Shown here: piece after piece, positions 1 to 64,000 of the stretch | Numbering within the stretch: the first letter of the stretch is position 1 | How the letters are laid out: every line of letters begins with the position of its first letter | From: Oligoflexia bacterium | GTDB taxonomy: Bacteria > Bdellovibrionota > UBA1018 > CAIMNF01 | NCBI GenBank assembly: GCA_903831745.1 | Contig: CAIKYX010000260.1 | Location: forward strand, 16,433 to 80,432 | DNA: 64,000 nt | Reading direction: 5' to 3' | Made by a program: the position numbers and the translations under genes | Notes under the pieces: generated by a model | Databases searched by the model: none | What the model was told of the DNA's origin: nothing | Seen by the model: only the letters and a program-made list of their open reading frames with translations

Positions 1-1521
1 GAGACTGGCATCTCGCGAAAACCACTTCAACCCTTTTACGATTTTGACAATTCGATCACTGGTCTCGCGAATCGAATTCAGATCCTTAAAGACAATTTCG
101 AGGTCGGGAGTCTGAGATCGAAGCATTCTCTCAATCCGCGCTTCTTTACCCATGATGATGGTTAACGGATTATTCACCTCATGGGCAATTCCGCCGGCCA
201 TTTCACCCAGTGAAGCCATTTTTGCCGATTGCACCAATTGGGACTGCACTACCTTTCTCGAAGTAATGTCATTTCGGATCGATAAATAGGCCTTCTGCCC
301 ATTCTCGAGAAGAATCGGGGTGATGGTACTGTCTACCCAATAAAGAGTTCCATCTTTTCTTCGATTGCAAATCTCGCCTCGCCATACTTGGCCGGACGAA
401 ATGGTTTTCCACATCTCGATGAAGAACTCCTTGGGATGAAACTTTGAATTCAACAAGCGGTGATTTTGTCCCACCAGCTCTTCACGCGTAAAGCCCGATA
501 TTTTGCAAAATGAATCATTCGCAGACAGGATATTGCCCTTCAGGTCGGTCCAAGCTACGATCGCAGACTGATCGAGCGCATTTACGAGCGATTGGTACCG
601 ACTTCTCTCGGCCAGCTGGTGATTGGCATGCTCGAGATGATCCATCATTTGATTAAAAGCCTTGGTAAAAACATTCACTTCATTACTAAAACTGGATTGT
701 AGCCGATAACCCGACTCGCCATTACTGATTCGAGTAACCCCCTCGAGAAGCAGACTCATATTTCTTCGGAATTTTGCAAATGCCCTCAGGACCAACCCTG
801 CTGTCCCCAGAAGAAGTAGAAATGTACCGGCAAAGGTTGCACAAAAAAATTGAAACATCAGCCAATGAATCGTACTGGTAATCGTATTCGAAAACTCGAT
901 CTCGATTTGAGATAACCTTTGATTGAGCCGCATCAGTTCAGTTAACGTTTGCTTCCGTTCCTGGATCGAAAAATTCGAACCGGAATGGATACGTTCTGCA
1001 ATCCTTTCGACTTCCGCAAAATTGCGATTACCTTCCGACCACAATTCGAGTGACCTTTTAATCCGCACATCATCTCGCCCCAGATAAAAAGCATAGCCGA
1101 TCGCACGCACGTCATCCGGGCTGTTACCGATTGCAATCAGATGTCGATCGAGAAGAGAAAAGTCAGGTTGCGCCTTCAGCACCTCAGTGAGTGCAAGACG
1201 TCCGCTTTCGATCGCTTTTGCATGGATGAGATAAACTTCATAAGACGAACGGTCCGAGGTATTGGCGAAATCACTCAACTTCTGAAGTGCATCTTTTTGA
1301 TGTTTCGACCAATACCCTTCTCCTGCCACTATCGCCCTGCCCACATCTACCAGTTTCGAAATGAGGAGATTGCAAAAAAGAAGAAATACTACCGTTGTAA
1401 AGAGAATGAGAATGGGTCGAAGAAAAAGACTTTGAATCGATATTGGTTTTTGATCCAACACTTTAGATTCTTTAGATTTTCTTGCTAGCAAAAAAGAGAG
1501 CATCACTCCTTTCATCGACAT
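1..1521 (-). CDS. Sensor histidine kinase, partial; the C-terminal HATPase domain lies beyond the window's left edge. N-terminal TM/sensor region, PAS domain, HisKA H-box.
   Basis: I translated the minus strand in the frame ending at nt 1 and found no in-frame stops from 1533 down to 1. The Met codon is at 1519-1521 and the upstream stop at 1534-1536. Visible motifs: H-box EMAGGIAHEVNNPLTII; a PAS-like segment (…FTREELVGQNHRLLNSKF…DGTLYWVDSTITPI); hydrophobic N-terminus. It is absent from the ORF track because no stop occurs inside the window. Confidence 0.7.
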   Translation of the reverse strand, partial: MSMKGVMLSFLLARKSKESKVLDQKPISIQSLFLRPILILFTTVVFLLFCNLLISKLVDVGRAIVAGEGYWSKHQKDALQKLSDFANTSDRSSYEVYLIHAKAIESGRLALTEVLKAQPDFSLLDRHLIAIGNSPDDVRAIGYAFYLGRDDVRIKRSLELWSEGNRNFAEVERIAERIHSGSNFSIQERKQTLTELMRLNQRLSQIEIEFSNTITSTIHWLMFQFFCATFAGTFLLLLGTAGLVLRAFAKFRRNMSLLLEGVTRISNGESGYRLQSSFSNEVNVFTKAFNQMMDHLEHANHQLAERSRYQSLVNALDQSAIVAWTDLKGNILSANDSFCKISGFTREELVGQNHRLLNSKFHPKEFFIEMWKTISSGQVWRGEICNRRKDGTLYWVDSTITPILLENGQKAYLSIRNDITSRKVVQSQLVQSAKMASLGEMAGGIAHEVNNPLTIIMGKEARIERMLRSQTPDLEIVFKDLNSIRETSDRIVKIVKGLKWFSRDASL

Positions 1522-1683
1522 CGAAGAATTAAACTACACGCCATCAGATGACTAAAAACTTTTTGTCCCATATATGAATTCATGACAACAAGCATACGCC
1601 AAATTTGGCGAATCTTTTTTACGACATTTAATGGCGTATTAATTTCGATATTATTTTTTTCACAATCCCACTAGAATTAAGAA

Positions 1684-2322
1684 ATGCCCCTTCCTGCGGA
1701 CAAGAAAAGAATCAATCAAACAGATCATCTGTACATCTTAAGCATCGCGCAGACGATAAAATCGCTGCGAATCAAGGGAAAAGTCAGGCAGATTGAACTT
1801 GCGCATCAACTGAATCGCTCACATCGGCACTGGCAAAAAATCGAAGCGGGCGAAGTGAACATCAGCGCAACCACCGCGCTTTCGATTGCCAAGGTAATCA
1901 AAATCGAACCTTGCATGCTTTTTAGAAGCCAAAAAATGAAAGCGGCAGAACCCTGCGATATTATTTGTCCTGCAGAAACCTTAGAAATTCTTCCTCTCGG
2001 CGTTCAGATCTGCGACTTGCACGGAGAAGTACTTTACATGAATAGAGCACATCGCGAATTTACCGGAAAAAAAGATTGGTGCAAAAGCGAAAGTCCTTTA
2101 TTCATCTGGGACTTTCTCGCCGACCCTTCTCAGGCGTCCGTACTTCAAACGTATTTAAAATTACTGGCGAACGAAAAACCCACTCCTACCCCTTACTATC
2201 AGTTTAACCGAGGAATAAACGGAGACCCTATTCCTATCCGGGTGGATTGGAATTACCTGCTTGATTCAAAACAAAACGTAACGGGATTTCTATCGATCAT
2301 CACTCCGAATGTACGTCCCTAA
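1684..2322 (+). CDS. XRE-family HTH transcriptional regulator with a C-terminal PAS-like sensory domain
   Basis: ORF of 212 aa. HTH_XRE-like segment IELAHQLNRSHRHWQKIEAGEVNISATTALSIAKVI; the C-terminal half resembles PAS (LGVQICDLHGEVLYMNRAHREFTGK…). Confidence 0.55.
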   Translation: MPLPADKKRINQTDHLYILSIAQTIKSLRIKGKVRQIELAHQLNRSHRHWQKIEAGEVNISATTALSIAKVIKIEPCMLFRSQKMKAAEPCDIICPAETLEILPLGVQICDLHGEVLYMNRAHREFTGKKDWCKSESPLFIWDFLADPSQASVLQTYLKLLANEKPTPTPYYQFNRGINGDPIPIRVDWNYLLDSKQNVTGFLSIITPNVRP

Positions 2323-2434
2323 GGCCCCCCACATCTTATAGAATCTTTAGAATTTCTTTATTTCTGAGAAAATCCTTAACGTCCTATGCCACTTGAATAC
2401 TCTGGACCGCGCCCCGAACCTTGGACAGCTTAAC

Positions 2435-3268
2435 CTAAGTTTTGTGTAGGGTGCCGGCCTCCGGTTTTTGTTTCGTGAACCTTAACTCAAATTCCTCCGG
2501 CGTCAAGTAGCCAATGGATGAGTGGATTCGTTTTCGGTTGTAAATCTCTTCAATGAAACGCGGCAACCGATTCACCACGTCTTCATAGGTTTCATACTCA
2601 GAGAGGTAAATCTCCTCGTACTTCAATATTTTCATAAAACTCTCGGCCCAGGCATTGTCATAAGGGTTTCCCTTCCGGGACATCGACACTTGGAATTTCC
2701 ATTCGTCTAAAATCTCAATGTACTCCTTCGAACAGTACTGCACCCCCTGATCAGAATGGTGAATGCAACCGGGCCCGGGTTTCCGATTCTGAATCGCCAT
2801 ATTAAGAGCGTTTACAGCAAGCTCGGCGTTGATTCGCTTGCTGATCGCCCAGCCGACTACTTTTCGAGAGAATAAATCCAAGATAATGGCAACGAAGATG
2901 AACCCCGTTAAAATTCGAACGTAAGTGATGTCAGCGACCCAGACCTCATTTACATTCGTGATCCGAAGTGCTGGCGTCACCAGTTTCGGGTACTTTTTTA
3001 ATTTATGGGTCGAGTCCGTCGTCTTAATCCACTTTCTAATGACGGTTGCAAATAATCCGAATTTACGCTGAATTCTACGTATTTTCTTCTCATTAATCAC
3101 AATCCCCCGGCGCCCAAGCTCCCGGTGAAGCTTGCGGTAACCATAAATCGGAAAGTCGATATGAACATTATCTATCAGATCCTTAACCAACGCATCTTGC
3201 TTTTCGCGCAACTTCGCCCTCGGCTCATTCTTGAGCCGGTAATAATAAGTGCTCTTTGGAAGACCCAT
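2435..3268 (-). CDS. IS3-family transposase OrfB (DDE integrase core), probably expressed as an OrfAB transframe fusion through a -1 frameshift
   Basis: 277 aa carrying rve-domain motifs (WVADITYV…, HSDQGVQYCS…, NPYDNAWAESF). The orfB reading frame stays open upstream of its ATG back to the A6C slippery run at 3327-3333. Confidence 0.85.
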   Translation of the reverse strand: MGLPKSTYYYRLKNEPRAKLREKQDALVKDLIDNVHIDFPIYGYRKLHRELGRRGIVINEKKIRRIQRKFGLFATVIRKWIKTTDSTHKLKKYPKLVTPALRITNVNEVWVADITYVRILTGFIFVAIILDLFSRKVVGWAISKRINAELAVNALNMAIQNRKPGPGCIHHSDQGVQYCSKEYIEILDEWKFQVSMSRKGNPYDNAWAESFMKILKYEEIYLSEYETYEDVVNRLPRFIEEIYNRKRIHSSIGYLTPEEFELRFTKQKPEAGTLHKT

Positions 3269-3675
3269 TATTTTACATTGGTCCGATATTGATCGATGTT
3301 GAGGCCTGTGATCACGGCAGTATCTTGTTTTTTCAAGCGTCGTGAGTGCTCGTCCAGCTTTTTTAAAAACTCGCGGTCAGCATGAGCCTCGGCAAGTAGT
3401 ACTTTATAACGTTCGAGCTCTTTCTCAAGTTCTCGCTCCCGTTTAGACGGCTTATCTGTCAACGTCCCCGTACGGAACTTATCCCGCCACTGGTTGATGA
3501 GGTTCGGGGATAGTTCGTGTTTTCTAGCGCATGCGGAGAGGCTCATGCTGCCGGATTCCACTTCCTGGACCACTTGCTTCTTAAAGCTTAGCTCAAATTT
3601 ACGTTTTCTTTTCCTGACTTCACTCATAGGACCATAGCTCCTAAACACCTTTGATTGTACTATAAACCAAGGCAT
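3268..3675 (-). CDS. IS3-family transposase OrfA (HTH DNA-binding, leucine-zipper-like)
   Basis: 135 aa: MSEVRKRKRKFELSFKKQVVQEVESGSMSLSACARKHELSPNLINQWRDKF…, a typical IS3 OrfA. Its stop TAA shares one nt with the orfB ATG. Confidence 0.85.
   Translation of the reverse strand: MPWFIVQSKVFRSYGPMSEVRKRKRKFELSFKKQVVQEVESGSMSLSACARKHELSPNLINQWRDKFRTGTLTDKPSKRERELEKELERYKVLLAEAHADREFLKKLDEHSRRLKKQDTAVITGLNIDQYRTNVK
3327..3333 (-). other. Candidate -1 programmed ribosomal frameshift site (A AAA AAC on the minus strand) joining orfA to orfB
   Basis: The minus strand reads …cgcTTGAAAAAACAAgat…. After the A6 run the -1 frame stays open through the orfB ATG (…TRYCRDHRPQHRSISDQCKIMGLPKSTYYY), which is the classic IS1/IS3-type A6C motif arrangement. 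Confidence 0.6.
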
Positions 3676-3772
3676 TTTGTTAGGGGCCAGCTAAGTACTA
3701 CACATTGTTAGTGTAAACTTGTCCAAGTTGAGGGGCGCGCTCCACTCATCATTTGTCTCTTAACATTTTTAA

Positions 3773-4261
3773 ATGGAGTCAGAGAATCTACCTATCGCCG
3801 TTTGGTTCACCTATGCGGTGATCGCGTCGGCCATCATTTACTTCGTCTGGCGACAACTTCGAAACAAAAGCGGCTCAAGCCCAAGGTCAAAAAGTAGCAA
3901 TGCCCCAGTATTGCGCACCGAACGTGCGGCCTCCGGTCTTCAGTCGGATATTTTAAAGGAAGGCACCGGAGAAGGCGCCAAGGCCGGCGATCGCCTGACT
4001 GTTGAGTATGTGGTCTCGCTCGCAGATGGCAAGAAAGTCGATTCCTCTTATAACCGTGGCCGCCCCATGATTTTTCGCCTGGGGTTCCGCGAAGTGATCG
4101 AAGGCTGGGACAAAGCACTCAAAGGTGCCAAAGTAGGCGAAAAAAGAATTATTACCGTTCCCCCTGCACTGGCCTATGGCAACGGCGGCGGCAGTAAAAT
4201 CCCACCCGGCGCGACCTTGATTTTCGAAGTTGAAGTGACTGACATCGCCGCTAAAAAATAG
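3773..4261 (+). CDS. FKBP-type peptidyl-prolyl cis-trans isomerase, membrane-anchored
   Basis: 162 aa with an N-terminal TM segment and an FKBP domain (GDRLTVEYVVSLADGKKVDSSYNRGRPMIFRLG…VIEGWDKALKGAKVGEKRIITVPPALAYG). Confidence 0.85.
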   Translation: MESENLPIAVWFTYAVIASAIIYFVWRQLRNKSGSSPRSKSSNAPVLRTERAASGLQSDILKEGTGEGAKAGDRLTVEYVVSLADGKKVDSSYNRGRPMIFRLGFREVIEGWDKALKGAKVGEKRIITVPPALAYGNGGGSKIPPGATLIFEVEVTDIAAKK

Positions 4262-4269
4262 CTCGCACG

Positions 4270-4965
4270 TCAGCGACCGATCAAAGCCTGAGCGCGAATA
4301 AAAATAGAATCAAACATGGGTTCAGTGAGTTTGCGGGTAAACGTATTTTGCTGGCTCGGATGATAAGAGGCAAGAATGGCCCGCCCATTCTTCAGTGTTA
4401 CCTCTAATCCGTGCGCAAATTTAGGCAGTGCCCGATGAGGCTTCATCCCGTCCTCGAGTTGCGCCCAAAGTGTTTTTAACCCAATCAATCCGAGAACGAG
4501 ATAGACCCGAGCGTCTGATAGTTTTGCGAGCTCCTCATCGAGATATCCAGAACAATTCGCAAGTTCCGAAGGCAGCGGCTTGTTCGCCGGAGGCGCACAA
4601 TGAATACTCGCTGTGATATAGGCATTCTTTAACACCAGGCCATCCGATCGAGATACGCTTTCGGCTTGATTCGCGAAGCCTGCTTTGAATAATGCGCGGT
4701 AGAGCCAGAGTCCAGAATTATCTCCGGTAAACATTCGTCCCGTGCGGTTTCCCCCATGAGCAGCCGGAGCAAGCCCCAGAATGACGAGCTTTGCACGAGG
4801 ATCTCCAAAACTGGGTACGGGTTTTCCCCAATATTTTTCGTCTTTAAATTGCCTGCGTTTTTCTTGCGCCACTTGATGGCAATACTCAACGAGTCTCGGG
4901 CATTTTTTGCAGTGAATGATCTTGGATTGCAGGGTTTCGAATTCAGCGGACTTCAATTCTATCAC
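4270..4965 (-). CDS. Uracil-DNA glycosylase, family 4
   Basis: 231 aa with the CKKCPRL motif, GLAPAAHGGNRTGRMFTGD and HPS…, typical of family-4 UDG. Confidence 0.8.
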   Translation of the reverse strand: MIELKSAEFETLQSKIIHCKKCPRLVEYCHQVAQEKRRQFKDEKYWGKPVPSFGDPRAKLVILGLAPAAHGGNRTGRMFTGDNSGLWLYRALFKAGFANQAESVSRSDGLVLKNAYITASIHCAPPANKPLPSELANCSGYLDEELAKLSDARVYLVLGLIGLKTLWAQLEDGMKPHRALPKFAHGLEVTLKNGRAILASYHPSQQNTFTRKLTEPMFDSIFIRAQALIGR

Positions 4966-5572
4966 CGGGCTGCATGTCGCCGATCGAGTATTCGCCCATC
5001 TGCGTGCGTTTTAACCGAGTGACTTCACACCGAAATGCAGAGAACATGCGACGAACAAAACGGTTACGTCCTTCGCTGACGGTCACGCGCCAATTATTTT
5101 CGCCATCCATTCGGGTAATTTCATCAAATCGTCCGCTTCCGTCTTCGAGGTCTACTCCCCGCACCAAAGCTTTAAGCGCCTCGGAATTCAGAGAACCATG
5201 AATAGTCACCTCATAGACCTTCTTTACGCCATACCGTGGATGAGTGAGATGAAGGAGTAATTCTCCATCATGAGTCATCAGCAAAAGCCCTTCAGATTCG
5301 TAATCCAAACGCCCCACCGGATTCAGCGACGGCTCGTCCTTGAAAAAATCCATGACTGTTGGCCGGCCTTTTTCGTCACTTTTAGTCGTGACAATTCCTC
5401 GAGGCTTATAAAACAGATAAGTTTTCTTTTCGGTGGGAACAAGCAAGGGCACACCATCTACGGTAAGCGCATCCTTTTCTGGATCGAGCGTCTGCCCCAT
5501 ATTGGTAAAAATCTGTCCATTGAGCGTAACACGGCCTTCTGCAATGGCTTCTTCAGCCTTGCGTCGACTCAT
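4943..5572 (-). CDS. RsuA/RluB-family rRNA pseudouridine synthase (S4 domain + catalytic domain)
   Basis: 209 aa with the S4 motif SRRKAEEAIAEGRVTLNG and the catalytic segment PVGRLDYESEGLLLMTHDGEL. The S4 domain looks N-terminally short, so the true start may be a non-ATG codon a few codons upstream (the frame is open to a TAA at ~5597). Confidence 0.75.
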   Translation of the reverse strand: MSRRKAEEAIAEGRVTLNGQIFTNMGQTLDPEKDALTVDGVPLLVPTEKKTYLFYKPRGIVTTKSDEKGRPTVMDFFKDEPSLNPVGRLDYESEGLLLMTHDGELLLHLTHPRYGVKKVYEVTIHGSLNSEALKALVRGVDLEDGSGRFDEITRMDGENNWRVTVSEGRNRFVRRMFSAFRCEVTRLKRTQMGEYSIGDMQPGDRIEVR

Positions 5573-5607
5573 GAGTCCGCACTGTGCGATGAACTTATGT
5601 GCGCGAA

Positions 5608-5814
5608 TTATTTCTTATTCTTCTTTTTACGGAATGCGGTTTTTTTGTCCGCAGCACGCTTAGATTTTGCAGCGAAAAATTTTCCTGCAAATTCTTTGTC
5701 CGCCTGAAGCTTGGCTTTACGCTTGTCGCGGCCGAGTTTTTTCAGGGTCTTGCGTCCCAATACTCCTGGAGTAGTGGTCGTTGCTTTTTTAGTAGTGGTA
5801 GTGGTAGTTGCCAT
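5608..5814 (-). CDS. Small lysine-rich basic protein, histone H1-like (HC1-like), with an N-terminal poly-Thr tract
   Basis: 68 aa: MATTTTTTKKATTTTPGVLGRK…KRKAKLQADKEF…KKKNKK. Strongly basic and low-complexity. Confidence 0.5.
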   Translation of the reverse strand: MATTTTTTKKATTTTPGVLGRKTLKKLGRDKRKAKLQADKEFAGKFFAAKSKRAADKKTAFRKKKNKK

Positions 5815-5828
5815 AAATATTCCTTAAA

Positions 5829-6356
5829 TTATTTTTTGGTAAGAGTTGCTTGGCCTGGTTTCCAGCCGACTGGACAAAGTTCGCCAGTTTCGAGCGCTTG
5901 AAGCGTTCTGAATGTTTCTTCTACTGAACGTCCAACGCCCAGGGCATTGACACTCATGTGTTGAAGAACACCTTTTGGATCAATCAAGAAAGTTCCGCGA
6001 AGCGCAATCCCTGCATCTTCAATCAATACGCCGTAGTTGCGTGACACTGAGTGATTGGTGTCTGCAAGTACCGGAAATTTAACTTCTGGAAGATCTTTTT
6101 CGAACCAAGCTTTGTGTGAGTGCTGACTATCGGTAGAACAAGCAATGATTTGGCAATTGGCTTCGAGGAATTGGCGCTCGGCTTGGCCGAATGAACGAAT
6201 TTCTGTCGGACAAACAAAGGTAAAGTCGAGAGGATAGAAAAACAAGCAAACCCATTTTCCTTTGTAATCACTCAGAGAAACATCTTTGAACTGACCAGAA
6301 ACAAATGCCGGGGCTTTGAAATCTGGTGCTGGTTGTCCTACTTTTAAATTCCACAT
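5829..6356 (-). CDS. 2-Cys peroxiredoxin (AhpC/TSA family)
   Basis: Motifs FFYPLDFTFVCPTEI and the resolving Cys in GEVCPV-like GELCPVGW. The ORF extends to 6389, but MWNLKVGQ at 6356 is the more likely start. Confidence 0.85.
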   Translation of the reverse strand: MWNLKVGQPAPDFKAPAFVSGQFKDVSLSDYKGKWVCLFFYPLDFTFVCPTEIRSFGQAERQFLEANCQIIACSTDSQHSHKAWFEKDLPEVKFPVLADTNHSVSRNYGVLIEDAGIALRGTFLIDPKGVLQHMSVNALGVGRSVEETFRTLQALETGELCPVGWKPGQATLTKK

Positions 6357-6473
6357 AATACGGGTCCTTTCAAATCGATCACCCGCCAATGGCGGATTCG
6401 TTAGCTTTAAAATTTTTATCGTTCAAATAACATAATCGTCGAGGTAAACTATGACAAGAGAAATGCTCAAGCA

Positions 6474-7202
6474 ATGCCAATAGATCAACCAAAATCATTT
6501 GATTTCCGCGCCAGGGTGCAAAAATTACTGCCCCTACTCGAGCCCACAGCTGCTTGGACCTTCATGTTTTTAACGCGCCCGCTTTGGTATCACTCCTGGT
6601 GCGCAGTCACTCCGACCCCTTGCCTTACGACCAGCGTAAACAAGCTCGATCAACTGGGTTTTATGTACGGAAGCATTCAGGCCGACGCCCTAAGCAGCGT
6701 CGTACAAAACACGGCAGGAGCCGTGGCCTTTATCTTGCCCTTTATTTTGTATTGGAAAAGAGACCTCAGGCGCGCGGTTTCGGAAGCAATACTCCTTTTG
6801 TACTTTACCCTTTGGAACGGCGTGCTTCTAGAACTTTGCCGGGCGCTCTCACAACGTCCTCGGCCACTCGTTTTTCATGACCCGTTGGGCGAAGGCGCAA
6901 ACATCAATCAGTACACTTCTTTCTACTCGGGACACACGAGTTTTGTCGCACTCGCAGGGCTTGCGATGGTGTGCATGGTGATCAGACGCTTTCCTGGAAA
7001 CCGCGCCTACACCCTGAGCTTTGGAATGCTTTATGTTTGCATGAGCGCACTGACGGGCTCACTTCGCATTCTCGGTGGACGTCACTATCCTACAGATGTG
7101 GTGGCGGGATTTCTCTTTGGAAGCTTGATTGCACTTGCGGGCAATCGCCTTTATTCACGCATGGTCAGCCAATCCGGCCGGCATGATATTTTGTGGAACT
7201 AG
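6474..7202 (+). CDS. PAP2-superfamily membrane phosphatase
   Basis: The three PAP2 signature motifs are present: RALSQRPRP (KX6RP), YSGHTS (PSGH) and SLRILGGRHYPTDVV (SRX5HX3D). Multiple TM segments. Confidence 0.75.
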   Translation: MPIDQPKSFDFRARVQKLLPLLEPTAAWTFMFLTRPLWYHSWCAVTPTPCLTTSVNKLDQLGFMYGSIQADALSSVVQNTAGAVAFILPFILYWKRDLRRAVSEAILLLYFTLWNGVLLELCRALSQRPRPLVFHDPLGEGANINQYTSFYSGHTSFVALAGLAMVCMVIRRFPGNRAYTLSFGMLYVCMSALTGSLRILGGRHYPTDVVAGFLFGSLIALAGNRLYSRMVSQSGRHDILWN

Positions 7203-7227
7203 GTTTTTCTATTCGGCTTTAAAAATA

Positions 7228-7821
7228 TTAAGTCACTTTCGTGAGCGAGCCGATCCATTTTGCATGATCAAAATCGATAGGCTTAAAATCCTGAATGAGC
7301 TGAATGAGTGCTTTTGGATCAGCCGATTCTAGCACTAATTTACGATGATCAGACTTAATAAACCCTTCATTCACCCCGTGATCCATGGCTGCAAGGAGTG
7401 GCGAATAAAAATTCTGCACATTCAGAATGCCGACTGGTTTTTGATGAAAACCGAGTTGTGCCCAAGTCAGTACTTCAAAAAATTCTTCGAGTGTTCCAAA
7501 ACCACCGGGCATGGCGATGAATCCATCCGAAAGCTCTGCCATCAGGGCTTTGCGCTCGTGCATTGAGTTTACAATTCGAAGATCTTTCAGCGCTTCGTAT
7601 CCCGCTTCGCGATCAAATAAGGCTTTAGGAATCACACCGATGACTTCGCCTCCCAGGTCGTGCACTGTTTTGGCCACGACACCCATGAGCCCAAGCCCAC
7701 CGCCGCCATAAACCAGGCCGATTCCGCTTTCAAAGAGAGACTCACCCAGTTTTTTGGCCTGTGCGCGATATTCGTCTTTTACCCCGATTCCGGCACCGCA
7801 AAATACGCAAAGTCTTTTCAT
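7228..7821 (-). CDS. LOG-family (TIGR00730) cytokinin riboside 5'-monophosphate phosphoribohydrolase-like protein
   Basis: 197 aa with the motifs GGGxxGLMG…PGGFGTLEE. Confidence 0.85.
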   Translation of the reverse strand: MKRLCVFCGAGIGVKDEYRAQAKKLGESLFESGIGLVYGGGGLGLMGVVAKTVHDLGGEVIGVIPKALFDREAGYEALKDLRIVNSMHERKALMAELSDGFIAMPGGFGTLEEFFEVLTWAQLGFHQKPVGILNVQNFYSPLLAAMDHGVNEGFIKSDHRKLVLESADPKALIQLIQDFKPIDFDHAKWIGSLTKVT

Positions 7822-7826
7822 GATCT

Positions 7827-8375
7827 TTATTTTTCTTCGATCTTATCGTGTTTGAGTTCTTCGCCCGGAAGCACACCACCCTGGGCGACTACTTTTGCAG
7901 GAATTCCTGCAACCGTGGTGTGATCCGGCACTGCCTTAATGACGACCGAATTTGCCCCGACTCGCGCGCAATCTCCGATTCGAATGTTACCTAGAATTTT
8001 AGAACCGGCGCCAATGACCACTCCGTTACCGAGAGTCGGATGCCGCTTGACGGGTTTTAGATCGACTCCACCCAAGGTGACTCCGTGATAGATCAGGCAA
8101 TCGTCTCCGATTTCGGCCGTCTCGCCGATGACCACACCCATGCCATGATCAATAACCAGGCGTTTTCCGATTTTGGCACCCGGATGAATTTCAATACCAG
8201 TCAGAAAACGCGAAAACTCACTGAGGGCTCGAGGAAAAAAAGGAATGCCCATTCGGTACATCGAGTGGCTGATACGATGAAACAGAACGGCTTTGAAACC
8301 CGGGTAGAGAAAAATCACTTCGAGAGCATTTTTATAGGCAGGATCGTTACGCTTGTAGGTTTCAAATAGTTTCAC
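7827..8375 (-). CDS. cysE: Serine O-acetyltransferase
   Basis: 182 aa with the hexapeptide-repeat left-handed beta-helix and the CysE N-terminal region (…[17 protein letters not shown]…[43 protein letters not shown]). Confidence 0.85.
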
Positions 8376-8403
8376 GACTATGGTCTTACTCTATTCTGGG
8401 CGT

Positions 8404-9198
8404 TTATGCACCCATGATGTTCAGGCCGGAATCGACGTAGAGAATATTTCCGGTCATGTGCTTGGCACCGTCCTGACACATGAATGCAGCCAAGGCGCCG
8501 ACATCTTCAGGCGACACGTTTTCGCGCATCGGAGCTTTTTGCTCGCTTGAACTTAAGTAATCGCGAAAATTTGCAACCCCACCGGCAGCAGCCAGGGTTT
8601 TGATCGGACCCGCAGAAATTCCGTGAACCCGAATCTTTTTAGGGCCCAGATCATTCGCAAGATATCGAACCGACGCTTCGAGCGCGGCTTTTGCAACACC
8701 CATGATGTTATAACCGGGCATTACTTTTTCGCTTCCGTAATAAGTCAGGGTCAGAACTGTTCCGCCATTGGTCATCAGTTTTTCTGCTTCGCGAGCAGTT
8801 GCCACGAGAGAATACGCACTGATGTCGAGCGCAAGTCTAAAGCCTTCGCGAGAAGTATCAACGAAACGACCATGAAGGTCGTCTTTATTGGCGAAAGCAA
8901 CTGAGTGAATGAGGATGTCGAGGCCACCCCATTTTTGATTCACTTCATTAAAGATAGAAGTGATTTGTTCGTCCTTGGCCACATCGCAAGGAGCGATGAT
9001 TTCTGCATTTAGACTTTCTGCAAGTGGACGAACCCGTTTTTCGAGAGCATCACCGAGAAAATTAAAAGCAAGTCGGGCACCTTGAGCATGAAGTGCTTGG
9101 GCAATTCCCCAGGCAATCGAGCGATCATTTGCGAGTCCGAGAATCAGGGCACGTTTGCCCGCTAAAGGTTTATCTGAAAGTGCTGCCATAAAAACCAC
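8404..9198 (-). CDS. fabI: Enoyl-[acyl-carrier-protein] reductase (NADH), FabI
   Basis: 264 aa SDR with FabI hallmarks ([20 protein letters not shown]…, YxxxxxxK within …SYSLVA…[12 protein letters not shown]). Confidence 0.9.
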
Positions 9199-9269
9199 CT
9201 TATTCTAATAATTTTTTAAGTATTACAAATAGGTAGCACAAATTGACGATTTAGACAAACTCAACGCGA

Positions 9270-9854
9270 TCAGTAGCAGGGAGTTACACCCCAACCTGTC
9301 GAGAAAAGGCCGATTTTAGCGCGAAAAGCGTCGCTGAGGTAAGAAAGCGGGCAAACCGGCGTTCCATCGAGCAACACCTGAAAAATGACGTTTCCGCTTC
9401 CAAAAAAAGCTCCGATGACTTGTTGATCGAGCACCGCAGCTCCGGGCTGCACGCTGACGTACTGAAGTCCGTAAAGCACTGTCGCGATTCGGCCCGAATG
9501 CAGAATACGCACCCAGCTAGTTACGCCGAACTGACTAGAGGTTCCGACTTCAGCCACCACACCGGCCTGCGGTGAATAATAATTTCCGCCAAAGACACCT
9601 CCACTCGAAAATGTCCAATAAGGCGTATTTGAATTAAAGCCACCCAATAGATTCGCGCCGAGACCACTTGGGCTTGCGACAATCTGATCAAGCTTGGGGG
9701 TAGGATTACTGAAAAGAGAAAGCGGGTCAGCACCGTTACCGCAACCCGAGAGTGAAACCGTTGTGATTAATGCAGTCGTGAGCAAAGCAATGAACCCCAT
9801 CAAATACTTCAACATGATTTGATTCTCCATTTTCTTCTTGGTCTGATTCATCAT
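9270..9854 (-). CDS. Putative lipoprotein (lipobox LSGC), function unknown; weak and degenerate M23-peptidase-like region
   Basis: Signal peptide plus an LSGC lipobox; Gly/Ser-rich. The segment VRILHSGRIATVLYGL…QQVIGAFFGSGN resembles the M23 fold but lacks the HxH motif. The likely start is the internal Met (MLKYLMGF…) at ~9815. Confidence 0.45.
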   Translation of the reverse strand: MMNQTKKKMENQIMLKYLMGFIALLTTALITTVSLSGCGNGADPLSLFSNPTPKLDQIVASPSGLGANLLGGFNSNTPYWTFSSGGVFGGNYYSPQAGVVAEVGTSSQFGVTSWVRILHSGRIATVLYGLQYVSVQPGAAVLDQQVIGAFFGSGNVIFQVLLDGTPVCPLSYLSDAFRAKIGLFSTGWGVTPCY

Positions 9855-9867
9855 AAACGTCCCTCTT

Positions 9868-10428
9868 CTATAACTTGAATTTCAATCCGGCTTCAAAAAT
9901 TCCATAAGTCAGCTCCGACTTACCAATCATAAAATTGACCGGCACTCGTCCGACCAGTGAAAATCCGCCCCCCAGATCCCATTGAAAACCGGGCCTGAGT
10001 TGCGCCATGAAATATTCATTGTACGAATAGGTAGAGGTATTGGTTCCACTGATGAAGGTCACCGCCATCCCGGCAGCAATACCGAAGGTAGTATAAAAAT
10101 TCTCCCAGACCTTGCCGGGCAATTCGATTCCTGCCATCACCGGAAGGATTCGAAAGCTTGATTTTCCATCTGCGTTCAGAGTGAAGGATTCGTAGCCTAT
10201 GCTGATGAAATTTGCGACCGCCGGATCAAGAAAACGATCAAAATACAAATCAGCGGTCAGTCCCAGGTTCGAGGTAAAGTTTTGACCAGCTTGTCCCATG
10301 GCCAAAGGCCACTGAAGGTTTCCGCCCACCGATTCAAATGCCCGAGCAGTATTCGGAGAAACTACTCCGGAAGCAGCCAGGAGAGTAAGTAACACAAGCC
10401 AACGATGCATTTTCTGAAATCGCTTCAT
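9868..10428 (-). CDS. Putative outer-membrane beta-barrel protein (OmpW/OmpA-like small barrel)
   Basis: Signal peptide MKRFQKMHRWLVLLTLLAASGVVSPNTARA, alternating amphipathic beta-strands and a C-terminal aromatic (…GLKFKL). The ORF is open to 10479, but Met at 10428 gives a proper signal peptide. Confidence 0.5.
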   Translation of the reverse strand: MKRFQKMHRWLVLLTLLAASGVVSPNTARAFESVGGNLQWPLAMGQAGQNFTSNLGLTADLYFDRFLDPAVANFISIGYESFTLNADGKSSFRILPVMAGIELPGKVWENFYTTFGIAAGMAVTFISGTNTSTYSYNEYFMAQLRPGFQWDLGGGFSLVGRVPVNFMIGKSELTYGIFEAGLKFKL

Positions 10429-10493
10429 ATGATTAAAGCGTAACGCAATGTTGCTGATATTCAACCCCAATCGAGTCATGGTAGAATGATTCT

Positions 10494-11207
10494 GTGAAAA
10501 TTATTTTCGAGGACCCTTGGATTATTGCGGTCGAAAAGCCATCAGGGCTTCCATCTCATTCCCTGAAAACCTCTGATACCAGCGCAGAATCTCTTCTGAA
10601 TGAGAGTCTTGCTCCCCATACCGCACTTCTGCTTCATCGCCTCGACACAGGCACCAGTGGAGTACTTCTCTTTGCCAAAGATAAAAACACTTACGAAAAA
10701 ATGCGCGAGAAATTCAAATTACGTGAAATTCACAAAGAATACCTCGCTTGGACCGAGAGCACTCCTGATCGACTGATGCGTGCAAAAGAGCTTCATTTTC
10801 CGCAAAAAATCGAGCTCCCCCTCGCCCATCATCCGAAAAGCGCAAAACGGATGATTCCGCTCGCCCCCGAAAAAAATGCTGAAAAAAAGCTCTCTTATCG
10901 CGGCAAACCCTTGCCCGCCCTGACTTGGATCGATGGCTTTCGAGAAACTTCCTGGCAAGGCATCGCCTCACTCGAATTCAAAATCAGAATTCCAACCGGG
11001 GTCATGCATCAAATTCGAGTTCACCTCAAATGGCTCGGGTTTCCGCTCATTGGCGACCCAATCTATGGCGATGAATCTTCGAAGTCACTTGCGGCGAGTC
11101 AAAGAATTGACTTAGGACTTCAGGCAAAACGGGTTGAATTCAAATTAAATAAAACTGCGTACGACATCACCTCACATGTTGACGCATCGCACAAGCAAGC
11201 CAAGTAA
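10494..11207 (+). CDS. RluA-family pseudouridine synthase
   Basis: 237 aa with the catalytic HRLDTGTSGVLLFAK and …MHQIRVHL… motifs. Confidence 0.85.
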   Translation: MKIIFEDPWIIAVEKPSGLPSHSLKTSDTSAESLLNESLAPHTALLLHRLDTGTSGVLLFAKDKNTYEKMREKFKLREIHKEYLAWTESTPDRLMRAKELHFPQKIELPLAHHPKSAKRMIPLAPEKNAEKKLSYRGKPLPALTWIDGFRETSWQGIASLEFKIRIPTGVMHQIRVHLKWLGFPLIGDPIYGDESSKSLAASQRIDLGLQAKRVEFKLNKTAYDITSHVDASHKQAK

Positions 11208-11211
11208 AAGG

Positions 11212-12363
11212 CTAGAACTGAAGCCCCATTGCTGACTTCATGAAACCCTCTGGATTTCGTGAAAACCTACGCGAGAAATCAGTATAACTGAGCGCGCCCT
11301 TTTCTAGCCCCAATCCGTAGAGTGCACCAACGTAGGCAGTGTAGATCTTACGTACATTCATCTCTACCTTCTGATAACGCTCACCCTGATCGAACGCCTT
11401 CGGATAACGATAAGGCCAGCGACCATCACCCAACTTCTCGTCCATCTTTTTGAATTCGTAGACGGTGTTAAATAGAAACGGCAGGAAAAAAGCCATGGTA
11501 CGGTTCTTCTGAACCTGAGCGAGCCTCAGTGAAAGGTATGCAGGCACATAGAAATGATGAATCATCGGGCTCAGGTCATCGCGATTCAGAATATTCGGAT
11601 AAAACTGATACGCATCATTTTTCTTCTCGCGCACTTTCAGTCGCGTCCACTCACCCACGAGATTCACATAAGCCTCGATCGTCTGTCCTAGATGCTCTTT
11701 GCGTGAGCCCTCGAGCCAGAGATCCTTGATCTTGGTCATACGATAAATCGGAAAAAAAAGTGTGGGCGAACCATCGACATTTCCTTTGGCCGCGATATCC
11801 TGAAAAATCACCGCCATGAATTGAAGGGTCTTCGCCCAATCATGATCGTTTCTTTCGAAGACCACATCCCAAAGCGAATGCGATTTTTGAAATCGATAGC
11901 TTTCTGAAAATTCGGTGTCGAGAGATTTAAAAAAATCTGAAAGAGAAGGTTGCACAGAACCTTCGATGGGTTTTAGATTTCGAGCGACTCGTTCGAAAGA
12001 CCCCATATCACTCATAAAAAGTCGAGGAGTCAGGCTCGAAAACGCGAGTTCATGAAGAGCAAAGCCCTTCTCGTCTTCTACCCAATCAATTTTAAGCTGT
12101 TCCGGATCGAGTTCCTTAAGAAAGGGTTTAATCGTATCGGTACAAGCCTTAAGGCGATCAGTATTCGTGTCAAACCAATCCAAAGAAAGCCCCACGCACT
12201 GATAAGCCAGGTAATCAGCGAGGCAACCCCTGATATGTTCTTTGCCGGGCTTTCCGCATTGCATAAGCGAATCGTAAATTCCGGCCTGAGAACTTAAACT
12301 GCAAAAAACCCCCGCTACCCCAATCAGGGTAGCGAGGGAATTAAAGTTAAAACCAGACTTCAC
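11212..12363 (-). CDS. Secreted hypothetical protein (signal peptide), function unknown
   Basis: 383-aa ORF with the N-terminal signal MKSGFNFNSLATLIGVAGVFCSLSSQA. I recognise no domain. It is contiguous with the upstream secreted-protein gene, so the two probably form an operon. Confidence 0.45.
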   Translation of the reverse strand: MKSGFNFNSLATLIGVAGVFCSLSSQAGIYDSLMQCGKPGKEHIRGCLADYLAYQCVGLSLDWFDTNTDRLKACTDTIKPFLKELDPEQLKIDWVEDEKGFALHELAFSSLTPRLFMSDMGSFERVARNLKPIEGSVQPSLSDFFKSLDTEFSESYRFQKSHSLWDVVFERNDHDWAKTLQFMAVIFQDIAAKGNVDGSPTLFFPIYRMTKIKDLWLEGSRKEHLGQTIEAYVNLVGEWTRLKVREKKNDAYQFYPNILNRDDLSPMIHHFYVPAYLSLRLAQVQKNRTMAFFLPFLFNTVYEFKKMDEKLGDGRWPYRYPKAFDQGERYQKVEMNVRKIYTAYVGALYGLGLEKGALSYTDFSRRFSRNPEGFMKSAMGLQF

Positions 12364-13554
12364 TTAAAACTCGTTTGAGTTAAAGAAAGGACAGTTTGCA
12401 TCGAACGAGAGGTGTGATTGAAGAACCGCGCTCTCTTTGTCTGCCAAAGTCCAAGGTGTTGGAAAAGACACTGCTTGACCGTTTTGAGTGATCTTCACAG
12501 TGGTTTGTCCCAGCGTGCGAGTTTCATCGCCTTTACAAGTTCCTTTAGATTTAGAGCCAATTACAGTGAAGGTACCGTTGATTGAACAACTATTTGCGAA
12601 GGTAGTGTTAGCCAGGTACTGAAGTACTTCGCCACTGAAGCTCACTACTGCAGTTTGTCCTGACAAGTTTGCACCGGCAAAACGGCCTGCGCCTACTTTT
12701 TTACGTCCAGCACCTGCGTAACTTACGTTAGCGTTGTAGATGCCGCGTCCGACTGACTGAATTTGCTTGCCGCCGTTTACAGTGTTATAAGTAGCATCAG
12801 CAGTTAAACCGATGTCTGCATTAGCACCGTTAAAAGTGAATCCGATTTTTTCGCACTCACCTGGAAGCAGAGCAAGTCCGCTGGCGCTGATATTATACAC
12901 TAAAGTTTTAGCATTCATCGGAAGATCGGCTGTTCCAGAAACCGTTTCTGTGACCTGGCGTGGAGTAATAATAGTACTTTCAGCATACCCAAGGTTAATG
13001 CGATTGCGTTTACCATTTTCTCCGTTCAGGATATTTGGAACCCATGAATTTGCTTTGATACATCCTGCGTGGGCAGCACCGGTGCACGACTCTTGCTCGA
13101 GCGCGCTTGCCGCGGCATGAATACGGTTAGAAAATTCATTCCAGGTGCGTGGTTTTTTAACACCCTGGCCATAAAAGTGCGGGTAAACCACTGGGGCGAG
13201 TGAGTTCAAGCCCACGATTGCTTGTGCCAGAATTTTTGTACGCTGAGTTGCAGTAGCTCTAGAATCATAGAACTCATCCCAAAGTGGAGATGCACCCGTG
13301 CCTTCTACTGTATCTTGATCATAGACGGTTCTGGTTACTTGACGTGACCAATGAAGAGTCGCGGTAGACACAACTTCACCGCTTGCATTGGCAGAAACTC
13401 CACCCGGCTGATTGGTATTTTGTGCATTACCGCATACGGTAATGGTTTTTGATGGTTGGCTATATTCGATAGTTTGAGAGTCTTGCGCATTGGCTGCACC
13501 GCAAACTAAAAATGATACGAACACGAAAGATGTAAAACGATTCTGAACACTCAT
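12364..13554 (-). CDS. Secreted hypothetical protein (signal peptide), Gly/Asn/Thr-rich, function unknown
   Basis: 396-aa ORF with the signal peptide MSVQNRFTSFVFVSFLVCGAANA. No recognised domain. Its stop abuts the start of 11212..12363. Confidence 0.45.
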   Translation of the reverse strand: MSVQNRFTSFVFVSFLVCGAANAQDSQTIEYSQPSKTITVCGNAQNTNQPGGVSANASGEVVSTATLHWSRQVTRTVYDQDTVEGTGASPLWDEFYDSRATATQRTKILAQAIVGLNSLAPVVYPHFYGQGVKKPRTWNEFSNRIHAAASALEQESCTGAAHAGCIKANSWVPNILNGENGKRNRINLGYAESTIITPRQVTETVSGTADLPMNAKTLVYNISASGLALLPGECEKIGFTFNGANADIGLTADATYNTVNGGKQIQSVGRGIYNANVSYAGAGRKKVGAGRFAGANLSGQTAVVSFSGEVLQYLANTTFANSCSINGTFTVIGSKSKGTCKGDETRTLGQTTVKITQNGQAVSFPTPWTLADKESAVLQSHLSFDANCPFFNSNEF

Positions 13555-13957
13555 GAAACCTCCTTGAGTAATTTTTCGAGACGAACGAGTTATACAATGA
13601 TTGTGTATTTATGCAATTCGAAATCGCGTCAGTTTTTCACACCCGGTACGAATCAATATCTTTCGTAAAAACCCCACTTCTACCGCGATAATTGCGGAAA
13701 AATACGCTTTCAGTAGTGAGCATTTTTTCGATGCATTCAAATAAAACAAATGAGCGACAAACACCTGCATTTGATGGAAGAAAAACCGAGCGTTCACTCG
13801 CCGATCAAAAATCGAGCGGAATCCTTTAAGAAATCCCGAGTCGATAAAAAGTGTTTATTAAAAGCGGTTCCGTCCGGGATGGAGGTTGAATCGTTGAATT
13901 CTTGAGTAAAATCAAACGATCCCTTCACTGCAAATATTTCTTAATTCATTCAGAACT

Positions 13958-14056
13958 TCCTGTCGCTTTTTTACTATTTACCCGCGTCCGCATCCTACTC
14001 TTCCGGCTTTCGCCATCCTGGCTCGCCGGAGCGGGCAAATAGCAAAAAAGCGACAG
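13958..14056 (-). ncRNA. Candidate structured RNA element or long imperfect hairpin (~99 nt) with a 27-bp closing helix and an apical GAAA tetraloop; identity unknown
   Basis: The arms 13958-13984 and 14030-14056 pair over 27 positions. Both mismatches are A·C if the plus strand is transcribed but G·U if the minus strand is, which argues for a minus-strand RNA. The apex on the minus strand reads GGC-GAAA-GCC. It lies between the nrdJ terminator and the promoter region of the 12364..13554 operon. Confidence 0.3.
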
Positions 14057-14117
14057 GCCGCTCTCCATGCTAAAGAGATATTTGGCGTGCAGGGTTCATT
14101 AGAAGTAAGGCGTTGGG

Positions 14118-14156
14118 AGATGACAAAAGGGCAGGATGGAAATTCCACCCTGCCCT
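14118..14156 (-). terminator. Rho-independent terminator downstream of nrdJ
   Basis: The minus strand reads GGGCAGGGTGG-aattt-CCATCCTGCCC followed by TTTTGTCAT. The GC-rich stem is about 11 bp with one mismatch, and it starts ~60 nt after the nrdJ stop. Confidence 0.55.
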
Positions 14157-14217
14157 ATCATTTCTATAGAAAAATCATTTCAGCGATTCCGACAAAGTCA
14201 TCGGAAAAAAGACCAGC

Positions 14218-17200
14218 TTAGCTGCAACCCATACTGTTGCCGCAATTGAGGCATCGATAACACGCACCATTTCGAACAGTGGTATGACCGCAAGAGTCGC
14301 ACGGAGGCGCATCGCCCATCATTTCAGCGAGCTGCCCATTGACTGGATCTGCTGCTCCGCCTTTTTCTGCGAATGGCATCGCCAATTGATAATCCATTCC
14401 TGGAAGTGGCGACCCACTTTTGATCGCATCTGCAGGTGACTTTGGATAAACCGTTTGCGAAGCGCCCTTTTCGACAGTCAAATCGACCGGTGGTTTGACT
14501 TGCAAGAAGTCGGTACGGCCGAGGTATTCCATGCCGAGAACGCGGAAGATATAATCGACAATCGAAGTCGCCATTTTGACATTCGGATGACCAGTGACGG
14601 GTCCGCTTGGCTCGAAGCGAGTGAAAGTAAATTTATCGACGAATTCCTTCATCGGTACTCCGTATTGGAGTCCGAGTGACACCGCAATCGCGAAGCAGTT
14701 CATCATTGAACGATAAGCAGCTCCTTCTTTATGCATGTCGATGAAGACTTCGCCCATGGTTCCGTCTTCGTACTCACCGGTACGAATGTAAACCTTGTGC
14801 CCCGCTACAGCCGCTTCGATCGTCAGACCTTTGCGTTTTGCAGGCAAACGTCTACGAACTGGCGCGAAAGTCATCTGCGCGACAGCGTTATTTACTGCAG
14901 CATTTGCTACGGCGGTTACAGCAGGTGTGGTTGCGGCAACAGTCGGAGTCGCTGTAGTGGTTTCGGCTTTATCTTCTTTCTTATCTGACTTGGTAGAAAG
15001 CGGTTGAGAGAGCTTACAGCCATCGCGATAAAGTGCTACGGCTTTAAGGCCCAACTTCCAACCTTCCATGTGAATTTCTTCGATCTCTTCGACAGTCGTT
15101 TCATTCGGAAGATTGACCGTTTTCGAAATCGCACCCGACAAGAATGGTTGAGTTGCACCCATCATGCGCACGTGGCCCATTGGCGCGATGAATCGCTGAC
15201 CTTTGGATCCGCATTTATTTGCGCAATCAAATACCGGCAAATGCTCGGCTTTGATGTGAGGCGCGCCTTCGACCGTCATCGTTCCGCAAATTTTCTCGTT
15301 TGCAGCTTCGATTTGGGCATAAGTCAGACCTGCATGAATCAGGTAGTTGAAAGTTGGCTTCTCGTATTCGCTTGCAGGAATTCCCAAACGCTTGAGAAGG
15401 TCTTCGCCAAGTGCGAAACGATTGAATGCACTGCTGATTTCGAAAGTTCCCGGAAGGGTCTTCTCGAGTTTTGCAATGTCAGCATCGTTGAAACCTTTTG
15501 ATTTCAAGAAAGCTTCATTCAAGTAAGGAACATCAGAGTTGAATTCCATCGTTCCGAGAACGTAGGTGATGATGTCTTTGATTTGAGTTTCATTGTATCC
15601 AAGGTTTCTGAGTGCACCCTGAACCGATTGATTGACGATCTTGAAATAACCGCCACCTGCAAGTTTCTTGAACTTGACGAGCGCGAAATCCGGCTCGATA
15701 CCGGTTGTATCACAATCCATGAGCAAACCAATGGTTCCGGTCGGAGCAAGAACAGTGACCTGTGCATTGCGATAACCGTGCTTTTCGCCCAGAGTGACCG
15801 CGCGATCCCACGACTCTTTTGCGGCTTTGGTGAACGAAAGCGGAGCTTTTGTTGCATCAATCTTATAAGCCGCTTCTTTATGCTTTCTCATGACCTTGAG
15901 CATTGGCTCGCGGTTTTTTGCATATCCAGGAAAAGCGCCGATTTTTGATGCTTCTTCTGCACTGACTGCATAAGCCTCGCCGCACATGATCGCCGTCAAG
16001 CTTGCTGCCCAAGCACGGCCTTCTTCTGAATCATAGGGAATACCTTTGAGCATCAGGAGGGTTCCAAGATTGGCATATCCCAAGCCCAGTGGACGATAAT
16101 CGTGTGAATTCTGAGCAATGGTTTTTGTAGGATAGCTCGAGAGGTCTACAAGGATTTCTTGCGCCACGATGAAAACACGGCACGCATGACGATACGCTTC
16201 GATATCGAAAGTACCATCTTCTTTGAGGAACTTAACCAGGTTCATCGAAGAAAGGTTACAAGCGGTATCGTCGAGGAACATGTACTCAGAACAAGGATTA
16301 GAGGCATTAATCTTGTCGGTATTCGCGCAAGTATGCCACTCGTTGATCGTCGTATCATATTGAAGTCCTGGATCTGCGCATGACCAAGAAGCCTGGGCAA
16401 TTTGCTTCCAAAGATCGCGGGCTTTGTAAGTTTGCACGACTTCGCCCGAAGTGCGGGCAATCGTGTTCCACTCTTTGTCTTCGAGCACTGCTTTCATGAA
16501 ATCGTCGGTAATACGGAGTGAATTATTAGAATTCTGACCTGCAACGGTCTTATAGGCTTCACCGTTGAAATCAGAACTATAGCCTGCAGAAATCAGGGCA
16601 GCTACTTTGCGCTCCTCTTTCATCTTCCAATTAATGAAATCTTCGATTTCCGGGTGATCCATATCGAGACAAACCATTTTCGCCGCACGACGAGTGGTTC
16701 CGCCTGATTTAGTAGCACCTGCGCCACGATCGAGCACTTCGAGGAAGCTCATCAAGCCTGATGAATAACCGCCTCCTGAAAGTTTTTCCTGGCGACCACG
16801 GATTTTAGAAAAGTTGGTACCGGTGCCTGATCCGTATTTGAACAAACGCGCTTCGTTCTTGATCAAATCGAAAATTGACATCAGATCATCGTCTACGGCT
16901 TGAATGAAGCAAGCAGAACACTGCGGGCGCTCGTAAGCGTTATTGGTTTCTTTAGTATGGTTGGCAATTGGATCGAATGCGTAATTTCCGCCTGAACCTT
17001 CGATTCCGTACTCAGCCCAAAGGCCGAGATTGAACCAAACCGGTGAGTTGAATGCGCCCATTTGCTTAACGAGCATGTAAGAAAGCTCAGCTTCGAAAGT
17101 TTCGGCATCAGAGTGATTGAAGTAACCCCATTTTTCGCCGGCGGTACGAAGTGTATGAGCCAAACGTTTTACGACTTGGCGCACTGAAGTTTCGTGACCC

Positions 17201-17592
17201 GTAACAGGTACTCCCGCCTTGCGGAAATACTTAGAAACCAAAATATCGATCGCAAGCTGAGTCCAATCAGCTGGAACTTCTACGTCCTTCATCTCGAACA
17301 CGGTCTTGCCATCCGTGTCCTTGATTTTCGATTGAGACTTCATGTACTGAATGCCATCGAGAGGATTAACGCCCGGTTTTGTAAAGCGGCGCGGCATTGG
17401 AATTGAATTTTGCTTAACGTCTCGCCCCATCTGCTCAGTGTTCAGAGTCTTGGTTTGACTCTTAGCGGTATTTTTATCCCCATTACTTTTCATTTCATTT
17501 TTTTGCACTGCAGCTTTGGTTTTCATTCCGAGCGTTTCTTTTTCCATATTTTTGACGTCCATTTCCCTTTTCCGAATCAATGTTGTTTTCAC
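14218..17592 (-). CDS. nrdJ: Class II (adenosylcobalamin-dependent) ribonucleoside-diphosphate/triphosphate reductase NrdJ, long monomeric form with a C-terminal Zn-ribbon
   Basis: 1,124 aa. The N-terminal NrdJ-type segment is …PRRFTKPGVNPLDGIQY…WTQLAIDILVSKYFRKAGVP. Active-site region: NASNPCSEYMFLDDTACNLSSMNL. The C-terminus has the motif CDSCGHTT…CYRCLNCGNSMGC. No separate beta-subunit gene follows. The first ~65 aa (Lys-rich) may be an extension, or the true start is an internal Met. Confidence 0.8.
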   Translation of the reverse strand: MKTTLIRKREMDVKNMEKETLGMKTKAAVQKNEMKSNGDKNTAKSQTKTLNTEQMGRDVKQNSIPMPRRFTKPGVNPLDGIQYMKSQSKIKDTDGKTVFEMKDVEVPADWTQLAIDILVSKYFRKAGVPVTGHETSVRQVVKRLAHTLRTAGEKWGYFNHSDAETFEAELSYMLVKQMGAFNSPVWFNLGLWAEYGIEGSGGNYAFDPIANHTKETNNAYERPQCSACFIQAVDDDLMSIFDLIKNEARLFKYGSGTGTNFSKIRGRQEKLSGGGYSSGLMSFLEVLDRGAGATKSGGTTRRAAKMVCLDMDHPEIEDFINWKMKEERKVAALISAGYSSDFNGEAYKTVAGQNSNNSLRITDDFMKAVLEDKEWNTIARTSGEVVQTYKARDLWKQIAQASWSCADPGLQYDTTINEWHTCANTDKINASNPCSEYMFLDDTACNLSSMNLVKFLKEDGTFDIEAYRHACRVFIVAQEILVDLSSYPTKTIAQNSHDYRPLGLGYANLGTLLMLKGIPYDSEEGRAWAASLTAIMCGEAYAVSAEEASKIGAFPGYAKNREPMLKVMRKHKEAAYKIDATKAPLSFTKAAKESWDRAVTLGEKHGYRNAQVTVLAPTGTIGLLMDCDTTGIEPDFALVKFKKLAGGGYFKIVNQSVQGALRNLGYNETQIKDIITYVLGTMEFNSDVPYLNEAFLKSKGFNDADIAKLEKTLPGTFEISSAFNRFALGEDLLKRLGIPASEYEKPTFNYLIHAGLTYAQIEAANEKICGTMTVEGAPHIKAEHLPVFDCANKCGSKGQRFIAPMGHVRMMGATQPFLSGAISKTVNLPNETTVEEIEEIHMEGWKLGLKAVALYRDGCKLSQPLSTKSDKKEDKAETTTATPTVAATTPAVTAVANAAVNNAVAQMTFAPVRRRLPAKRKGLTIEAAVAGHKVYIRTGEYEDGTMGEVFIDMHKEGAAYRSMMNCFAIAVSLGLQYGVPMKEFVDKFTFTRFEPSGPVTGHPNVKMATSIVDYIFRVLGMEYLGRTDFLQVKPPVDLTVEKGASQTVYPKSPADAIKSGSPLPGMDYQLAMPFAEKGGAADPVNGQLAEMMGDAPPCDSCGHTTVRNGACYRCLNCGNSMGCS

Positions 17593-17710
17593 GTTGTTGT
17601 TGTTGCTTAATTCCCTCTTTGGATCACTTTCCTAGCGAACTTCAGAGGCCAATCCCTTGTACTTCTTCCTGATGGTTTAAGGATCACCAGATAGGACCTT
17701 TTTGTAAAGA

Positions 17711-17760
17711 CACCACTACAGATTGTGGTGCCTGACACTATCATACCACATATTGTTGTA
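17711..17760 (-). promoter_or_regulatory. Two NrdR-box-like palindromes upstream of nrdJ, spaced ~31 bp centre to centre
   Basis: The two palindromes are caccactacaGATTGTGGTG (17711-17730) and accACATATTGTTGTa (17745-17759). Both are imperfect relative to the consensus acaCwAtATaTwGtgt, but they show the spacing characteristic of tandem NrdR operators. Confidence 0.3.
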
Positions 17761-17945
17761 TTTTTGCCACCGCGTTAGGTCCTCTTAGACATTAAGGTTT
17801 TTGTTTTTATGCCCTGTGACGGATGTTTTTTTGACGAGTTTGACATTGCGCGTTAAACTCATTTTCCTACGGTTTCCGTTTCAGGTCTTTTGAAGGTTTA
17901 GCCGAAAAGATTGAAGCAAGCAATAATGAAATTTTAGGTCAAAAA

Positions 17946-19973
17946 ATGAGCGAAAAAGACCTGTTTTTGAATCGAGATTTAAGCTGGTTGGAGTTCAATG
18001 CCCGGGTCCTGAATGAGGCCATGGACGAACGCACCCCCTTGTTCGAAAGGGTGAAGTTTCTAGGCATTTTTCAGAGCAATCTCGATGAATATTTCATGAA
18101 AAGAATGGGCTCACTTTACTCACACGCCCGAGTGCATTTTCGTGAGCGCTTGCTGCCACTGCTCGAAATGGCCCACGAATCCTTTGAAAAAGAGACTCAG
18201 ACTGCGCTGAAAAAGGAAGGAATCGAGCTCCTTTTCTGGAATGAACTCACCGATGAAGAGAAAAAGCGCGCATCGCATTTCTATCAAACCAATATTTTTC
18301 CGGTACTCACTCCCCTTTCAGTCGATTCGGGACATCCGTTTCCGTTTCTTTCGAATCTTTCGATTTCACTCGGCGTGTTTCTCAAACATCCCGATCACGA
18401 CGAAGAAGAGCTCTTTGCCCGACTGAAAATTCCGAGTCACTTTCAGCAGTGGATCCGAATTGACGGAAGAAAAGATTCAAAACATGTTCGTTTTGTCTCG
18501 ATCATCGAAATCATTCTCAATCACCTCTCGTCACTTTTTCATGGCATGGAGATTTTAGAGATCATGCCTTTTCGGGTAACCAGAAATACCAACATCGAGC
18601 ATGATGCTGAAGAATCCGACGACCTGATGGAACTCATTTCGGAAGAATTGAAGGAACGTCGCTTCGGAGATGTCGTCAGACTCGAGTACTGGGGCAAGCC
18701 GAATCAATACATGCTCGAGTTATTGAAAGAATACCTTTCACTCGATGAAGACCAGATTTACGAAGTAAAAGGCCTGCTTGAATACAATTCGCTGAAACCC
18801 GTCTGGGAACTCGCGAGGCCCGAACTCAAGTATGAACCGTGGATACCGGTCCCTCCTCCTGCACTCAGCGATCCGGAGCGGGATATCTTTCAGGCGATCA
18901 AGCAACACGATATTCTGGTGCACCACCCTTACGAAAGCTTTACCGCATCGGTAGAACGCTTCATCCGCGCGGCGGTCGATGATCCGAAAGTGACCGCGAT
19001 CAAGATGACCCTCTATCGAGTGGGCGCCGACAGTCCGCTGATTCCTCTTCTGATCAAAGCAGCCGAAATGGGAAAAAACATTGTTTGCCTCGTTGAATTG
19101 AAAGCCCGCTTTGATGAAGAAAAGAACATCCTGGTCGCTCAACGACTCGAAGAAGCGGGCGCCCACGTCGTGTATGGAGTCATCGGACTAAAGACCCATT
19201 GCAAACTCTCGCTCGTCGTCAGGCAAGAAGGCGAAGAAATGCGGTGTTACGCACATATCGGCACCGGAAACTATCATGCGGTAACTGCTCGCCTCTATAC
19301 CGATCTCGGTCTCTTCACGACGAAGAAAGATATCGTCGATGATGTCGTGAACCTGTTTCATTTTCTCACCGGCCGTTCGACCAAAAAAGACTACAAAAAA
19401 CTGCTCGTGGCACCTTTATCGATGAAGGATATTTTTCTGAAAAAGATCCATCGCGAAACGGCGCATGCAAAAAAAGGCCAACCCGCGCGAATCATTGCAA
19501 AGGTGAACAGCCTCGACGACCGCGAAATATCGCTAGCGCTTTATGAAGCATCAAAAGCCGGAGTCAAAGTCGATCTGATCATCCGGGGGTTTTGCTGCTT
19601 GCGCCCCGGCCTACCGGGCTTAAGTGAAAACATCAAAGTCATCTCGATTATCGGGCGTTTTCTAGAACACTCGAGAATTTTCTATTTTCAAAATGGCGAA
19701 ACGGATCCGGTCCGCGGCGAATTTTTTATCGGTTCGGCCGATTGGATGCACCGTAACCTACATGCGCGGGTCGAAGCCTGCGTGCCGATTGAAGAACCCC
19801 TGCACCGCGAACGCATCTTCGAAATCCTGAACCTGATGATCGAAGACCATCGCCAAGGCTGGGAAATGAACGAACATGGCGCGTACCTTCGTCGCAAAGT
19901 AAAAAACCTGAAGAAGGAAATCGGAATTCACCAGACGCTCATGCAAAAAGCTAGGGCTCGCGGGCCACTTTAG
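17946..19973 (+). CDS. ppk: Polyphosphate kinase 1
   Basis: 675 aa with the typical PPK1 N-terminus (FLNRDLSWLEFNARVLNEA…) and conserved H/D-rich PLD-like C-terminal domains. Confidence 0.9.
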   Translation: MSEKDLFLNRDLSWLEFNARVLNEAMDERTPLFERVKFLGIFQSNLDEYFMKRMGSLYSHARVHFRERLLPLLEMAHESFEKETQTALKKEGIELLFWNELTDEEKKRASHFYQTNIFPVLTPLSVDSGHPFPFLSNLSISLGVFLKHPDHDEEELFARLKIPSHFQQWIRIDGRKDSKHVRFVSIIEIILNHLSSLFHGMEILEIMPFRVTRNTNIEHDAEESDDLMELISEELKERRFGDVVRLEYWGKPNQYMLELLKEYLSLDEDQIYEVKGLLEYNSLKPVWELARPELKYEPWIPVPPPALSDPERDIFQAIKQHDILVHHPYESFTASVERFIRAAVDDPKVTAIKMTLYRVGADSPLIPLLIKAAEMGKNIVCLVELKARFDEEKNILVAQRLEEAGAHVVYGVIGLKTHCKLSLVVRQEGEEMRCYAHIGTGNYHAVTARLYTDLGLFTTKKDIVDDVVNLFHFLTGRSTKKDYKKLLVAPLSMKDIFLKKIHRETAHAKKGQPARIIAKVNSLDDREISLALYEASKAGVKVDLIIRGFCCLRPGLPGLSENIKVISIIGRFLEHSRIFYFQNGETDPVRGEFFIGSADWMHRNLHARVEACVPIEEPLHRERIFEILNLMIEDHRQGWEMNEHGAYLRRKVKNLKKEIGIHQTLMQKARARGPL

Positions 19974-21738
19974 CCTTCAGCGCTTCGCACCGACTCAGGG
20001 GATAAAAGTAATTAGCCAACCCAAACCCGATGACGAGCGCAATCAGGTGATTGAGCGTAATCACGCTATTTTGATAAATCGCCGCAACCACAATCGAGAG
20101 CGCTAACGCAATATAGACGGGTCGCCTACACTTTAGAAAATAAATGAAAACCGCGATACACGAAAAAATTCCGAGCGAGGCCCCCACGTCGAGCTCTTCC
20201 GAAAAAAGCTGAAATGCCGTGGGCGCCAACAAACGGATCCAAGGCAGAAAAAAGATCGACGTGAGAAGGTTCGAGAGAAGCATTCCCGCAGTAAAAGTCA
20301 TGCCGACAAAGAAAGACCCGACCAGAATTTCGAGATAGCCCACCACCACCACCAGCAAAGTGCTGTTAAAAATGATGTGCACATGATTGAAATGCAGAAA
20401 AGAAGGAAGAAAAAAATAATCGATCGATTGAAAGTGAAAACGATTTTGCACGAGCCTGGTCCACTGGTAAGCGTAGGTATTCGCGAAACGAGGCAGGAGA
20501 TTTCCTTTGTCGTCGTTAGCGACAATAAAAAACATGATATTGATGGCATTGATCGAGAGCGTGAACTTCGCCTTGATGATCATTTCGGCAAGACTCTTTG
20601 GAAATCGTCTCAGAATCACGTTCGGTGAAAACATTCGATTCAACGTTTTTTCGACTTGAATCGCCTTGATTTTCTTCCAAAATCCGCCCAGGGCAGTCCG
20701 CCAGATTCCCTGAGGCAAAATCACACTCGAAAGCCCGTAGAGACTGGTCGGGCGCAACGATGGTGTCGAGGCGATCAGGTACTGCGGCTCCCAGGTCGTC
20801 GGCTTGAATTTGTCCTTATAGGCATGGAGGGATTTAAAATTATAAAATAGGTTCATTTTCTCGAACGAGTAATTCATGAACCGATAAGCGAGTGGATGAA
20901 ACGGAAATTCATCCGGAAGTGTCGGCGTAAGCGGTGCCATTCCGAGCGTCACCTCTTCTGCACCTTCTTTTTTTAATTGTTCCATCGCTTCCGCAATCAA
21001 GAATTCGGTGGTTCCGGGCGGGCAATGATCGGCCCGGATCAGATCGACCAAATACCAGGCTTTTCTGCCGGCAACCGGAGTGGCGGCAAGGTACCCCATC
21101 TGCCGACCATTATAGATCATTCGAAAGTATTTTTTGTGCTCGCTTTGAACCCAAGGCTCGAGCCGATTCAGAAACTTCAGGGGCGAGATCTTCCGACTCT
21201 CGAGCCACTCGTGCGTTAACGCCTCGAGTTCGGTGTGCTCGCGCGCAGTCAATTTCTTCGGAATGAAGGCTTCAGCAACCGCCCCCTTCTGAAACAGGTG
21301 TTTTGCGGAATGAATTTTCTGCAGGATTTCGCGACGAGGATCCTGCATGCTCTTGATCGAATACCAAGGTTCACTGCCCGCCTGAATGGCAAAATAACCT
21401 TTTTCGCGCATTTTTGAAGCCAAGGCTTTCGATGCAGGCAAGAGCACACAGGTCTTTTTCAATTTTTTGGATTCTTCAAAAAATCGAATCAGCGACTCCG
21501 CAGCCAAAGCGAGTTCGGTCTCAGCAGTGAATTCGTGGCCATGGAAAGAAATGATGGGGCTCGATGCAGCGACCCGGACTTTTGGCGCCTCCATGTACGG
21601 AATAATCACGGAATATTCGGCTTCGTCCAGGCGGTAATAGGCAAACCCCGAATACAAAGTCAGAAACGCCGTACTCGATTTAGCATGCTTGAGGATAAAA
21701 TCAGTAGTCTCTTTTGAGGGGTGTTTGCGATTTGGCAT
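19951..21738 (-). CDS. DUF2156 (aminoacyl-phosphatidylglycerol synthase C-terminal-domain-like) protein fused to a C-terminal polytopic membrane domain
   Basis: 595 aa. The N-terminal ~400 aa are soluble and DUF2156/GNAT-like (…GYLAATPVAGRKAWYLVDLIRADHCPPGTTEFLIAEAMEQL…). The C-terminal ~190 aa carry 5-6 predicted TM helices. Its 3' end overlaps ppk convergently by 23 nt. Confidence 0.5.
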   Translation of the reverse strand: MPNRKHPSKETTDFILKHAKSSTAFLTLYSGFAYYRLDEAEYSVIIPYMEAPKVRVAASSPIISFHGHEFTAETELALAAESLIRFFEESKKLKKTCVLLPASKALASKMREKGYFAIQAGSEPWYSIKSMQDPRREILQKIHSAKHLFQKGAVAEAFIPKKLTAREHTELEALTHEWLESRKISPLKFLNRLEPWVQSEHKKYFRMIYNGRQMGYLAATPVAGRKAWYLVDLIRADHCPPGTTEFLIAEAMEQLKKEGAEEVTLGMAPLTPTLPDEFPFHPLAYRFMNYSFEKMNLFYNFKSLHAYKDKFKPTTWEPQYLIASTPSLRPTSLYGLSSVILPQGIWRTALGGFWKKIKAIQVEKTLNRMFSPNVILRRFPKSLAEMIIKAKFTLSINAINIMFFIVANDDKGNLLPRFANTYAYQWTRLVQNRFHFQSIDYFFLPSFLHFNHVHIIFNSTLLVVVVGYLEILVGSFFVGMTFTAGMLLSNLLTSIFFLPWIRLLAPTAFQLFSEELDVGASLGIFSCIAVFIYFLKCRRPVYIALALSIVVAAIYQNSVITLNHLIALVIGFGLANYFYPLSRCEALKAKVAREP

Positions 21739-21744
21739 GATTCC

Positions 21745-22830
21745 TTAACCCCTGAGCCCGTTGATTTGGGGATGATTAGGGCAAAATAATTTTGCCTGAA
21801 AAATCCAATTCACTTTTTCTTCGGGTGACGATAGTTCGATCAGCCCCAGATAAGTTGCTGGATCGCATGGATGAGACACCAACACCCGCTTGTAATTCTC
21901 GATCGCGCGCGCGGAATCTCCCTTGATTTCGTACATCTTGGCCAGGCATTTTCTAAGCTCCCAGCGCTCTCCGTCTTTCTTCAATAGCGCTTGCACCCGC
22001 TTTTCGGTACCCTTCGGATCGATTTTAATCAGGGCCTTAAATTCGACCAGAAGATCGCGAATTTCCCATCCATAGAGAATTCTTCTCGAAAGCGCACTCA
22101 AAATTTCGTCTGGCCCGTTAGAAATGTCATAGTAAAGATCGGTAAAGAGCCTGAAGGGTTCGACTTCGTGGGTTGCCGTACTGAGCAACAAGTATGGCGT
22201 CTGAATACCGGCTGTGGTCTTTTTATAATGCGCTAGATAATCGATCAGTTTTTTTGAAAGTGAACCAGGTTCAATCAGGATTCCACCGACACGGAAGGAA
22301 TGGATTGCAAGGTATTCCTGCAAACCTTCGAGTGAATCGAGAACATTGACTTCCTGCCAGTGCATCGGCAAGTTTTTTACCAGAATTGCCTCGAAAAAAC
22401 CGGAGGAATGTTGTGATCCAAAATAGATCAATCGATTTCGAAGCAGCGATCGCCGTTCGTGTGCCAGCGCAATGCACTGCTTAAGATGCTGAAATGTAAA
22501 GGGCCTCATCAGCTCTCGATCAATTCGAGAAAGGTCCTGAGAGTGAAAACTGAGAAAAGGAATTTTCGGTGAACGATTGGAAACAAATATAAGAGGTACA
22601 AAATTGAGTTCGCTCTTTTGGATGATCAATCGGGCCAATGGAAGATCCGAATTTCCTTCCTCGACCACTTCAAAAATGATGAGTTTGATCTGATCATTGT
22701 ACTTTTCGAAAAAAAAGCTCGCTTCATCAACGTGATGGGTGATGAGTGCCTGGTGATACCCCAGTCCCGAAATCATCGAACTCAAAGCTTTGCTGAAAAC
22801 CTCATTTTCTGAGACGATAATAGCGATCAT
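21745..22830 (-). CDS. Degenerate receiver (pseudo-REC) domain protein with C-terminal TPR-like repeats
   Basis: 361 aa. The N-terminus MIAIIVSENEVFSKALSSMISGLGY has receiver topology but SE replaces the DD acid pocket. The C-terminus contains TPR-like helices (…AKMYEIKGDSARAIENYKRVLVSHPCDPATYLGLIEL). Confidence 0.4.
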   Translation of the reverse strand: MIAIIVSENEVFSKALSSMISGLGYHQALITHHVDEASFFFEKYNDQIKLIIFEVVEEGNSDLPLARLIIQKSELNFVPLIFVSNRSPKIPFLSFHSQDLSRIDRELMRPFTFQHLKQCIALAHERRSLLRNRLIYFGSQHSSGFFEAILVKNLPMHWQEVNVLDSLEGLQEYLAIHSFRVGGILIEPGSLSKKLIDYLAHYKKTTAGIQTPYLLLSTATHEVEPFRLFTDLYYDISNGPDEILSALSRRILYGWEIRDLLVEFKALIKIDPKGTEKRVQALLKKDGERWELRKCLAKMYEIKGDSARAIENYKRVLVSHPCDPATYLGLIELSSPEEKVNWIFQAKLFCPNHPQINGLRG

Positions 22831-22867
22831 AAGTGCTAACCCATATTCTATATTGAGACCTTGATCT

Positions 22868-23668
22868 ATGAGAACTAAAAGCGACCGGATTCTGAAAGTG
22901 TTTTACGTCATTTTTTTATTGCTGGCAGATTCGAACTCGGCGCGGGCTGCTGATCAGGAATCAGGCCACGACTTCTCGACCGTCAAAAGCCCTCGCACTG
23001 AAACAGTTCTGAAACTGGCCAAAGAAATGTCGGCACCCACTTCAATTCTGGGCAAACTACAGGAAGATGACCGGTTTCAGTTGCAATGCCTCGAGACCGA
23101 AGGAAATGCCACGTACATCGGCGTAAAACAGCTTCTCGACATCCACGCCAGCCTGAGCGCTGTCGATGCCGTGATCATGGCGATCAACGAGTATCACGAC
23201 TTGTTTCCCGGTTATAAGGAAACCAAGATCTCGGATCGGGCGGGCACCAAATTATTGACTTACTGGGAGCAAATCGTTCCGGTACCCTTTGTACCGAACA
23301 TCAAATATGAAGTGGTCTACGAACTCGAACAGCCCAGCCCAGAGCAACGACTCTATCGTTATCACTTACACAAGCCCACCCAGCTCAAAGCCAGTGACGG
23401 ATTCATTCTCATCCGGCAGGTAAACGAGCACCTCACCCACTATCTAGAATATGATTTCTTCGACGCCGACTGGGGAATGGCCAAAATCGCAGGCAAAAGT
23501 GCAATCTGGGACGACTCGGTCGAAGGACTGATTCATTCTGATCTTGCGGTAAAAATGAAGGCGGAAAACCCAACTTGGACTGCCGATAAGGCCCGCAAAG
23601 AAGCCAAAAAGCTGGTGGATTCGAAATCGGTTTCAAGCTGTTACCAGCAAAGGATCAAACTCAAATAG
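22868..23668 (+). CDS. Secreted hypothetical protein (signal peptide)
   Basis: 266 aa with the signal MRTKSDRILKVFYVIFLLLADSNSARA. No recognised domain. Confidence 0.45.
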   Translation: MRTKSDRILKVFYVIFLLLADSNSARAADQESGHDFSTVKSPRTETVLKLAKEMSAPTSILGKLQEDDRFQLQCLETEGNATYIGVKQLLDIHASLSAVDAVIMAINEYHDLFPGYKETKISDRAGTKLLTYWEQIVPVPFVPNIKYEVVYELEQPSPEQRLYRYHLHKPTQLKASDGFILIRQVNEHLTHYLEYDFFDADWGMAKIAGKSAIWDDSVEGLIHSDLAVKMKAENPTWTADKARKEAKKLVDSKSVSSCYQQRIKLK

Positions 23669-23700
23669 ATGAATAGGTGGATGAATAGGTGTCCGACAAC
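23668..23700. repeat. Tandem 12-bp duplication (GATGAATAGGTG x2) followed by the 12-mer GTGTCCGACAAC. The 15-mer GTTGTCGGACACCTA (reverse complement) recurs in the 59700-59815 repeat array.
   Basis: Direct reading gives 23668-23679 = 23680-23691. The reverse complement of 23686-23700 equals the 15-mer found at 59803-59817. Confidence 0.6.
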
Positions 23701-23745
23701 TTTTGGTTCATCAATGCGTCTAACGCAGTTCTGAACCAAAAGGTG
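23697..23745. terminator. Bidirectional hairpin terminator between the convergent genes 22868..23668(+) and spoVR(-)
   Basis: CAACTTTTGGTTCA (23697-23710) pairs with TGAACCAAAAGGTG (23732-23745) in 13 of 14 positions. The 21-nt loop contains its own mini-hairpin, TGCGTctaACGCA. U-rich flanks are present on both strands. Confidence 0.5.
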
Positions 23746-23756
23746 GGCCCGACCTT

Positions 23757-25247
23757 TTAGTCTTTCGCGATGAATTCGTGATTGGCCGTGTACGTGAAGA
23801 AACGCTTGCGACCTTCAACCAGGGTTTCGATGTGTACGGGACGGGTCCAGATCATGAAGATCGAACGCATGGTTTCGCGCGCATACTTCATGTCGAGATC
23901 GACACCTAAATGCTTGTGGCTAAGCAGAATCTCGCCGCGGTTTTCGAAATTACCATCGACGACGGCAATGTTCGGTTGACCTTGGTTCGTTAGACCCGCC
24001 AGTAACTTATTTTTTACAGATTTGAAATCACGATCAACGATTTCGTGCTGTCCGGTACGCTTGTTGAATTCGTAAGTATAGAGCTTAAAGCGATCGACAA
24101 ACTCGGGAGTCAGATACTCATCGATAAAGGTCACGTCGTTACAAACCTTACGGACTTCAAAAATCTTTTTACGACCCAGGCCCAATTTCTTGTCCCACTT
24201 GTGCTTCTCGCGGATGTCTGAACAATCTTCGTATTCCTTGCCGAATTGCCCGCGGTTCCAGCGGTCTTCGATGTCGCGATAAAGCTCGACCCCAACCTTG
24301 TACGGATTGACCTTACCCGGCTGCATCGCCAGCACGCCTGCATGGTGATCGGCGAAATCGATGATTTCGGAATCGCGAAGTGCTTTCTTCGTCATGATCT
24401 CGGAGTGCCAGTACGACGCCCAACCTTCATTCATGATCTTGGTCTGCATCTGGGGTAAGAAATAATAGGATTCATCACGGATCATGCGAAGCACGTCCTG
24501 CTTCCATTCAGAAATCGGTGAGTTCTCGAGCAAAAACAGCATCACATCGCGCTCGGGATGACTCGGAAAACGAGCTTCTTGCTTGGTTTGTTTCTCGGCA
24601 CGCTTGCGCTGCTCTTCGACAAACTCGGGCGGATTGATGAATTTTTCCATGTAACCGCGATCGACTTTTAAACGACCCCCTTCGGTCGCACGCGGTGCTT
24701 CTGGTTCAGCAGGCGATCGCTTGACCTCGTTGAACGGCAAGTGTGGATCAATCAGATTATCGAGACTCAGGCAAAGGTCGATGAAATTCTCGACTTCGTC
24801 CTGCCCGAACTCGTCCATATAACGTCTGATTCGAACTGCATGGTTCGCCATGGTATCGAGCATTTTTCGGTTCGTTTTCGAGAACCAATAATTGTTCTTA
24901 AAGAAATCGACGTGTCCGTAAACGTGGGCCATGACCGTTTTTTGATCGACGTAAGAATTCGAACTCATCAAGTAGGCGTAGGCGGGGCTGGTGTTGATCA
25001 CCATCTCGTAAATCTTCTGAAGACCCCACTCGTAGCCTTTCGAGTACTGGTCATAATTCATGCCGAAGCGCCAATGGGGATACCGCACCGGAAATCCTTC
25101 TTGTGCAGCCAGTCCGTTGATTGCATCAGACGGCACCATTTCGAAAATGGTTTCAAAAAAGTCGAGCCCGAAGCCTTCGGCGTAACCCTTGATGGCTTCC
25201 TGAAGCTTGGCGAGTTCTGGAGAAAGTTGAGTCGAGCGGATTCCCAT
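23757..25247 (-). CDS. SpoVR-family protein (YcgB-like)
   Basis: 496 aa. The conserved SpoVR N-terminus (…FFETIFEMVPSDAINGLAAQEGFPVRYPHWRFGMNYDQ…) is visible. It is the last gene of the prkA-yeaH-spoVR arrangement. Confidence 0.9.
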   Translation of the reverse strand: MGIRSTQLSPELAKLQEAIKGYAEGFGLDFFETIFEMVPSDAINGLAAQEGFPVRYPHWRFGMNYDQYSKGYEWGLQKIYEMVINTSPAYAYLMSSNSYVDQKTVMAHVYGHVDFFKNNYWFSKTNRKMLDTMANHAVRIRRYMDEFGQDEVENFIDLCLSLDNLIDPHLPFNEVKRSPAEPEAPRATEGGRLKVDRGYMEKFINPPEFVEEQRKRAEKQTKQEARFPSHPERDVMLFLLENSPISEWKQDVLRMIRDESYYFLPQMQTKIMNEGWASYWHSEIMTKKALRDSEIIDFADHHAGVLAMQPGKVNPYKVGVELYRDIEDRWNRGQFGKEYEDCSDIREKHKWDKKLGLGRKKIFEVRKVCNDVTFIDEYLTPEFVDRFKLYTYEFNKRTGQHEIVDRDFKSVKNKLLAGLTNQGQPNIAVVDGNFENRGEILLSHKHLGVDLDMKYARETMRSIFMIWTRPVHIETLVEGRKRFFTYTANHEFIAKD

Positions 25248-26366
25248 TTACTTTCCCTTTCCTAAAAATTCTTTGATCGACTGAAGGATGCCATCTTTGT
25301 TTTCGATCCGTGAGGTGATGACTTCTTCGTTGTCAGAACCGAAAGACTCCTGAAGGTCTTTATAGAACTGTCCCGAGCCATAGCGAGAATCAACCTGTCC
25401 GTAACAGAACACATTCACTTTTTTCAAAAGCGAGTTCTTCATCAGGTCGATACAAAGCTTCGTATCTTCGGTTGACCAGTTATCGCCATCCGAGAAATGA
25501 AACGGATAGATATTCCAATCACTGGGTGGATAATCCTGATTGATGATCTGTTCGCACAATTTGTAAGCCGAGCTGATCAGGGTTCCGCCGCTTTCTCGGG
25601 TTCTAAAAAAGGTGTCTTCATCGACTTCTTTGGCTGTCGCATCGTGAATAATATAGCGGGCTTCGACACCCTTATATTGCGATTTCAGCCAGGTATTGAT
25701 CCAGAATGTTTCCGTACGGACAATATCCTTCTGCTCGTCGCCCATTGAACCCGAAACGTCCATCATGTAGATGATCACGGCCGAGTTTTCGTGTTTAACG
25801 TCTGACTTCCAAGAACGGTAACGTAGGTCTTTCTTGATCGGAATGATGATCGGATTTTCTGGATCGTAAGTTCCGGACGCAATCTGGCGTTTGAGAGCCT
25901 CTTTAAATGTTCGTTTAAAATGTCTGAGCGAATTCGGGCCTTGTGAAGCAATGGCGGTATAACGATCGACTTTCGACTTCAGGGTTTTCTGGCCGCGCGG
26001 TTCGATCTTAGGAAGCGCAAGCTCTTCGCCCAGAATTTCGGCAAGCTCTTCGAGTGTGAATTCGACTTCAAGCCCATGCTCGCCAGGATCAGAACCGGCC
26101 TTTTGATCGCCCTGTCCTGGCTGATTCGGATCACCCTGACCTGGTACCGGATCGCCTGGATTTCCGTCACCCTGTCCGGTTCCGCCTTGGTTTGAACCAA
26201 AACGAAAGCGGGGAATGTCGATCTGAGGCATCGGAATCGTCACGACGTCCTTGCCCTTACGCCCGAACATCTCCGAGTGCTGGATATACTTCTTTAGATC
26301 TTGCTTGACCTTGCCGCGAACGATTTCTCGAAACCGCGCGTGGTCTCTGCGAACGCCATCAATCAC
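25248..26366 (-). CDS. YeaH/DUF444 family protein (vWA-like)
   Basis: 372 aa with a Gly/Pro/Gln-rich N-terminal region and a DUF444 core (…[20 protein letters not shown]…). It overlaps prkA by 8 nt. Confidence 0.85.
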
Positions 26367-28428
26367 GTTTTTTTACATCCCCCCGGGCAAAGATGCTCGC
26401 AACAAAATTCAGAACATCGGTAGCCGAGATTTCATCGTAACCAAAGTATTTGATCAGGCGGGCTTTAACCACGTCGATTTTCTCTTGGGTCGCGCGATCG
26501 ACTACATTCGAAACCAGCGAAGTAAGTTTGATCGTGTCTTTTTGATCTTCGAAAAGCTTGAGCTCGAGCGCCTTGTGCAGGCGTTCGTTGGTCTTGTAAT
26601 CGAAAGTCTTGCCTTCGATCGCCAACGCCCCGATGTAGTTCATGACTTCGCGACGGAAGTCATCCTTACGCGCTTCTGGAATGTCGATCTTCTCTTCGAT
26701 CGAGCGCATCAAGCGTTCATCGGCTTCCTCGTCCATACCGGTATATTTGTTACGAACACGTTCACGCTGGGTATACGCCTTGACGTTGTCGATATAGTTT
26801 CCGCAGAGTTTTGCAATTGCATCTTCGTCTGCAGAAATCGCCCGTTGAACTTCGTTTTTAACGATATCTTCGTACTCTTGTTTGACCATGGCGATCAGAT
26901 CGCGGTATTCGCGCTTCTTTTCTTCGCTGCCGATCAAAGCATGATTCTTAAGCCCACTGTCGAGTTCGTTCAGTACCATGAACGGATTCACACAAGGAAT
27001 CTCGCTCTTGACGATCGCATTCGAAATCTTGTCCTGTACGTAACGAGGAGAAACTCCATCGAGACCTTCACGAATCGCTTCTTTGCGGAGTTCTTTTACA
27101 TTCTCCTCGGTAAAGCCCGAAAGGGTCTTGCCGTCATAGAGCTTGAGCTTCTGGATCAACGAGATATTCGCCTTCTTCGGATGCTCGAGACGAGTCAGAA
27201 TCGCCCACATGGCAGCCACTTCGATCGTGTGAGGAGCGATGCTCTTGCCACGAATTCGCTGGGCATTGAAATCCTTCTCGTAAATCTTGATCTCGTGCTT
27301 CAGTTTGGTGATGTAAGGCACGTCGATCTTGACCGTACGGTCGCGAAGCGCTTCCATGAACTCGTTGTTCTGAAGTTTTCGGAACTCGGGTTCATTCGTA
27401 TGACCGATGATCACTTCATCAATGTCAGTCTGTGCAAACTTCTTAGGTTTGATCTTATGCTCTTGTGACGCGGTCAAAAGGTCGTACAAGAACGCCACAT
27501 CGAGCTTCAGAACTTCGATGAATTCGATCACGCCGCGATTTGCAACGCAGAACTCTCCGTCGAAGTTGAACGCGCGCGGATCTGAATCCGAGCCGTATTC
27601 TGCGATCTTGCGGTAATTGATATCACCCGTCAGTTCGGTTGAGTCTTGATTTTTCTCGTCCTTAGGTTGAAAGGTACCGATACCGATACGATCTTTTTCT
27701 GAAAGAAGTACACGAACTACGCGAACGTGGTTCATGACCTGTACCCAGTCGCCATTGTAACGTTTCAGCAACTCACGCATCACGAAACGTGAAGCCGGAT
27801 CGAGGTCGCCCTTGATGGCTACTTTATAGTCGTTCTTCTGACCGCGATTCACTTCTTGAAGTACTTTTGCGCGCATTTCTTCAGGAATCAACTTGAGCGG
27901 ATCTTCGTGCATCGGCGACATCATTTCGACCGCGCCACCAAACAAGGCTTCGCCTTTGCCAGTTGGATCGACCCATTTGAAGGTATAGAGTGCGCCATTA
28001 TCGGTTTTCGAATACGCTTCGATTCCTTTTTTCAGCAAGCGAGCCAAAGTTGATTTTGCAGAACCGACCGGACCATGAAGGAGGAGCACCCGCTTCTCGG
28101 TTCCGTAACCATAGGCTGCGGATTTGAAGAAATTGACGAGTTTCATCGTCTGCACATCGAGGCCGAAAACAGCGTCTTTTCCGGCTTCAATCGGATCTTC
28201 GAAAAATTTATAGTGGGTGATTTCTTTTTTATATTCGGTATACGTCTCAGTACCCCACGACAGAATCATGTCGTACATACGCTGAAATGCGTTCCTCGCA
28301 ATGTTGGGATTCTTCTTCACCATCTCCAGATATTCGAAGAGGTTTCCTTCCCAATGAAGGCTACGGAATTCTTCCTTGGTTTGGATTTCGTTCAGATATT
28401 TCGACCAGTCGTGCGCTGTTTGAGTCAT
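26359..28428 (-). CDS. prkA: PrkA-family serine protein kinase (YeaG-like), AAA+ N-terminal domain
   Basis: 689 aa with the Walker A motif [22 protein letters not shown] and the PrkA C-terminal domain. Confidence 0.9.
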
Positions 28429-28607
28429 TTCTTAATCCCTTCGCGGATATTTTTCTGCCGCTGATAACAGTGTAGCCCTTGACGCCGGACCAGCCAACAA
28501 AAGATAAAGGATGAAACAAATTTAAATTAAAAGTATTTAACAAATTTGTCCCGGAAATCTCAGACCGCCACACTTTTGACAGCAAAAAGAAAACTTCAGA
28601 CGACATC

Positions 28608-29270
28608 ATGCCTGGCCGAAGAGCCCTTGTGAGCATACTCAACTTTGAAAATACATCTTTCGTAAAATTGAATCAGTCGCAAAAGAAATCGGAGGTCAAA
28701 GTCGTGACACTTACCGACAACACTGGAAAAGTTACCGGAATCCGCGTCAATCGAGGCGATCAAACGGTTGATTATCATCGAATGAATCGCAATGCTGCTG
28801 AGATTTTTAACCACAAAATCGGTGACCTACATGACTTCTTTTCGAGCGTCGATGCTTTTGCATTGGTGATGAAAAACAAAAGAATTCTCGATGTTGGCTG
28901 CGGTGGTGGAGCCTGCGTGAAAGATCTGGCAGAACTTGACTTGAACGTTCGGGGCTTGGACCTTCACCTCACGGCCGACATGAAAAAGAAGAGCCATTAT
29001 ATAGAGGGCGACGCTTTTCACCTTCCGTTTCGAAAAGGCTCCTTCGACACCCTCCTTTCGGTCTGGAGCGTTTTTAAATATGAACCGCTTGCTGCCATTC
29101 CGCAGTTGCTCGCAGAAAGCATGCGCGTACTTGCCCCGAAGGGCACCCTGCTTATTTCTCCGATCTTTGATCTCGAAAAAACCCAGGTCATCCGCCGTTG
29201 GTGCGAGCAAAATCAGGCTCACCTCTTTCAGGCCATGCCCAGCAAGGCGCTCCAAATTATCAAGCGATGA
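28608..29270 (+). CDS. Class I SAM-dependent methyltransferase
   Basis: 220 aa with motif I ILDVGCGGGACVKDL and the acidic post-I segment LDLH; Methyltransf_11-like. Confidence 0.6.
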   Translation: MPGRRALVSILNFENTSFVKLNQSQKKSEVKVVTLTDNTGKVTGIRVNRGDQTVDYHRMNRNAAEIFNHKIGDLHDFFSSVDAFALVMKNKRILDVGCGGGACVKDLAELDLNVRGLDLHLTADMKKKSHYIEGDAFHLPFRKGSFDTLLSVWSVFKYEPLAAIPQLLAESMRVLAPKGTLLISPIFDLEKTQVIRRWCEQNQAHLFQAMPSKALQIIKR

Positions 29271-29423
29271 GTAAACTAAAACCATTTAATAGATTACGAA
29301 TTACCTTAACTTTTTCGAGAAATAACAAAAATAACTTATTAATTACAAATGTTTATATAATTGATAAAAACACCAAAGTATTGAGTCCGATCATGCGATA
29401 ATGAAAGAAGAGGCATAAACCGA

Positions 29424-32400
29424 GTGAAAGGGATTAGGTCGAGCATATTCGAATTGAAGAGAAAAGCGGTCCTTTGGGCAGCGCTATCCTTCTTTATTTC
29501 GATTTCGGCCCAAGCCGCACCGGGCAGTATCGCTATTTCTTCGGGTAACTCACAAAGTTCTGCTTACGGCACCGCCCTACCAGTTTCTCTCGTTGCCCTA
29601 GTAAAAGACACCAATGGGAAAGCGCTTTCGGGTGCCACCGTAAAATGGAGCGTCACTTCGGGCGCAGGAACATTATCCTCTACCAGCACGACCAGCAGCT
29701 CGACCGGACTGGCCACCGTAACTTTCACTCCTGCCTACGGCACGAACACGGTGCATGCACTCGTAAACGGTACTTCCTATGCGGTAGATTTCACTGAAAC
29801 CGGAAGCGCCGGACCTGCAACCCAAATAGCGATTGTCAGCGGCACCAATCAAACCGGAACCGTACTCGCTCTTTTACCTGCACCTCTGATCGTCATCGCG
29901 AAAGACGCTGCCGGACACCCGGCTCCTAATACTTCGATCAAATGGGTGGTAACCGTAGGCGGCGGACAAATGTCGACGAGCCTGAACAAATCGGACGTAC
30001 TCGGACAAGCTTCCATTACTTACACTTCGGGAACCGTTCCTGGATTGAACATGGTGAGCGCCACCATTCAAGGAACTTCGGTAACGACCACATTTACTGA
30101 AACCGCAGCGACCGGAACCAACCGACAAATCGTCATTCTTTCGGGTGATGCCCAAGCTCCGGGTGCGGCGGGAGCCATGCTTGCTAACCCACTGGTCGTA
30201 CGTGTTTTGGATTTGGCCGGAAACGTAGTATCGGGCGCAAAAGTAGATTGGGCTGTCGTCTCTGGAGGTGGAACCGTATCGGCTGCGCAAACCACGTCGG
30301 ACTCGCTGGGTAAAGCCCAGATCAATTTTACAACCGGTGGTGGTGGCGGAAGAAACGTAGTGTCTGCAACGATACATGGCGCTACTCCATACGTAAGTTT
30401 TACTGAAATTGCGAATGTGACCAACATCGATCATATTGCTTTTACCACTGATCTGACTGGCCTGACTTTCAATGCCGGGATCGCCTTTACGACCCAACCT
30501 GCAGTGACCCTTTATGATGCAAGTAACGTCATCGTTTCAGGCATCAACGCTGGCACGATGACCATGACCATCAGCTCGGGAAGCCTGACTGCTGGTGCAA
30601 CGTCGAACACAATCTCACATGGCGTGGCCAACTTTGCGACCCTGACCACTCAGACCGTCGGAACCGGCTTTACCGTTACTGCATCCTTTACTTACAACGG
30701 ACATACGTACACTGCAAACTCAGGTGCTTTCAATGTGAATCCAGGGGTATTCAACTCGTTAGTGTACACAACTCCACCGACCACTCCAGTTACGACCGAC
30801 GCTACCAACACCATCGTCGCCAAAGAATATGATGCGTACGGAAATCTTTTAACCACTGATTCTGCCTCGTCGATGACGTTGACTGCGTACACCACAACGA
30901 ACTGTACCACCACCACCGTGGGCAGTGCACTTTCGGTTCCGAGCGCGAGCACCAGTGGCGGTATCGGAACTTTTGCCAGCGAACAAATTTATAAAACAAC
31001 GGTTCATTCGATTCTCGCTTCATCGACCGTGGGTGGCATTACCAAAACCGCGTGCTCAGGCGCGATTACGGTGAACCCAGGCGCCCTGAATTCTCTGACG
31101 TACACCACTCCTCCTACAACACCAGTCACTACTGATCAAACCGATACGGTCGCAGTCACCGCTTATGATACGAATGGTAACGTTTTAAGCACGGACACTT
31201 CTGCGATTACGTTGACTGCTTACTCGACTACGAATTGCAGCACCAGCACTGTTTCGAGCGCCTTATCTGCAACGTCGGTGAACGCAAGTGCTGGAGTCAG
31301 CACCTTTACCAATCTTCAGACTTATAAAACAACTGTTCAATCGATCCTTGCCTCAAGCACGGTAGGCGGCGTTACTAAAACGGTTTGTTCGGGCGCAATT
31401 GTCGTCAATCCGGGCGCACTGAACTCTCTGGCGTATACCACACCTTTACCCAATCCAACGACAACGGATGCTACCAACACGATTGCGCTTACCGCCTACG
31501 ACGTGAACAATAACGCACTCTCTACCGATACTTCTGCAATTACACTGACTGCTTATTCAACTACGAATTGCGCGACGACTACGGTATCGAGCGCACTCTC
31601 TGCTACTTCAGTAAATGCAAGTGCCGGCGTCGGAACTTTTAGCAATCTGCAAGTATATAAGACGACAGTTCATTCGATCCTCGCATCGACCACAGTGGGC
31701 GGCGTGACCAAAACCGCGTGCGCAAGTTCATTAACCATCAATCCGGGCGCGCTAAACTCAATTACGTTTTCGACACCAATTACGACTCCCACCACTACCG
31801 ATGCAATGCATACAGCTGCTGTGACCGCATGGGATGCGAACAATAACGCCCTGAGTACCGATTCTTCGGCTATTACCCTCGCAGCGTACTCTACTACGGA
31901 TTGTACGAGCAGCACGGTTTCGAGTGCGCTTTCATCTACATCAGTGAATGCAAGTTCGGGAGTTTCGACGTTTACCAACCTTCAAATTTATAAGACTTCG
32001 GTGCAATCGGTTCTCGCTTCGACCACGGTCGGTGGCGTCACTAAAACAGTTTGCTCTGGCGCCATCGTTGTAAATGTCGGTGCTTTGAACTCAATCGCGT
32101 TTACCACGCCACCAACATCACCAGTAACTACGGACGCAACTCACACCGTGGCCGTAACCGCTTACGATGCCAATAATAACGTTTTAACGACTGATGCTTC
32201 GGCGATCACCCTGACGGGTTACTCAACTACCAACTGCGCCACCACTACCGTATCTAGCTCACTCTCAAGCACCTCGGTGAATGCAAGTTCGGGAGTATCT
32301 ACTTTTACCAATCTTCAAATCTACAAAACATCAGTGCAATCGATTCTTGCTTCGACCACCGTAGGTGGCGTGACCAAAACGGTTTGCGCAAGCTCACTCA

Positions 32401-35400
32401 CGGTCAATCCAGGAGCAGCTGCATCTCTTGCATTTACAACCGATCCAGGAACGGGCGCTCCGACTTACACTGCAGGTACGGTGATCGGAACTCAACCCGT
32501 GGTCAAAGTATATGATGCCAACAATAACTTAAAGACGGATTATTCTGGATCGATTTCTCTGACTGCAGATACCTCTGCGAGTTGCGGAGCCCCGGCCGAT
32601 ATTGCTTCTGGATTATCCGCTACCACCAATCCGATCGTACTGTCGGGTAGCAGCACCGCCACTTTTGCCGGCGTGACTATTCTAAAGACCAATGCAGTAA
32701 AATTGCGTGCAACCGACGGAACCCTGCAAGTTTGTTCGAGTGCATTTACTGTAAATCCTAGTGGACTAAACTCAATCGTCTTTACGACTCCTCCAACTTC
32801 ACCGACGACTACCGACTCTACAAACACGGTCGCAGTAACGGCATACGACGTAAACAACAACGTACTTTCTACTGATACCTCGGCCGTCACTCTGACCGCC
32901 TATTCAACTACCAACTGTTCTACTACCACAGTCGCGAGCTCACTCTCTGCTACTTCGGTGAATGCCAGTGCCGGTGTAGGCACATTTAGCAATCTTCAAA
33001 TTTACAAAACCTCAGTGCAATCGATTTTGGCTTCAACCACCGTAGGTGGCGTAACTAGAACTGTGTGCGCGGCTTCGCTCACCATCAATCCAGGAGCATT
33101 GAACTCACTGACCTATAGCACTCCACCGACTACCCCAACCACAACCGATGCTACCAACACCATCGCAGTCACTGCGTGGGACGTGAATAATAACGTCATT
33201 ACTACCGACACATCTGCAGTCACCCTGACCGCTTATTCTACCAATAACTGTACAACCAGCACCGTAGCCAGTGCGCTTTCAGCAACTTCAGTCAATGCAG
33301 CATTAGGCGTCGGTACTTTTGCGGCACTTCAAATTTATAAGACTTCGGTTCAATCCATCCTCGCCTCTTCAACGGTAGGCGGAGTCACCAAAACAGTATG
33401 CTCGGCGGCGCTGACCGTAAACGGTGGCGCCCTGAACTCGCTTGCATTTACGACTGCGCCGACGACTCCAGCCACCACAGATGCTACCAATACCGTAGTA
33501 GTCAAAGCTTATGACGTGAACAATAACGTTTTAAACACGGATACTTCAGCCATTACCCTCGCAGGCTATTCTTCGATCGACTGTACTTCGAGCACAGTTG
33601 CAAGCTCACTCTCTTCGACCTCGATCAACGCAGTGGCCGGCGTGAGCACGTTTACGAATCTTCAAATTTATAAGACTTCGGTCCAATCGATTCTTGCATC
33701 GTCGACCGTCGGCGGAGTGACCAAAACGGTTTGCGCAGGCTCGCTCTCGGTTACTCCGGGTGCCTTCAGCATCGCCAATTCGACGTTTGTTTCGACCTCT
33801 CAATCGGTAGTTTCGAGTGCGGGCGGTACAACCATCACCGCTTCGATTACTCCGCTCGATGCACATGGCAATGCAAGTCCAACCGGAACCCCTGCTTCGA
33901 TTACGTTTACTCAAGCGGCGAGCGCGAGCGGTGGCACGATCAATAATACTTTTCCAATTACTGCGACCCTTTCGGGCGGTCTTTACTCGGCGAATATTTC
34001 GGGTAACCACACCGGTACTGTTACCTTACAAGGAACCGTTAGCGCCGTAAACTCTACCAGCCAGGATGTGGTTACCATCACAGCCGGCGCAGCTTCTAAA
34101 CTCGCATTTACTACTTCGCCTGCAGGTGGATCAGTTGATACCGCTCTCGGAAACCTGACAGTGCAAGCACAAGACGTAAACGGAAACCCAGTAGCATCCA
34201 CCGCTACAGTTGCCATTACCTTAAACTCTTCTAGCTCATGCGCGGCACCGGGAATTCAATCGAGTCCGAATGGTACAGCAGGTCTCGTGGTTAGCGGCTC
34301 TGCCCCACCCGCAACTGCCCTTTCTGGCACTCCAGGATTAGTTACGTTCAGTACGGTTTCTGCAACTAAAGTGGGCTCACTCTATGTTTGCGCTACTGAT
34401 AATGCCGTTGTTCTGACTTCAGCCTACTTTCCGGTAACCATGACGGTCGGAGCGTTCAGCATTACCAAATCAACGTTCGTGGCGACTTCACAGTCTGTTG
34501 CAGCCAGCGCTGGAGGCACCACGATTACTACTTCAATGACACCGCTCGATCAATACGGAAATGCAAGTCCAACCGGTACTCCGGCCAGCATTACTTATAC
34601 CAAAGTTTCTGCTGCAAGTGGTGGCGCGGTGAACAATACCTTTCCGGTAACTGCAACTTTAGCGAGCGGATTATTCTCAGCAACTTTTTCGGGTAACACC
34701 ACAGGCACAGTTACCATTCAAGGAACATCAAGTGCAGTCAACAGCACTAGCCAGGATGTGATTACCATCACTTCGGGTGCACTCACTCACTTTACCGTTA
34801 CCGGTTCGGCCACGGCTTATACCGGGTCTGCACAAACTTATACGGTTACCGCACTCGACGTAAACAACAATGCCGTAACCAATTTTACAGATTCAACTGC
34901 AATCACTACACCGGGTGATGCGACAGCGACCAAAACACCTGCTTCGATTACCAGTTGGACAAACGGTGTCGGTACCGTGTCAGTAAATTTTGATAACGTC
35001 GGCACTTGGCCGGTGACTGCGACCGATGGAGCAGTGACTGCCAACATCAGCGTCGTGGTTACCGCACCTCCAATTTATATCGGTCTGACTGATGCAAACG
35101 GCAACGCAAGAACCGGTTATTCGATTCTCGCTCAAGCCTGCTCGGCGGGACAAGTTGCGGCTCCTACTCTTGGATGCGTCAGCACGAGCTCGATGGTTCC
35201 GGTGGGTTCGCCGATTTATATCTCGAGATATGCAACGGTAAATGGTGTTCCGGGAACTGCTTACACGACAGGATCAAACACGGTCACAGTAACACTTACT
35301 CCAGTGACCGCACTCGCACCGACACAATTCTCTCCAAGCGCTTCTAACGCAATTCCACCGGTAGTCGCCGCAGGGAGCGGAAGTCCTACCACCACGGGAT

Positions 35401-38400
35401 ACACTGCTTCGGGTGGCGTATATACGACTACCCTGACGATTCCGAGCGGCGTTTCTGGAGTGTATCTTGATACCGCTTCATTCGGTGTGGCTGTCAATGC
35501 GACGGTAACCGGAGACACTTACTTTACGGTTGCACTCTCTAGCCCGAGTGGCGGCGCAGTTCTGGGCGGAAGCAGTCTGGCCCAAGTCAGCCTGATCGAC
35601 AAGAACTACACGATCGCAGCCGGTTACGGCGGCGGTGGTGACATTACTTTCTCGGATTCACTTTATAAAAGCAGCCTGAACACAGTGACTTTGACTATGC
35701 ATCGGTCATTCAATACTACAGTTGATGAAACTGTGGATGTAGAATTGTTCGATGGTACCGGAAAATGTAATACCGACTACTCTCCGTTTACCGGTAGCAA
35801 TTGTGCGACCAATGCACAAAACGGTGCGATTGCATTGGTTAAGACCGTCACATTTTGCGGAACCGTCACTACCGCTTGTGGCGGCGGAGCCACTCCGAAT
35901 CAGGAAATTACGTTTACTGTTCCGGTAACTCCAAGCAGTACCGGTGTAAACACATCTTTCTTCGCGCAAATTGTACCTCATGCATTTACCGGAAACACCA
36001 CTGCAGGCAGCACTACCGTGGCGAGTGTATCGAGCACAACAGGCTTAGCGGTCGGAAATATCATTACCGGCGTTGGAATTATTTCAGGAACTACCATCTC
36101 AGCGATCAGCGGATCGAATATTACCCTGAGCACTGCTGCAAACACTACTGCAAGCTCGGTGAAACTGATGACGGGTTACGGTCGCTCACAAAGTATTGCA
36201 AAAATTCTGGTCATGAGCACAGGCGAACCTACTTTCTGTGACTCGACTGCCGTTGCAACTGTTACCGGAACCGGCACAGTCGGCAGCAACGTCATTACCG
36301 GCGTTTCGAGCACGGCTGGTTTGGCTTTGGGCCAGCTGATTGCATCCACTAGTACGGTGACTAGGATTGCGGCGAATTCATATATTACCGCGTTTACTGC
36401 AAACAGCATCACCATCAATAACAACATTACTGGCACCACCGGTTCATTTACGATTACGACTCACCCATTCGGAGGTTTCTTACTCGGAACTTCGTACGCG
36501 AACGTGGTTTCAAACGCTGCAACAGCAGGCTCGGCCAGCAATCCTTACTTAGTATGCAACAATACCCAGTTTGCAAACATGGCTAGCACCACCCTTTGCG
36601 GTAACGGCTCAACTAGCTGTAGCGTACAGACCAATAACTTTCAACTCGTAAACGACCTTACCGCAACTGCTCCGATTACTGCCAACATGAATGCGAACTT
36701 TAACGGTAACGAGCATATTGTTTATAATTACTCGTCACCCGTTAATGGAAACGCAATCTTTAACAGCATCAATCCTACGACCGCTGCATCAACGATTCAG
36801 AAGTTCAACCTTCTTTACGGATCTTCGATTACAGCTACAGCGGGCGGCGCACTGTTGATCGGTTCGAATGGTGCAACCGGCAGCGGATATGGAGCAAAAC
36901 TCATTGATTTGTTTGCTTCTGGTTACGTCTACAGCAACACCGGTTCCGCCTACCAGACTTCGATTCTCGAGCAATACAAGAACGTCAGTGCCAATGCACA
37001 AGACATCAGTACCCAATACGGAATGGCTGCGGGATTACTGAACGACAATCAAAACGTCGGAGGCGCAGGCCCTATTCTCGGACAAACGGGGTGGATTGCG
37101 ACTTCGAGCCTATCAGCCACCGTCGATGTTAAAAACTCGTTTAGTACGGCAAACGTATTAATGAATCTGGGAGGAAATGCCGGTGGAGTTATTGGCGCAC
37201 CAGGCGATTATGGTGCAGTTACCAATGTGGGTGGCGGACACTACGATTATCTCACTTCTACTGGCTACATCAAGACTGTCGGCCTCGGTGGCGGAATTAT
37301 CGGTATCATCGCCCAGGACAAGACGAGCGTTACCCCAGTCACTATTACAGCAAGCCACAACAGCTTTTACGGATCACTGACAATGGGATCAGGGACCAAT
37401 GCCCTGGGTGGAATCGTAGGAAATATCTATTGTGGAAACGGCAGCGGAACCGGCTATTGTAATTACACTACCTTTACTCTTGATCAAAATATCAACTACG
37501 GAACCCTGAGTTCAGGAACCGCAGCCCGTATGGGTGGAGTCTTAGGCTATTATAGCCTGAACACCAATAGTGCATCGCCCACCAATATTGCACTGAATAT
37601 CACCAATAACATTTCTTACGGAACAGTTACTGCTACCACGAATACTTCTGCGATGAGTGGGGGTCTGATTGGAATTATTGCTTTTACCGATAGCACAAAC
37701 AGTGTCAATAATTCGATGACCATCAGCGGAAATACAGCTGTTGGAAACGTAAACTACAATTCAAATACTACAGGTGCGAACTATTGGGGCGGTTTCGTCG
37801 GGATCGTTCAGGCGAATTATCTGACTTCTTCTTCCATCACCAACAACCATGCAACCGGCAACGTAGCTTGTGGTGGAGTTGCCATATGTGGTGGTTTTGC
37901 CGGAAGCATTCAATCACCGGGCTCAATTGCAAACTACATTCCAGTCAGTAATTCGAGCGCGACCGGAAATGTTACCGGCGTGACTGCCAATACTGCTGGC
38001 TTCGTAGGTTATCCTTCATACGAAAACTTTACCAACTGTTATGCGACCGGAAGCGTAACCACCGGAGGAAACTACGCAGGTGGTTTCGCAGGCGAAGCTG
38101 CCACTGTGACCTTTACCAATTGTTACGCAACCGGAAACATTTCTACTACTGCGAACGTAAGTTACATCGGCGGCTTTGCAGGTTATCCAGTACCGGCCAC
38201 TTTTGTTAAATGTTATGCCACCGGAAACATCACCGACTCAGGACACGTCAGTACGATCGCAGGTGGCTTTATCGGATACGGAGCAAGCACGATTACGGCA
38301 TCTCAATGTTGGTCGACCGGTAGCGTTTCGATTAACGGTGATTATGCAGCGGGCTTTATCGGTCAAGTTGCGGCAAACAGTACAGTGAGCCAATGTTATT

Positions 38401-41400
38401 CGGCAGGTGCAACGGCTACCGCTAGCGCTCACGCAGCTGGTTTTACTACCATTATTTCTGCAGCCACCTTGACTGCGAATCAGAGCTATACGATCACTTC
38501 ACCTTCGGCCACAAACAAATATGGCTTTGCTTACTTGTCTGCAGGTGGCGCAGTCACTTCGTCCAACAGCTATTGGCTTGCCAACAATGGCGTAACCGAC
38601 ACACTCCCCGGAATTCCATACACCCAACTCACCCACGCCGTCGGCGCTACTTATAGTGGAACTTACTCAAGCGCTGCGGCCACCATTACCGGATTATCCA
38701 GCACCACAGGACTTGCTCCGGGCCAATTGATTTCCGGCACCAATATTCCTGCCAACACGACCATTACGTCCGTTGGCTCTAACTGGGTTGCTTTGAGTGC
38801 AACTCCTACCGGTTCCGGCACAAGCTTCTCAAACGACATTTACAACTACGCAGGCTGGGATACCGACTTTACCACCTCGAACTACTGGTACGAACTCGGA
38901 AGCTGCGCAAGCTCACAACTTTCACCTACCGGTGGGTGTCCAACTGCAAGTTACCCATTCCCTACTTTGATTTATCCTTCGAGTGCCACCAGCGCTCGTA
39001 TTTACATCAGCTCGGCTCCGACCATTACCACTGGCAACATGAACAGCTATACGGTTTCAGGTACTTGTAACGTAAACGGCAATACCGTTACAGTATATGT
39101 CGATGGCTCTAGCGTGGGCACTGCAGTCTGCGCAACGGGTTCAAGTCCACAATTCTCGATCACGTTTAATGCAAGCACCCTGACCGACGGCACCCACACT
39201 ATTATGGCTTCAATGCCAGATGGCTCTTCCAACATCATGACGAACTCGGTTGCGGTAATCGACAACACGGTCATTCCACCGGCTCCAACCGCCATTGCGT
39301 TGAACACCCCTGCTTCTTCGCCAGGATCGAATGCTTCGCCGGTACTGACTGTTACCCTTTCTGCATTTACAGCGGGCAACACCGTCTCTCTCTATACCAA
39401 TAGTTCTTGTGCTGCTCCATCCTACAAAGGAACTGCAACTGCTTCGGGCACCAGCGTAAACGTAACCGTAAGCCCGGCACTTGCCGCAATCGGCCCGCAA
39501 ACGTATTACGCACAAACCGCCAATGCCTATGGCAACATTTCGGCCTGCTCGAGCGCCCATGTTACCTATGATTACGAAACTCCGATCATGCAATTTACAG
39601 ACGTAAACGGCAATATTCGCACTGGTTTTTCAGTGATCGCATCAATATGTTCAACCAGCCCTACGGGTTGCGCAAGCAACGTTGATTACGGTGTACCTGT
39701 CGGGTCGCCTATTTATATTTCACTCTTAAACGCTGGTGCACTTTACAACAGCTCCGGTGCAACTTCTGTAACAGTCACTTACACCGGAATCAGTGCAGTA
39801 ACCGGAACCCAACTCACAAACGGTAGCTACACAGCCACCATTCCAAACGGTGCTTCGAGTGTAGTGGTCGATTCGCATAACTTTGTCATCGGCCATAGCG
39901 CCACAGTTACTGCTGACACTTATTTTGTAATCACACTGAGTGCGCCAAACAATGGCGCTGTACTCGCAACTGCCCCACAGGCTCAGGTAAACATTGTCGA
40001 TCCGAACTATGTTACCCCGACCTATGGCGGTGGCGGCGACGTCATGTTCTCGCATTCGTTCTACTCGACCACCGCTGGGGGATCGACCGCAACACTTTAT
40101 TTGCAGCGACCTTTCAATCAAAGCACGACAGAACCGGTTGATGTAAAATTCTTCGATGGAACAGGCGCTGCTGGAACCGATTATACTGGCACTACCCAGA
40201 CCGTCACCTTTACTTCAGGAACCACCAAACAAGAAATCGCAGTTACTGTTCCGGTCACTACCGGCACTAATGGCGTAAACAAATCATTCTTCGCGCAAAT
40301 TGTTCCTCATGCATTTACCGGAACGATTACTGCCGGCAGCACCTCAGTCACCAGCGTTTCGAGCACCACAGGACTTGCTGTCGGACAAACGATCACCGGA
40401 GTGGGCATCATCAACGGCACTACGATTTCAGCCATCAGCGGAAGCACCCTGACCTTAAGCGCCGCTGCAAACTACAGTGTCACCAGCCAAAACTTAACAG
40501 TCGGCTCGGCCCGATCGCAGAGTATCGCAAAAATCAGGATTTTAAGTTCAGGCGAAGCCTGCGACTCTGCTGCACCCGGCACCATCACAGCAAACACGAC
40601 CGTGGGAAGCAACATCATTACCGTTTCTAGCGCTTCTGGTTTGGCAATTGGGCAAATTCTCGCAGGTGCAAACATCGCAGGAAATACAGTTATTACTGCC
40701 ATTAGTGGAACCACTTTGACCCTGAACAACGCCGCAACAGGAACAGGAACCGGAGTGACACTGAATACCCATGTGTTTGGTGGCTTCTTTACCGGAAGCG
40801 CAACCAATGGTGGCTCATCAAGCAATCCTTACCTGGTGTGCAATACCGGACAGTGGACGAACATGGGTTCCAGCACGTCTTATTGTAATGGCTCAACCTG
40901 TAATACAGCTGGTAACAATTTCATGCTGGCTGCGGACTTTACTCCATCTGCTGTTCCGGCCGCAATTTCTACGATGTCTGCAAACCTCGACGGAAATGAA
41001 CATATCATTTACGACTACGCGAGCGTCGCTAGCGTTCCGCTTTTTGCCACCGTCAATCCATCAGGAGGCGGCACTACCCTTCAAAAAATCAACATGCTTT
41101 ACGCTTCAGTCACCGGCACTCTTGCCAATTCTGCAGCCTTCATCGGAGTAAACGGTGGAGCATCGAACTATCAAGCCATCCTCACCGATGACTTTGTTTC
41201 TGGATACGTAAAAACGACTACCGGAAACGCAGATGCACTCCTCGTCGCACAGATGCTCGGCACCACCAATCAAACGAGTGCGACCATTCAATATGGCATG
41301 GTCTCGGGTCTCGTCAGCGCTACCACTGCCTTGTACGTCGGTGGACTCGTCGGTGAGTACAAATGGGGTAACAGCGCAAACGGTGCATTGTCGACACTCG

Positions 41401-44400
41401 ACCTTAGAAATTCATTTACGACTGCAAACGTCATTACTACGGGTGGTGAAGTCGGCGGCGCAGTCGGCTACATTCTAGATTCTCTAGCCAGCTCATACTT
41501 CATGGGTAATCAAACCCTCACCGCAATTCAATCGACGGGTTATGTGTCGGGCTATACATACGTCGGTGGCATTTTGGGTGCCTTTTCTACCGAAAAAGCG
41601 ACCACTGTTCCTTACACCTTTACTCTTTCCTACAGTAACTTCTCGGGTTCTGCATTGATTCCATCAACAGGAACACACTACGTCGGAGGAATCGTTGGCG
41701 GCATTTACTGCGGTGGTGCCGGATTCGGTGCGGGTCTTTGCGAATACATGACCGTGACCGTAGACCACGATGTGAATAGCGGTACGGTAACCGACAGTGC
41801 ATCAGGTGGACTGGGCGCAGCTGGTATCGTTTCATCCATTTCACATGCTTCTACCGCTGGAGAAACTTCATACTTTGTCAACGTCACTAACTCTACCAAC
41901 ATGGGTAATGTCGCCGCAACTACAGGAACTACAGGATACATGGGCGGAGTACTGGGTTACGTTTACTTCGGAATGGGCAGCGGTGCGATTCCTGATGGTG
42001 CAAGTTTTACGGGCAATATCAATTCGGGTAACGTCACCGCGGGAGTTGCGGGAAGCGGCGGAGTGGGCGGAGTAATTGGTTATATTCAAACTCGAACTCC
42101 GACCGTCTATACTGTTACCGGAAACTACTCTACCGGTAACATCAACTGCGGAACTGCGCCGTATTGCGCTGGTTTCGTCGGGCAACTCTATCCATTTAGC
42201 GGTACTGCTTCGTATTCGAATGACTTCGAAACCGGAAACGTGACGGCAGGCGGAAACTATTCTGGAGGCTTCGTCGGTTGGAACGCCGGAAACGCTGCAA
42301 ACTCGATTGCCATCTCTAACAGTTACGCCACCGGTAATGTTACTGGTACTGCAAACGCCAGTTACCTAGGTGGATTCGTAGGCTACAATCAGGACGCCAA
42401 CGAGACCAACTGTTTTGCATCAGGCAACGTTACGGATACCCACGCCACGACCTCAGTCGGCGGATTTGCAGGTATTACTACGGTTTCTACCATGAGCCAA
42501 TGTTGGTCGACAGGTAACGTATCGACTACCGGAACGTATGCAGGTGGATTTGTCGGCTACGTGAGCCCTACTTCTACATTTAATCAATGTTATTCTGCAG
42601 GAAATACCGCCTCAGCTGCGACGGATGCTGCAGGTTTTGCAGGTTTTGTAGGCAGCACGTCCACCTACAATCAGTGCTATACGATTACCCTTCCGACAAC
42701 TGCGACTACCAAAAGTGGTTTTATGGTCTATAGTGCGGGTACCATTACGGCCAACCAAAACTACTGGCTTGCGCAATCGGGTTTGACCGATACTTACGCT
42801 CAAAGCGTTACTGCTCAACAGCTCAGCTACGGCGTTGGCACTTCTTACAGTGGAACCGTAACCAGCGGTAGCCCAAATATCACTGGAGTGAGCAGCACTG
42901 CAGGACTTGCGGTTGGTCAAGGAATTAACGGAACCGGAATTCCAGCCACTGCTACGATCTCGGCAATTTACGGATCAACTGTCGTCATGAGCGCAAACGC
43001 TACCGGCAGTGGCGTCAGCTTCTCGAACAATATTTATTCTGCATATGCCGGATGGGATAGCGCTTTTGAAACCACCAACTATTGGTACGAAATCGGAAAC
43101 TGCGGCACTTCACAACTTTCGCCTGCAGGCGGCTGTCCTACCGTCACTTATCCTTATCCCACTTTGATTTATCCTAGCTCTGCAACCAGTGCGCGGGTCT
43201 ACGTCACCGTACCTGCTGCATCTGGTACCATCAATGGTGCCGCAAACACCCATACCTTTACCGTCTCAGGCTTATGTAATATCAATGGCCAGCAAGTTTC
43301 GGTCTTTGTCGATGGAAGTGCTGCTTTAAGCCCAGTAGGCGGAGTTTGTAACGGCACCACTTTTAGCATGACGATCGATCTTTTGGGCATGGGATTAAGT
43401 GACGGAAGCCACACCTTCTCTGCCACCATGAACGATGGATCTTCTCGTACGATCGCTTCGGTTCCAGTAACTGAAACTTTGGCTGCAGTCACTCCAGCTA
43501 CCCCGACCGCAGTGACACTGACTACTCCAGTGAGTTCTCCAGGCTCGAGCGCTACTCCAACCTTTACCGTTACCCTTCCTGTTTTTAATGCGGGCGATTC
43601 GGTTGCGATTTACGCAAACAACACTTGCGGTATGCCAGCGTTTAAAGGAAGCCTCACCGCTACCGGAACCAGTGTTCCAGTGGTTGTCACGACCACACTT
43701 AGTGCGACCGGCCCTCAACGGTATTATGCTCAGACAACGAGCGCTCGCGGCACGGTTTCGGCTTGCTCGAGCGTTTACGCCACCTACGATTACGAAGTTC
43801 CGACTCTGCAATTCACAGATGTTCTGGGTAACGTTAGAAATGACTTCTCGGTCATTGCATCTCAGTGTTCGCTGAGCCCTACTGGTTGCGCAAGTAACGT
43901 AGACTACGGTGTTCCTGTTGGTTCTCCGATCTATGTCTCACTCTTAAACAACGGAAGCCTTTACAATAGCTCGGGCGCAACTACTGTGACCGTCAGTTAT
44001 ACCGGTATCAGTGCCGTTACCGGTACCCAACTTACTAATGGAAGCTACACAGCCTCTATTCCTAACGGATCATCGAGCGTGGTTGTTGATTCGCATAACT
44101 TTGTCATTGGTCATAGTGCGACCGTAACTGCGGATACCTATTTTGTAGTGACGTTAAGCGTGCCTGGTAACGGCGCAGTATTGCCACCGGTACCACAAGC
44201 ACAAGTGAACATTGTCGATCCGAACTATGTAACTCCGACTTATGGCGGCGGCGGACACGTCATGTTCTCGCATTCATTCTACTCGACTACACCAGGCGCA
44301 TCGACCGCGACACTTTATTTACAACGTCCATTTAACCAATCAAACACTGAACCGGTTGATGTTATTTTCTTCGATGGAACCGGAACTGCAGGAACCGATT

Positions 44401-47246
44401 ACACCAGTACGCTTCAAACCGTAACGTTTACTTCGGGAACCACCAACCAAGAGATTGCAGTCAGCGTACCTGTTTCTGCTTCTAATGCAGGAATTAACAA
44501 ATCATTCTTCGCCCAGATCGTTCCGCATTCTTTCACCGGTAACATTACCGCAGGCAGCACTTCAGTAACCAGCGTCTCGAGCACCGCTGGCCTTGCGGTC
44601 GGACAAACGATTACCGGAATCGGAATCATCAACGGAACCACAATTTCTGCTATCAGCGGAAGCACCCTCACGTTGAGTGCTGCTGCAAACAACAATACGA
44701 CCGGATTAACCATGATAGTCGGAAGCGCCCGAACCCAAAGTATTGCCAAGGTTCGAATCATGAGCTCACTCGGATCAGAACCAGTTTGCGATACAACTGC
44801 ACCCGGAACGATTACCGGTGACACTGTTGCCGGTCGTTATACCATTACCAATGCATCGAGCACCACCGGTCTGGCAGTTGGGCAAATCATTGTTGGAACC
44901 TATTTGCCAGGAAACACTCTCATTACTGCAATTAACGGCAGCACGATTACACTGAATGGCCCAGCAGCAGAAACTCAAACCACTGCAACCTTTAACACCC
45001 ACGTTCTCGGCGGATTCTTAACCGGCAGCTCGACCAATGCAGGAACCCAAGCCAATCCATACCTCGTGTGCAATACCGGCCAATGGTCGAACATGACAAA
45101 TGCAACCTATTGCAACGGAACCAGCTGTAACCTTTCGACCAATTATTTTCAGCTCGGCGCGGATTTTACACCGACGTCGATTCCAACGGCACTCTCGACT
45201 TTGAACTCTAACCTCGATGGTAACGAGCACATTATTTATGGTTACACGAGTGCCACTGGCGTGCCGCTGATTACCACTGTCAATCCTGCCAATCAGGGTA
45301 CCACCATTCAAAAAGTAAATATGCTCTATGCTAGCGTTACCGGAACTGCGAGCAACACCGCTGCGTTTATCGGAACGAACGGCGGAGCCGGAAACTACCA
45401 AGCCAAACTGACGGATGATTTCGTATCGGGTTATGTAAAAACCACAACCGGCACTGCTAACGGATTATTGGTCGGTCAGGTTCTCGGAACCACCAATCAA
45501 ACCGATGCCACCATTCAATATGCCATGACCTCAGGCTTAGTCAGTGCCACTACAGGAACTTACACGGGCGGTATCGTCGGCCAATACAAATGGGGTAACA
45601 GTGCAAACGGCGCACTCGCCACACAAGATCTTAAGAACTCATTTTGCGCTGCAAACGTCATCACTACTGCTGCTGATGTGGGTGGCGCCGTGGGATGGAT
45701 GACCGATTCTGGTTTAACTCCGTTCTATGCGGGTAATCAGTCTTTTACTTCGATCGTCGCGACCGGATTGGTACAAGGATATTCTTATGTCGGCGGCATC
45801 ATGGGCTATGTTCAAAGTTACAAGATGACTAGCCTCGCCTATACCGGCACACTCAGTTATAACAAATTCTATGGATCAGTACTGATTCCTTCAGGCGGAA
45901 CCTATTATGCGGGTGGTATTCTCGGTGGATTTTACGGTGGTCTAAGTTCGGTTTACTGGGTGACTTATTATACACTCACACTCGATCACAACACCAACTA
46001 CGGTACCGTTACTGACAATGCAACTGCTGGTTCTAATGCGGCCGGAATCGTCGGCAGCTTGACCGGTAATCAATGGACCGGAACGACCAATAACTTTTAT
46101 ACCGTAACCAACAACACGAACTACGGAAACGTGGCCGCTACTACCGGAGCGAATACAAACCTGGGAGGAATTTTGGGATATACTTATGCCGGTATGTCTA
46201 GCTTAGCCGTTCCATCTGGAATTACCTTGACCGGCAATGCTAATGGCGGAAACGTAACCGCGGGCACCACTGCCAGCACCGGTGCCCATGGCGGAATTGC
46301 CGGATATCTTTACATCAGAACACCTACCGTCGCGAGTATTTCTAGCAATTATTCTACCGGAAATATCACCGGTGGTGGCGGCACCAACGTGGGCGGTAAC
46401 GTAGGCTATTTATATGTGCTTAGCGGTTCAGCTAGCATCACCAGCAGTTACGCAACCGGAAACGTTACAGGTGGAGGTGTCGGACTGGGCGGCTTCATGG
46501 GCTATAATTATGGAGGAACTTTATCTGGCGATTATGCAACCGGTAACGTCACCACTACAGCAACTATTACCAGCGTTGGGGGTTTTGCAGGAACCAGCGG
46601 AACCATTACCAAATGTTATTCTACCGGTAACGTCAGCGATACATTTAGCAGCTCTATTGTCGGTGGATTTGCAGGCTCTGTCACTGGTCCGATTTCACAG
46701 AGCTGGGAATCCGGAAGCGTTTCGGGAAGCGGGGGAAGCGTATACACTTCTTGTATTGGCGGGTTTATCGGTAAGGACGATGGACAGACGGTATCTCAGA
46801 ACTATGCTGCAGGAGCGAGCGTGACGGGTGGAACTTATGTAGGCGGTTTCTATGGTTGTGCCTGGAACGACGCGACTAGCACCATCAATTATAACTACAC
46901 GCTCGCCACGTCTACAGGCCAAGGTTTTGGATACAACTCCGTAACCAGCCCAACTTCGAATAACAACTACTGGCTGGTCAATGGCGCAATCACAGACGCC
47001 TACGTTACCTATACGACTTGCGATGCCAACGTCACTGGCGCCAATGCCCATGGTTCGAGATGTACCGCCGCCCAACTCAAGGATTCGACCAACGCAAACT
47101 GGAACTTCGCGGGCTGGGATTACTCAGGCGGAACTAGATTTAACGGCTCAGTCTGGGTCGCTCCTACCGGCGGAACCGCTTGCGGAACGCCAGGCGTAAA
47201 CGTTTGCCCAAGCGCCAACTACGCTTATCCGACCTTGCGCCAATAA
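29424..47246 (+). CDS. Giant secreted surface protein (5,940 aa): signal peptide, ~13 Ig-like (Big) repeats, then three ~1,150-1,500-aa mega-repeats each with a Calx-beta-like module, GLUG-type beta-helix repeats and Ig-like modules
   Basis: A single uninterrupted 17.8-kb ORF. GTG start at 29424, with an AG-rich RBS (AAGAAGAGG) 10 nt upstream and an in-frame TAA at 29416. Signal peptide: MKGIRSSIFELKRKAVLWAALSFFISISAQA. Big_1-like modules (…SGNSQSSAYGTALPVSLVALVKDTNGKALSGATVKWSVTSGAG…) and ~106-aa repeats (NPGALNSLTYTTPPTTPVTTD…TKTVCSGAIVV). The Calx-beta-like module reads EPVDVKFFDGTGAAGTDYTGTTQTVTFTSGTTKQEIAVTVPV. Dozens of GGF(V/A)GY…CYATGNV(T/S) repeats are GLUG-like. The composition is Thr/Ser/Gly/Ala/Asn-rich. 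Confidence 0.8.
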   Translation: MKGIRSSIFELKRKAVLWAALSFFISISAQAAPGSIAISSGNSQSSAYGTALPVSLVALVKDTNGKALSGATVKWSVTSGAGTLSSTSTTSSSTGLATVTFTPAYGTNTVHALVNGTSYAVDFTETGSAGPATQIAIVSGTNQTGTVLALLPAPLIVIAKDAAGHPAPNTSIKWVVTVGGGQMSTSLNKSDVLGQASITYTSGTVPGLNMVSATIQGTSVTTTFTETAATGTNRQIVILSGDAQAPGAAGAMLANPLVVRVLDLAGNVVSGAKVDWAVVSGGGTVSAAQTTSDSLGKAQINFTTGGGGGRNVVSATIHGATPYVSFTEIANVTNIDHIAFTTDLTGLTFNAGIAFTTQPAVTLYDASNVIVSGINAGTMTMTISSGSLTAGATSNTISHGVANFATLTTQTVGTGFTVTASFTYNGHTYTANSGAFNVNPGVFNSLVYTTPPTTPVTTDATNTIVAKEYDAYGNLLTTDSASSMTLTAYTTTNCTTTTVGSALSVPSASTSGGIGTFASEQIYKTTVHSILASSTVGGITKTACSGAITVNPGALNSLTYTTPPTTPVTTDQTDTVAVTAYDTNGNVLSTDTSAITLTAYSTTNCSTSTVSSALSATSVNASAGVSTFTNLQTYKTTVQSILASSTVGGVTKTVCSGAIVVNPGALNSLAYTTPLPNPTTTDATNTIALTAYDVNNNALSTDTSAITLTAYSTTNCATTTVSSALSATSVNASAGVGTFSNLQVYKTTVHSILASTTVGGVTKTACASSLTINPGALNSITFSTPITTPTTTDAMHTAAVTAWDANNNALSTDSSAITLAAYSTTDCTSSTVSSALSSTSVNASSGVSTFTNLQIYKTSVQSVLASTTVGGVTKTVCSGAIVVNVGALNSIAFTTPPTSPVTTDATHTVAVTAYDANNNVLTTDASAITLTGYSTTNCATTTVSSSLSSTSVNASSGVSTFTNLQIYKTSVQSILASTTVGGVTKTVCASSLTVNPGAAASLAFTTDPGTGAPTYTAGTVIGTQPVVKVYDANNNLKTDYSGSISLTADTSASCGAPADIASGLSATTNPIVLSGSSTATFAGVTILKTNAVKLRATDGTLQVCSSAFTVNPSGLNSIVFTTPPTSPTTTDSTNTVAVTAYDVNNNVLSTDTSAVTLTAYSTTNCSTTTVASSLSATSVNASAGVGTFSNLQIYKTSVQSILASTTVGGVTRTVCAASLTINPGALNSLTYSTPPTTPTTTDATNTIAVTAWDVNNNVITTDTSAVTLTAYSTNNCTTSTVASALSATSVNAALGVGTFAALQIYKTSVQSILASSTVGGVTKTVCSAALTVNGGALNSLAFTTAPTTPATTDATNTVVVKAYDVNNNVLNTDTSAITLAGYSSIDCTSSTVASSLSSTSINAVAGVSTFTNLQIYKTSVQSILASSTVGGVTKTVCAGSLSVTPGAFSIANSTFVSTSQSVVSSAGGTTITASITPLDAHGNASPTGTPASITFTQAASASGGTINNTFPITATLSGGLYSANISGNHTGTVTLQGTVSAVNSTSQDVVTITAGAASKLAFTTSPAGGSVDTALGNLTVQAQDVNGNPVASTATVAITLNSSSSCAAPGIQSSPNGTAGLVVSGSAPPATALSGTPGLVTFSTVSATKVGSLYVCATDNAVVLTSAYFPVTMTVGAFSITKSTFVATSQSVAASAGGTTITTSMTPLDQYGNASPTGTPASITYTKVSAASGGAVNNTFPVTATLASGLFSATFSGNTTGTVTIQGTSSAVNSTSQDVITITSGALTHFTVTGSATAYTGSAQTYTVTALDVNNNAVTNFTDSTAITTPGDATATKTPASITSWTNGVGTVSVNFDNVGTWPVTATDGAVTANISVVVTAPPIYIGLTDANGNARTGYSILAQACSAGQVAAPTLGCVSTSSMVPVGSPIYISRYATVNGVPGTAYTTGSNTVTVTLTPVTALAPTQFSPSASNAIPPVVAAGSGSPTTTGYTASGGVYTTTLTIPSGVSGVYLDTASFGVAVNATVTGDTYFTVALSSPSGGAVLGGSSLAQVSLIDKNYTIAAGYGGGGDITFSDSLYKSSLNTVTLTMHRSFNTTVDETVDVELFDGTGKCNTDYSPFTGSNCATNAQNGAIALVKTVTFCGTVTTACGGGATPNQEITFTVPVTPSSTGVNTSFFAQIVPHAFTGNTTAGSTTVASVSSTTGLAVGNIITGVGIISGTTISAISGSNITLSTAANTTASSVKLMTGYGRSQSIAKILVMSTGEPTFCDSTAVATVTGTGTVGSNVITGVSSTAGLALGQLIASTSTVTRIAANSYITAFTANSITINNNITGTTGSFTITTHPFGGFLLGTSYANVVSNAATAGSASNPYLVCNNTQFANMASTTLCGNGSTSCSVQTNNFQLVNDLTATAPITANMNANFNGNEHIVYNYSSPVNGNAIFNSINPTTAASTIQKFNLLYGSSITATAGGALLIGSNGATGSGYGAKLIDLFASGYVYSNTGSAYQTSILEQYKNVSANAQDISTQYGMAAGLLNDNQNVGGAGPILGQTGWIATSSLSATVDVKNSFSTANVLMNLGGNAGGVIGAPGDYGAVTNVGGGHYDYLTSTGYIKTVGLGGGIIGIIAQDKTSVTPVTITASHNSFYGSLTMGSGTNALGGIVGNIYCGNGSGTGYCNYTTFTLDQNINYGTLSSGTAARMGGVLGYYSLNTNSASPTNIALNITNNISYGTVTATTNTSAMSGGLIGIIAFTDSTNSVNNSMTISGNTAVGNVNYNSNTTGANYWGGFVGIVQANYLTSSSITNNHATGNVACGGVAICGGFAGSIQSPGSIANYIPVSNSSATGNVTGVTANTAGFVGYPSYENFTNCYATGSVTTGGNYAGGFAGEAATVTFTNCYATGNISTTANVSYIGGFAGYPVPATFVKCYATGNITDSGHVSTIAGGFIGYGASTITASQCWSTGSVSINGDYAAGFIGQVAANSTVSQCYSAGATATASAHAAGFTTIISAATLTANQSYTITSPSATNKYGFAYLSAGGAVTSSNSYWLANNGVTDTLPGIPYTQLTHAVGATYSGTYSSAAATITGLSSTTGLAPGQLISGTNIPANTTITSVGSNWVALSATPTGSGTSFSNDIYNYAGWDTDFTTSNYWYELGSCASSQLSPTGGCPTASYPFPTLIYPSSATSARIYISSAPTITTGNMNSYTVSGTCNVNGNTVTVYVDGSSVGTAVCATGSSPQFSITFNASTLTDGTHTIMASMPDGSSNIMTNSVAVIDNTVIPPAPTAIALNTPASSPGSNASPVLTVTLSAFTAGNTVSLYTNSSCAAPSYKGTATASGTSVNVTVSPALAAIGPQTYYAQTANAYGNISACSSAHVTYDYETPIMQFTDVNGNIRTGFSVIASICSTSPTGCASNVDYGVPVGSPIYISLLNAGALYNSSGATSVTVTYTGISAVTGTQLTNGSYTATIPNGASSVVVDSHNFVIGHSATVTADTYFVITLSAPNNGAVLATAPQAQVNIVDPNYVTPTYGGGGDVMFSHSFYSTTAGGSTATLYLQRPFNQSTTEPVDVKFFDGTGAAGTDYTGTTQTVTFTSGTTKQEIAVTVPVTTGTNGVNKSFFAQIVPHAFTGTITAGSTSVTSVSSTTGLAVGQTITGVGIINGTTISAISGSTLTLSAAANYSVTSQNLTVGSARSQSIAKIRILSSGEACDSAAPGTITANTTVGSNIITVSSASGLAIGQILAGANIAGNTVITAISGTTLTLNNAATGTGTGVTLNTHVFGGFFTGSATNGGSSSNPYLVCNTGQWTNMGSSTSYCNGSTCNTAGNNFMLAADFTPSAVPAAISTMSANLDGNEHIIYDYASVASVPLFATVNPSGGGTTLQKINMLYASVTGTLANSAAFIGVNGGASNYQAILTDDFVSGYVKTTTGNADALLVAQMLGTTNQTSATIQYGMVSGLVSATTALYVGGLVGEYKWGNSANGALSTLDLRNSFTTANVITTGGEVGGAVGYILDSLASSYFMGNQTLTAIQSTGYVSGYTYVGGILGAFSTEKATTVPYTFTLSYSNFSGSALIPSTGTHYVGGIVGGIYCGGAGFGAGLCEYMTVTVDHDVNSGTVTDSASGGLGAAGIVSSISHASTAGETSYFVNVTNSTNMGNVAATTGTTGYMGGVLGYVYFGMGSGAIPDGASFTGNINSGNVTAGVAGSGGVGGVIGYIQTRTPTVYTVTGNYSTGNINCGTAPYCAGFVGQLYPFSGTASYSNDFETGNVTAGGNYSGGFVGWNAGNAANSIAISNSYATGNVTGTANASYLGGFVGYNQDANETNCFASGNVTDTHATTSVGGFAGITTVSTMSQCWSTGNVSTTGTYAGGFVGYVSPTSTFNQCYSAGNTASAATDAAGFAGFVGSTSTYNQCYTITLPTTATTKSGFMVYSAGTITANQNYWLAQSGLTDTYAQSVTAQQLSYGVGTSYSGTVTSGSPNITGVSSTAGLAVGQGINGTGIPATATISAIYGSTVVMSANATGSGVSFSNNIYSAYAGWDSAFETTNYWYEIGNCGTSQLSPAGGCPTVTYPYPTLIYPSSATSARVYVTVPAASGTINGAANTHTFTVSGLCNINGQQVSVFVDGSAALSPVGGVCNGTTFSMTIDLLGMGLSDGSHTFSATMNDGSSRTIASVPVTETLAAVTPATPTAVTLTTPVSSPGSSATPTFTVTLPVFNAGDSVAIYANNTCGMPAFKGSLTATGTSVPVVVTTTLSATGPQRYYAQTTSARGTVSACSSVYATYDYEVPTLQFTDVLGNVRNDFSVIASQCSLSPTGCASNVDYGVPVGSPIYVSLLNNGSLYNSSGATTVTVSYTGISAVTGTQLTNGSYTASIPNGSSSVVVDSHNFVIGHSATVTADTYFVVTLSVPGNGAVLPPVPQAQVNIVDPNYVTPTYGGGGHVMFSHSFYSTTPGASTATLYLQRPFNQSNTEPVDVIFFDGTGTAGTDYTSTLQTVTFTSGTTNQEIAVSVPVSASNAGINKSFFAQIVPHSFTGNITAGSTSVTSVSSTAGLAVGQTITGIGIINGTTISAISGSTLTLSAAANNNTTGLTMIVGSARTQSIAKVRIMSSLGSEPVCDTTAPGTITGDTVAGRYTITNASSTTGLAVGQIIVGTYLPGNTLITAINGSTITLNGPAAETQTTATFNTHVLGGFLTGSSTNAGTQANPYLVCNTGQWSNMTNATYCNGTSCNLSTNYFQLGADFTPTSIPTALSTLNSNLDGNEHIIYGYTSATGVPLITTVNPANQGTTIQKVNMLYASVTGTASNTAAFIGTNGGAGNYQAKLTDDFVSGYVKTTTGTANGLLVGQVLGTTNQTDATIQYAMTSGLVSATTGTYTGGIVGQYKWGNSANGALATQDLKNSFCAANVITTAADVGGAVGWMTDSGLTPFYAGNQSFTSIVATGLVQGYSYVGGIMGYVQSYKMTSLAYTGTLSYNKFYGSVLIPSGGTYYAGGILGGFYGGLSSVYWVTYYTLTLDHNTNYGTVTDNATAGSNAAGIVGSLTGNQWTGTTNNFYTVTNNTNYGNVAATTGANTNLGGILGYTYAGMSSLAVPSGITLTGNANGGNVTAGTTASTGAHGGIAGYLYIRTPTVASISSNYSTGNITGGGGTNVGGNVGYLYVLSGSASITSSYATGNVTGGGVGLGGFMGYNYGGTLSGDYATGNVTTTATITSVGGFAGTSGTITKCYSTGNVSDTFSSSIVGGFAGSVTGPISQSWESGSVSGSGGSVYTSCIGGFIGKDDGQTVSQNYAAGASVTGGTYVGGFYGCAWNDATSTINYNYTLATSTGQGFGYNSVTSPTSNNNYWLVNGAITDAYVTYTTCDANVTGANAHGSRCTAAQLKDSTNANWNFAGWDYSGGTRFNGSVWVAPTGGTACGTPGVNVCPSANYAYPTLRQ
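30420..33740 (+). repeat. Tandem array of ~10 diverged ~318-nt (106-aa) Ig-like coding repeats inside the giant gene
   Basis: The NPGALNS(L/I)(T/A)(Y/F)TTPP…TKTVC(S/A) units recur at ~30740, 31070, 31400, 31740, 32075, 32400, 32750, 33085 and 33420, at roughly 75-85% nt identity. Confidence 0.75.
35071..47246 (+). repeat. Three tandem mega-repeats (periods ~4,520 and ~4,218 nt; third copy 3,438 nt) inside the giant gene
   Basis: The units start at homologous anchors: 35071 (PIYIGLTDANGNARTGYSILAQACS), 39591 (QFTDVNGNIRTGFSVIASICS) and 43809 (QFTDVLGNVRNDFSVIASQCS). They are collinear across ~1,400 aa with diverged sequence. Confidence 0.75.
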
Positions 47247-47269
47247 AAAGTTCAGTACAAACTAGAGGC

Positions 47270-47704
47270 ATGACCACCTTTCAACAAAAGATCCTCGCTC
47301 AATTGGATAAAATGAAGTGCCTTCCGCCCCTCCTCGCGCGCATTACCCTTGCTGTCGTTTTTTTAGTAGCGGGCGCCGGCAAACTGCAGAAGCTCGATCG
47401 GGTGGCTGAATATTTTGTAAGTCTGCACATCAGCTATCCCCTATTGTCGGCTAACTTAGTGGCATGGACTGAACTCTTGATCGGCCTTTGCATGCTCTTC
47501 GGTGTGTACGCAAGAACTGCAGCGGTACCCCTAATTTGGATCATGATCATGGCGATGATTAAAACGAAGGGCGATCAATTCGGAAAATTTTCAGACCTTT
47601 TTAATTTTACTGAATTTTTATACTTGGTTTTAGCGTTCTGGATTTTGGTCGCTGGGCCAGGAGAAATTACCATTCAGCGTTGGGTGAATCGACTCAAAGG
47701 ATAA
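47270..47704 (+). CDS. DoxX-family small membrane protein
   Basis: The ORF is open from 47180, overlapping the end of the giant gene, but Met at 47270 (MTTFQQKILAQL…) is the plausible start. The TM-rich DoxX-like sequence LLARITLAVVFLVAGAGKL follows. Confidence 0.55.
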   Translation: MTTFQQKILAQLDKMKCLPPLLARITLAVVFLVAGAGKLQKLDRVAEYFVSLHISYPLLSANLVAWTELLIGLCMLFGVYARTAAVPLIWIMIMAMIKTKGDQFGKFSDLFNFTEFLYLVLAFWILVAGPGEITIQRWVNRLKG

Positions 47705-47728
47705 GACTGCCAAGAATTCAGCCTGATA

Positions 47729-48613
47729 CTAGGTGCCCACATCAATTCGATCGCAAGGCACCACAAAATTAGGCTTATCCACCGTAATCAGTACCGGCCC
47801 TAAAGTCGAAGTGGCACCGGCCTTATTCGGTTGATAGATGGTAATCGAGCGAACGCCCCAAGGAACCGTGGTAAATGAAAATGCTCCTTGAGCGGCAGGG
47901 GCCACGGGATGCAGTACCTGCTTCAGCACCCCTAAACCATCGGGATAGTTCAATTCGACCTCAGCAGTACCCACAAACGGCGCGCCTCCCTGACAAATAA
48001 ATCCACTGACCGTCGAGGTCACCATGTTTACCGGAAGCACTTCCCAAATGTCCTGAGAGAATGGATTTCCGGGAGTGGTTCCAAACACTTTGTCGGCACC
48101 GTAACTTCCGACATACCCATCATATGCGCCGTAGCCCATGTACCCAGAATACGGAGCAAGATACACAAATGGAGTACCCCAAGCATCATTCACAAAACTA
48201 GTACTGGGCCCAGTGCCTTCTACGTAGGGGCCGTTCCACCCCAGACCAAAACGAGAAGTCGCACTGACCGCATAGGCAGGTAAGCTCGGATTGGTAACCA
48301 AATCTGCGATGTGGCCAAATGCACCGATGTCGCCTACATAGCCAAAGCTACTGCGACTGCCCGAAACTTTAACATCCGGATTACCGGTCATGCCTTCACG
48401 AATTTTAGTCAGGATTGCTACCGTTTCATCAAAACGAGCGGAATCTACCTGACTCGAAATCATCTCGATCGAAATGACCGAAAGGATGACGAGCAGGCCG
48501 ATACTCATCAAGAGTTCGACCATGGTAAACCCATCTTTTTTTAAGCAAATTTTACGGCACAAATAAGAGATCATCAGCCGCTCCCGCTCCGCCACAGATT
48601 CGATCTGGCCCAC
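47729..48613 (-). CDS. Pseudopilin / type IV minor pilin with a prepilin-type N-terminal methylation motif and a large C-terminal domain; paralog of the N-terminal half of 60683..62218
   Basis: The motif is …KKDG|FTMVELLMSIGLLVILSVI (G-F-T-x-x-E, with E at +5). It shares the blocks SFGYVGDIG, FGLGWNGPYV, DAWGTPFVY and FGVRS…AGATSTLGPV with the 511-aa LamG-pseudopilin. Confidence 0.6.
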   Translation of the reverse strand: MGQIESVAERERLMISYLCRKICLKKDGFTMVELLMSIGLLVILSVISIEMISSQVDSARFDETVAILTKIREGMTGNPDVKVSGSRSSFGYVGDIGAFGHIADLVTNPSLPAYAVSATSRFGLGWNGPYVEGTGPSTSFVNDAWGTPFVYLAPYSGYMGYGAYDGYVGSYGADKVFGTTPGNPFSQDIWEVLPVNMVTSTVSGFICQGGAPFVGTAEVELNYPDGLGVLKQVLHPVAPAAQGAFSFTTVPWGVRSITIYQPNKAGATSTLGPVLITVDKPNFVVPCDRIDVGT

Positions 48614-49046
48614 AGCTCGTTAAATTTCCGCTGGGTTGATCGAATAGAAAAAGAGTTCCCCACCCATCTGTTTTAAAATCATTCGGCAGATTTTGAAAGA
48701 CCTGATCGACGTAAGGTCCACACCACCCTTGCAGCGTAAGATAAGTGTCTACATCGGCGGGATTATTGTCCACATCGCAGGCGGGCTCACCGAGATTGGT
48801 AAGTAAATGGTTAAAGTCAGCCGGATAGGTACCCACCGTTTTTCCGCCATGACTTAATTTATAGGCCTGAAGTGCAGTTCGAAGTGCCAAGGCCTTTTCG
48901 GTGGTTTCGCGACTTTGCGCGGTTCCGATCATAGGCCCTAACATCACCATGGCTCCTGCAATTAAGAGTGCAAAGAGCAAAAGAGCCAGCATCACGCCGA
49001 TCAGTCCAAAACCCTTTTGCTGGTTAGAATGAGATAACGATATCAT
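48552..49046 (-). CDS. Pseudopilin-like protein with a prepilin-type N-terminus lacking Glu+5
   Basis: 164 aa with …QQKG|FGLIGVMLALLLFALLIAGAMV (Gly at +5, as in GspK/PilX-type minor pilins). It overlaps the neighbouring genes by a few nt, which suggests an operon. Confidence 0.5.
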   Translation of the reverse strand: MISLSHSNQQKGFGLIGVMLALLLFALLIAGAMVMLGPMIGTAQSRETTEKALALRTALQAYKLSHGGKTVGTYPADFNHLLTNLGEPACDVDNNPADVDTYLTLQGWCGPYVDQVFQNLPNDFKTDGWGTLFLFDQPSGNLTSCGPDRICGGAGAADDLLFVP

Positions 49047-49494
49047 CGCCTGTTCCTAAGACTTGATCAGGCCCACGACTCGTAATCGTTCGGCCTACCT
49101 TATCGTACCAAATCGGCTGACCCCATGCATCAGTACTATAATTAGGATCTGTATCCGACACATACGGACCACGCCATCCCTGCTTTAAAAATGGATCGTA
49201 AGCAACCGAACAGGTTCCAGAACCTGGCATCGCAACTAAATCAGAAAGTAGATCTGGAACGCCCAAGCAATCGATCAAGTAACCTGGTTTTGAGAGTTGT
49301 CCTGCCGAAACGAGCCTCGCATCGCCGACAATGGCGGCTTTAAAAGCGATTAATTTTTCGGTAGTGACTGCAATTTTTGCGTCGGTTCCGAAATTAACGA
49401 ATTGGGATATTCCCACTGCTGCAAGCACCGCTAGAAGCGCAAGAACCATGAGGGTTTCGATCAGGGTAAAACCGTTTTTATGTTTTAAATCCAA
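49024..49494 (-). CDS. GspG-like pseudopilin / type IV minor pilin
   Basis: 156 aa with a canonical prepilin N-terminus (MDLKHKNG|FTLIETLMVLALLAVLAAVGISQF). Confidence 0.65.
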   Translation of the reverse strand: MDLKHKNGFTLIETLMVLALLAVLAAVGISQFVNFGTDAKIAVTTEKLIAFKAAIVGDARLVSAGQLSKPGYLIDCLGVPDLLSDLVAMPGSGTCSVAYDPFLKQGWRGPYVSDTDPNYSTDAWGQPIWYDKVGRTITSRGPDQVLGTGDDIVISF

Positions 49495-49497
49495 GAA

Positions 49498-50154
49498 CTA
49501 ATACTGGTACTCGGTACCGCCACCGTCTGCAGGACTGACACCGTCGTTATTACCTGTGTTCGCCCAAAGGTTTCCGGTTACTGAATCATAACACCAGCCG
49601 CCCTCGTTAATGGTAGCCGCGCCCGCTGTAGTACCGGCAAATGCAACACCCGCAGCACAATTCTTACCCGCAGTTCGAGTCGCTTCGCAAAGCGCTGATG
49701 AGGTCATGGTCGATACGCAATCGACGATGTCATTCGCATTCAGGGCTGCACCCGGAGCTGCAGCAATCACAGCTGTACCAGGAGCAGATAGAGTTTGATT
49801 CACTGACCATGGATTAGGTGGAATACTGCTTGCGATGAAGATTCGGTCAGCCGCATTAGCGATTTGAGTAGTGGTACACAGTGGCAAAGCACCCGCCGTG
49901 ATATCATTGAGAGCGAAACTGTCTGCAGGAGGAAATGCTCCGGTGACGTTACACCTGACCGCAACCTGAGAGGCTTGCACCGCTATCGCGTTTCGAATGA
50001 TAGCCAAGTTACCTTTAACGGCGGCTTCCTTCGCTTCTTTCGAGAAGTTCACAAATTGTGTTACACCGATGGCTGCGAGAATTCCGATCAGCAAAACCAC
50101 CATCAACATCTCGATCAGCGTAAAACCTTGATTATTTTTCTTCGATCTTTTCAC
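49498..50154 (-). CDS. Type IV pilin (major-pilin-like; Cys-rich C-terminal domain)
   Basis: 218 aa with …NNQG|FTLIEMLMVVLLIGILAAIGVTQFVNFSKEAKEAAVKGNLAIIRNAIA. It is a paralog of 57252..57821, sharing IPPNPWS and a C-terminal GWCYD motif. Confidence 0.7.
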   Translation of the reverse strand: MKRSKKNNQGFTLIEMLMVVLLIGILAAIGVTQFVNFSKEAKEAAVKGNLAIIRNAIAVQASQVAVRCNVTGAFPPADSFALNDITAGALPLCTTTQIANAADRIFIASSIPPNPWSVNQTLSAPGTAVIAAAPGAALNANDIVDCVSTMTSSALCEATRTAGKNCAAGVAFAGTTAGAATINEGGWCYDSVTGNLWANTGNNDGVSPADGGGTEYQY

Positions 50155-50308
50155 GGTTCGATTCTCCTATTGTCGATGACCCATTCCGGAAATAACTTCT
50201 TATATTCAACTATAACAACATAATTAAAGAAATGAATACATATAAATTATAGGATTTAGCTCAGGATTTTAAGTCAGACCCTTGACGGCGCTATCCTCGG
50301 ATTCACCA

Positions 50309-51535
50309 CTAGTGGTGCAAAGCCGAGTTCATTTTCCAAATCGGAAGCATGACCGCTAAGGCAATGACTGCCACCATGGCAAAAATAATCGCCAAAAGCA
50401 CGGGTTCAAGCAACTTTGCCAGGTTATTCAAACTATAATCGATTTGCACCTGATAATACCGACCGATTCTTTTCAGCACGGGCTGAAGCCTACCCGACTC
50501 CTCACCGATCGAAAGCAGGCTTTTAAACGTTCCCGGAAAAAACGGAGCCGACCCCAGGGCAATACTCAGACTCCCCCCCTTGGCAATCTCACTCTGACAA
50601 TGAGTCAGGGCCTGTTTAAAAAGCTCGTTCTTTTGAGAATCCTTCAAGGTGTCCAACGAGTCCATGAGTGGAATACCGCTATCCAGTAGCAACTCGAGAA
50701 TGACGCAGAGGTTATTCAATTCAAGATAGAGAAACACCCGCCCGAAAATCGGTAGCTTGAGCTTCAGGCGATCAATCTGAAACTTGCCTTTCGCCGTGGC
50801 CGCATATTTCTCGTACCCGAAGCGAATCGCCATGGCACCGGCTACGATCAAATACCAGTAGTGAATGAAGAAGTCTGAGCTGCTGACCACAAATTGGGTA
50901 ATTGGCGGAAGATCAGAGCCCAATGAATTCAAGAAGCCTTTTAATTTAGGAATGACAAAATAGACCACCACCCCAATCACCACCACCAGAACCACGACTA
51001 CAATTTTCGGATAAAAAAGCGCCGATTTTACTTTGGCGTCATTTTCGGCCTGCTGCTCGATCATGGTGCTGATGCGATTCAAAGTAGACTCGAGCTTACC
51101 GGTCACCTCGCCGGTCTTGATCAACCCGACCGCAACCGGATCAAATATGGCTGGATGTTTTGCGAAGGCCTCATGCAAAGTGCCACCTTCGGTAATATCC
51201 GTGGTGATACTGACCAATGCATGCCTCAGAGTTTTATTCTGGGCTTCTTCCGAAAGCAGGTTCAGCATTTGAAGCAGCGGAATACCCACCGAGATTCCGG
51301 TTTCGAGCTGGCTCATGAACACCAGTTTTTCTTCGAGCGTAATTTTAGTCGTAAACTTTTCGAATGCGTCCGAAAACATCCGGAACATGATCTTCAGATT
51401 AAAACGGTCGACACCGAGAACGATCAGGTTTTGCTTAACCAATGCCTTTCGAGCGAGAAATAAGTTGTCCGCTTCGATCGATCCTTCGACAACTTCACCT
51501 TTTCGGTTCCGAGCCCGATAATAATATTTCGGCAT
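50309..51535 (-). CDS. Type II secretion / type IV pilus inner-membrane platform protein (GspF/PilC family)
   Basis: 408 aa with two T2SSF repeats (…LSIGEESGRLQPVLKRIGRYY…) and 3 TM segments. Confidence 0.9.
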   Translation of the reverse strand: MPKYYYRARNRKGEVVEGSIEADNLFLARKALVKQNLIVLGVDRFNLKIMFRMFSDAFEKFTTKITLEEKLVFMSQLETGISVGIPLLQMLNLLSEEAQNKTLRHALVSITTDITEGGTLHEAFAKHPAIFDPVAVGLIKTGEVTGKLESTLNRISTMIEQQAENDAKVKSALFYPKIVVVVLVVVIGVVVYFVIPKLKGFLNSLGSDLPPITQFVVSSSDFFIHYWYLIVAGAMAIRFGYEKYAATAKGKFQIDRLKLKLPIFGRVFLYLELNNLCVILELLLDSGIPLMDSLDTLKDSQKNELFKQALTHCQSEIAKGGSLSIALGSAPFFPGTFKSLLSIGEESGRLQPVLKRIGRYYQVQIDYSLNNLAKLLEPVLLAIIFAMVAVIALAVMLPIWKMNSALHH

Positions 51536-51549
51536 TCTCTTTCAATCTA

Positions 51550-52896
51550 CTATGGTTCTGAAGCCTTTTCAATTTCCTGGGACATCTTTTTAGCCCCTTC
51601 GACTTTTGAAGTCGCCGTTCCATCCATCGCGGCAGAAATTTCTTTTGCGGTAGCAATCTTTCGGTCTTCTGGCGACAGGGCTTCATCGATTGTCGGCGTC
51701 AGAAAAATTACCAGCTCATTATTCGAATCATTCACCGAGCTCGAGCGAAACAGCGCGCCGATCAAAGGTATATCCATCAGAATTGGCACACCAGAATGGT
51801 TTTTTGAGTGCGATTGTTTGATCAAGCCGGCAATGACCGCAGTCTGCTTGTTTCCCACGATTACCGCAGTGTTTGCCGAATTCTTAAGAATTCCAGGAAT
51901 TCCGTCCACCGCACCACTGGCATCCGGAGTCGAGTCATTTACATCGACAATCATTTTGATCTGACCTTCGCCCACGAGAGTCGGCAAAATGGTCAAAGAC
52001 AATCCCGCTTCGACTGACGAGAGACCTCCGGTCAGAATTCCAGGAGTAGTCGCATCTTTCGTACCTTGCACCGGAACATTACTCAAGGTCTTGACCGTAT
52101 AAGTCGTACCGCTTTCAACTTTCGCCTGCCGATTATTCAAGGTGGTGACCTTCGGACGAGATAGGACTTTTGCATCACCTTTTGATTCCGCCGCAGTCAG
52201 TTTAATATCCAAGGCACGACTGCTCACATTACCGATCACACCTTTAAAACTGATGTTTGGAGTGGTCGGCCCGGGAGTCGTGATTCCATCGCCGATTCCG
52301 CTGACCGAAATGCCGATATCCTGCAAGAATTGATGCGTGGTTTCGACAATCAACGCTTCGATCATGATTTGCTTGGGTGGCGTATCAAACAGCGCCACCA
52401 CATTTTTAACCTTTTCGAGGGTGCGTGCTGACCCAACAAAAATCAGTCTATTCTGATGTTCATCGACCAGTAATTTTCCATCCGATCCGATGACCGTGGT
52501 TAATTTAGGCAGTAACTCTGAAGCAGAAGCATAGTGCAGAATAATGTCTTTGGGTTCGCCATTCACTCCCATCGATGCCGAAGCTCCCTTACGCTTGGTC
52601 ACAATCAGCTGATTGCCCGACACCATGTATTCGATCTGTTGATCGGAAGATATTTTTTCGAGCAATTGACGAGCAGTCACACCGGATTGGGCGATTGACA
52701 CATTGATCTTTGGATCATCATCCATGACCAGGGTCATACCCGATTTCAGGGCGATCATTTCGAGCACTCCTTTAAGCGGAGAGTCGACTACGTTCATCGA
52801 CAATTGCGAATCGAGCTCTTCCGAGTGGCAAATCGCCGTTAGAAAGAACCCACAAAAAAGCGTAATCGTTAAAAAGAGCTTGATTGAATTTTTCAT
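51550..52896 (-). CDS. Secretin (GspD/PilQ/MshL family), short form
   Basis: 448 aa with a signal peptide, a secretin N-domain and a C-terminal secretin domain (…GVPILMDIPLIGALF…ELVIFLTPTI). Confidence 0.85.
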   Translation of the reverse strand: MKNSIKLFLTITLFCGFFLTAICHSEELDSQLSMNVVDSPLKGVLEMIALKSGMTLVMDDDPKINVSIAQSGVTARQLLEKISSDQQIEYMVSGNQLIVTKRKGASASMGVNGEPKDIILHYASASELLPKLTTVIGSDGKLLVDEHQNRLIFVGSARTLEKVKNVVALFDTPPKQIMIEALIVETTHQFLQDIGISVSGIGDGITTPGPTTPNISFKGVIGNVSSRALDIKLTAAESKGDAKVLSRPKVTTLNNRQAKVESGTTYTVKTLSNVPVQGTKDATTPGILTGGLSSVEAGLSLTILPTLVGEGQIKMIVDVNDSTPDASGAVDGIPGILKNSANTAVIVGNKQTAVIAGLIKQSHSKNHSGVPILMDIPLIGALFRSSSVNDSNNELVIFLTPTIDEALSPEDRKIATAKEISAAMDGTATSKVEGAKKMSQEIEKASEP

Positions 52897-53318
52897 TCTT
52901 CATCCCCCTCTGCACTATCCTCTTCGTCTCCGCTCTCGACAGATGCCGGGTCGCGAATCGGGGGCAGACTGATTTCAATTTCAGAACTTTGTTTTTTGAG
53001 AATGACGTAATTCTCACCGATGCGTTCGATCATGCGGTCTTCGACAAAATCGCCGACATGAACCGACTTGCCGTTTACAACGGCCATGGGCTGACTTTTG
53101 TCATACATGATGCCACCGAGCTTGAACTTGTCTTTGACTTCGGGAATGGTGGCAAAACCAGGTTCTTTCAGAAACGGATCAACACCCCATGGAAGCTTCG
53201 GGTTGACGAGCAAATAGCCCACATCCATATCGGTAATCAGGTCGAAAGCCGGCCCTTCAGCGAGGGCGACCGATGTACCGAAACAAAAAATGCAGAAAAC
53301 CCATTTGAATTGCTTCAT
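52893..53318 (-). CDS. PilP-like pilot / inner-membrane lipoprotein of the pilus assembly subcomplex (putative)
   Basis: 141 aa with a signal peptide, a beta-sandwich-like segment (AVVNGKSVHVGDFVEDRMIERIGENYVILKK) and an acidic C-terminal tail. It sits immediately upstream of the secretin, as in pilMNOPQ. Confidence 0.45.
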   Translation of the reverse strand: MKQFKWVFCIFCFGTSVALAEGPAFDLITDMDVGYLLVNPKLPWGVDPFLKEPGFATIPEVKDKFKLGGIMYDKSQPMAVVNGKSVHVGDFVEDRMIERIGENYVILKKQSSEIEISLPPIRDPASVESGDEEDSAEGDEE

Positions 53319-53866
53319 GGGTGCCTCGCTACATAGCTATAGAGTTTGATGCTGGCCTTACAGCGCTTCATTTCTTCCGTAATTCGACTGATTTCGATCG
53401 AGTCGACTTCAGTCAATAAGGCCGAGTCCTCGAGCTTTTCGAGAAATTTTCCAATGGCAATAAAAGGGGCCTCTACCTCTACTTTATAGAGCGTCTGGGT
53501 GTAGCCGCTGAAAGTCGATTCACTGTCTGAGGTAATCTTGTTGATAATGAACGCCTCGTTTTTCGAGTTTTCAACCAAGCCGGTGACCACACTCGAAAAA
53601 AGCTCATTCGACTTCAGGTATTTTTCGAGCAAGCGCTGAGACGCCGTGACCGACTGGGATGCCGGAGCGCGGGTCGCGAGCTTCTTGAATTCGAGTTGTT
53701 CCTTGGCCAGAGTGTTTCGAGCAGTGACGACCTCGACCTCGAGCTTTTTCAGCTCGAGACTTTTAGGGCTTGCCCAAAAGTGCTGAAAAAGAAAGAGAAC
53801 TCCTACGATAAAGGCGCTGGTTAAATAACTTTCACGTTTAGAGAGTCGGATTTTTTTGAAAATCAT
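53315..53866 (-). CDS. PilO/GspM-like pilus assembly protein (putative)
   Basis: 183 aa with a single N-terminal TM segment followed by coiled-coil and ferredoxin-like regions. Position within the cluster supports the call. Confidence 0.45.
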   Translation of the reverse strand: MIFKKIRLSKRESYLTSAFIVGVLFLFQHFWASPKSLELKKLEVEVVTARNTLAKEQLEFKKLATRAPASQSVTASQRLLEKYLKSNELFSSVVTGLVENSKNEAFIINKITSDSESTFSGYTQTLYKVEVEAPFIAIGKFLEKLEDSALLTEVDSIEISRITEEMKRCKASIKLYSYVARHP

Positions 53867-54432
53867 CCCCGCCCTCCTGTCGTCGCATCGATCGGAACTG
53901 AAAATTCGAACTTATAACGAGAAGGGCTGATCTTAGCCTCTTTTTCGGAATAGTCGATTCTCACTTGTCCGAAATGATGGGATTGCTCGAGAATGGTCAA
54001 AAACTCGGCCACCAATTCCTGCGAAACCGACTCACCCCTGAGAATGATTCGATCCGAGTCTTTCTCGGTACCGTTCGAAAAGCTGGTCAGCCAAATGCCA
54101 TCCGGAATGAGGATACTCAACTCTTTAAAAAATGCAGACCAATAGGTCTTGCGGTTCAGAACTTTTTGCAGCGAAGTCAGAGTCTCGCTCTTTTGATTCA
54201 AATCCTTGTTTTGTTGCGAAAGGAGCGCAATCTTCTGATGAAGTTCGCTCGCCGTGGCATCGATCTGAGCCAACTCTTTCTTTTGCGAGCGCGAAGACAA
54301 AAATGCCTGAGAACTCATTCCTACTGCATAGACCACGAGCACGGCTGCAAGCGCAAGAGGAAGCATCTCATGCGAAAGCCTGAGTCGGGGGCGCAGATCG
54401 GCGGGAATGAAATTCAGGTGCTTCTGACTCAT
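53863..54432 (-). CDS. PilN-like pilus assembly protein
   Basis: 189 aa with HLNFIPADLRPRLR (compare PilN INLLPWR), then a TM segment and a coiled coil. Confidence 0.5.
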   Translation of the reverse strand: MSQKHLNFIPADLRPRLRLSHEMLPLALAAVLVVYAVGMSSQAFLSSRSQKKELAQIDATASELHQKIALLSQQNKDLNQKSETLTSLQKVLNRKTYWSAFFKELSILIPDGIWLTSFSNGTEKDSDRIILRGESVSQELVAEFLTILEQSHHFGQVRIDYSEKEAKISPSRYKFEFSVPIDATTGGRG

Positions 54433-55241
54433 AATGGCTTTTTAATAGCCTCCTCTTGATAAATTCTCAAAACGATACGGCGGTTTTTAACCAGATTCGA
54501 AAGAATGGCCTCACCATTGACCGAACGATTCGGAAGCAACGGACGAGAATCTCCGTAACCGATTACTTTCATCATTCCCTTGGTAAACCCCTGCTCTTCA
54601 AACACATGAACGAGCGACGCAGCCCGGGCTGCCGAGAGTTCCCAGTTCGAGCCGTAGATCCGGCGCTGATGCACCACAGGCGAATCATCCGTGTGCCCTT
54701 CGACTTCAATCACGGTTTTTTCGGGAGCAGTCTTCAAGAGCTCGACAATTTCCTTCAATACAGGCTGCGATTTCTCGTCGAGCTTGGCAGAACCGATCAT
54801 GAACAATTGATCAGAACTTAAAGTGACTCGAAGCGCACTCGAACCCTCTTCTCTTTCTAGTTTTTCGATTCCCTGAATCTTTTTTTCTTCAAACTCTTTT
54901 TCGAGCCCGGCCAGGCGATCGACTTGCACCGCTGCAACAGGCAAAGAAGCTGGTGCACGCACCGCTACTGGCGCTGGAGCTTGAACCTTGGCCACGATAT
55001 TTGCCTCGGTAGGACCTTGCGAAATATTAGAAGTCTTGGAATAAGTAGTCATGTCGATGGACGAGGTTTCGATCGACAGCAAAAAGGCTGCGAGCGTCGC
55101 CAGCACAAAAGTACTCAGATCAGCCGATTTGCGAGATTTTTTCGGCGAAGCCTTTAGTTTGGGCTGAGCCTTTGCTGATTTGAGCAAAGTCTTTTTCACG
55201 CGCTTTTGGCTGATAAAATTAATTCTTCGATCGGGTTTCAT
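54429..55241 (-). CDS. OmpA/MotB C-terminal-domain peptidoglycan-binding protein, membrane-anchored
   Basis: 270 aa with a TM segment (LSTFVLATLAAFLLSI) and an OmpA_C-like domain (VEGHTDDSP…NWELSAARAASLV). It is embedded between pilN and pilM. Confidence 0.7.
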   Translation of the reverse strand: MKPDRRINFISQKRVKKTLLKSAKAQPKLKASPKKSRKSADLSTFVLATLAAFLLSIETSSIDMTTYSKTSNISQGPTEANIVAKVQAPAPVAVRAPASLPVAAVQVDRLAGLEKEFEEKKIQGIEKLEREEGSSALRVTLSSDQLFMIGSAKLDEKSQPVLKEIVELLKTAPEKTVIEVEGHTDDSPVVHQRRIYGSNWELSAARAASLVHVFEEQGFTKGMMKVIGYGDSRPLLPNRSVNGEAILSNLVKNRRIVLRIYQEEAIKKPL

Positions 55242-56314
55242 GCGGCCTTCTTTCCGTCAGGAACACTGACGAGGGCCAGCCCTACTGCGGTGCCCATGTA
55301 TGGGGCCAATAGTGCGATTTCTTCATGAGACTGATCGAGCGATGAGCTATAGATATCGATATTGCGAAACGGATTTACGACCTGGGTCGGAACCTTGAAA
55401 AACATCTCATGAACCTTGTCGATGCCTTTTACCTGACTTGCCCCACCGAGAAGCAGAATTCGATCCACTTTTCCGAAGCTTTCGGGACATTCTTTGTAAA
55501 ATTCAACCAGAGCCTTCAACCCCTTCAGGATCTCCATGAAAGTTTCATCCAGTACTTCACCGACGGTGCCTCGATTTTCTTCTGGGGCTAAAAAGTTATA
55601 GCCGAGTTTTACGCGTTCGGCTTCTTCGTAAGACATATTGCATTTTTCTCGCAGACGCTGATTCACGCTGCCGAAAGCAGTTTCTTCCGTTCGAGTCAGG
55701 GTCAGTACGCCATCTGTGATTAATCCCGAATTAATATGTGATTCGCCGAGATCAAGAACAATGACCACTTCCTTCGGGTCAATATAACCATTAAAATCGA
55801 GCATGGCAGTAATCGCCATCATTTCTGATTCGATCGAACTGGGTTTAAGCCCGGACTCTTCGAGCACTTTCATCTGAGCAACAACGAGATCTCGTTTTAC
55901 ACAGAAAGCCTTGATCAGGGTAACATCCGGATCGTCGTTTTTATCTGCGGTTACCCAGAAATCACAGCATTGATCGTCCATCGACATGCGCGCGAGCTCG
56001 CCGACTTCCTGCGGAACCACTTGCAGCAGTTCCTTTTCAGGCATCTTCGGCAAATTAAAACTGAACGTCATCACATCGCTGTCGCGAACCGTGGTTGCTG
56101 CCGACGACGACGACAATTGCTGTACTTCGATTGAAGCCTTCAGTACCTCATCCCGATTACTGCGGGCCGGAAAATCTTCCGAAGTCTGCAACAGGTCCTG
56201 AAAAAAATGTCCGGCGAGGTGAACCTTGCCGTCTTTGGCACGCGTGAGTTTGACCCCTTTGATCGTTCGGGCTCCAAGATCGACACCTAATACCTGCTTC
56301 TTGAAAAAATTCAT
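55238..56314 (-). CDS. pilM: PilM-like actin-fold pilus assembly ATPase-like protein
   Basis: 358 aa starting VLGVDLGARTIKGVKL…; PilM/FtsA fold with …ILLLGGASQVKGI…. Confidence 0.8.
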   Translation of the reverse strand: MNFFKKQVLGVDLGARTIKGVKLTRAKDGKVHLAGHFFQDLLQTSEDFPARSNRDEVLKASIEVQQLSSSSAATTVRDSDVMTFSFNLPKMPEKELLQVVPQEVGELARMSMDDQCCDFWVTADKNDDPDVTLIKAFCVKRDLVVAQMKVLEESGLKPSSIESEMMAITAMLDFNGYIDPKEVVIVLDLGESHINSGLITDGVLTLTRTEETAFGSVNQRLREKCNMSYEEAERVKLGYNFLAPEENRGTVGEVLDETFMEILKGLKALVEFYKECPESFGKVDRILLLGGASQVKGIDKVHEMFFKVPTQVVNPFRNIDIYSSSLDQSHEEIALLAPYMGTAVGLALVSVPDGKKAA

Positions 56315-57162
56315 CGCTGACTCCTTAGAAATGAAAACAATCCTTTGGATTTTAAATTGAGGGCTTCGTTCGCCACTTTTTCATGAATGAGGCGAATGCG
56401 TTTTTCTTCGGCTGCCTGAATGACCCGTTCACTGAGCTGATTGATCCGACGAGGAATTCCGTTACTCAGGGTGTAAATGATTTTCATCACTGAAGCTTCG
56501 AAGCGAATGAAGTTACCGTTTCCTACCTGTTCAATGCGGCTTTTAATATATCGCTCGGTCTCGAGTCGATCGAGCCCCCTGAGCGTGGCATGACATCCGA
56601 TTCGTTGTTTCAACTGTCGTAGCTCAGGACGCTGTAGAGTTGCATCGAGCTCTGGCTGTCCGATCAGCACAATTTGAAGAAGTTTTTGAGTACGGGTCTC
56701 GAGATTGGTCAATAAGCGGATCATTTCGAGTGCTTCGACGCTCAGCGATTGCGCTTCATCGATCATCAGAATCGAGTGTTTGCCGGAATCTACGTTGGTG
56801 AGTAAAAAACGGTTCAGGTGATCGACGTAAGCCTTGCCAGTTTGAAATTCAACTGCAGGCTTGGGCACTTCGAACTCTTCGCATATCGCTTGCAATAACT
56901 CGATCTCGGTAAATTTAGGATAAAGAATCAGCGCCGTATTCGCCTGATTTTCGAACGAGGCGAGCAACATTCGCGCAAGCAAGGTCTTGCCGGTTCCTAC
57001 TTCGCCGGTCAACACACTAAAACCTTTGCCCTGCCTGAGCGCCTGACTCAGATCATTCAACGCACGATTGTGCTGATGAGAGGCGTAATAAAACTCCGGG
57101 TCAGGAGTTTCACCGAAAGGATTTACTTCTAAATTATAAAATTTGCTGTAATAGCTTTTCAT
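56311..57162 (-). CDS. ExeA/GspA/MshM-like AAA ATPase, short form without a C-terminal peptidoglycan-binding domain
   Basis: 283 aa: …VNPFGETPDPEFYYASHQHNRALNDL…LTGEVGTGKTLLARML…ILMIDEAQSLS…; AAA_22-like. Confidence 0.75.
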   Translation of the reverse strand: MKSYYSKFYNLEVNPFGETPDPEFYYASHQHNRALNDLSQALRQGKGFSVLTGEVGTGKTLLARMLLASFENQANTALILYPKFTEIELLQAICEEFEVPKPAVEFQTGKAYVDHLNRFLLTNVDSGKHSILMIDEAQSLSVEALEMIRLLTNLETRTQKLLQIVLIGQPELDATLQRPELRQLKQRIGCHATLRGLDRLETERYIKSRIEQVGNGNFIRFEASVMKIIYTLSNGIPRRINQLSERVIQAAEEKRIRLIHEKVANEALNLKSKGLFSFLRSQR

Positions 57163-57251
57163 AGGCTTCTCTCAATTCCTTTCGGAAATCAAAGAGAAGT
57201 ACCTGAATTTATTTTAAACATTTGAATTCGGGCGATAGAAATTTGACGCTT

Positions 57252-57821
57252 TTAGAACGTATGTTCGTTAGTGGTTTTATTGAAAGCACTATTCGCCCAG
57301 ATCTGGCCGGCATAGGCGTCACCCGCCAAAGCGTCATAACACCAACCATACTCGCCAGCCGACCCCCACGCTGATCCCGCACAATCCGTAGCGCTGTTCG
57401 GCCCAAGACCTGCGCAACTTCCGCCCCCATTACAAGCAGTGACCGTCGAAGGATTGCCGGTACTGTCGCTCCAGGGATTCGGCGGAATCGTTCCGTTTGC
57501 AACAAACGTTCGGTCCGAGGCCAAAAGCACTTGCGAGGTCGTGCAAGGAGCTGATCCAAAAGTAATATCATTATTATTTAAATTCGCGAGACTGGGCACA
57601 CTTGCGTCCGAAACTCCACAACGGAGCCGCATCTGCGCGTTCTGCATGCCGATCGCCCGCCTCAAAATGGCCAGATCTGCTTTGACTGCAGCATCCTTGG
57701 AGTCGGCACCAAAGTTTACGAATTCCGTTACCCCGATTGCCGCTAATACCCCAAGCAGCAAAATGACCATCAAGACTTCAATCAAACTGAAACCTGTGAT
57801 TTTATGACGACTCCCGCCCAT
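57252..57821 (-). CDS. Type IV pilin, second major-pilin-like paralog
   Basis: 189 aa with …KITG|FSLIEVLMVILLLGVLAAIGVTEFVNF…, IPPNPWS and a C-terminal GWCYD motif. Confidence 0.7.
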   Translation of the reverse strand: MGGSRHKITGFSLIEVLMVILLLGVLAAIGVTEFVNFGADSKDAAVKADLAILRRAIGMQNAQMRLRCGVSDASVPSLANLNNNDITFGSAPCTTSQVLLASDRTFVANGTIPPNPWSDSTGNPSTVTACNGGGSCAGLGPNSATDCAGSAWGSAGEYGWCYDALAGDAYAGQIWANSAFNKTTNEHTF

Positions 57822-57952
57822 GTCCCAATAATAATGGTTTTATTCAATTATATCTAAAAAATAGTATAAACCCTGAAAAACGCCAGAGAAATGACGACAC
57901 TCTCATTTCCTTACTGCATCAAGTTCACAGACAGGTTTGCCGATGAGAAAGC

Positions 57953-59674
57953 ATGTCGAAGCCCTTGGAATCTAAAGGAACCCACCTCGCCTCCGGCCGA
58001 AAATTCGGCGAGGTGTTGCTCGAAATGAACTTGCTCACGCAAGAAGAAATCGATGCGGCAGTATTGCGTGGATCCGAAAAGAGAATGCGCTTGGGCGATT
58101 TACTTCTCAGTGAAGGAAAAATTTCGAGTGAAAATCTCGCGCGAGCCCTAGCCAGTCAGTACGATCTCGAATACCTCGACCTTTCTTCGATGATCTTCAA
58201 CAAGGAAGCTTCAAAAATCATTCCAGAAAAAATTGCCCGAACTTTTCGCATCCTCCCGATCGAATCCAAAGACGGTTTTGTTACTCTTTGTGCCGACGAC
58301 CCGATTCAACTGGTCAAACTCGATAACATCAAAAAAAGCATCGAGGGCACGATCATCCTGAAAGTCGGAACCAAGGAACAAATCGAAGCCGCATTGAACA
58401 AAGTTTATGCCTATGACAATTCGGTAGACCGGATTGTCAAACACCTGGCCAAAAAGCAGGAACTGAAAAAACCTACAGTGACTGAGAGCCTGCTGAACAG
58501 CGACAATCCGAAGGACGCCAATCCGTCGATCGAAGCGCTCGTCAATAAATTCATCGAACGCGCCATCATCGATCGTGCGAGCGACATTCATATCGATCCG
58601 GCCGAAGAAAAAGTGCGGGTTCGAGTGCGAATTGATGGCCTCCTGCATGAATTGCACACCTACCCCGTTCCGTTGCACGTGGCGGTAGTTTCGCGACTCA
58701 AAGTCCTTTCGAACCTCGATATTGCCGAAAAAAGGCATCCTCAGGATGGACACTTCAATTATACAAAAGGTTCCCATGCCGTCGACATCCGTATTTCGAC
58801 GCTGCCTACGGTACACGGCGAAAAACTGGTCCTTCGTTTGCTCGACAAGAAGAAAATGCGCGGAAACCTGCTTCAGATCGGAATGAGCCCAGAGATCGAA
58901 GCCTCGGTTCAAGCATTACTCGAACGTCCTCATGGCGTCATCTTTCTTACCGGTCCTACCGGAAGTGGTAAAACCACCTCTCTTTATTCGATGTTAAATC
59001 AGATCAACGGCATCGAACGAAATGTCATTACGGTTGAAGATCCGGTCGAATACAAATTTGATGTCATCAACCAGATTCAGGTAAACGAAAAGGCCGGATT
59101 GAATTTCGCTGGCATCTTAAGAAACATCCTTCGTCAGGATCCGGATGTGATCATGATCGGTGAGGTCCGCGATCAAGAAACTGCAGACATCGCCATTCGC
59201 GCGGCCCTGACCGGCCACTTGGTGTTAAGCACGCTTCACACCAATGATTCCGTCAGCACGCCGAATCGCCTGATCGATATGGGCGTCGAACCTTTTTTGA
59301 TTTCATCTGCCCTGGTGGCTGTCATTGCCCAGAGGTTGGTGCGAGTGCTCTGCACCCATTGCCGCGAAAAAGTTGCCATTACCGAAGAAGAACTTCGCTT
59401 GCTCGGCACCAGCGCCCTCAGCGTCGATAGCGTCATTTACGGTCCCGTCGGTTGCCAGCACTGCTTTCATTCAGGGTATCAACATCGAATCGCCCTTTTC
59501 GAATACATGCCGATCGACGAGCACATTCGAAGTGCGATCATTCGTCGTGATTCGCCCGATCAATTGACCAAATATCTGAACGACAATGGATTCATCAGCA
59601 TGCGCCAGGACGGAATTTATAAGATCGCCGCCGGCATCACTTCAGTCGAAGAAGTCCTGAAAGCCACGCTCTAA
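57953..59674 (+). CDS. GspE/PilB/MshE-family assembly ATPase with an N-terminal T2SSE_N/MshEN-like domain
   Basis: 573 aa with Walker A GPTGSGKTT, the Asp/His boxes and a tetracysteine motif (CTHC…CQHC). The N-terminal repeats are KFGEVLLEMNLLTQEEIDAAV and RLGDLLLSEGKISSENLARALASQ. Confidence 0.9.
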   Translation: MSKPLESKGTHLASGRKFGEVLLEMNLLTQEEIDAAVLRGSEKRMRLGDLLLSEGKISSENLARALASQYDLEYLDLSSMIFNKEASKIIPEKIARTFRILPIESKDGFVTLCADDPIQLVKLDNIKKSIEGTIILKVGTKEQIEAALNKVYAYDNSVDRIVKHLAKKQELKKPTVTESLLNSDNPKDANPSIEALVNKFIERAIIDRASDIHIDPAEEKVRVRVRIDGLLHELHTYPVPLHVAVVSRLKVLSNLDIAEKRHPQDGHFNYTKGSHAVDIRISTLPTVHGEKLVLRLLDKKKMRGNLLQIGMSPEIEASVQALLERPHGVIFLTGPTGSGKTTSLYSMLNQINGIERNVITVEDPVEYKFDVINQIQVNEKAGLNFAGILRNILRQDPDVIMIGEVRDQETADIAIRAALTGHLVLSTLHTNDSVSTPNRLIDMGVEPFLISSALVAVIAQRLVRVLCTHCREKVAITEEELRLLGTSALSVDSVIYGPVGCQHCFHSGYQHRIALFEYMPIDEHIRSAIIRRDSPDQLTKYLNDNGFISMRQDGIYKIAAGITSVEEVLKATL

Positions 59675-59699
59675 CTGGGTGTCGTACACTCATTTAATA

Positions 59700-59815
59700 G
59701 GTAAGTTGGTAAGTTGTCGGACACTTATTTGGTAAGTTGGTAAGTTGTCGGACACTTATTTGGTAAGTTGGTAAGTTGTCGGACACTTATTTAATAAATA
59801 AGTTGTCGGACACCT
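59700..59815. repeat. Tandem direct repeats: 3 perfect copies of the 31-bp unit GGTAAGTTGGTAAGTTGTCGGACACTTATTT plus a partial fourth copy
   Basis: Units lie at 59700-59730, 59731-59761 and 59762-59792, with the partial copy …AAGTTGTCGGACACCTA at 59801-59817. The array fills the convergent intergenic space between the gspE/pilB stop (59674) and the TPR-gene stop (59819). Confidence 0.85.
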
Positions 59816-59818
59816 AAT

Positions 59819-60586
59819 TTACTCTTCAGTAGTAGAATAAGTTTTTAATTTTGAGATTCGGGCTGAGAGCTTTTCTTTGACCAGCGGATCAATTCGGGCG
59901 CTGGCTTCATAAATTTCATACTCTTGTGCAGCTTCCGCTGGTTCATTGATATTTTCGAGTGCGACCGCCAGGTTAAAATGACCTTCAGTCAGCTTGGGGT
60001 TCAAAATCAGGCTTTTTTGCAGGTAACTCACGGCTTCGTCATACTGATGAAGCGCAAGACTTAACGATCCCAGATTATTGTAGATCGTCGCCAGCACCGT
60101 TTGAGGCGTGTTTTCTAGATGCAGGGCCTCGATGAATATTTTTTTAGCGACCGGGTATTCCTTCAGTTTAAAATGAACCATTCCAAGATTATTCAAAATT
60201 TCTGCCGAATGTGGATAGTTTTTAGCGAGAGACTCGAGGCTCTCCAAAGCACCGTTGTAATCCTGAAGCTCGAACGAATGAATCGCACTTCGACTCACTC
60301 GAAGATCAGCGGGTTCAGCCACTTTTTCAGCTCCAATACCAGGAACCAAGGGCTTCTCTGCTTTGACTGCGATCTGAACCGCCCGAAGCTTGAGTTGAAC
60401 CACACGAACTCCCAAATAGGCTGAAGCCACGAAAAACAGGCCCATCAGCGCAAGTCGAACGCGCGAGATCTTTTTCTTACCGTCAAAAATCACCGGAGGA
60501 GGCGGTGGAACCACCCGTAAATCGGGCCGCCCGTTCGCGACTTCCTCGGTCTTTTCTTGAAATAACTGTTTTAGCACTCGACTCAT
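59819..60586 (-). CDS. TPR-repeat protein, membrane-anchored (MshN/PilF-like candidate)
   Basis: 255 aa with a Pro-rich N-terminus, one TM segment (LALMGLFFVASAYLGVRVV) and at least 4 TPR motifs. Confidence 0.6.
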   Translation of the reverse strand: MSRVLKQLFQEKTEEVANGRPDLRVVPPPPPVIFDGKKKISRVRLALMGLFFVASAYLGVRVVQLKLRAVQIAVKAEKPLVPGIGAEKVAEPADLRVSRSAIHSFELQDYNGALESLESLAKNYPHSAEILNNLGMVHFKLKEYPVAKKIFIEALHLENTPQTVLATIYNNLGSLSLALHQYDEAVSYLQKSLILNPKLTEGHFNLAVALENINEPAEAAQEYEIYEASARIDPLVKEKLSARISKLKTYSTTEE

Positions 60587-60682
60587 ATCTGTCTCCCCTT
60601 CATTTCGGCGAAAGCGTCAAAAATCTTGAATGTTTTTTGACGCTCTAGCCAGCGGGCGTCCCTGCTGTATATAATTGAATTC

Positions 60683-62218
60683 ATGAATCTGCTTCGCTCT
60701 TCCAAAGGCTTTACTTTGGTCGAACTCGTGATGGTGCTCGGAATGATCAGCATTTTTGCTGTGCTATCCATATCGCTCATCAGCAGCACTACTGATCAGT
60801 CCCGCTTCGAAAAGACGGTCGAACAAATGAAGCAAATCCGCGAAGGCCTGATCGGATCCGTAAATCACGAAAATTCGGGTCACCAACGCTCGTTCGGATA
60901 TTTGGGTGATATCGGCGATTTGCCCTCGACCGCAGATGGTATCAACGGACTGATTAAGAACCTTCGTTATTCTTCGTGGTCGATGGACCCCGCATCGAGA
61001 ATCGGTGTAGGTTGGAACGGGCCTTACCTTCAACATATTTCAGACACCGGCAATAATTTTCTCGTCGACGGCTGGGGAAATCCTTTTATTTATGACAACA
61101 CGATCGACCCTGCCACGATTACGAGTTATGGCGCAGACGGAGCTCCCTTTGGAACCGGATACAACTCCGATATCGTGGTTCAGATTCCCTATTCTACTTC
61201 GACTGGAACACTTCACGGAGTGATCTTGAACAGTGGCGTTGCATGGGATAGCGACGCCCAGATTGTGGTGAACTATCCGTATGAGGGTACTGTCACTCAA
61301 CTTCCGGCGATCACCGTCGCACCGGGCGATGTGGGCGCATTCACTACTCCACAAACCATTCCGTTCGGCGTCAGGTCTGCGATGGTTTACTTACCCACCC
61401 AAGCAGGTGCAACCACCACGCTCGGCCCGGTGATCTTTACGATGGATAAACCGGATACGTTGGTAAAGTTTGATATTGTAAATGCGACCGGAACACCGGC
61501 CCCACTTTGTACCTCGGCCATGCTTGCTGCGAGCTGGACCCCGGAATATGCTTCAATTACCCATTATATTCCGATGGACGATTGCACCGCCGGCATGTCG
61601 CCCGCCTGCGAAGACATGATTACCGGAAATCCAACTGCGCTGACCTTGAATGGCTCGGCCGTGATTGGCGCTGGTAACTTTAGCACGCAGGGTCTGATTT
61701 GCGATGGCACCGCACTTTGCGATGCCCAACTGCAAGCACCGCTCTTGACTCGAAACTTTACCATCGCATTTTGGTACAATCCCAATTCAATCGGTGCAGC
61801 TAACCAATACCGTCCGTTTGGCGGAGGAGAATCGATCGCCGGAAATAACGGAATCGATTTTATCATCAATGACGGAACCGGAGCAAAAGTGATGTTCAGA
61901 AATGCCGGTACCAATTTTGATTTTTCGTGTGGAGCCTCTCCGCCGACCGGAATCTGGGAACACGTGGTCATTACCTCATCGTCCGCACTGGGAACATTCT
62001 GCTACCGGAACGGCGTCTTACGCGGAGCTAATCCGGCCGCAAAAATCACCACCCTCCTTCCGGGAGCCGAAGCCAATTTTGTTTACATCGGCAGCAGTGG
62101 AGACGGAGACCTGGGCGGAAGCTCTTTCGATGGCGCCGTAGATGACTACGCAATCTGGAACGTCATGCTGACCCCTCCGGAAGTAAGAACCGTCTACAAT
62201 TGTCAATCCAGCTTTTGA
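60683..62218 (+). CDS. Pseudopilin fused to a C-terminal LamG/concanavalin-A-like lectin domain (candidate pilus tip adhesin)
   Basis: 511 aa with …SSKG|FTLVELVMVLGMISIFAV (prepilin motif, E at +5). The central region is paralogous to 47729..48613. The C-terminal LamG-like signature reads …GTFCYRNGVL…FDGAVDDYAIWNVMLTPPEV. Confidence 0.65.
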   Translation: MNLLRSSKGFTLVELVMVLGMISIFAVLSISLISSTTDQSRFEKTVEQMKQIREGLIGSVNHENSGHQRSFGYLGDIGDLPSTADGINGLIKNLRYSSWSMDPASRIGVGWNGPYLQHISDTGNNFLVDGWGNPFIYDNTIDPATITSYGADGAPFGTGYNSDIVVQIPYSTSTGTLHGVILNSGVAWDSDAQIVVNYPYEGTVTQLPAITVAPGDVGAFTTPQTIPFGVRSAMVYLPTQAGATTTLGPVIFTMDKPDTLVKFDIVNATGTPAPLCTSAMLAASWTPEYASITHYIPMDDCTAGMSPACEDMITGNPTALTLNGSAVIGAGNFSTQGLICDGTALCDAQLQAPLLTRNFTIAFWYNPNSIGAANQYRPFGGGESIAGNNGIDFIINDGTGAKVMFRNAGTNFDFSCGASPPTGIWEHVVITSSSALGTFCYRNGVLRGANPAAKITTLLPGAEANFVYIGSSGDGDLGGSSFDGAVDDYAIWNVMLTPPEVRTVYNCQSSF

Positions 62219-62342
62219 AAAAGCTACCAAAACACTCGGGATTTTTAAATTCAATGTATTTATTAATTCGCTCTTTTTTTATTCCCCGCCCAGAATTTCA
62301 GAGACTTAAAGGTCCTGTTTAAGGCAAAATGGTAGACAAATC

Positions 62343-63083
62343 ATGAGTCAAATCGAAGCCGTTCTACTCACCGACATCGGGGTAAAACGAAAACAAAATC
62401 AAGATGCAGGACTGATCCGGACGGACCTCGATTTTTATATCGTCGCGGATGGAATGGGCGGACACCAGGGCGGCGAAATCGCAAGCAAACTCTGTGTCGA
62501 CGAAGTGGCTGCGCACGTCGAAAAAACCAATAAAACTGCCGAAGACAACGTCATTCTTTATCAAGGACTCATGATCGCCAATCAAAAGGTAAATGAAATG
62601 GCGGTCCGAGAACCCCACCTTCATGGCATGGGCACCACGGCCACTGTCCTTAAAATTACCGATAGAACCGCCACGATCTTGCAAGTGGGCGACAGTCGCG
62701 CTTATTTCTTTAATCGGGACGGAATCTGGCAAATCACGCGAGATCATTCGCTCGTGCAGGAAAAATTGCGCGCAGGGCTAATTACCCGGGCCCAACTGAA
62801 AACCGATGACATGAAAAACGTCATCACCAGGTCCGTGGGATACGAGCTTCAAATGAAGGCCGACGCCTTTCAACTCACCCTCGAGGCCGGTGATGGCTTT
62901 CTCCTCTGTTCTGACGGGCTTTCGGGCCCCATCGAAGATGCCCAGTTGTTTGAATTTCTTGAAGAAACCATCACTTCTGGGGTAAGCTTGAAAGACTCCG
63001 CAGCAAAAATGATCGCAGAAGCGAACCGCCGGGGCGGGCTCGACAACGTAACGGTTTTACTCGTGAGAGTGAACGGGTTTTAA
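62343..63083 (+). CDS. PP2C-family Ser/Thr protein phosphatase
   Basis: 246 aa with ADGMGGHQGGEIAS, …GTTATVL…, DSRAYF and LLCSDGL (PPM motifs). Confidence 0.85.
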   Translation: MSQIEAVLLTDIGVKRKQNQDAGLIRTDLDFYIVADGMGGHQGGEIASKLCVDEVAAHVEKTNKTAEDNVILYQGLMIANQKVNEMAVREPHLHGMGTTATVLKITDRTATILQVGDSRAYFFNRDGIWQITRDHSLVQEKLRAGLITRAQLKTDDMKNVITRSVGYELQMKADAFQLTLEAGDGFLLCSDGLSGPIEDAQLFEFLEETITSGVSLKDSAAKMIAEANRRGGLDNVTVLLVRVNGF

Positions 63084-63102
63084 AGGACGATTTTTAAACG
63101 AT

Positions 63103-64000
63103 ATGGCACTGAACCGGTTTTACACCATCATGATTATCCCAGAGAACTCCTCGAAACCGAGGCAGTATCAGATTCCTGCTTGGGTGGTACGAGCCTCGCT
63201 GGTTTCACTTCCGATTCTGGTCATCATCGGCATTACCCTTTTCCTCGACTACCGTTTTGTGGCCAACCAGGTGTTCGAGAATCGCGAACTGCAATCCGAA
63301 AACCGCAAGCTCCGCCAGAATGTTCAGCTTTACCAAAACCGCATGGAGTCTCTCGAGTCGAGCCTGGATCGTATTGAAAACTTTTCAGCTCGTCTAAAAA
63401 TGATCACGAACCTGATGGATCGGGACAATCTTTCGCAACTCATCGAGGCATCACCTCCCAATGCAAGCAGCAATATTTCAGGAAACGACGCGACTGCAGG
63501 CGGAGCGAGCCCCCCCCTTTCTTCCTTCGACTTGCAGTTCGAAAAAGTCAGCACCCAGGCTACGGGCCTCGAATTCAATTTGCACAATCTCTACGAGCTT
63601 CTGTCTGACCAAAAGTCATTCTTGAATGCGCTTCCAACTAAAAAGCCCGCAGACGGTTTTTTAACCTCGGGATTCGGTGTTCGGGTTTCTCCGATCGGCG
63701 AGGCTGTAGAAAAGATGCATGAAGGTCTGGATATCGCGAATTCAGTCGGAACGCCGATTCGCGCTCCTGCCCAAGGAACCATTTCATTTGCCGGACGTAA
63801 ATCCGGTTATGGACAAATCGTCATCGTCGACCACGGCTATGGACTCGAAACCTGGTATGGCCATACTTCGAAAATCCTGGTCAAGCTCGGGCAACTCGTG
63901 CGCCGAGGACAACAAATCGCCCTCATCGGTAACTCCGGTGGCTCAACTGGCCCTCACGTTCATTACGAAGTGCGCGTGCACGGCATTCCGGTCGACCCAT
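63103..64000 (+). CDS. M23-family metallopeptidase (murein endopeptidase), partial; runs off the window end. N-terminal TM and coiled-coil.
   Basis: ATG at 63103 and an open frame to 64000. It is not in the ORF track because there is no stop inside the window. M23 motifs: HEGLDI (HxxxD) and GSTGPHVHYEV (HxH). Confidence 0.75.
   Translation, partial: MALNRFYTIMIIPENSSKPRQYQIPAWVVRASLVSLPILVIIGITLFLDYRFVANQVFENRELQSENRKLRQNVQLYQNRMESLESSLDRIENFSARLKMITNLMDRDNLSQLIEASPPNASSNISGNDATAGGASPPLSSFDLQFEKVSTQATGLEFNLHNLYELLSDQKSFLNALPTKKPADGFLTSGFGVRVSPIGEAVEKMHEGLDIANSVGTPIRAPAQGTISFAGRKSGYGQIVIVDHGYGLETWYGHTSKILVKLGQLVRRGQQIALIGNSGGSTGPHVHYEVRVHGIPVDP

Follow-up and report, generated by a model that had tools for sequence, protein, structure and literature searches.

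A conserved type IV pilus-like machine of uncultured Bdellovibrio-group bacteria with an OmpA-C protein bearing a PilN-type N-terminal motif

Positions 47,729 to 62,218 of the analyzed window (64,000 nucleotides of contig CAIKYX010000260.1 from an Oligoflexia bacterium) harbor 16 genes that, judging from sequence comparison, encode a real and conserved type IV pilus-like machine, with uncultured Bdellovibrio-group bacteria as its only known carriers. With a probability of roughly 0.6, the cluster represents a self-contained type IV filament machine, confined as a lineage to uncultured Bdellovibrionales/Oligoflexia, that derives from type IVa pili (T4aP), has the make-up of MSH systems and probably forms an adhesive pilus. 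ORF calling and Pfam searches found each gene of an earlier inventory, made from the sequence alone, where that reading had placed it (pilins, PilM, PilN, PilO, secretin, PilC/GspF, ATPase, AAA ATPase, OmpA-C and TPR proteins; Table 1). Its claim that the type IV filament apparatus is complete and includes an ExeA/MshM-like ATPase, a TPR protein and a peptidoglycan-binding OmpA-C protein is thus supported, and, as it also held, neither Peptidase_A24 (prepilin peptidase) nor a PilT-like protein is present among the window ORFs that are 150 aa or longer. Overlaps of 4 bp join the seven genes from AAA through secretin, which would fit a single operon.

Table 1. Genes of the cluster, with positions in the window.
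Position	Strand	Feature	Evidence
47729..48613	-	large GspG-fold pseudopilin, 294-aa ORF	N_methyl; weak T2SSG; motif DAWGTPFVY
48552..49046	-	minor pseudopilin without Glu5, mature N-terminus FGLIG	N_methyl, 23.5 bits; motif DGWGTLFLF
49024..49494	-	GspG-like pseudopilin, 156 aa	N_methyl, 29.6 bits; motif DAWGQPIWY
49498..50154	-	major-pilin-like prepilin, 218 aa, 10-aa leader, 6 Cys	N_methyl, 33.1 bits
50309..51535	-	PilC/GspF inner-membrane platform protein	T2SSF, E=3e-53
51550..52896	-	short secretin, 448 aa	Secretin, E=3e-43; N0-like region; one Secretin_N
52893..53318	-	HR-domain protein, periplasmic, 141 aa (GspB/PilP/GspC class)	T2SSB, E=9e-5; signal peptide
53315..53866	-	PilO	Pfam PilO, weak (16.5 bits)
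53863..54432	-	PilN, one transmembrane segment (19-46)	Pfam PilN, 44.9 bits, E=1e-11
54429..55241	-	OmpA-C protein, bitopic, peptidoglycan-binding	OmpA, 59.7 bits, E=4e-16
55238..56314	-	PilM, actin-like cytoplasmic protein	PilM_2, 95.2 bits, E=5e-27
56311..57162	-	AAA ATPase, short ExeA/GspA/MshM family, 283 aa, cytoplasmic only	AAA_22, 92 bits, E=4e-26
57252..57821	-	second major-pilin-like prepilin, 189 aa, 6 Cys	N_methyl
57953..59674	+	extension ATPase, PilB/GspE/MshE type	T2SSE, 440 bits, E=9e-132; MshEN
59819..60586	-	TPR protein, membrane-anchored	TPR families; transmembrane segment 45-65
60683..62218	+	modular pseudopilin, 511 aa, GspG-like module and C-terminal ConA/LamG lectin-like domain	N_methyl; T2SSG, 31.6 bits; Laminin_G_3, 75.8 bits

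The cluster is conserved on at least 14 independent contigs of uncultured Bdellovibrionales/Oligoflexia; no cultured carriers of the system are known, and all of the approximately 48 PilM homologues originate from metagenomes or metagenome-assembled genomes (MAGs). The gene order AAA-PilM-OmpA-PilN-PilO-HR-secretin, accompanied by PilC, pilins, the extension ATPase and the TPR protein, is found in the related loci L002-L007, L017, L019, L020-L022 and on one JGI contig. A sister clade (L009, L010, L012) has the order AAA-TPR-PilM-PilN-PilO-HR-secretin and is devoid of the OmpA gene. The TPR gene directly follows the AAA gene in clade B, as well as in extra AAA-TPR pairs of L002 and L017, and every clade-A relative has its platform gene on the opposite strand. 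None of the cluster proteins reaches the curated score cut-offs of PilB, GspE, GspF, GspD, PilQ or MshL, and for this reason the cluster is regarded as a separate lineage.

Several components resemble those of type IVa pili. The secretin, for which the sequence-only reading had correctly noted the small size, contains no Pfam AMIN domain and scores 190 bits with PilQ, 149 with GspD and 96.6 with MshL, each under the cut-off; its best PDB matches are likewise nearer to PilQ (111 bits) than to GspD (74). PilM best matches the structure of Myxococcus PilM (91.5 bits), and, as in type IVa pili, PilM and PilN are encoded by separate genes. PilN starts with the motif HLNFIP, the PilM-binding peptide, and the N-terminal motif is present in all orthologues, while Pfam PilO is matched by 11 of 11 PilO orthologues (best E=1e-8). 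The platform protein (GspF, 288 bits; PilC, 276 bits) and the extension ATPase (GspE, 561 bits; PilB, 555 bits) remain under both respective cut-offs, but in comparison with PDB structures the ATPase is closer to PilF (455 bits) and PilB (435) than to GspE (385). The ATPase has an MshEN N-domain plus a tetracysteine motif and exceeds the cut-off of 38 for the c-di-GMP domain NF053729 (41.3 bits), with a half-conserved c-di-GMP site in which motif II is intact and motif I degenerate; its nearest relatives cannot be classified as to type. These unclassifiable relatives, the near-equal model scores for GspE and PilB and the degenerate motif I count against the reading favored here.

In other respects, the cluster is similar to MSH systems, in which MshM, MshN, MshE, the PilMNOP-like MshI/J/K and a secretin are encoded together at one locus that has no prepilin peptidase (Denise et al. 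2019, PMC6668835). One locus, an MshM-like ATPase, a TPR protein and the lack of a peptidase are common to both, and the TPR protein is a putative orthologue of the MshN/TadD/PilF class. The mixture of T4aP, MSH and T2SS hallmarks described earlier is therefore present, but to call it atypical was an overstatement, as it is largely the normal MSH-type make-up. The AAA ATPase (TIGR03015, 235 bits, under the cut-off) shares about 45% identity with proteins called ExeA/GspA in the sources. It was found to have neither a transmembrane segment nor, as claimed previously, a peptidoglycan-binding domain, and there are precedents for short ExeA-like ATPases without a periplasmic part (PMC9239104). The 141-aa HR-domain protein, formerly described as PilP-like, occupies the usual position of PilP and has an invariant WG-DPF motif, but it is GspB-like: 10 of 11 orthologues match T2SSB (E up to 0.05), whereas Pfam PilP is matched by neither the protein nor any of its 11 orthologues. 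Compared to T2SS, GspA-like and GspB-like proteins are thus present, while GspC, GspL, GspM and GspH-K are missing. These two proteins, the GspG-like nature of four of the six pilins and the lack of PilT in the window are features that would also fit a secretion pseudopilus.

N_methyl is matched by six proteins. The four of them originally listed as minor pilins do exist, and can now be defined as mutual paralogues sharing the GspG-type fold motif D[AG]WG..[FIW].[YF]. The 294-aa ORF, whose true start is probably an internal Met giving a 15-aa leader, is 37.5% identical over 280 aa to the N-terminal half of the 511-aa pilin, and has orthologues with 38-45% identity in L003, L005-L007, L009, L010 and L012. 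In each of the nine orthologues of the Glu5-less pseudopilin, position 5 is occupied by G, S or T; by analogy with GspK/PilX, this protein is a candidate tip or initiating subunit. The 156-aa protein is the best-conserved pilin (orthologues 45-60% identical), and its alpha-1 N-terminus is common to both major-type pilins (46-53% identity over the first ~55-65 residues). The latter are 41% identical to each other, and the best NCBIfam match of the 218-aa one is a Myxococcus-type PilA (39.6 bits, far under the cut-off). Major-type pilins occur in one to three copies per related locus and belong to the least conserved parts, with 37-49% identity as against 55-70% in the motor proteins. A LamG module on a pseudopilin was observed only in the window and in L002, the other relatives examined having 276-287-aa versions; lectin-bearing modular pilins are known in S. 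sanguinis (PMC9934059).

The two to three major-type pilin paralogues per locus, their low conservation and the lectin-type module on one pilin are the reasons for favoring an adhesive pilus over a secretion device as the product. It is also conceivable, although in our judgment unlikely, that the secretin is the exit for folded periplasmic proteins, driven out by a short pseudopilus that consists mainly of the 156-aa GspG-like protein; such cargo might include hydrolases or surface proteins of a predatory bacterium, large adhesins perhaps among them. A PilMNOPQ-style T2SS has a precedent in Geobacter/Pelobacter, where the 'Pul' system, responsible for the secretion of OmpB, unites PilM/N/O/P/Q-like parts with GspG-type pseudopilins (PMC3543383). 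The GspG motif and weak-to-significant T2SSG matches of four pseudopilins, the conservation of the 156-aa protein, the ExeA/GspA-family ATPase and GspB-like HR protein, the PilT-free window and the GspE score of the ATPase point in the same direction. Against this stand the missing Gsp components, the unmet Gsp equivalog cut-offs and the closeness of the secretin and PilM to T4aP proteins. Furthermore, a periplasmic pseudopilus would not readily account for two to three variable major-type pilins with Cys-rich heads or for a lectin-bearing pilin, and a candidate substrate gene conserved across the loci was not found. Competence systems of the HofQ/ComE type have short secretins without AMIN domains and PilMNOP-like proteins. 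A DNA-uptake pilus of this type, suggested by the short secretin with its weak HofQ match (96.8 bits) and the PilMNO-type genes, is nevertheless very improbable, as the score is far under the HofQ cut-off (554 bits), ComEA, ComEC and DprA were not found nearby in the window, and competence loci are not known to contain a lectin pilin, an MshM-like ATPase or a TPR protein.

The earlier proposal, in which the machine would serve the adjacent giant Sec-dependent protein as a dedicated exporter or as a partner in adhesion, can hardly be maintained. It draws on adjacency in this one genome, where 483 bp separate the end of the giant gene from that of the last pseudopilin gene, and on the nature of the 5940-aa protein, in which a signal peptide and Ig-like, Calx-beta and GLUG repeats but, as had been stated, no outer-membrane targeting domain were recognized. 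However, the giant gene and the cluster converge in transcription with a DoxX gene between them, and tblastn searches with giant-protein fragments gave no match in the related loci L001-L019. Beyond the last pseudopilin gene, none of the nine relatives with readable flanks has a homologue of the giant gene; ABC-F, dehydrogenases, an NHL-repeat protein, HNH, an RND pump and lactate permease are encoded there, with an HNH gene at the giant-gene position in the nearest relative on a long contig (PilM 61% identical). Relatives thus carry the pilus cluster without the giant gene, the very synteny result that the sequence-only reading had named as contradicting it. Among the relatives compared, the adjoining of the cluster and the giant adhesin gene is an arrangement of this genome only, the supposed coupling is unsupported, and the giant protein belongs outside the pilus system.

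The one unusual part of the machine, and the new point here, is the OmpA-C protein with a short peptide of the kind by which PilN docks on PilM. Its N-terminal PilN-type motif (RINFI) is followed by a single transmembrane segment, a variable linker and the OmpA-C domain, and its gene is located between pilM and pilN in the window and in every clade-A locus. The motif [IVLMA]-N-[FL] is found at residues 3-12 in all 37 orthologues, several of which read R[IVM]NLLV; in summary form the N-terminal pattern of the 37 is R-[IVM]-N-[FL]-[ILV]. The ~100 residues that follow do not align between orthologues. MotD/MotB are the closest families, and the next-best matches beyond the 37 orthologues, all of which lack MotB_plug, are true MotB proteins with a SYADLMTLL transmembrane segment; the OmpA-C domain can be regarded as MotB-derived. 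Similar N-termini are found in PilN: H[LVI]NFIP in clade A, RINL[LFY] in clade B and MIRINLL in an ordinary T4aP locus (L013, L014). According to the literature, the highly conserved N-terminal motif of PilN is clamped by PilM (PMC5805733; PMC5285504), and the peptidoglycan anchoring of ordinary PilQ is supplied by AMIN domains (PMC5285504). From this motif of 4-5 residues we infer that the OmpA-C protein may serve as a PilM-tethered peptidoglycan anchor; a point against this is that its motif variant (NF or NL) changes independently of the PilN variant encoded alongside it. The previous suggestion that the protein complements the ExeA-like ATPase in trans is probably incorrect, since the conserved N-terminal motif makes PilM the likely partner and the sister clade retains the short AAA ATPase without the OmpA gene.

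In the adhesive pilus proposed here, the six prepilins would be processed by a prepilin peptidase encoded elsewhere, and the four GspG-fold pseudopilins would form an initiation or tip complex, with the Glu5-less protein at its apex and the LamG-carrying one as the adhesin. Beneath this complex, the two major-type pilins may polymerize on the PilC platform with the MshEN-type ATPase as the motor, while PilM-PilN-PilO and the GspB-like HR protein would connect the platform with the short secretin at its N0 domain. The short ExeA/MshM-like ATPase and the TPR protein may aid secretin assembly. As the secretin would be unable to bind peptidoglycan, the OmpA-C protein may instead fix the machine to the cell wall, its cytoplasmic N-terminal peptide docking on PilM in the manner of PilN and its periplasmic domain binding peptidoglycan, an arrangement analogous to that of FtsA-FtsN.

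The region 47729-62218 was found to contain 16 genes, 13 of them on the minus strand (ORF reading). Seven consecutive genes, from the AAA ATPase gene to the secretin gene, are joined by 4-bp overlaps, and pilC lies 14 bp past the secretin gene, followed by four pilin genes. Pfam and NCBIfam searches identified six prepilin-type proteins, PilM (PilM_2, 95 bits), PilN (45 bits), and an OmpA-C protein encoded between pilM and pilN. PilO gave a weak Pfam match in the window protein and a match in 11 out of 11 orthologues; PilM, PilN and PilO are encoded by separate genes. No prepilin peptidase (Peptidase_A24) or PilT was detected among the window ORFs of at least 150 aa. Thus, both the gene inventory of the sequence-only reading and its claim that peptidase and PilT are absent from the window were borne out. 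The whole apparatus is found inside 14.5 kb, as a single locus without prepilin peptidase; the genes of type IVa pili (T4aP) are usually scattered over several loci. A promoter/terminator scan of 46800-63200 returned counts at shuffle level and was uninformative, and scanning of the cluster against Rfam gave no match to c-di-GMP or other riboswitches at E-values up to 1.

Coordinates of the pilus cluster genes and of neighboring features in the window
Feature	Position	Strand	Description
IS3-type transposase	2438-3268		rve integrase core and HTH_21
595-aa protein	19954-21738		LPG_synthase_C and rhomboid domains in one chain
Three-gene module	23760-28428	-	PrkA kinase, DUF444, SpoVR
Giant gene, 5940 aa	29424-47246	+	converges on the pilus operon
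pilC	50309-51535	-	PilC/GspF (Pfam/NCBIfam)
Secretin, 448 aa	51550-52896	-	one Secretin_N, Secretin domain, no AMIN (Pfam)
HR protein, 141 aa	52893-53318		
PilN	53863-54432		
OmpA-C protein	54429-55241		
PilM	55238-56314		
AAA ATPase, 283 aa	56311-57162	-	AAA_22 (Pfam/NCBIfam)
Extension ATPase	57953-59674	+	T2SSE with MshEN N-domain (Pfam, NCBIfam)
TPR protein	59819-60586	-	between extension ATPase and 511-aa pilin genes
511-aa pilin	60683-62218	+	prepilin-type with Laminin_G_3 module
PP2C Ser/Thr phosphatase	62343-63083		Stp1-type, 234.7 bits (cut-off 230); immediately downstream of the gene for the lectin pilin

The window is of metagenomic origin. About 48 PilM homologues were found, all of them from metagenomes or MAGs, and the named ones belong to Bdellovibrionales. 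The related loci (L001-L022), gathered by genome scan and contig look-ups, include two clades that resemble the window cluster. Clade A (L002-L007, L017/L018, L019-L022 and one JGI contig; PilM 50-63% identical) has the order AAA-PilM-OmpA-PilN-PilO-HR-secretin, then pilC, the major-type pilin(s) and three GspG-like pseudopilins, with the ATPase, TPR and one further pseudopilin genes upstream. In clade B (L009, L010, L012; PilM 31-33% identical), the genes run AAA-TPR-PilM-PilN-PilO-HR-secretin and an OmpA gene is missing. Also recovered, at 24% identity, were ordinary T4aP loci from Bdellovibrio and Myxococcota (L013, L014). The recurring gene order of the clade A and clade B loci indicates that the cluster is a real, vertically conserved system of the lineage.

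Several local variations accompany this order. The pilC gene is co-directional with the secretin gene in the window and is found on the other strand in each clade A relative (L002, L003, L005-L007, L017, L020-L022), which looks like a single-gene inversion; a search for inverted repeats flanking pilC as its cause revealed nothing convincing. In L002 (4900-6584) and L017 (2233-4034), a second ExeA-like AAA gene, extra to the pilM-adjacent one, is directly followed by a TPR gene, as in the mshM-mshN arrangement. In one subclade, a 290-aa lipoprotein signal peptidase-like gene is located beside the cluster (L003, 2651-4630; L005, 2707-4685; L022, 1115-3061), a call based on Peptidase_A8 in L022 and on sequence similarity in L003 and L005. 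It is adjoined by a 341-365-aa gene, NHL-repeat-like in L003 and L005 and with no Pfam match recorded for the L022 copy. The JGI 3300059473 contig encodes a 386-aa T2SSE protein (361-1521), about the size of PilT and possibly a retraction ATPase, approximately 5 kb from the cluster, with clpS and clpA in between. The PP2C phosphatase was not found beside the cluster in relatives.

The product of the giant gene has a Sec signal peptide, N-terminal Big_1 domains, Calx-beta domains and GLUG motifs, and reading of the sequence showed it to be made up of three large repeated modules. A DoxX gene separates the giant gene from the convergent pilus operon. Fragments of the giant protein had no match in the related loci searched (L001-L019), and the flank past the last pseudopilin gene is occupied by other genes in all nine relatives with enough DNA: genes for an ABC-F ATPase, dehydrogenases, an NHL-repeat protein and an unrelated 778-aa ORF, for an HNH protein in another relative, and for an RND pump, lactate permease (twice) and saccharopine dehydrogenase in further ones. 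Presence of the cluster without the giant gene in relatives, the outcome that the sequence-only reading itself had set against its proposed coupling of machine and giant gene, is what was found, and this coupling is not supported. The adjacency is specific to the source genome, and with this result an attractive but unsupported connection of a giant adhesin to a secretin pathway of its own falls away.

None of the curated cut-offs for GspE, PilB, GspF, PilQ, GspD, MshL and PilM was reached by the cluster proteins. The secretin scored 190 bits with the PilQ model TIGR02515 (cut-off, 284), 149 bits with GspD (cut-off, 351) and 96.6 bits with the MshL model TIGR02519 (cut-off, 250.2), the PilQ model thus scoring higher than that of MshL. 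The PilM model gave 86 bits (cut-off, 133), and the GspF model gave 288 bits for the platform protein (cut-off, 424). Among solved structures (PDB), T4aP proteins come closest to both the secretin and PilM. No match to GspL, GspI, GspJ or GspK was obtained with the cluster proteins, and GspC (E-value, about 0.005) and GspM (1 of 11 orthologues) were seen below threshold only, PilM, PilN and PilO being present instead.

The 141-aa HR protein, which has a cleavable signal peptide, had been described as PilP-like. Pfam analysis of its 11 orthologues revealed T2SSB, the HR domain of GspB, in 10, and PilP was matched neither in these nor in the window protein. According to the literature, the HR domains of GspB, GspC and PilP have one common fold and all bind the secretin's N0 domain (PMC9239104); on these grounds the role originally guessed for the protein stands, while in sequence it is GspB-like. 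The Pfam searches of orthologue sets were informative in this respect, and PDB profile searches started from alignments of the HR protein and of PilO gave matches at chance level only.

The extension ATPase missed the cut-offs of both GspE (561 vs. 630 bits) and PilB (TIGR02538; 555 vs. 675.65 bits), and among solved structures PilF/PilB come closest when the full length is compared, with GspE about equally close over the core. Its MshEN domain matches PF05157 (36 bits) and NF053729 (41.3 bits; cut-off, 38). Comparison with the published c-di-GMP-binding motif (PMC5013675) revealed that motif II is perfect (R46-Q69) and that motif I is without R, L, G10 and Q. The closest relatives in a 50%-identity representative library are only 43-48% identical, and the 85 nearest representatives include 23 PilB-like and 16 GspE-like proteins (E-values up to 1e-185). 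In a neighbor-joining tree, the cluster ATPases group with 11 representatives, and all nine that were scanned miss the PilB and GspE cut-offs. The extension ATPase thus forms an unclassified branch with no clean PilB or GspE assignment. The top relatives in this library (P0292-P0301) are proteins of about 1000 aa, most of which match the query in two stretches, and may represent double PilB/GspE-like ATPases in tandem. The AAA ATPase (AAA_22, 92 bits) shares about 45% identity with many proteins named ExeA or GspA in their source records. Neither a transmembrane segment nor a peptidoglycan-binding domain (PF01471) was found in it, and it is cytoplasmic only; GspA forms without the periplasmic part do exist (PMC9239104).

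By make-up, the cluster is best matched by the MSH class, for which the TXSScan model has mshA, mshE, mshG, mshL plus mshM as mandatory genes and a locus without prepilin peptidase (PMC6668835). Like the MSH pilus of Vibrio cholerae, it combines a single locus free of prepilin peptidase and PilT with a short cytoplasmic MshM/ExeA-like AAA ATPase, an MshEN-type extension ATPase, PilM/N/O/P-like alignment proteins, an AMIN-less secretin and several minor pilins; the TPR gene adjoins the AAA gene, as in mshM-mshN, both in clade B and in the additional AAA-TPR pairs that L002 and L017 carry. Much of what had been taken for an atypical mixture (one locus, MshM-like ATPase, TPR protein, MshEN ATPase, no peptidase) is therefore normal for MSH (PMC6668835). 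The machine with its accessory components is real. Unlike MSH, the cluster has GspG-fold paralogous minor pilins, the OmpA-C insert between pilM and pilN and a degenerate c-di-GMP motif I, and its host belongs to Bdellovibrionota, which the searched text of PMC6668835 does not mention among MSH carriers. Because the secretin fails the MshL test, the cluster was not filed as a member of MSH.

Canonical T4aP (Myxococcus, Pseudomonas, Thermus) share with the cluster separate PilM, PilN and PilO followed by the HR protein and then the secretin, a PilC platform, a PilB-length ATPase with Zn motif, short-leader major pilins, and the best PDB matches (PilQ, PilM, PilB, PilF). In contrast to them, the cluster keeps all genes together, lacks AMIN, contains neither PilT nor PilD, carries an ExeA-like ATPase, and has a GspB-like HR protein in place of the lipoprotein PilP and GspG-like minor pilins in place of FimU/PilVWX; all T4aP equivalog/subfamily cut-offs were missed by its proteins. 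The GspA/GspB (ExeA/ExeB) pair of type II secretion systems (T2SS) resembles the cluster in combining an AAA ATPase from this family with a periplasmic HR protein matching T2SSB. It differs in that the cluster ATPase is devoid of transmembrane and peptidoglycan-binding domains, a cleavable signal peptide takes the place of a membrane anchor in the HR protein, the two genes are non-adjacent, and peptidoglycan binding resides on a third protein apparently tied to PilM. Taken together, the cluster is a T4aP-derived machine of MSH-like make-up that represents an unclassified branch.

Pilus machines need bracing against the cell wall, and the known wall-binding modules belong either to the secretin (AMIN, SPOR) or to GspA/GspB. 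In this cluster, it is apparently through a copied PilN peptide that the wall-binding module is joined to the cytoplasmic PilM ring. All 37 OmpA-C orthologues carry x-[IVLMA]-N-[FL]-[ILVM] within residues 3-12 (e.g., RINFI, RVNFL, RMNLLV, RINLLV), followed by a basic stretch, one transmembrane segment and about 100 unalignable residues. Judged by sequence, this motif is the N-terminal signature of PilN, which reads MIRINLL in the ordinary T4aP loci (L013, L014), RINL[LFY] in clade B and H[LVI]NFIP in clade A; its consensus is worded INLLP. The highly conserved N-terminal motif of PilN is clamped by a groove of PilM (PMC5805733; PMC5285504), and the OmpA-C N-terminus would likewise bind there. 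Within a locus, the NF or NL variant of the OmpA-C protein did not co-vary with that of PilN (L020-L022 have NLL in OmpA-C and NFIP in PilN), a result that is silent on a shared pocket.

All 37 orthologues have the OmpA domain only, and the next-best database matches are genuine MotB proteins, which have both MotB_plug and a SYADLMTLL transmembrane segment. A MotB-like proton-channel anchor was considered, as 'ADLST' at the start of the transmembrane segment of the window protein resembles MotB, but it was rejected: neither the Asp nor the segment is retained in the orthologues, and MotB_plug (PF13677) is absent from all 37. The earlier suggestion that the OmpA-C protein supplies in trans the peptidoglycan-binding domain missing from the ExeA-like ATPase is less likely, since the short ATPase persists in clade B, where the OmpA gene is absent.

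The furthest-reaching reading, with a probability of roughly 0.4, is that the cluster represents an undescribed subtype of type IV filament machine confined to Bdellovibrionota, in which a MotB-derived OmpA-C protein acquired the PilM-binding peptide of PilN and would tie the PilM ring directly to the wall, replacing the AMIN domains of PilQ, to which the peptidoglycan binding of ordinary PilQ is due (PMC5285504). The N-terminus would dock on PilM in the cytoplasm and the OmpA-C domain on peptidoglycan in the periplasm, by which the machine would be braced. A similar arrangement is known for FtsA-FtsN, where an actin-like cytoplasmic protein, FtsA, a structural relative of PilM, binds the short N-terminus of a bitopic peptidoglycan-binding protein (PMC7613929; PMC5285504). 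FtsN, however, has a SPOR domain rather than OmpA-C, the two bitopic proteins are not homologous, and the interaction in the cluster is a predicted one. What appears to be new is the putative PilN-motif/OmpA-C anchor, together with the apparent restriction of the system to uncultured Bdellovibrionota.

The six prepilin-type proteins fall into two families. The two major-type pilins (218 and 189 aa) are 41% identical to each other and have six Cys each and 10-aa leaders. The other four (156, 164, 294 and 511 aa) are paralogues sharing the GspG-type motif D[AG]WG..[FIW].[YF]; T2SSG is above cut-off in the 511-aa protein only (31.6 vs. 21 bits). TIGR01710 reaches at most 44.5 bits in the cluster pilins (cut-off, 88.85), and GspH is likewise below threshold (18-29 bits; cut-off, 80). 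The 164-aa pilin of the window lacks Glu5, as do all nine of its orthologues; a Glu5-less subunit of the GspK/PilX type is the one located at the filament tip.

The product of the machine is probably an adhesive pilus. The points counted for it are the two to three variable major-type pilin paralogues per locus (37-49% identity, compared with 55-70% for the motors), the lectin-type domain on a modular pilin and the MshEN domain with intact motif II; modular lectin-bearing pilins are known adhesins (PMC9934059). A T2SS-like secretion role is less likely; in its favor are the GspG-like pseudopilins, the GspA-like and GspB-like proteins and the lack of a nearby PilT. It also has a precedent in the atypical 'Pul' T2SS of Geobacter/Pelobacter (PulE,F,M,N,O,P,Q and PulG/OxpG), which also has a PilMNOPQ-style scaffold and GspG-type pseudopilins but, by its described gene list, is without an ExeA-like ATPase, OmpA-C protein, TPR protein and major-type pilins (PMC3543383).

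If the proposed PilM-OmpA-C contact is true, more than one membrane partner would compete for the PilM groove, which would amount to a novel means of anchoring or regulating a pilus motor. A wall anchor attached via a PilN peptide would also exemplify the reuse of short docking motifs to add parts to envelope machines. Type IV pili play a central part when predators of the Bdellovibrio group attach to and invade their prey, and a second, lineage-specific filament machine in uncultured freshwater members would extend the pilus repertoire of this group.

Follow-up and report, generated by a model that had tools for sequence, protein, structure and literature searches.

Modular pilins allow simple filaments to gain new binding functions, and few of them have been studied, mostly from pathogens. 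As described by Raynaud et al. (2021, PMC8179133), these proteins join a class III signal and pilin module to a domain that is not specific to pili, and the pairing of a pilin with PF13385 (IPR012902 + PF13385) is among the 15 commonest modular-pilin architectures in diderm and monoderm bacteria (PMC8179133). PilC of Streptococcus sanguinis is a proven glycan-binding minor pilin, and modelling places it with PilA and PilB in a complex at the tip (PMC9934059). In the MSHA system of Vibrio cholerae, a large accessory protein, MshQ, is the proposed tip adhesin (PMC12918778), while the Kil (Tad) pilus of the predator Myxococcus xanthus uses interchangeable minor-pilin 'Tips' whose variable exposed domains are proposed to serve target adaptation (PMC12075869). 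Our literature search gave no paper that treats a pseudopilin and LamG jointly.

Here we describe a 511-aa pilin encoded in a 64,000-nucleotide stretch of DNA from an Oligoflexia bacterium (the window); its contig is present in lakes (samples ERZ18668442 and ERZ27313614). Like the modular pilins of Raynaud et al. (PMC8179133), it has a domain that is not pilus-specific added to a pilin module with a class III signal; it differs in having a two-domain carrier, which forms a large family of its own, and a cargo-less paralog in the same cluster. Its module order, pilin, Ig-like beta-sandwich and ConA-like lectin, is shared with S. sanguinis PilC. In PilC, unlike the 511-aa pilin, the pilin moiety is truncated and distorted and the lectin module can be superposed on galectin-7, and the host is a monoderm with a different machine from the one encoded here. 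The two show no detectable relation in sequence: PilC was absent from the PDB matches at E≤1 when either the 511-aa protein or its LamG profile served as the query. With GspG, EpsG and PulG the protein shares the fold of the pilin head and the motif pattern W-x-G-P-Y and D-x-W-G-x-x-[FY], but it has two extra domains, and its machine is without GspC, GspL and GspM. The V. cholerae MSHA system has in common with the cluster described here a secretin, PilM/N/O-like proteins and an ATPase of the MshEN type, and the ExeA/MshM-like AAA ATPase and TPR protein of this cluster are candidate counterparts of MSHA components. MshQ, however, is a non-pilin that is modelled as docking on an MshD/O/P complex by beta-strand complementation, whereas in the present case a pilin itself carries the binding module. 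The Kil pilus is of the Tad/Flp type, is built from different proteins and is supported by genetic evidence, and its link to this cluster is one of analogy only.

A pilin with a LamG/ConA-like module

In the 511-aa protein a pseudopilin of the prepilin type is joined to a LamG/ConA-like domain, an architecture that is fully supported by the open reading frame list, Pfam, NCBIfam and structure models. Its gene occupies 60683..62218 on the forward strand, which also holds the segments of this gene given in the present section, and no obvious Shine-Dalgarno sequence precedes it. The initial annotation had paired this protein with a shorter paralog, and both open reading frames are present where it had placed them. 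A class III signal peptide (aa 1-9) and the alpha1 helix are encoded at 60683..60853, as indicated by our reading of the sequence, by NCBIfam TIGR02532 (19.1 bits, cut-off 16.3) and by the structure model, in which the helix spans aa 12-57. The N-terminus reads MNLLRSSKG/FTLVELVMVLGMISIFAVLSISLI, where the slash marks the cleavage site, G9/F10; the leader is MNLLRSSKG, Glu is found at position +5, and about 21 hydrophobic residues follow G(-1)/F(+1)TLVE(+5).

The signal and helix lead into a GspG-like pilin head (aa 58-165; 60854..61177), which contains the motifs FGYLGDIG, GWNGPY, DGWGNPF and SYGADG. The Pfam T2SSG model identifies the head as GspG-type (31.6 bits, cut-off 21), Foldseek aligns it to the EpsG/GspG structures 3gn9, 4lw9 and 3fu1 with TM-scores of 0.65-0.72 on the target, and the profile of the carrier family matches 5wda, 3gn9 and 2kep. 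The GspG equivalog model TIGR01710 reaches 44.5 bits, below its cut-off of 88.85. Following the head is a transthyretin/CnaB/CarboxypepD_reg-like beta-sandwich (aa 166-267; 61178..61483), supported by pLDDT and Foldseek and common to the short paralog. It resembles transthyretin-like and CnaB2 folds, and in relatives PF13620 is present at this region. Our first model of the protein, built from a 20-sequence alignment, is confident over aa 1-267 (pLDDT 80-94) and has a pLDDT below 50 in the LamG part; the LamG part was therefore modelled again from 125 sequences.

A linker (aa 268-314; 61484..61624), which is marked by low pLDDT at the start of the second model and contains Cys276, Cys301 and Cys309, connects the carrier to a jelly-roll module at aa 315-505 (61625..62197). 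All eight cysteines of the protein lie within aa 276-507 and none in the carrier, a distribution that fits an extracytoplasmic module. The claim of the initial annotation that this part is a LamG/ConA-like domain is upheld by sequence and structure alike. Pfam Laminin_G_3 (PF13385) matches aa 352-501 with an E-value of 5.3e-21 (75.8 bits, cut-off 27.6), aligning 11-150 of its 151 model positions, and a sequence search against the PDB matches 4qvs_A to aa 315-505 with an E-value of 2e-8. The second model has a pLDDT of 81.4 and a pTM of 0.83 and forms a jelly roll. Foldseek returns 538 PDB matches to it at E≤0.001, reaching an E-value of 4e-12, the best being 5ho2 and 5hon_A; the match to 5hon_A, carbohydrate-binding domain 4 of the arabinanase AbnA, has an E-value of 1e-11 and a TM-score of 0.79 on the target. 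The model likewise resembles the receptor-binding fragments of clostridial neurotoxins, in their lectin-like half, and numerous structural proteins of phages that contain LamG, with LamG proteins in BFVD matched at an E-value of 2e-14. We considered a phage origin and rejected it, as matches in PHROGs were weak only. A search with the LamG region alone gave no homologs at E≤0.001, and the search for LamG homologs succeeded with a five-sequence LamG profile. Of the profiles that the initial annotation proposed to check, Laminin_G_3 exceeds its cut-off and Pfam N_methyl, at 19.8 bits, is slightly below its cut-off of 21.2; TIGR02532 and T2SSG both exceed theirs.

The similarity to AbnA might suggest that the C-terminal domain acts as an enzyme, with a ConA-like glucanase carried by the filament in place of a lectin: glycoside hydrolases occur within the ConA-like superfamily, and the closest structure is one domain from a GH43 arabinanase. 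AbnA domain 4, however, is separate from the GH43 domain and was crystallised alone with ligand (5hon), and the sequence matches are all of the Laminin_G_3, pentraxin or neurotoxin-binding type, with none to GH16, GH7 or GH12. We regard an enzymatic function as highly improbable. Ligand binding is not universal among Laminin_G_3 domains.

The short paralog and the filament gene cluster

The short paralog is encoded on the reverse strand at 47729..48574 and consists of a prepilin signal, a GspG-like head and the beta-sandwich, without LamG. BLASTP aligns it to the 511-aa pilin over 280 aa (38% identity, E 6e-55), far beyond the N-terminal helix, in agreement with the paralogy originally proposed, and the core HMM matches it with 307 bits. 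The open reading frame 47729..48613 named in the initial annotation does exist, and its GTG start at 48613 gives a 28-aa leader and a protein of 294 aa; a GGAG ribosome-binding site, however, lies 7 nt upstream of an ATG at 48574, which is probably the true start. With this start the protein is 281 aa long and begins MISYLCRKICLKKDG/FTMVE. Both proteins have the canonical prepilin N-termini ascribed to them (G/FTLVE and G/FTMVE), and TIGR02532 is above its cut-off of 16.3 in the short paralog as well (18.8 bits). The region of about 250 aa that had been described as a single globular unit is indeed common to both, but it comprises two domains, the GspG-like head and the beta-sandwich; the motifs quoted from it are present, several of them in near-identical form in the paralog (SFGYVGDIG, DAWGTPF, WGVRS and AGATSTLGPV). 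A genome scan with a three-sequence alignment yielded 13 related loci, none from the window's own species, and in the tree the short paralog falls together with the short copies from L006 and L007.

The genes of the 511-aa pilin and the short paralog flank a type IV filament cluster, with the former at the edge of this complete cluster. On the reverse strand, beside the short paralog, are two further GspG-like minor pilins, one of 164 aa (48552..49046; core HMM 68.7 bits, head only) and one of 156 aa (49024..49494; G/FTLIE, recognised by Pfam/NCBIfam; core HMM 119 bits). The 164-aa protein (QQKG/FGLIG) is the sole pilin of the cluster without Glu5, is conserved in L004, L006, L007 and L013, and is a candidate for the topmost subunit. 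A 218-aa pilin (49498..50154, reverse), with 33.1 bits to N_methyl and a partial match to Myxococcus PilA, NF041775, is likely the major pilin, and a second major-pilin-like gene encodes a pilin of 189 aa (57252..57821, reverse; domain scans). The machine itself includes, on the same strand, a GspF/PilC-type platform protein (50309..51535; PF00482, E 3e-53) and a secretin (51550..52896; PF00263, E 3e-43), for which the closest NCBIfam model is PilQ (190 bits, cut-off 284) and the MshL-type TIGR02519 scores 96.6 bits, below its cut-off of 250.2. Domain scans also placed on this strand a GspB-like protein, PilO, PilN and an OmpA-like peptidoglycan-binding protein (52893..55241), followed by PilM and an ExeA/MshM-like AAA_22 ATPase (55238..57162; TIGR03015, 235 bits, below cut-off). 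The extension ATPase is encoded on the forward strand (57953..59674; PF00437, E 9e-132) and has an N-terminal MshEN domain of the c-di-GMP-binding type (PF05157, 36.1 bits, cut-off 23.1; NF053729, 41.3 bits, cut-off 38), in which motif II is intact and motif I degenerate. A TPR protein at an MshN-like position (59819..60586, reverse; domain scan) is divergent from the LamG pilin gene; AAA_22 and TPR domain proteins are both encoded in the cluster. Among the window open reading frames scanned there was no prepilin peptidase (Peptidase_A24), and no initiation pilins of the GspI/J/K or PilV/W/X type were recognised in the cluster. Rfam and tRNA scans gave no RNA genes in the window, and the number of sites in a promoter/terminator scan did not exceed the chance expectation.

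This gene content bears on a different reading, according to which the cluster encodes a type II secretion-like machine and not an adhesive pilus, with the LamG pseudopilin sitting on a short periplasmic pseudopilus and docking or pushing glycosylated cargo such as a 5940-aa adhesin-like protein. The gene for that protein, which has Big_1, Calx-beta and GLUG domains, adjoins the cluster. GspG-like heads are present on all four minor pilins, and the cluster includes GspF-like, GspB-like and ExeA-like components. Pfam and NCBIfam scans of the cluster, however, recognised no GspC, GspL, GspM or GspH/I/J/K (one match to GspH was weak and sub-threshold), and PilM, PilN and PilO are present where GspC/L/M are absent. 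The GspG and GspD equivalog models stay below their cut-offs, the ATPase has an MshEN domain, and two PilA-like pilins are available as candidates for the major pilin. With GspC, GspL, GspM and GspH-K all missing and the scores below the equivalog cut-offs, we reject a canonical type II secretion system as the classification. The 5940-aa protein has no homolog beside related clusters and was thus rejected as a conserved partner. We consider a type II secretion-like machine unlikely.

The carrier family

At E≤1e-30 the carrier formed by the pilin head and beta-sandwich has 648 cluster representatives, which come from Bdellovibrionota, Acidobacteriota, Planctomycetota and Verrucomicrobiota and include short, medium and long forms. 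To our knowledge, no member has been studied by experiment. Modules are swapped across the family: LamG is the most frequent addition (17 of 44 long forms), and Calx-beta, fn3, beta-helix, RCC1, Kelch and TIG modules are further additions. In a related Bdellovibrionaceae MAG (L004), the same cluster encodes a long pilin with Calx-beta and fn3 modules and a short paralog of 291 aa. Across related clusters the short paralog belongs to the conserved core and is invariably found close to a 156-aa pilin and the pilin that lacks Glu5, and the long copy is the variable, cargo-carrying member.

The prepilin signal could alternatively serve merely for anchoring or export, so that the 511-aa protein would be a membrane- or surface-tethered binding protein outside the filament, comparable to the archaeal 'bindosome' sugar-binding proteins with class III signals. 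No pilus genes lie near the gene of the closest LamG-bearing relative, P0001, and several paralog arrays are likewise situated outside machine clusters. Planctomycetota and Verrucomicrobiota have very many pilin-like proteins without an assigned filament, and this abundance favours a tethered protein too. On the other hand, the full GspG-like head, the assembly-type motifs and Glu5 are kept across the 648 representatives, and in Bdellovibrionales the pilin genes are syntenic with the machine. A tethered protein is, in our judgement, quite unlikely. The reading we prefer, to which we assign a probability of roughly 65%, makes the 511-aa protein a modular minor pilin that belongs to the type IV filament machine encoded beside it.

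Proposed role and meaning

For the processing, filament incorporation, filament position and ligand of the 511-aa pilin, we infer the following. A prepilin peptidase encoded elsewhere would cut the protein after Gly9, and the hydrophobic alpha1 helix and GspG-like head would then insert it into the filament. The beta-sandwich may serve as a spacer, with the disulfide-rich LamG jelly roll displayed outside the cell as a binding module whose ligand would most likely be a glycan or another surface ligand. The pilin is expected to be low-copy and to sit at the filament tip or close to it, in the company of the 156-aa pilin and the 164-aa pilin without Glu5. Given that Glu5 is kept in both paralogs, neither looks like the very first (topmost) subunit. 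As the short paralog consists of this carrier with no cargo attached, it probably occupies the structural slot of the long one, and filaments with or without the lectin-like module could result from use of the long or the short paralog. The two may accordingly be alternative tips, or else a tip and a priming pseudopilin, the pair of options raised in the initial annotation. The tip location and glycan binding predicted for the 511-aa pilin are plausible, and the pilus-tip adhesin proposed in the initial annotation is a plausible reading that would fit the modular-pilin precedent (PMC8179133, PMC9934059).

A bolder proposal, which we hold as tentative and rather doubtful, is that uncultured Bdellovibrionota have an undescribed MSH-like pilus for which the carrier serves as a dedicated 'cargo pilin' platform. 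Short and long paralogs would compete for one slot in the initiation complex beside the Glu5-less pilin, tips would switch between blank and lectin-armed for prey or surface recognition, and cargo swapping across the family, with LamG at two different positions, would tune the target range.

The 511-aa pilin is a further example of the known modular-pilin design, in an uncultured relative of the predatory Bdellovibrio, and introduces no new principle. It adds a well-defined carrier family of two domains, whose hundreds of cluster representatives come from several environmental phyla and have clearly exchanged their added modules, and a natural pair of cargo-less and cargo-bearing proteins within one cluster. 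Its value is as a candidate through which the make-up of the tip and the specificity for ligands could be studied in an MSH-like filament system yet to be characterised, with a possible tie to surface or prey recognition in Bdellovibrio relatives.

Architecture of the LamG pilin

The ORF at 60683..62218 (+) encodes a 511-aa protein that begins MNLLRSSKG/FTLVELVMV…, in which the leader is short and basic and ends in Gly (−1), Phe and Glu occupy +1 and +5, and the hydrophobic stretch is ~21 residues long. We observed matches above cut-off to NCBIfam TIGR02532 (19.1 bits; cut-off 16.3), Pfam T2SSG (31.6 bits; cut-off 21) and Pfam Laminin_G_3 (E 5.3e-21, 75.8 bits; cut-off 27.6; aa 352-501), while Pfam N_methyl, at 19.8 bits, falls slightly below its cut-off of 21.2. 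All 8 cysteines lie within aa 276-507 and none in the carrier, the unit of pilin head and beta-sandwich, consistent with an oxidised, extracytoplasmic module. A promoter-like element, TAGCCA-18-TATAAT (60646..60685), ends 7 nt upstream of the ATG, which lacks a visible Shine-Dalgarno sequence; the transcript may be leaderless. Across the promoter scan overall, sites were no more numerous than chance.

Using an alignment of 20 family sequences, AlphaFold produced a first model that is confident over aa 1-267 (pLDDT 80-94). In it, alpha1 forms a long helix (12-57), the head is small and of alpha/beta type, and the beta-sandwich stands apart at aa 164-265. In Foldseek, the head matches crystal structures of EpsG/GspG, the major pseudopilin of type II secretion (3gn9, 4lw9 and 3fu1; TM-score 0.65-0.72 on target), and the sandwich resembles transthyretin-like and CnaB-like domains. 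GspG chains 5wda, 3gn9 and 2kep were also matched by sequence, using the family profile. The C-terminal part required a deeper alignment, for which a five-sequence LamG profile retrieved 157 relatives. The second model (aa 262-511; 125-sequence alignment; pLDDT 81.4, pTM 0.83) is a jelly-roll sandwich. Among solved structures it matches best AbnA domain 4, from a Geobacillus arabinanase (5hon_A, E 1e-11, TM-score 0.79 on target) and crystallised alone with ligand, and then clostridial neurotoxin binding fragments, in their lectin-like halves; many phage LamG-type structural proteins also match. By sequence, the region matches the LamG domain 4qvs_A (E 2e-8 as a single sequence, 1.5e-17 as a profile) as well as pentraxins. 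An enzymatic role for this ConA-like domain finds some support, and the larger share of the evidence speaks against it. Signal, domain matches, structure models and cysteine map therefore establish the full module order: prepilin signal, alpha1 helix, GspG-like head, transthyretin-like sandwich, Cys-containing linker and LamG. The initial annotation, which had described a prepilin N-terminus joined to a LamG/ConA-like domain in this ORF, was correct on both points.

The short paralog and the filament cluster

A shorter paralog with a prepilin N-terminus had also been proposed at 47729..48613, where the ORF (−) encodes 294 aa. The paralog exists; a GGAG lies 7 nt before the ATG at 48574, most likely the true start, from which the protein is 281 aa long with the leader MISYLCRKICLKKDG preceding FTMVE. 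It aligns with the long protein over 280 residues (38% identity, E 6e-55), and the similarity thus reaches far past the N-terminal helix, as had been claimed. It ends directly after the beta-sandwich, without a LamG.

A complete type IV filament gene set is located between the two paralogs. On the − strand it runs from a 189-aa pilin through an ExeA/MshM-like AAA_22 ATPase, PilM, an OmpA-like peptidoglycan-binding protein, PilN, PilO, a weak GspB-like protein, the secretin immediately downstream of it and the GspF/PilC platform protein to pilins of 218 aa (partially resembling Myxococcus PilA), 156 aa and 164 aa (mature N-terminus FGLIG) and, last, the short paralog. At the other end lie an ATPase with an MshEN domain (+; NF053729 over its cut-off), a TPR protein (−) beside it and, beyond that, the LamG pilin (+). 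As read from sequence, the ATPase N-terminus (57953..58252, +) has a perfect second c-di-GMP-binding motif (RLGDLLLSEGKISSENLARALASQ) and a degenerate first one. The AAA_22 ATPase, OmpA-like and GspB-like proteins (52893..57162, −) look like a split ExeAB-type secretin-assembly module, an arrangement kept in the related loci L006 and L007.

We recognised no GspC, GspL, GspM or GspH/I/J/K in the cluster, and equivalog cut-offs were missed for all six of GspG, GspD, GspE, PilB, PilQ and MshL. For these reasons we rejected a canonical T2SS and call the cluster an MSH-like or T4aP-like type IV filament system. A secretion-type pseudopilus that docks cargo, a rival reading, is opposed by more evidence than supports it. 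No PilV/W/X-type minor pilins were recognised in the cluster, and the window ORFs scanned included no prepilin peptidase gene. All four minor pilins of the cluster, of 156, 164, 281 and 511 aa (47729..49494 and 60683..62218), share one GspG-like head in the core HMM; only the latter two have the sandwich, and the LamG is carried by the 511-aa pilin alone in the window.

Convergent with the pilin operon is a 5940-aa giant ORF (29424..47246, +) with long internal repeats, N-terminal Big_1/invasin-like Ig domains, two Calx-beta domains and one GLUG motif, so that its product resembles an adhesin; next to related clusters no homolog of it occurs. A PP2C-type serine/threonine phosphatase gene (62343..63083, +) directly follows the LamG pilin gene and recurs as its neighbour on short contigs L001 and L002, and a regulatory link is possible. 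A PrkA, DUF444 and SpoVR operon (23757..28428, −) and an rve-type integrase of an IS element (2435..3268, −) lie upstream, apparently unrelated to the pilus cluster.

Cargo modules across the family

A word-indexed search returned only 18 relatives, mostly from Bdellovibrionota MAGs, with the first ~260 residues in common and differing C-termini: LamG, Calx-beta plus fn3, CarboxypepD_reg, or a ~160-aa domain without assignment. With an exhaustive profile search the family grew to 648 cluster representatives at E≤1e-30. We surveyed lengths in 155 proteins, the 150 best of these representatives plus pilin-LamG proteins from other searches, and observed 29 short (240-300 aa), 75 medium (360-440 aa) and 47 long (>440 aa) forms. 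Pfam assigned Laminin_G_3 to 17 of 44 long forms, CarboxypepD_reg to 5, Calx-beta and fn3 to 4 each, beta-helix to 2, and RCC1, Kelch and TIG to 1 each.

The LamG has two placements. Most members have it at the C-terminus; in the metagenomic relatives P0008, P0020, P0080 and P0174 it follows the alpha1 helix and precedes the pilin head, by sequence a second, independent fusion topology in the same pilin family. The closest counterpart of the window LamG belongs to a non-pilin protein, P0009 (39% identity), and the LamG of P0001, the nearest carrier relative, is more distant (25%), which indicates module exchange.

The genome loci search placed the family in MAGs of Bdellovibrionales, Acidobacteriota, Planctomycetota and Verrucomicrobiota, and the same filament machine recurs in Bdellovibrionales loci. 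A trio of 156-aa pilin, Glu5-less pilin and short paralog is conserved in L004/L005, L006 and L007. In L004, in addition, a long pilin of 847 aa that carries Calx-beta and fn3 adjoins the secretin. At L013 the 156-aa pilin adjoins GspF, and a frameshifted family member, which appears to be a long Calx/fn3-type pilin, adjoins the Glu5-less pilin. Comparison across loci shows the short paralog as the conserved member and the long copy as the variable one. A neighbour-joining tree of the carrier places the window short copy with those of L006 and L007 and the long copy with P0001; as the tree has no support values, these groupings are only suggestive.

Other loci hold tandem copies. L018 (3111..11281; Bdellovibrionota MAG GCA_041391385.1) has three tandem medium paralogs (431, 416 and 426 aa), a 696-aa member bearing thrombospondin type 1 repeats and, between the family members, a PMT-family protein O-mannosyltransferase gene that hints at pilin glycosylation. 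L009-L012, from Acidobacteriota and Planctomycetota MAGs, have four tandem paralogs each (~386-438 aa), some adjoining an MshE-like ATPase and GspF; the C-terminal domain of ~150 aa that these paralogs have in common is without a Pfam assignment.

Proposed role and known counterparts

The best-supported reading of the 511-aa protein is a modular minor pilin, in which the pilin moiety would be incorporated into the filament, the beta-sandwich would act as a spacer and the LamG would be an exposed binding module. That it is instead a tethered binding protein outside any filament has some evidence in its favour and more against. Since it has the same carrier, the short paralog probably takes up the same place structurally, carrying no cargo. 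Glu5-less pilins usually take the topmost position, a rule established for GspK-type pilins. Among the four minor pilins only the 164-aa pilin lacks Glu5, which both paralogs keep, and it is therefore the more likely topmost subunit if the rule holds. Tip placement of the 511-aa protein is something we infer from the bulk of its cargo and published work.

In Streptococcus sanguinis, according to a 2023 PNAS minor-pilin study (PMC9934059), PilC combines a pilin, an Ig-like domain and a ConA-like lectin, binds sialylated glycans and heparin-type probes, and is placed by modelling at the tip along with PilA and PilB. Its module order is like that of the 511-aa protein, with no sequence relation detectable in PDB sequence and LamG profile searches; in the 511-aa protein the GspG-like head is complete, and the machine it belongs to is a diderm, MSH-like one. 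Two further systems are related to it in idea, not in membership: the proposed tip adhesin of MSHA pili, MshQ, which is not a pilin (PMC12918778), and the Kil pilus of Myxococcus, whose minor-pilin tips are interchangeable (PMC12075869). Raynaud et al. defined modular pilins, more than 1,200 in 264 architectures, with PF13385 and PF13620 among the 15 most frequently added domains (PMC8179133). The pilin-LamG fusion is real and was correctly described, and its kind is already known. More interesting is what the family as a whole shows: exchangeable cargo on a two-domain carrier, a LamG at two positions and a paired cargo-less copy.
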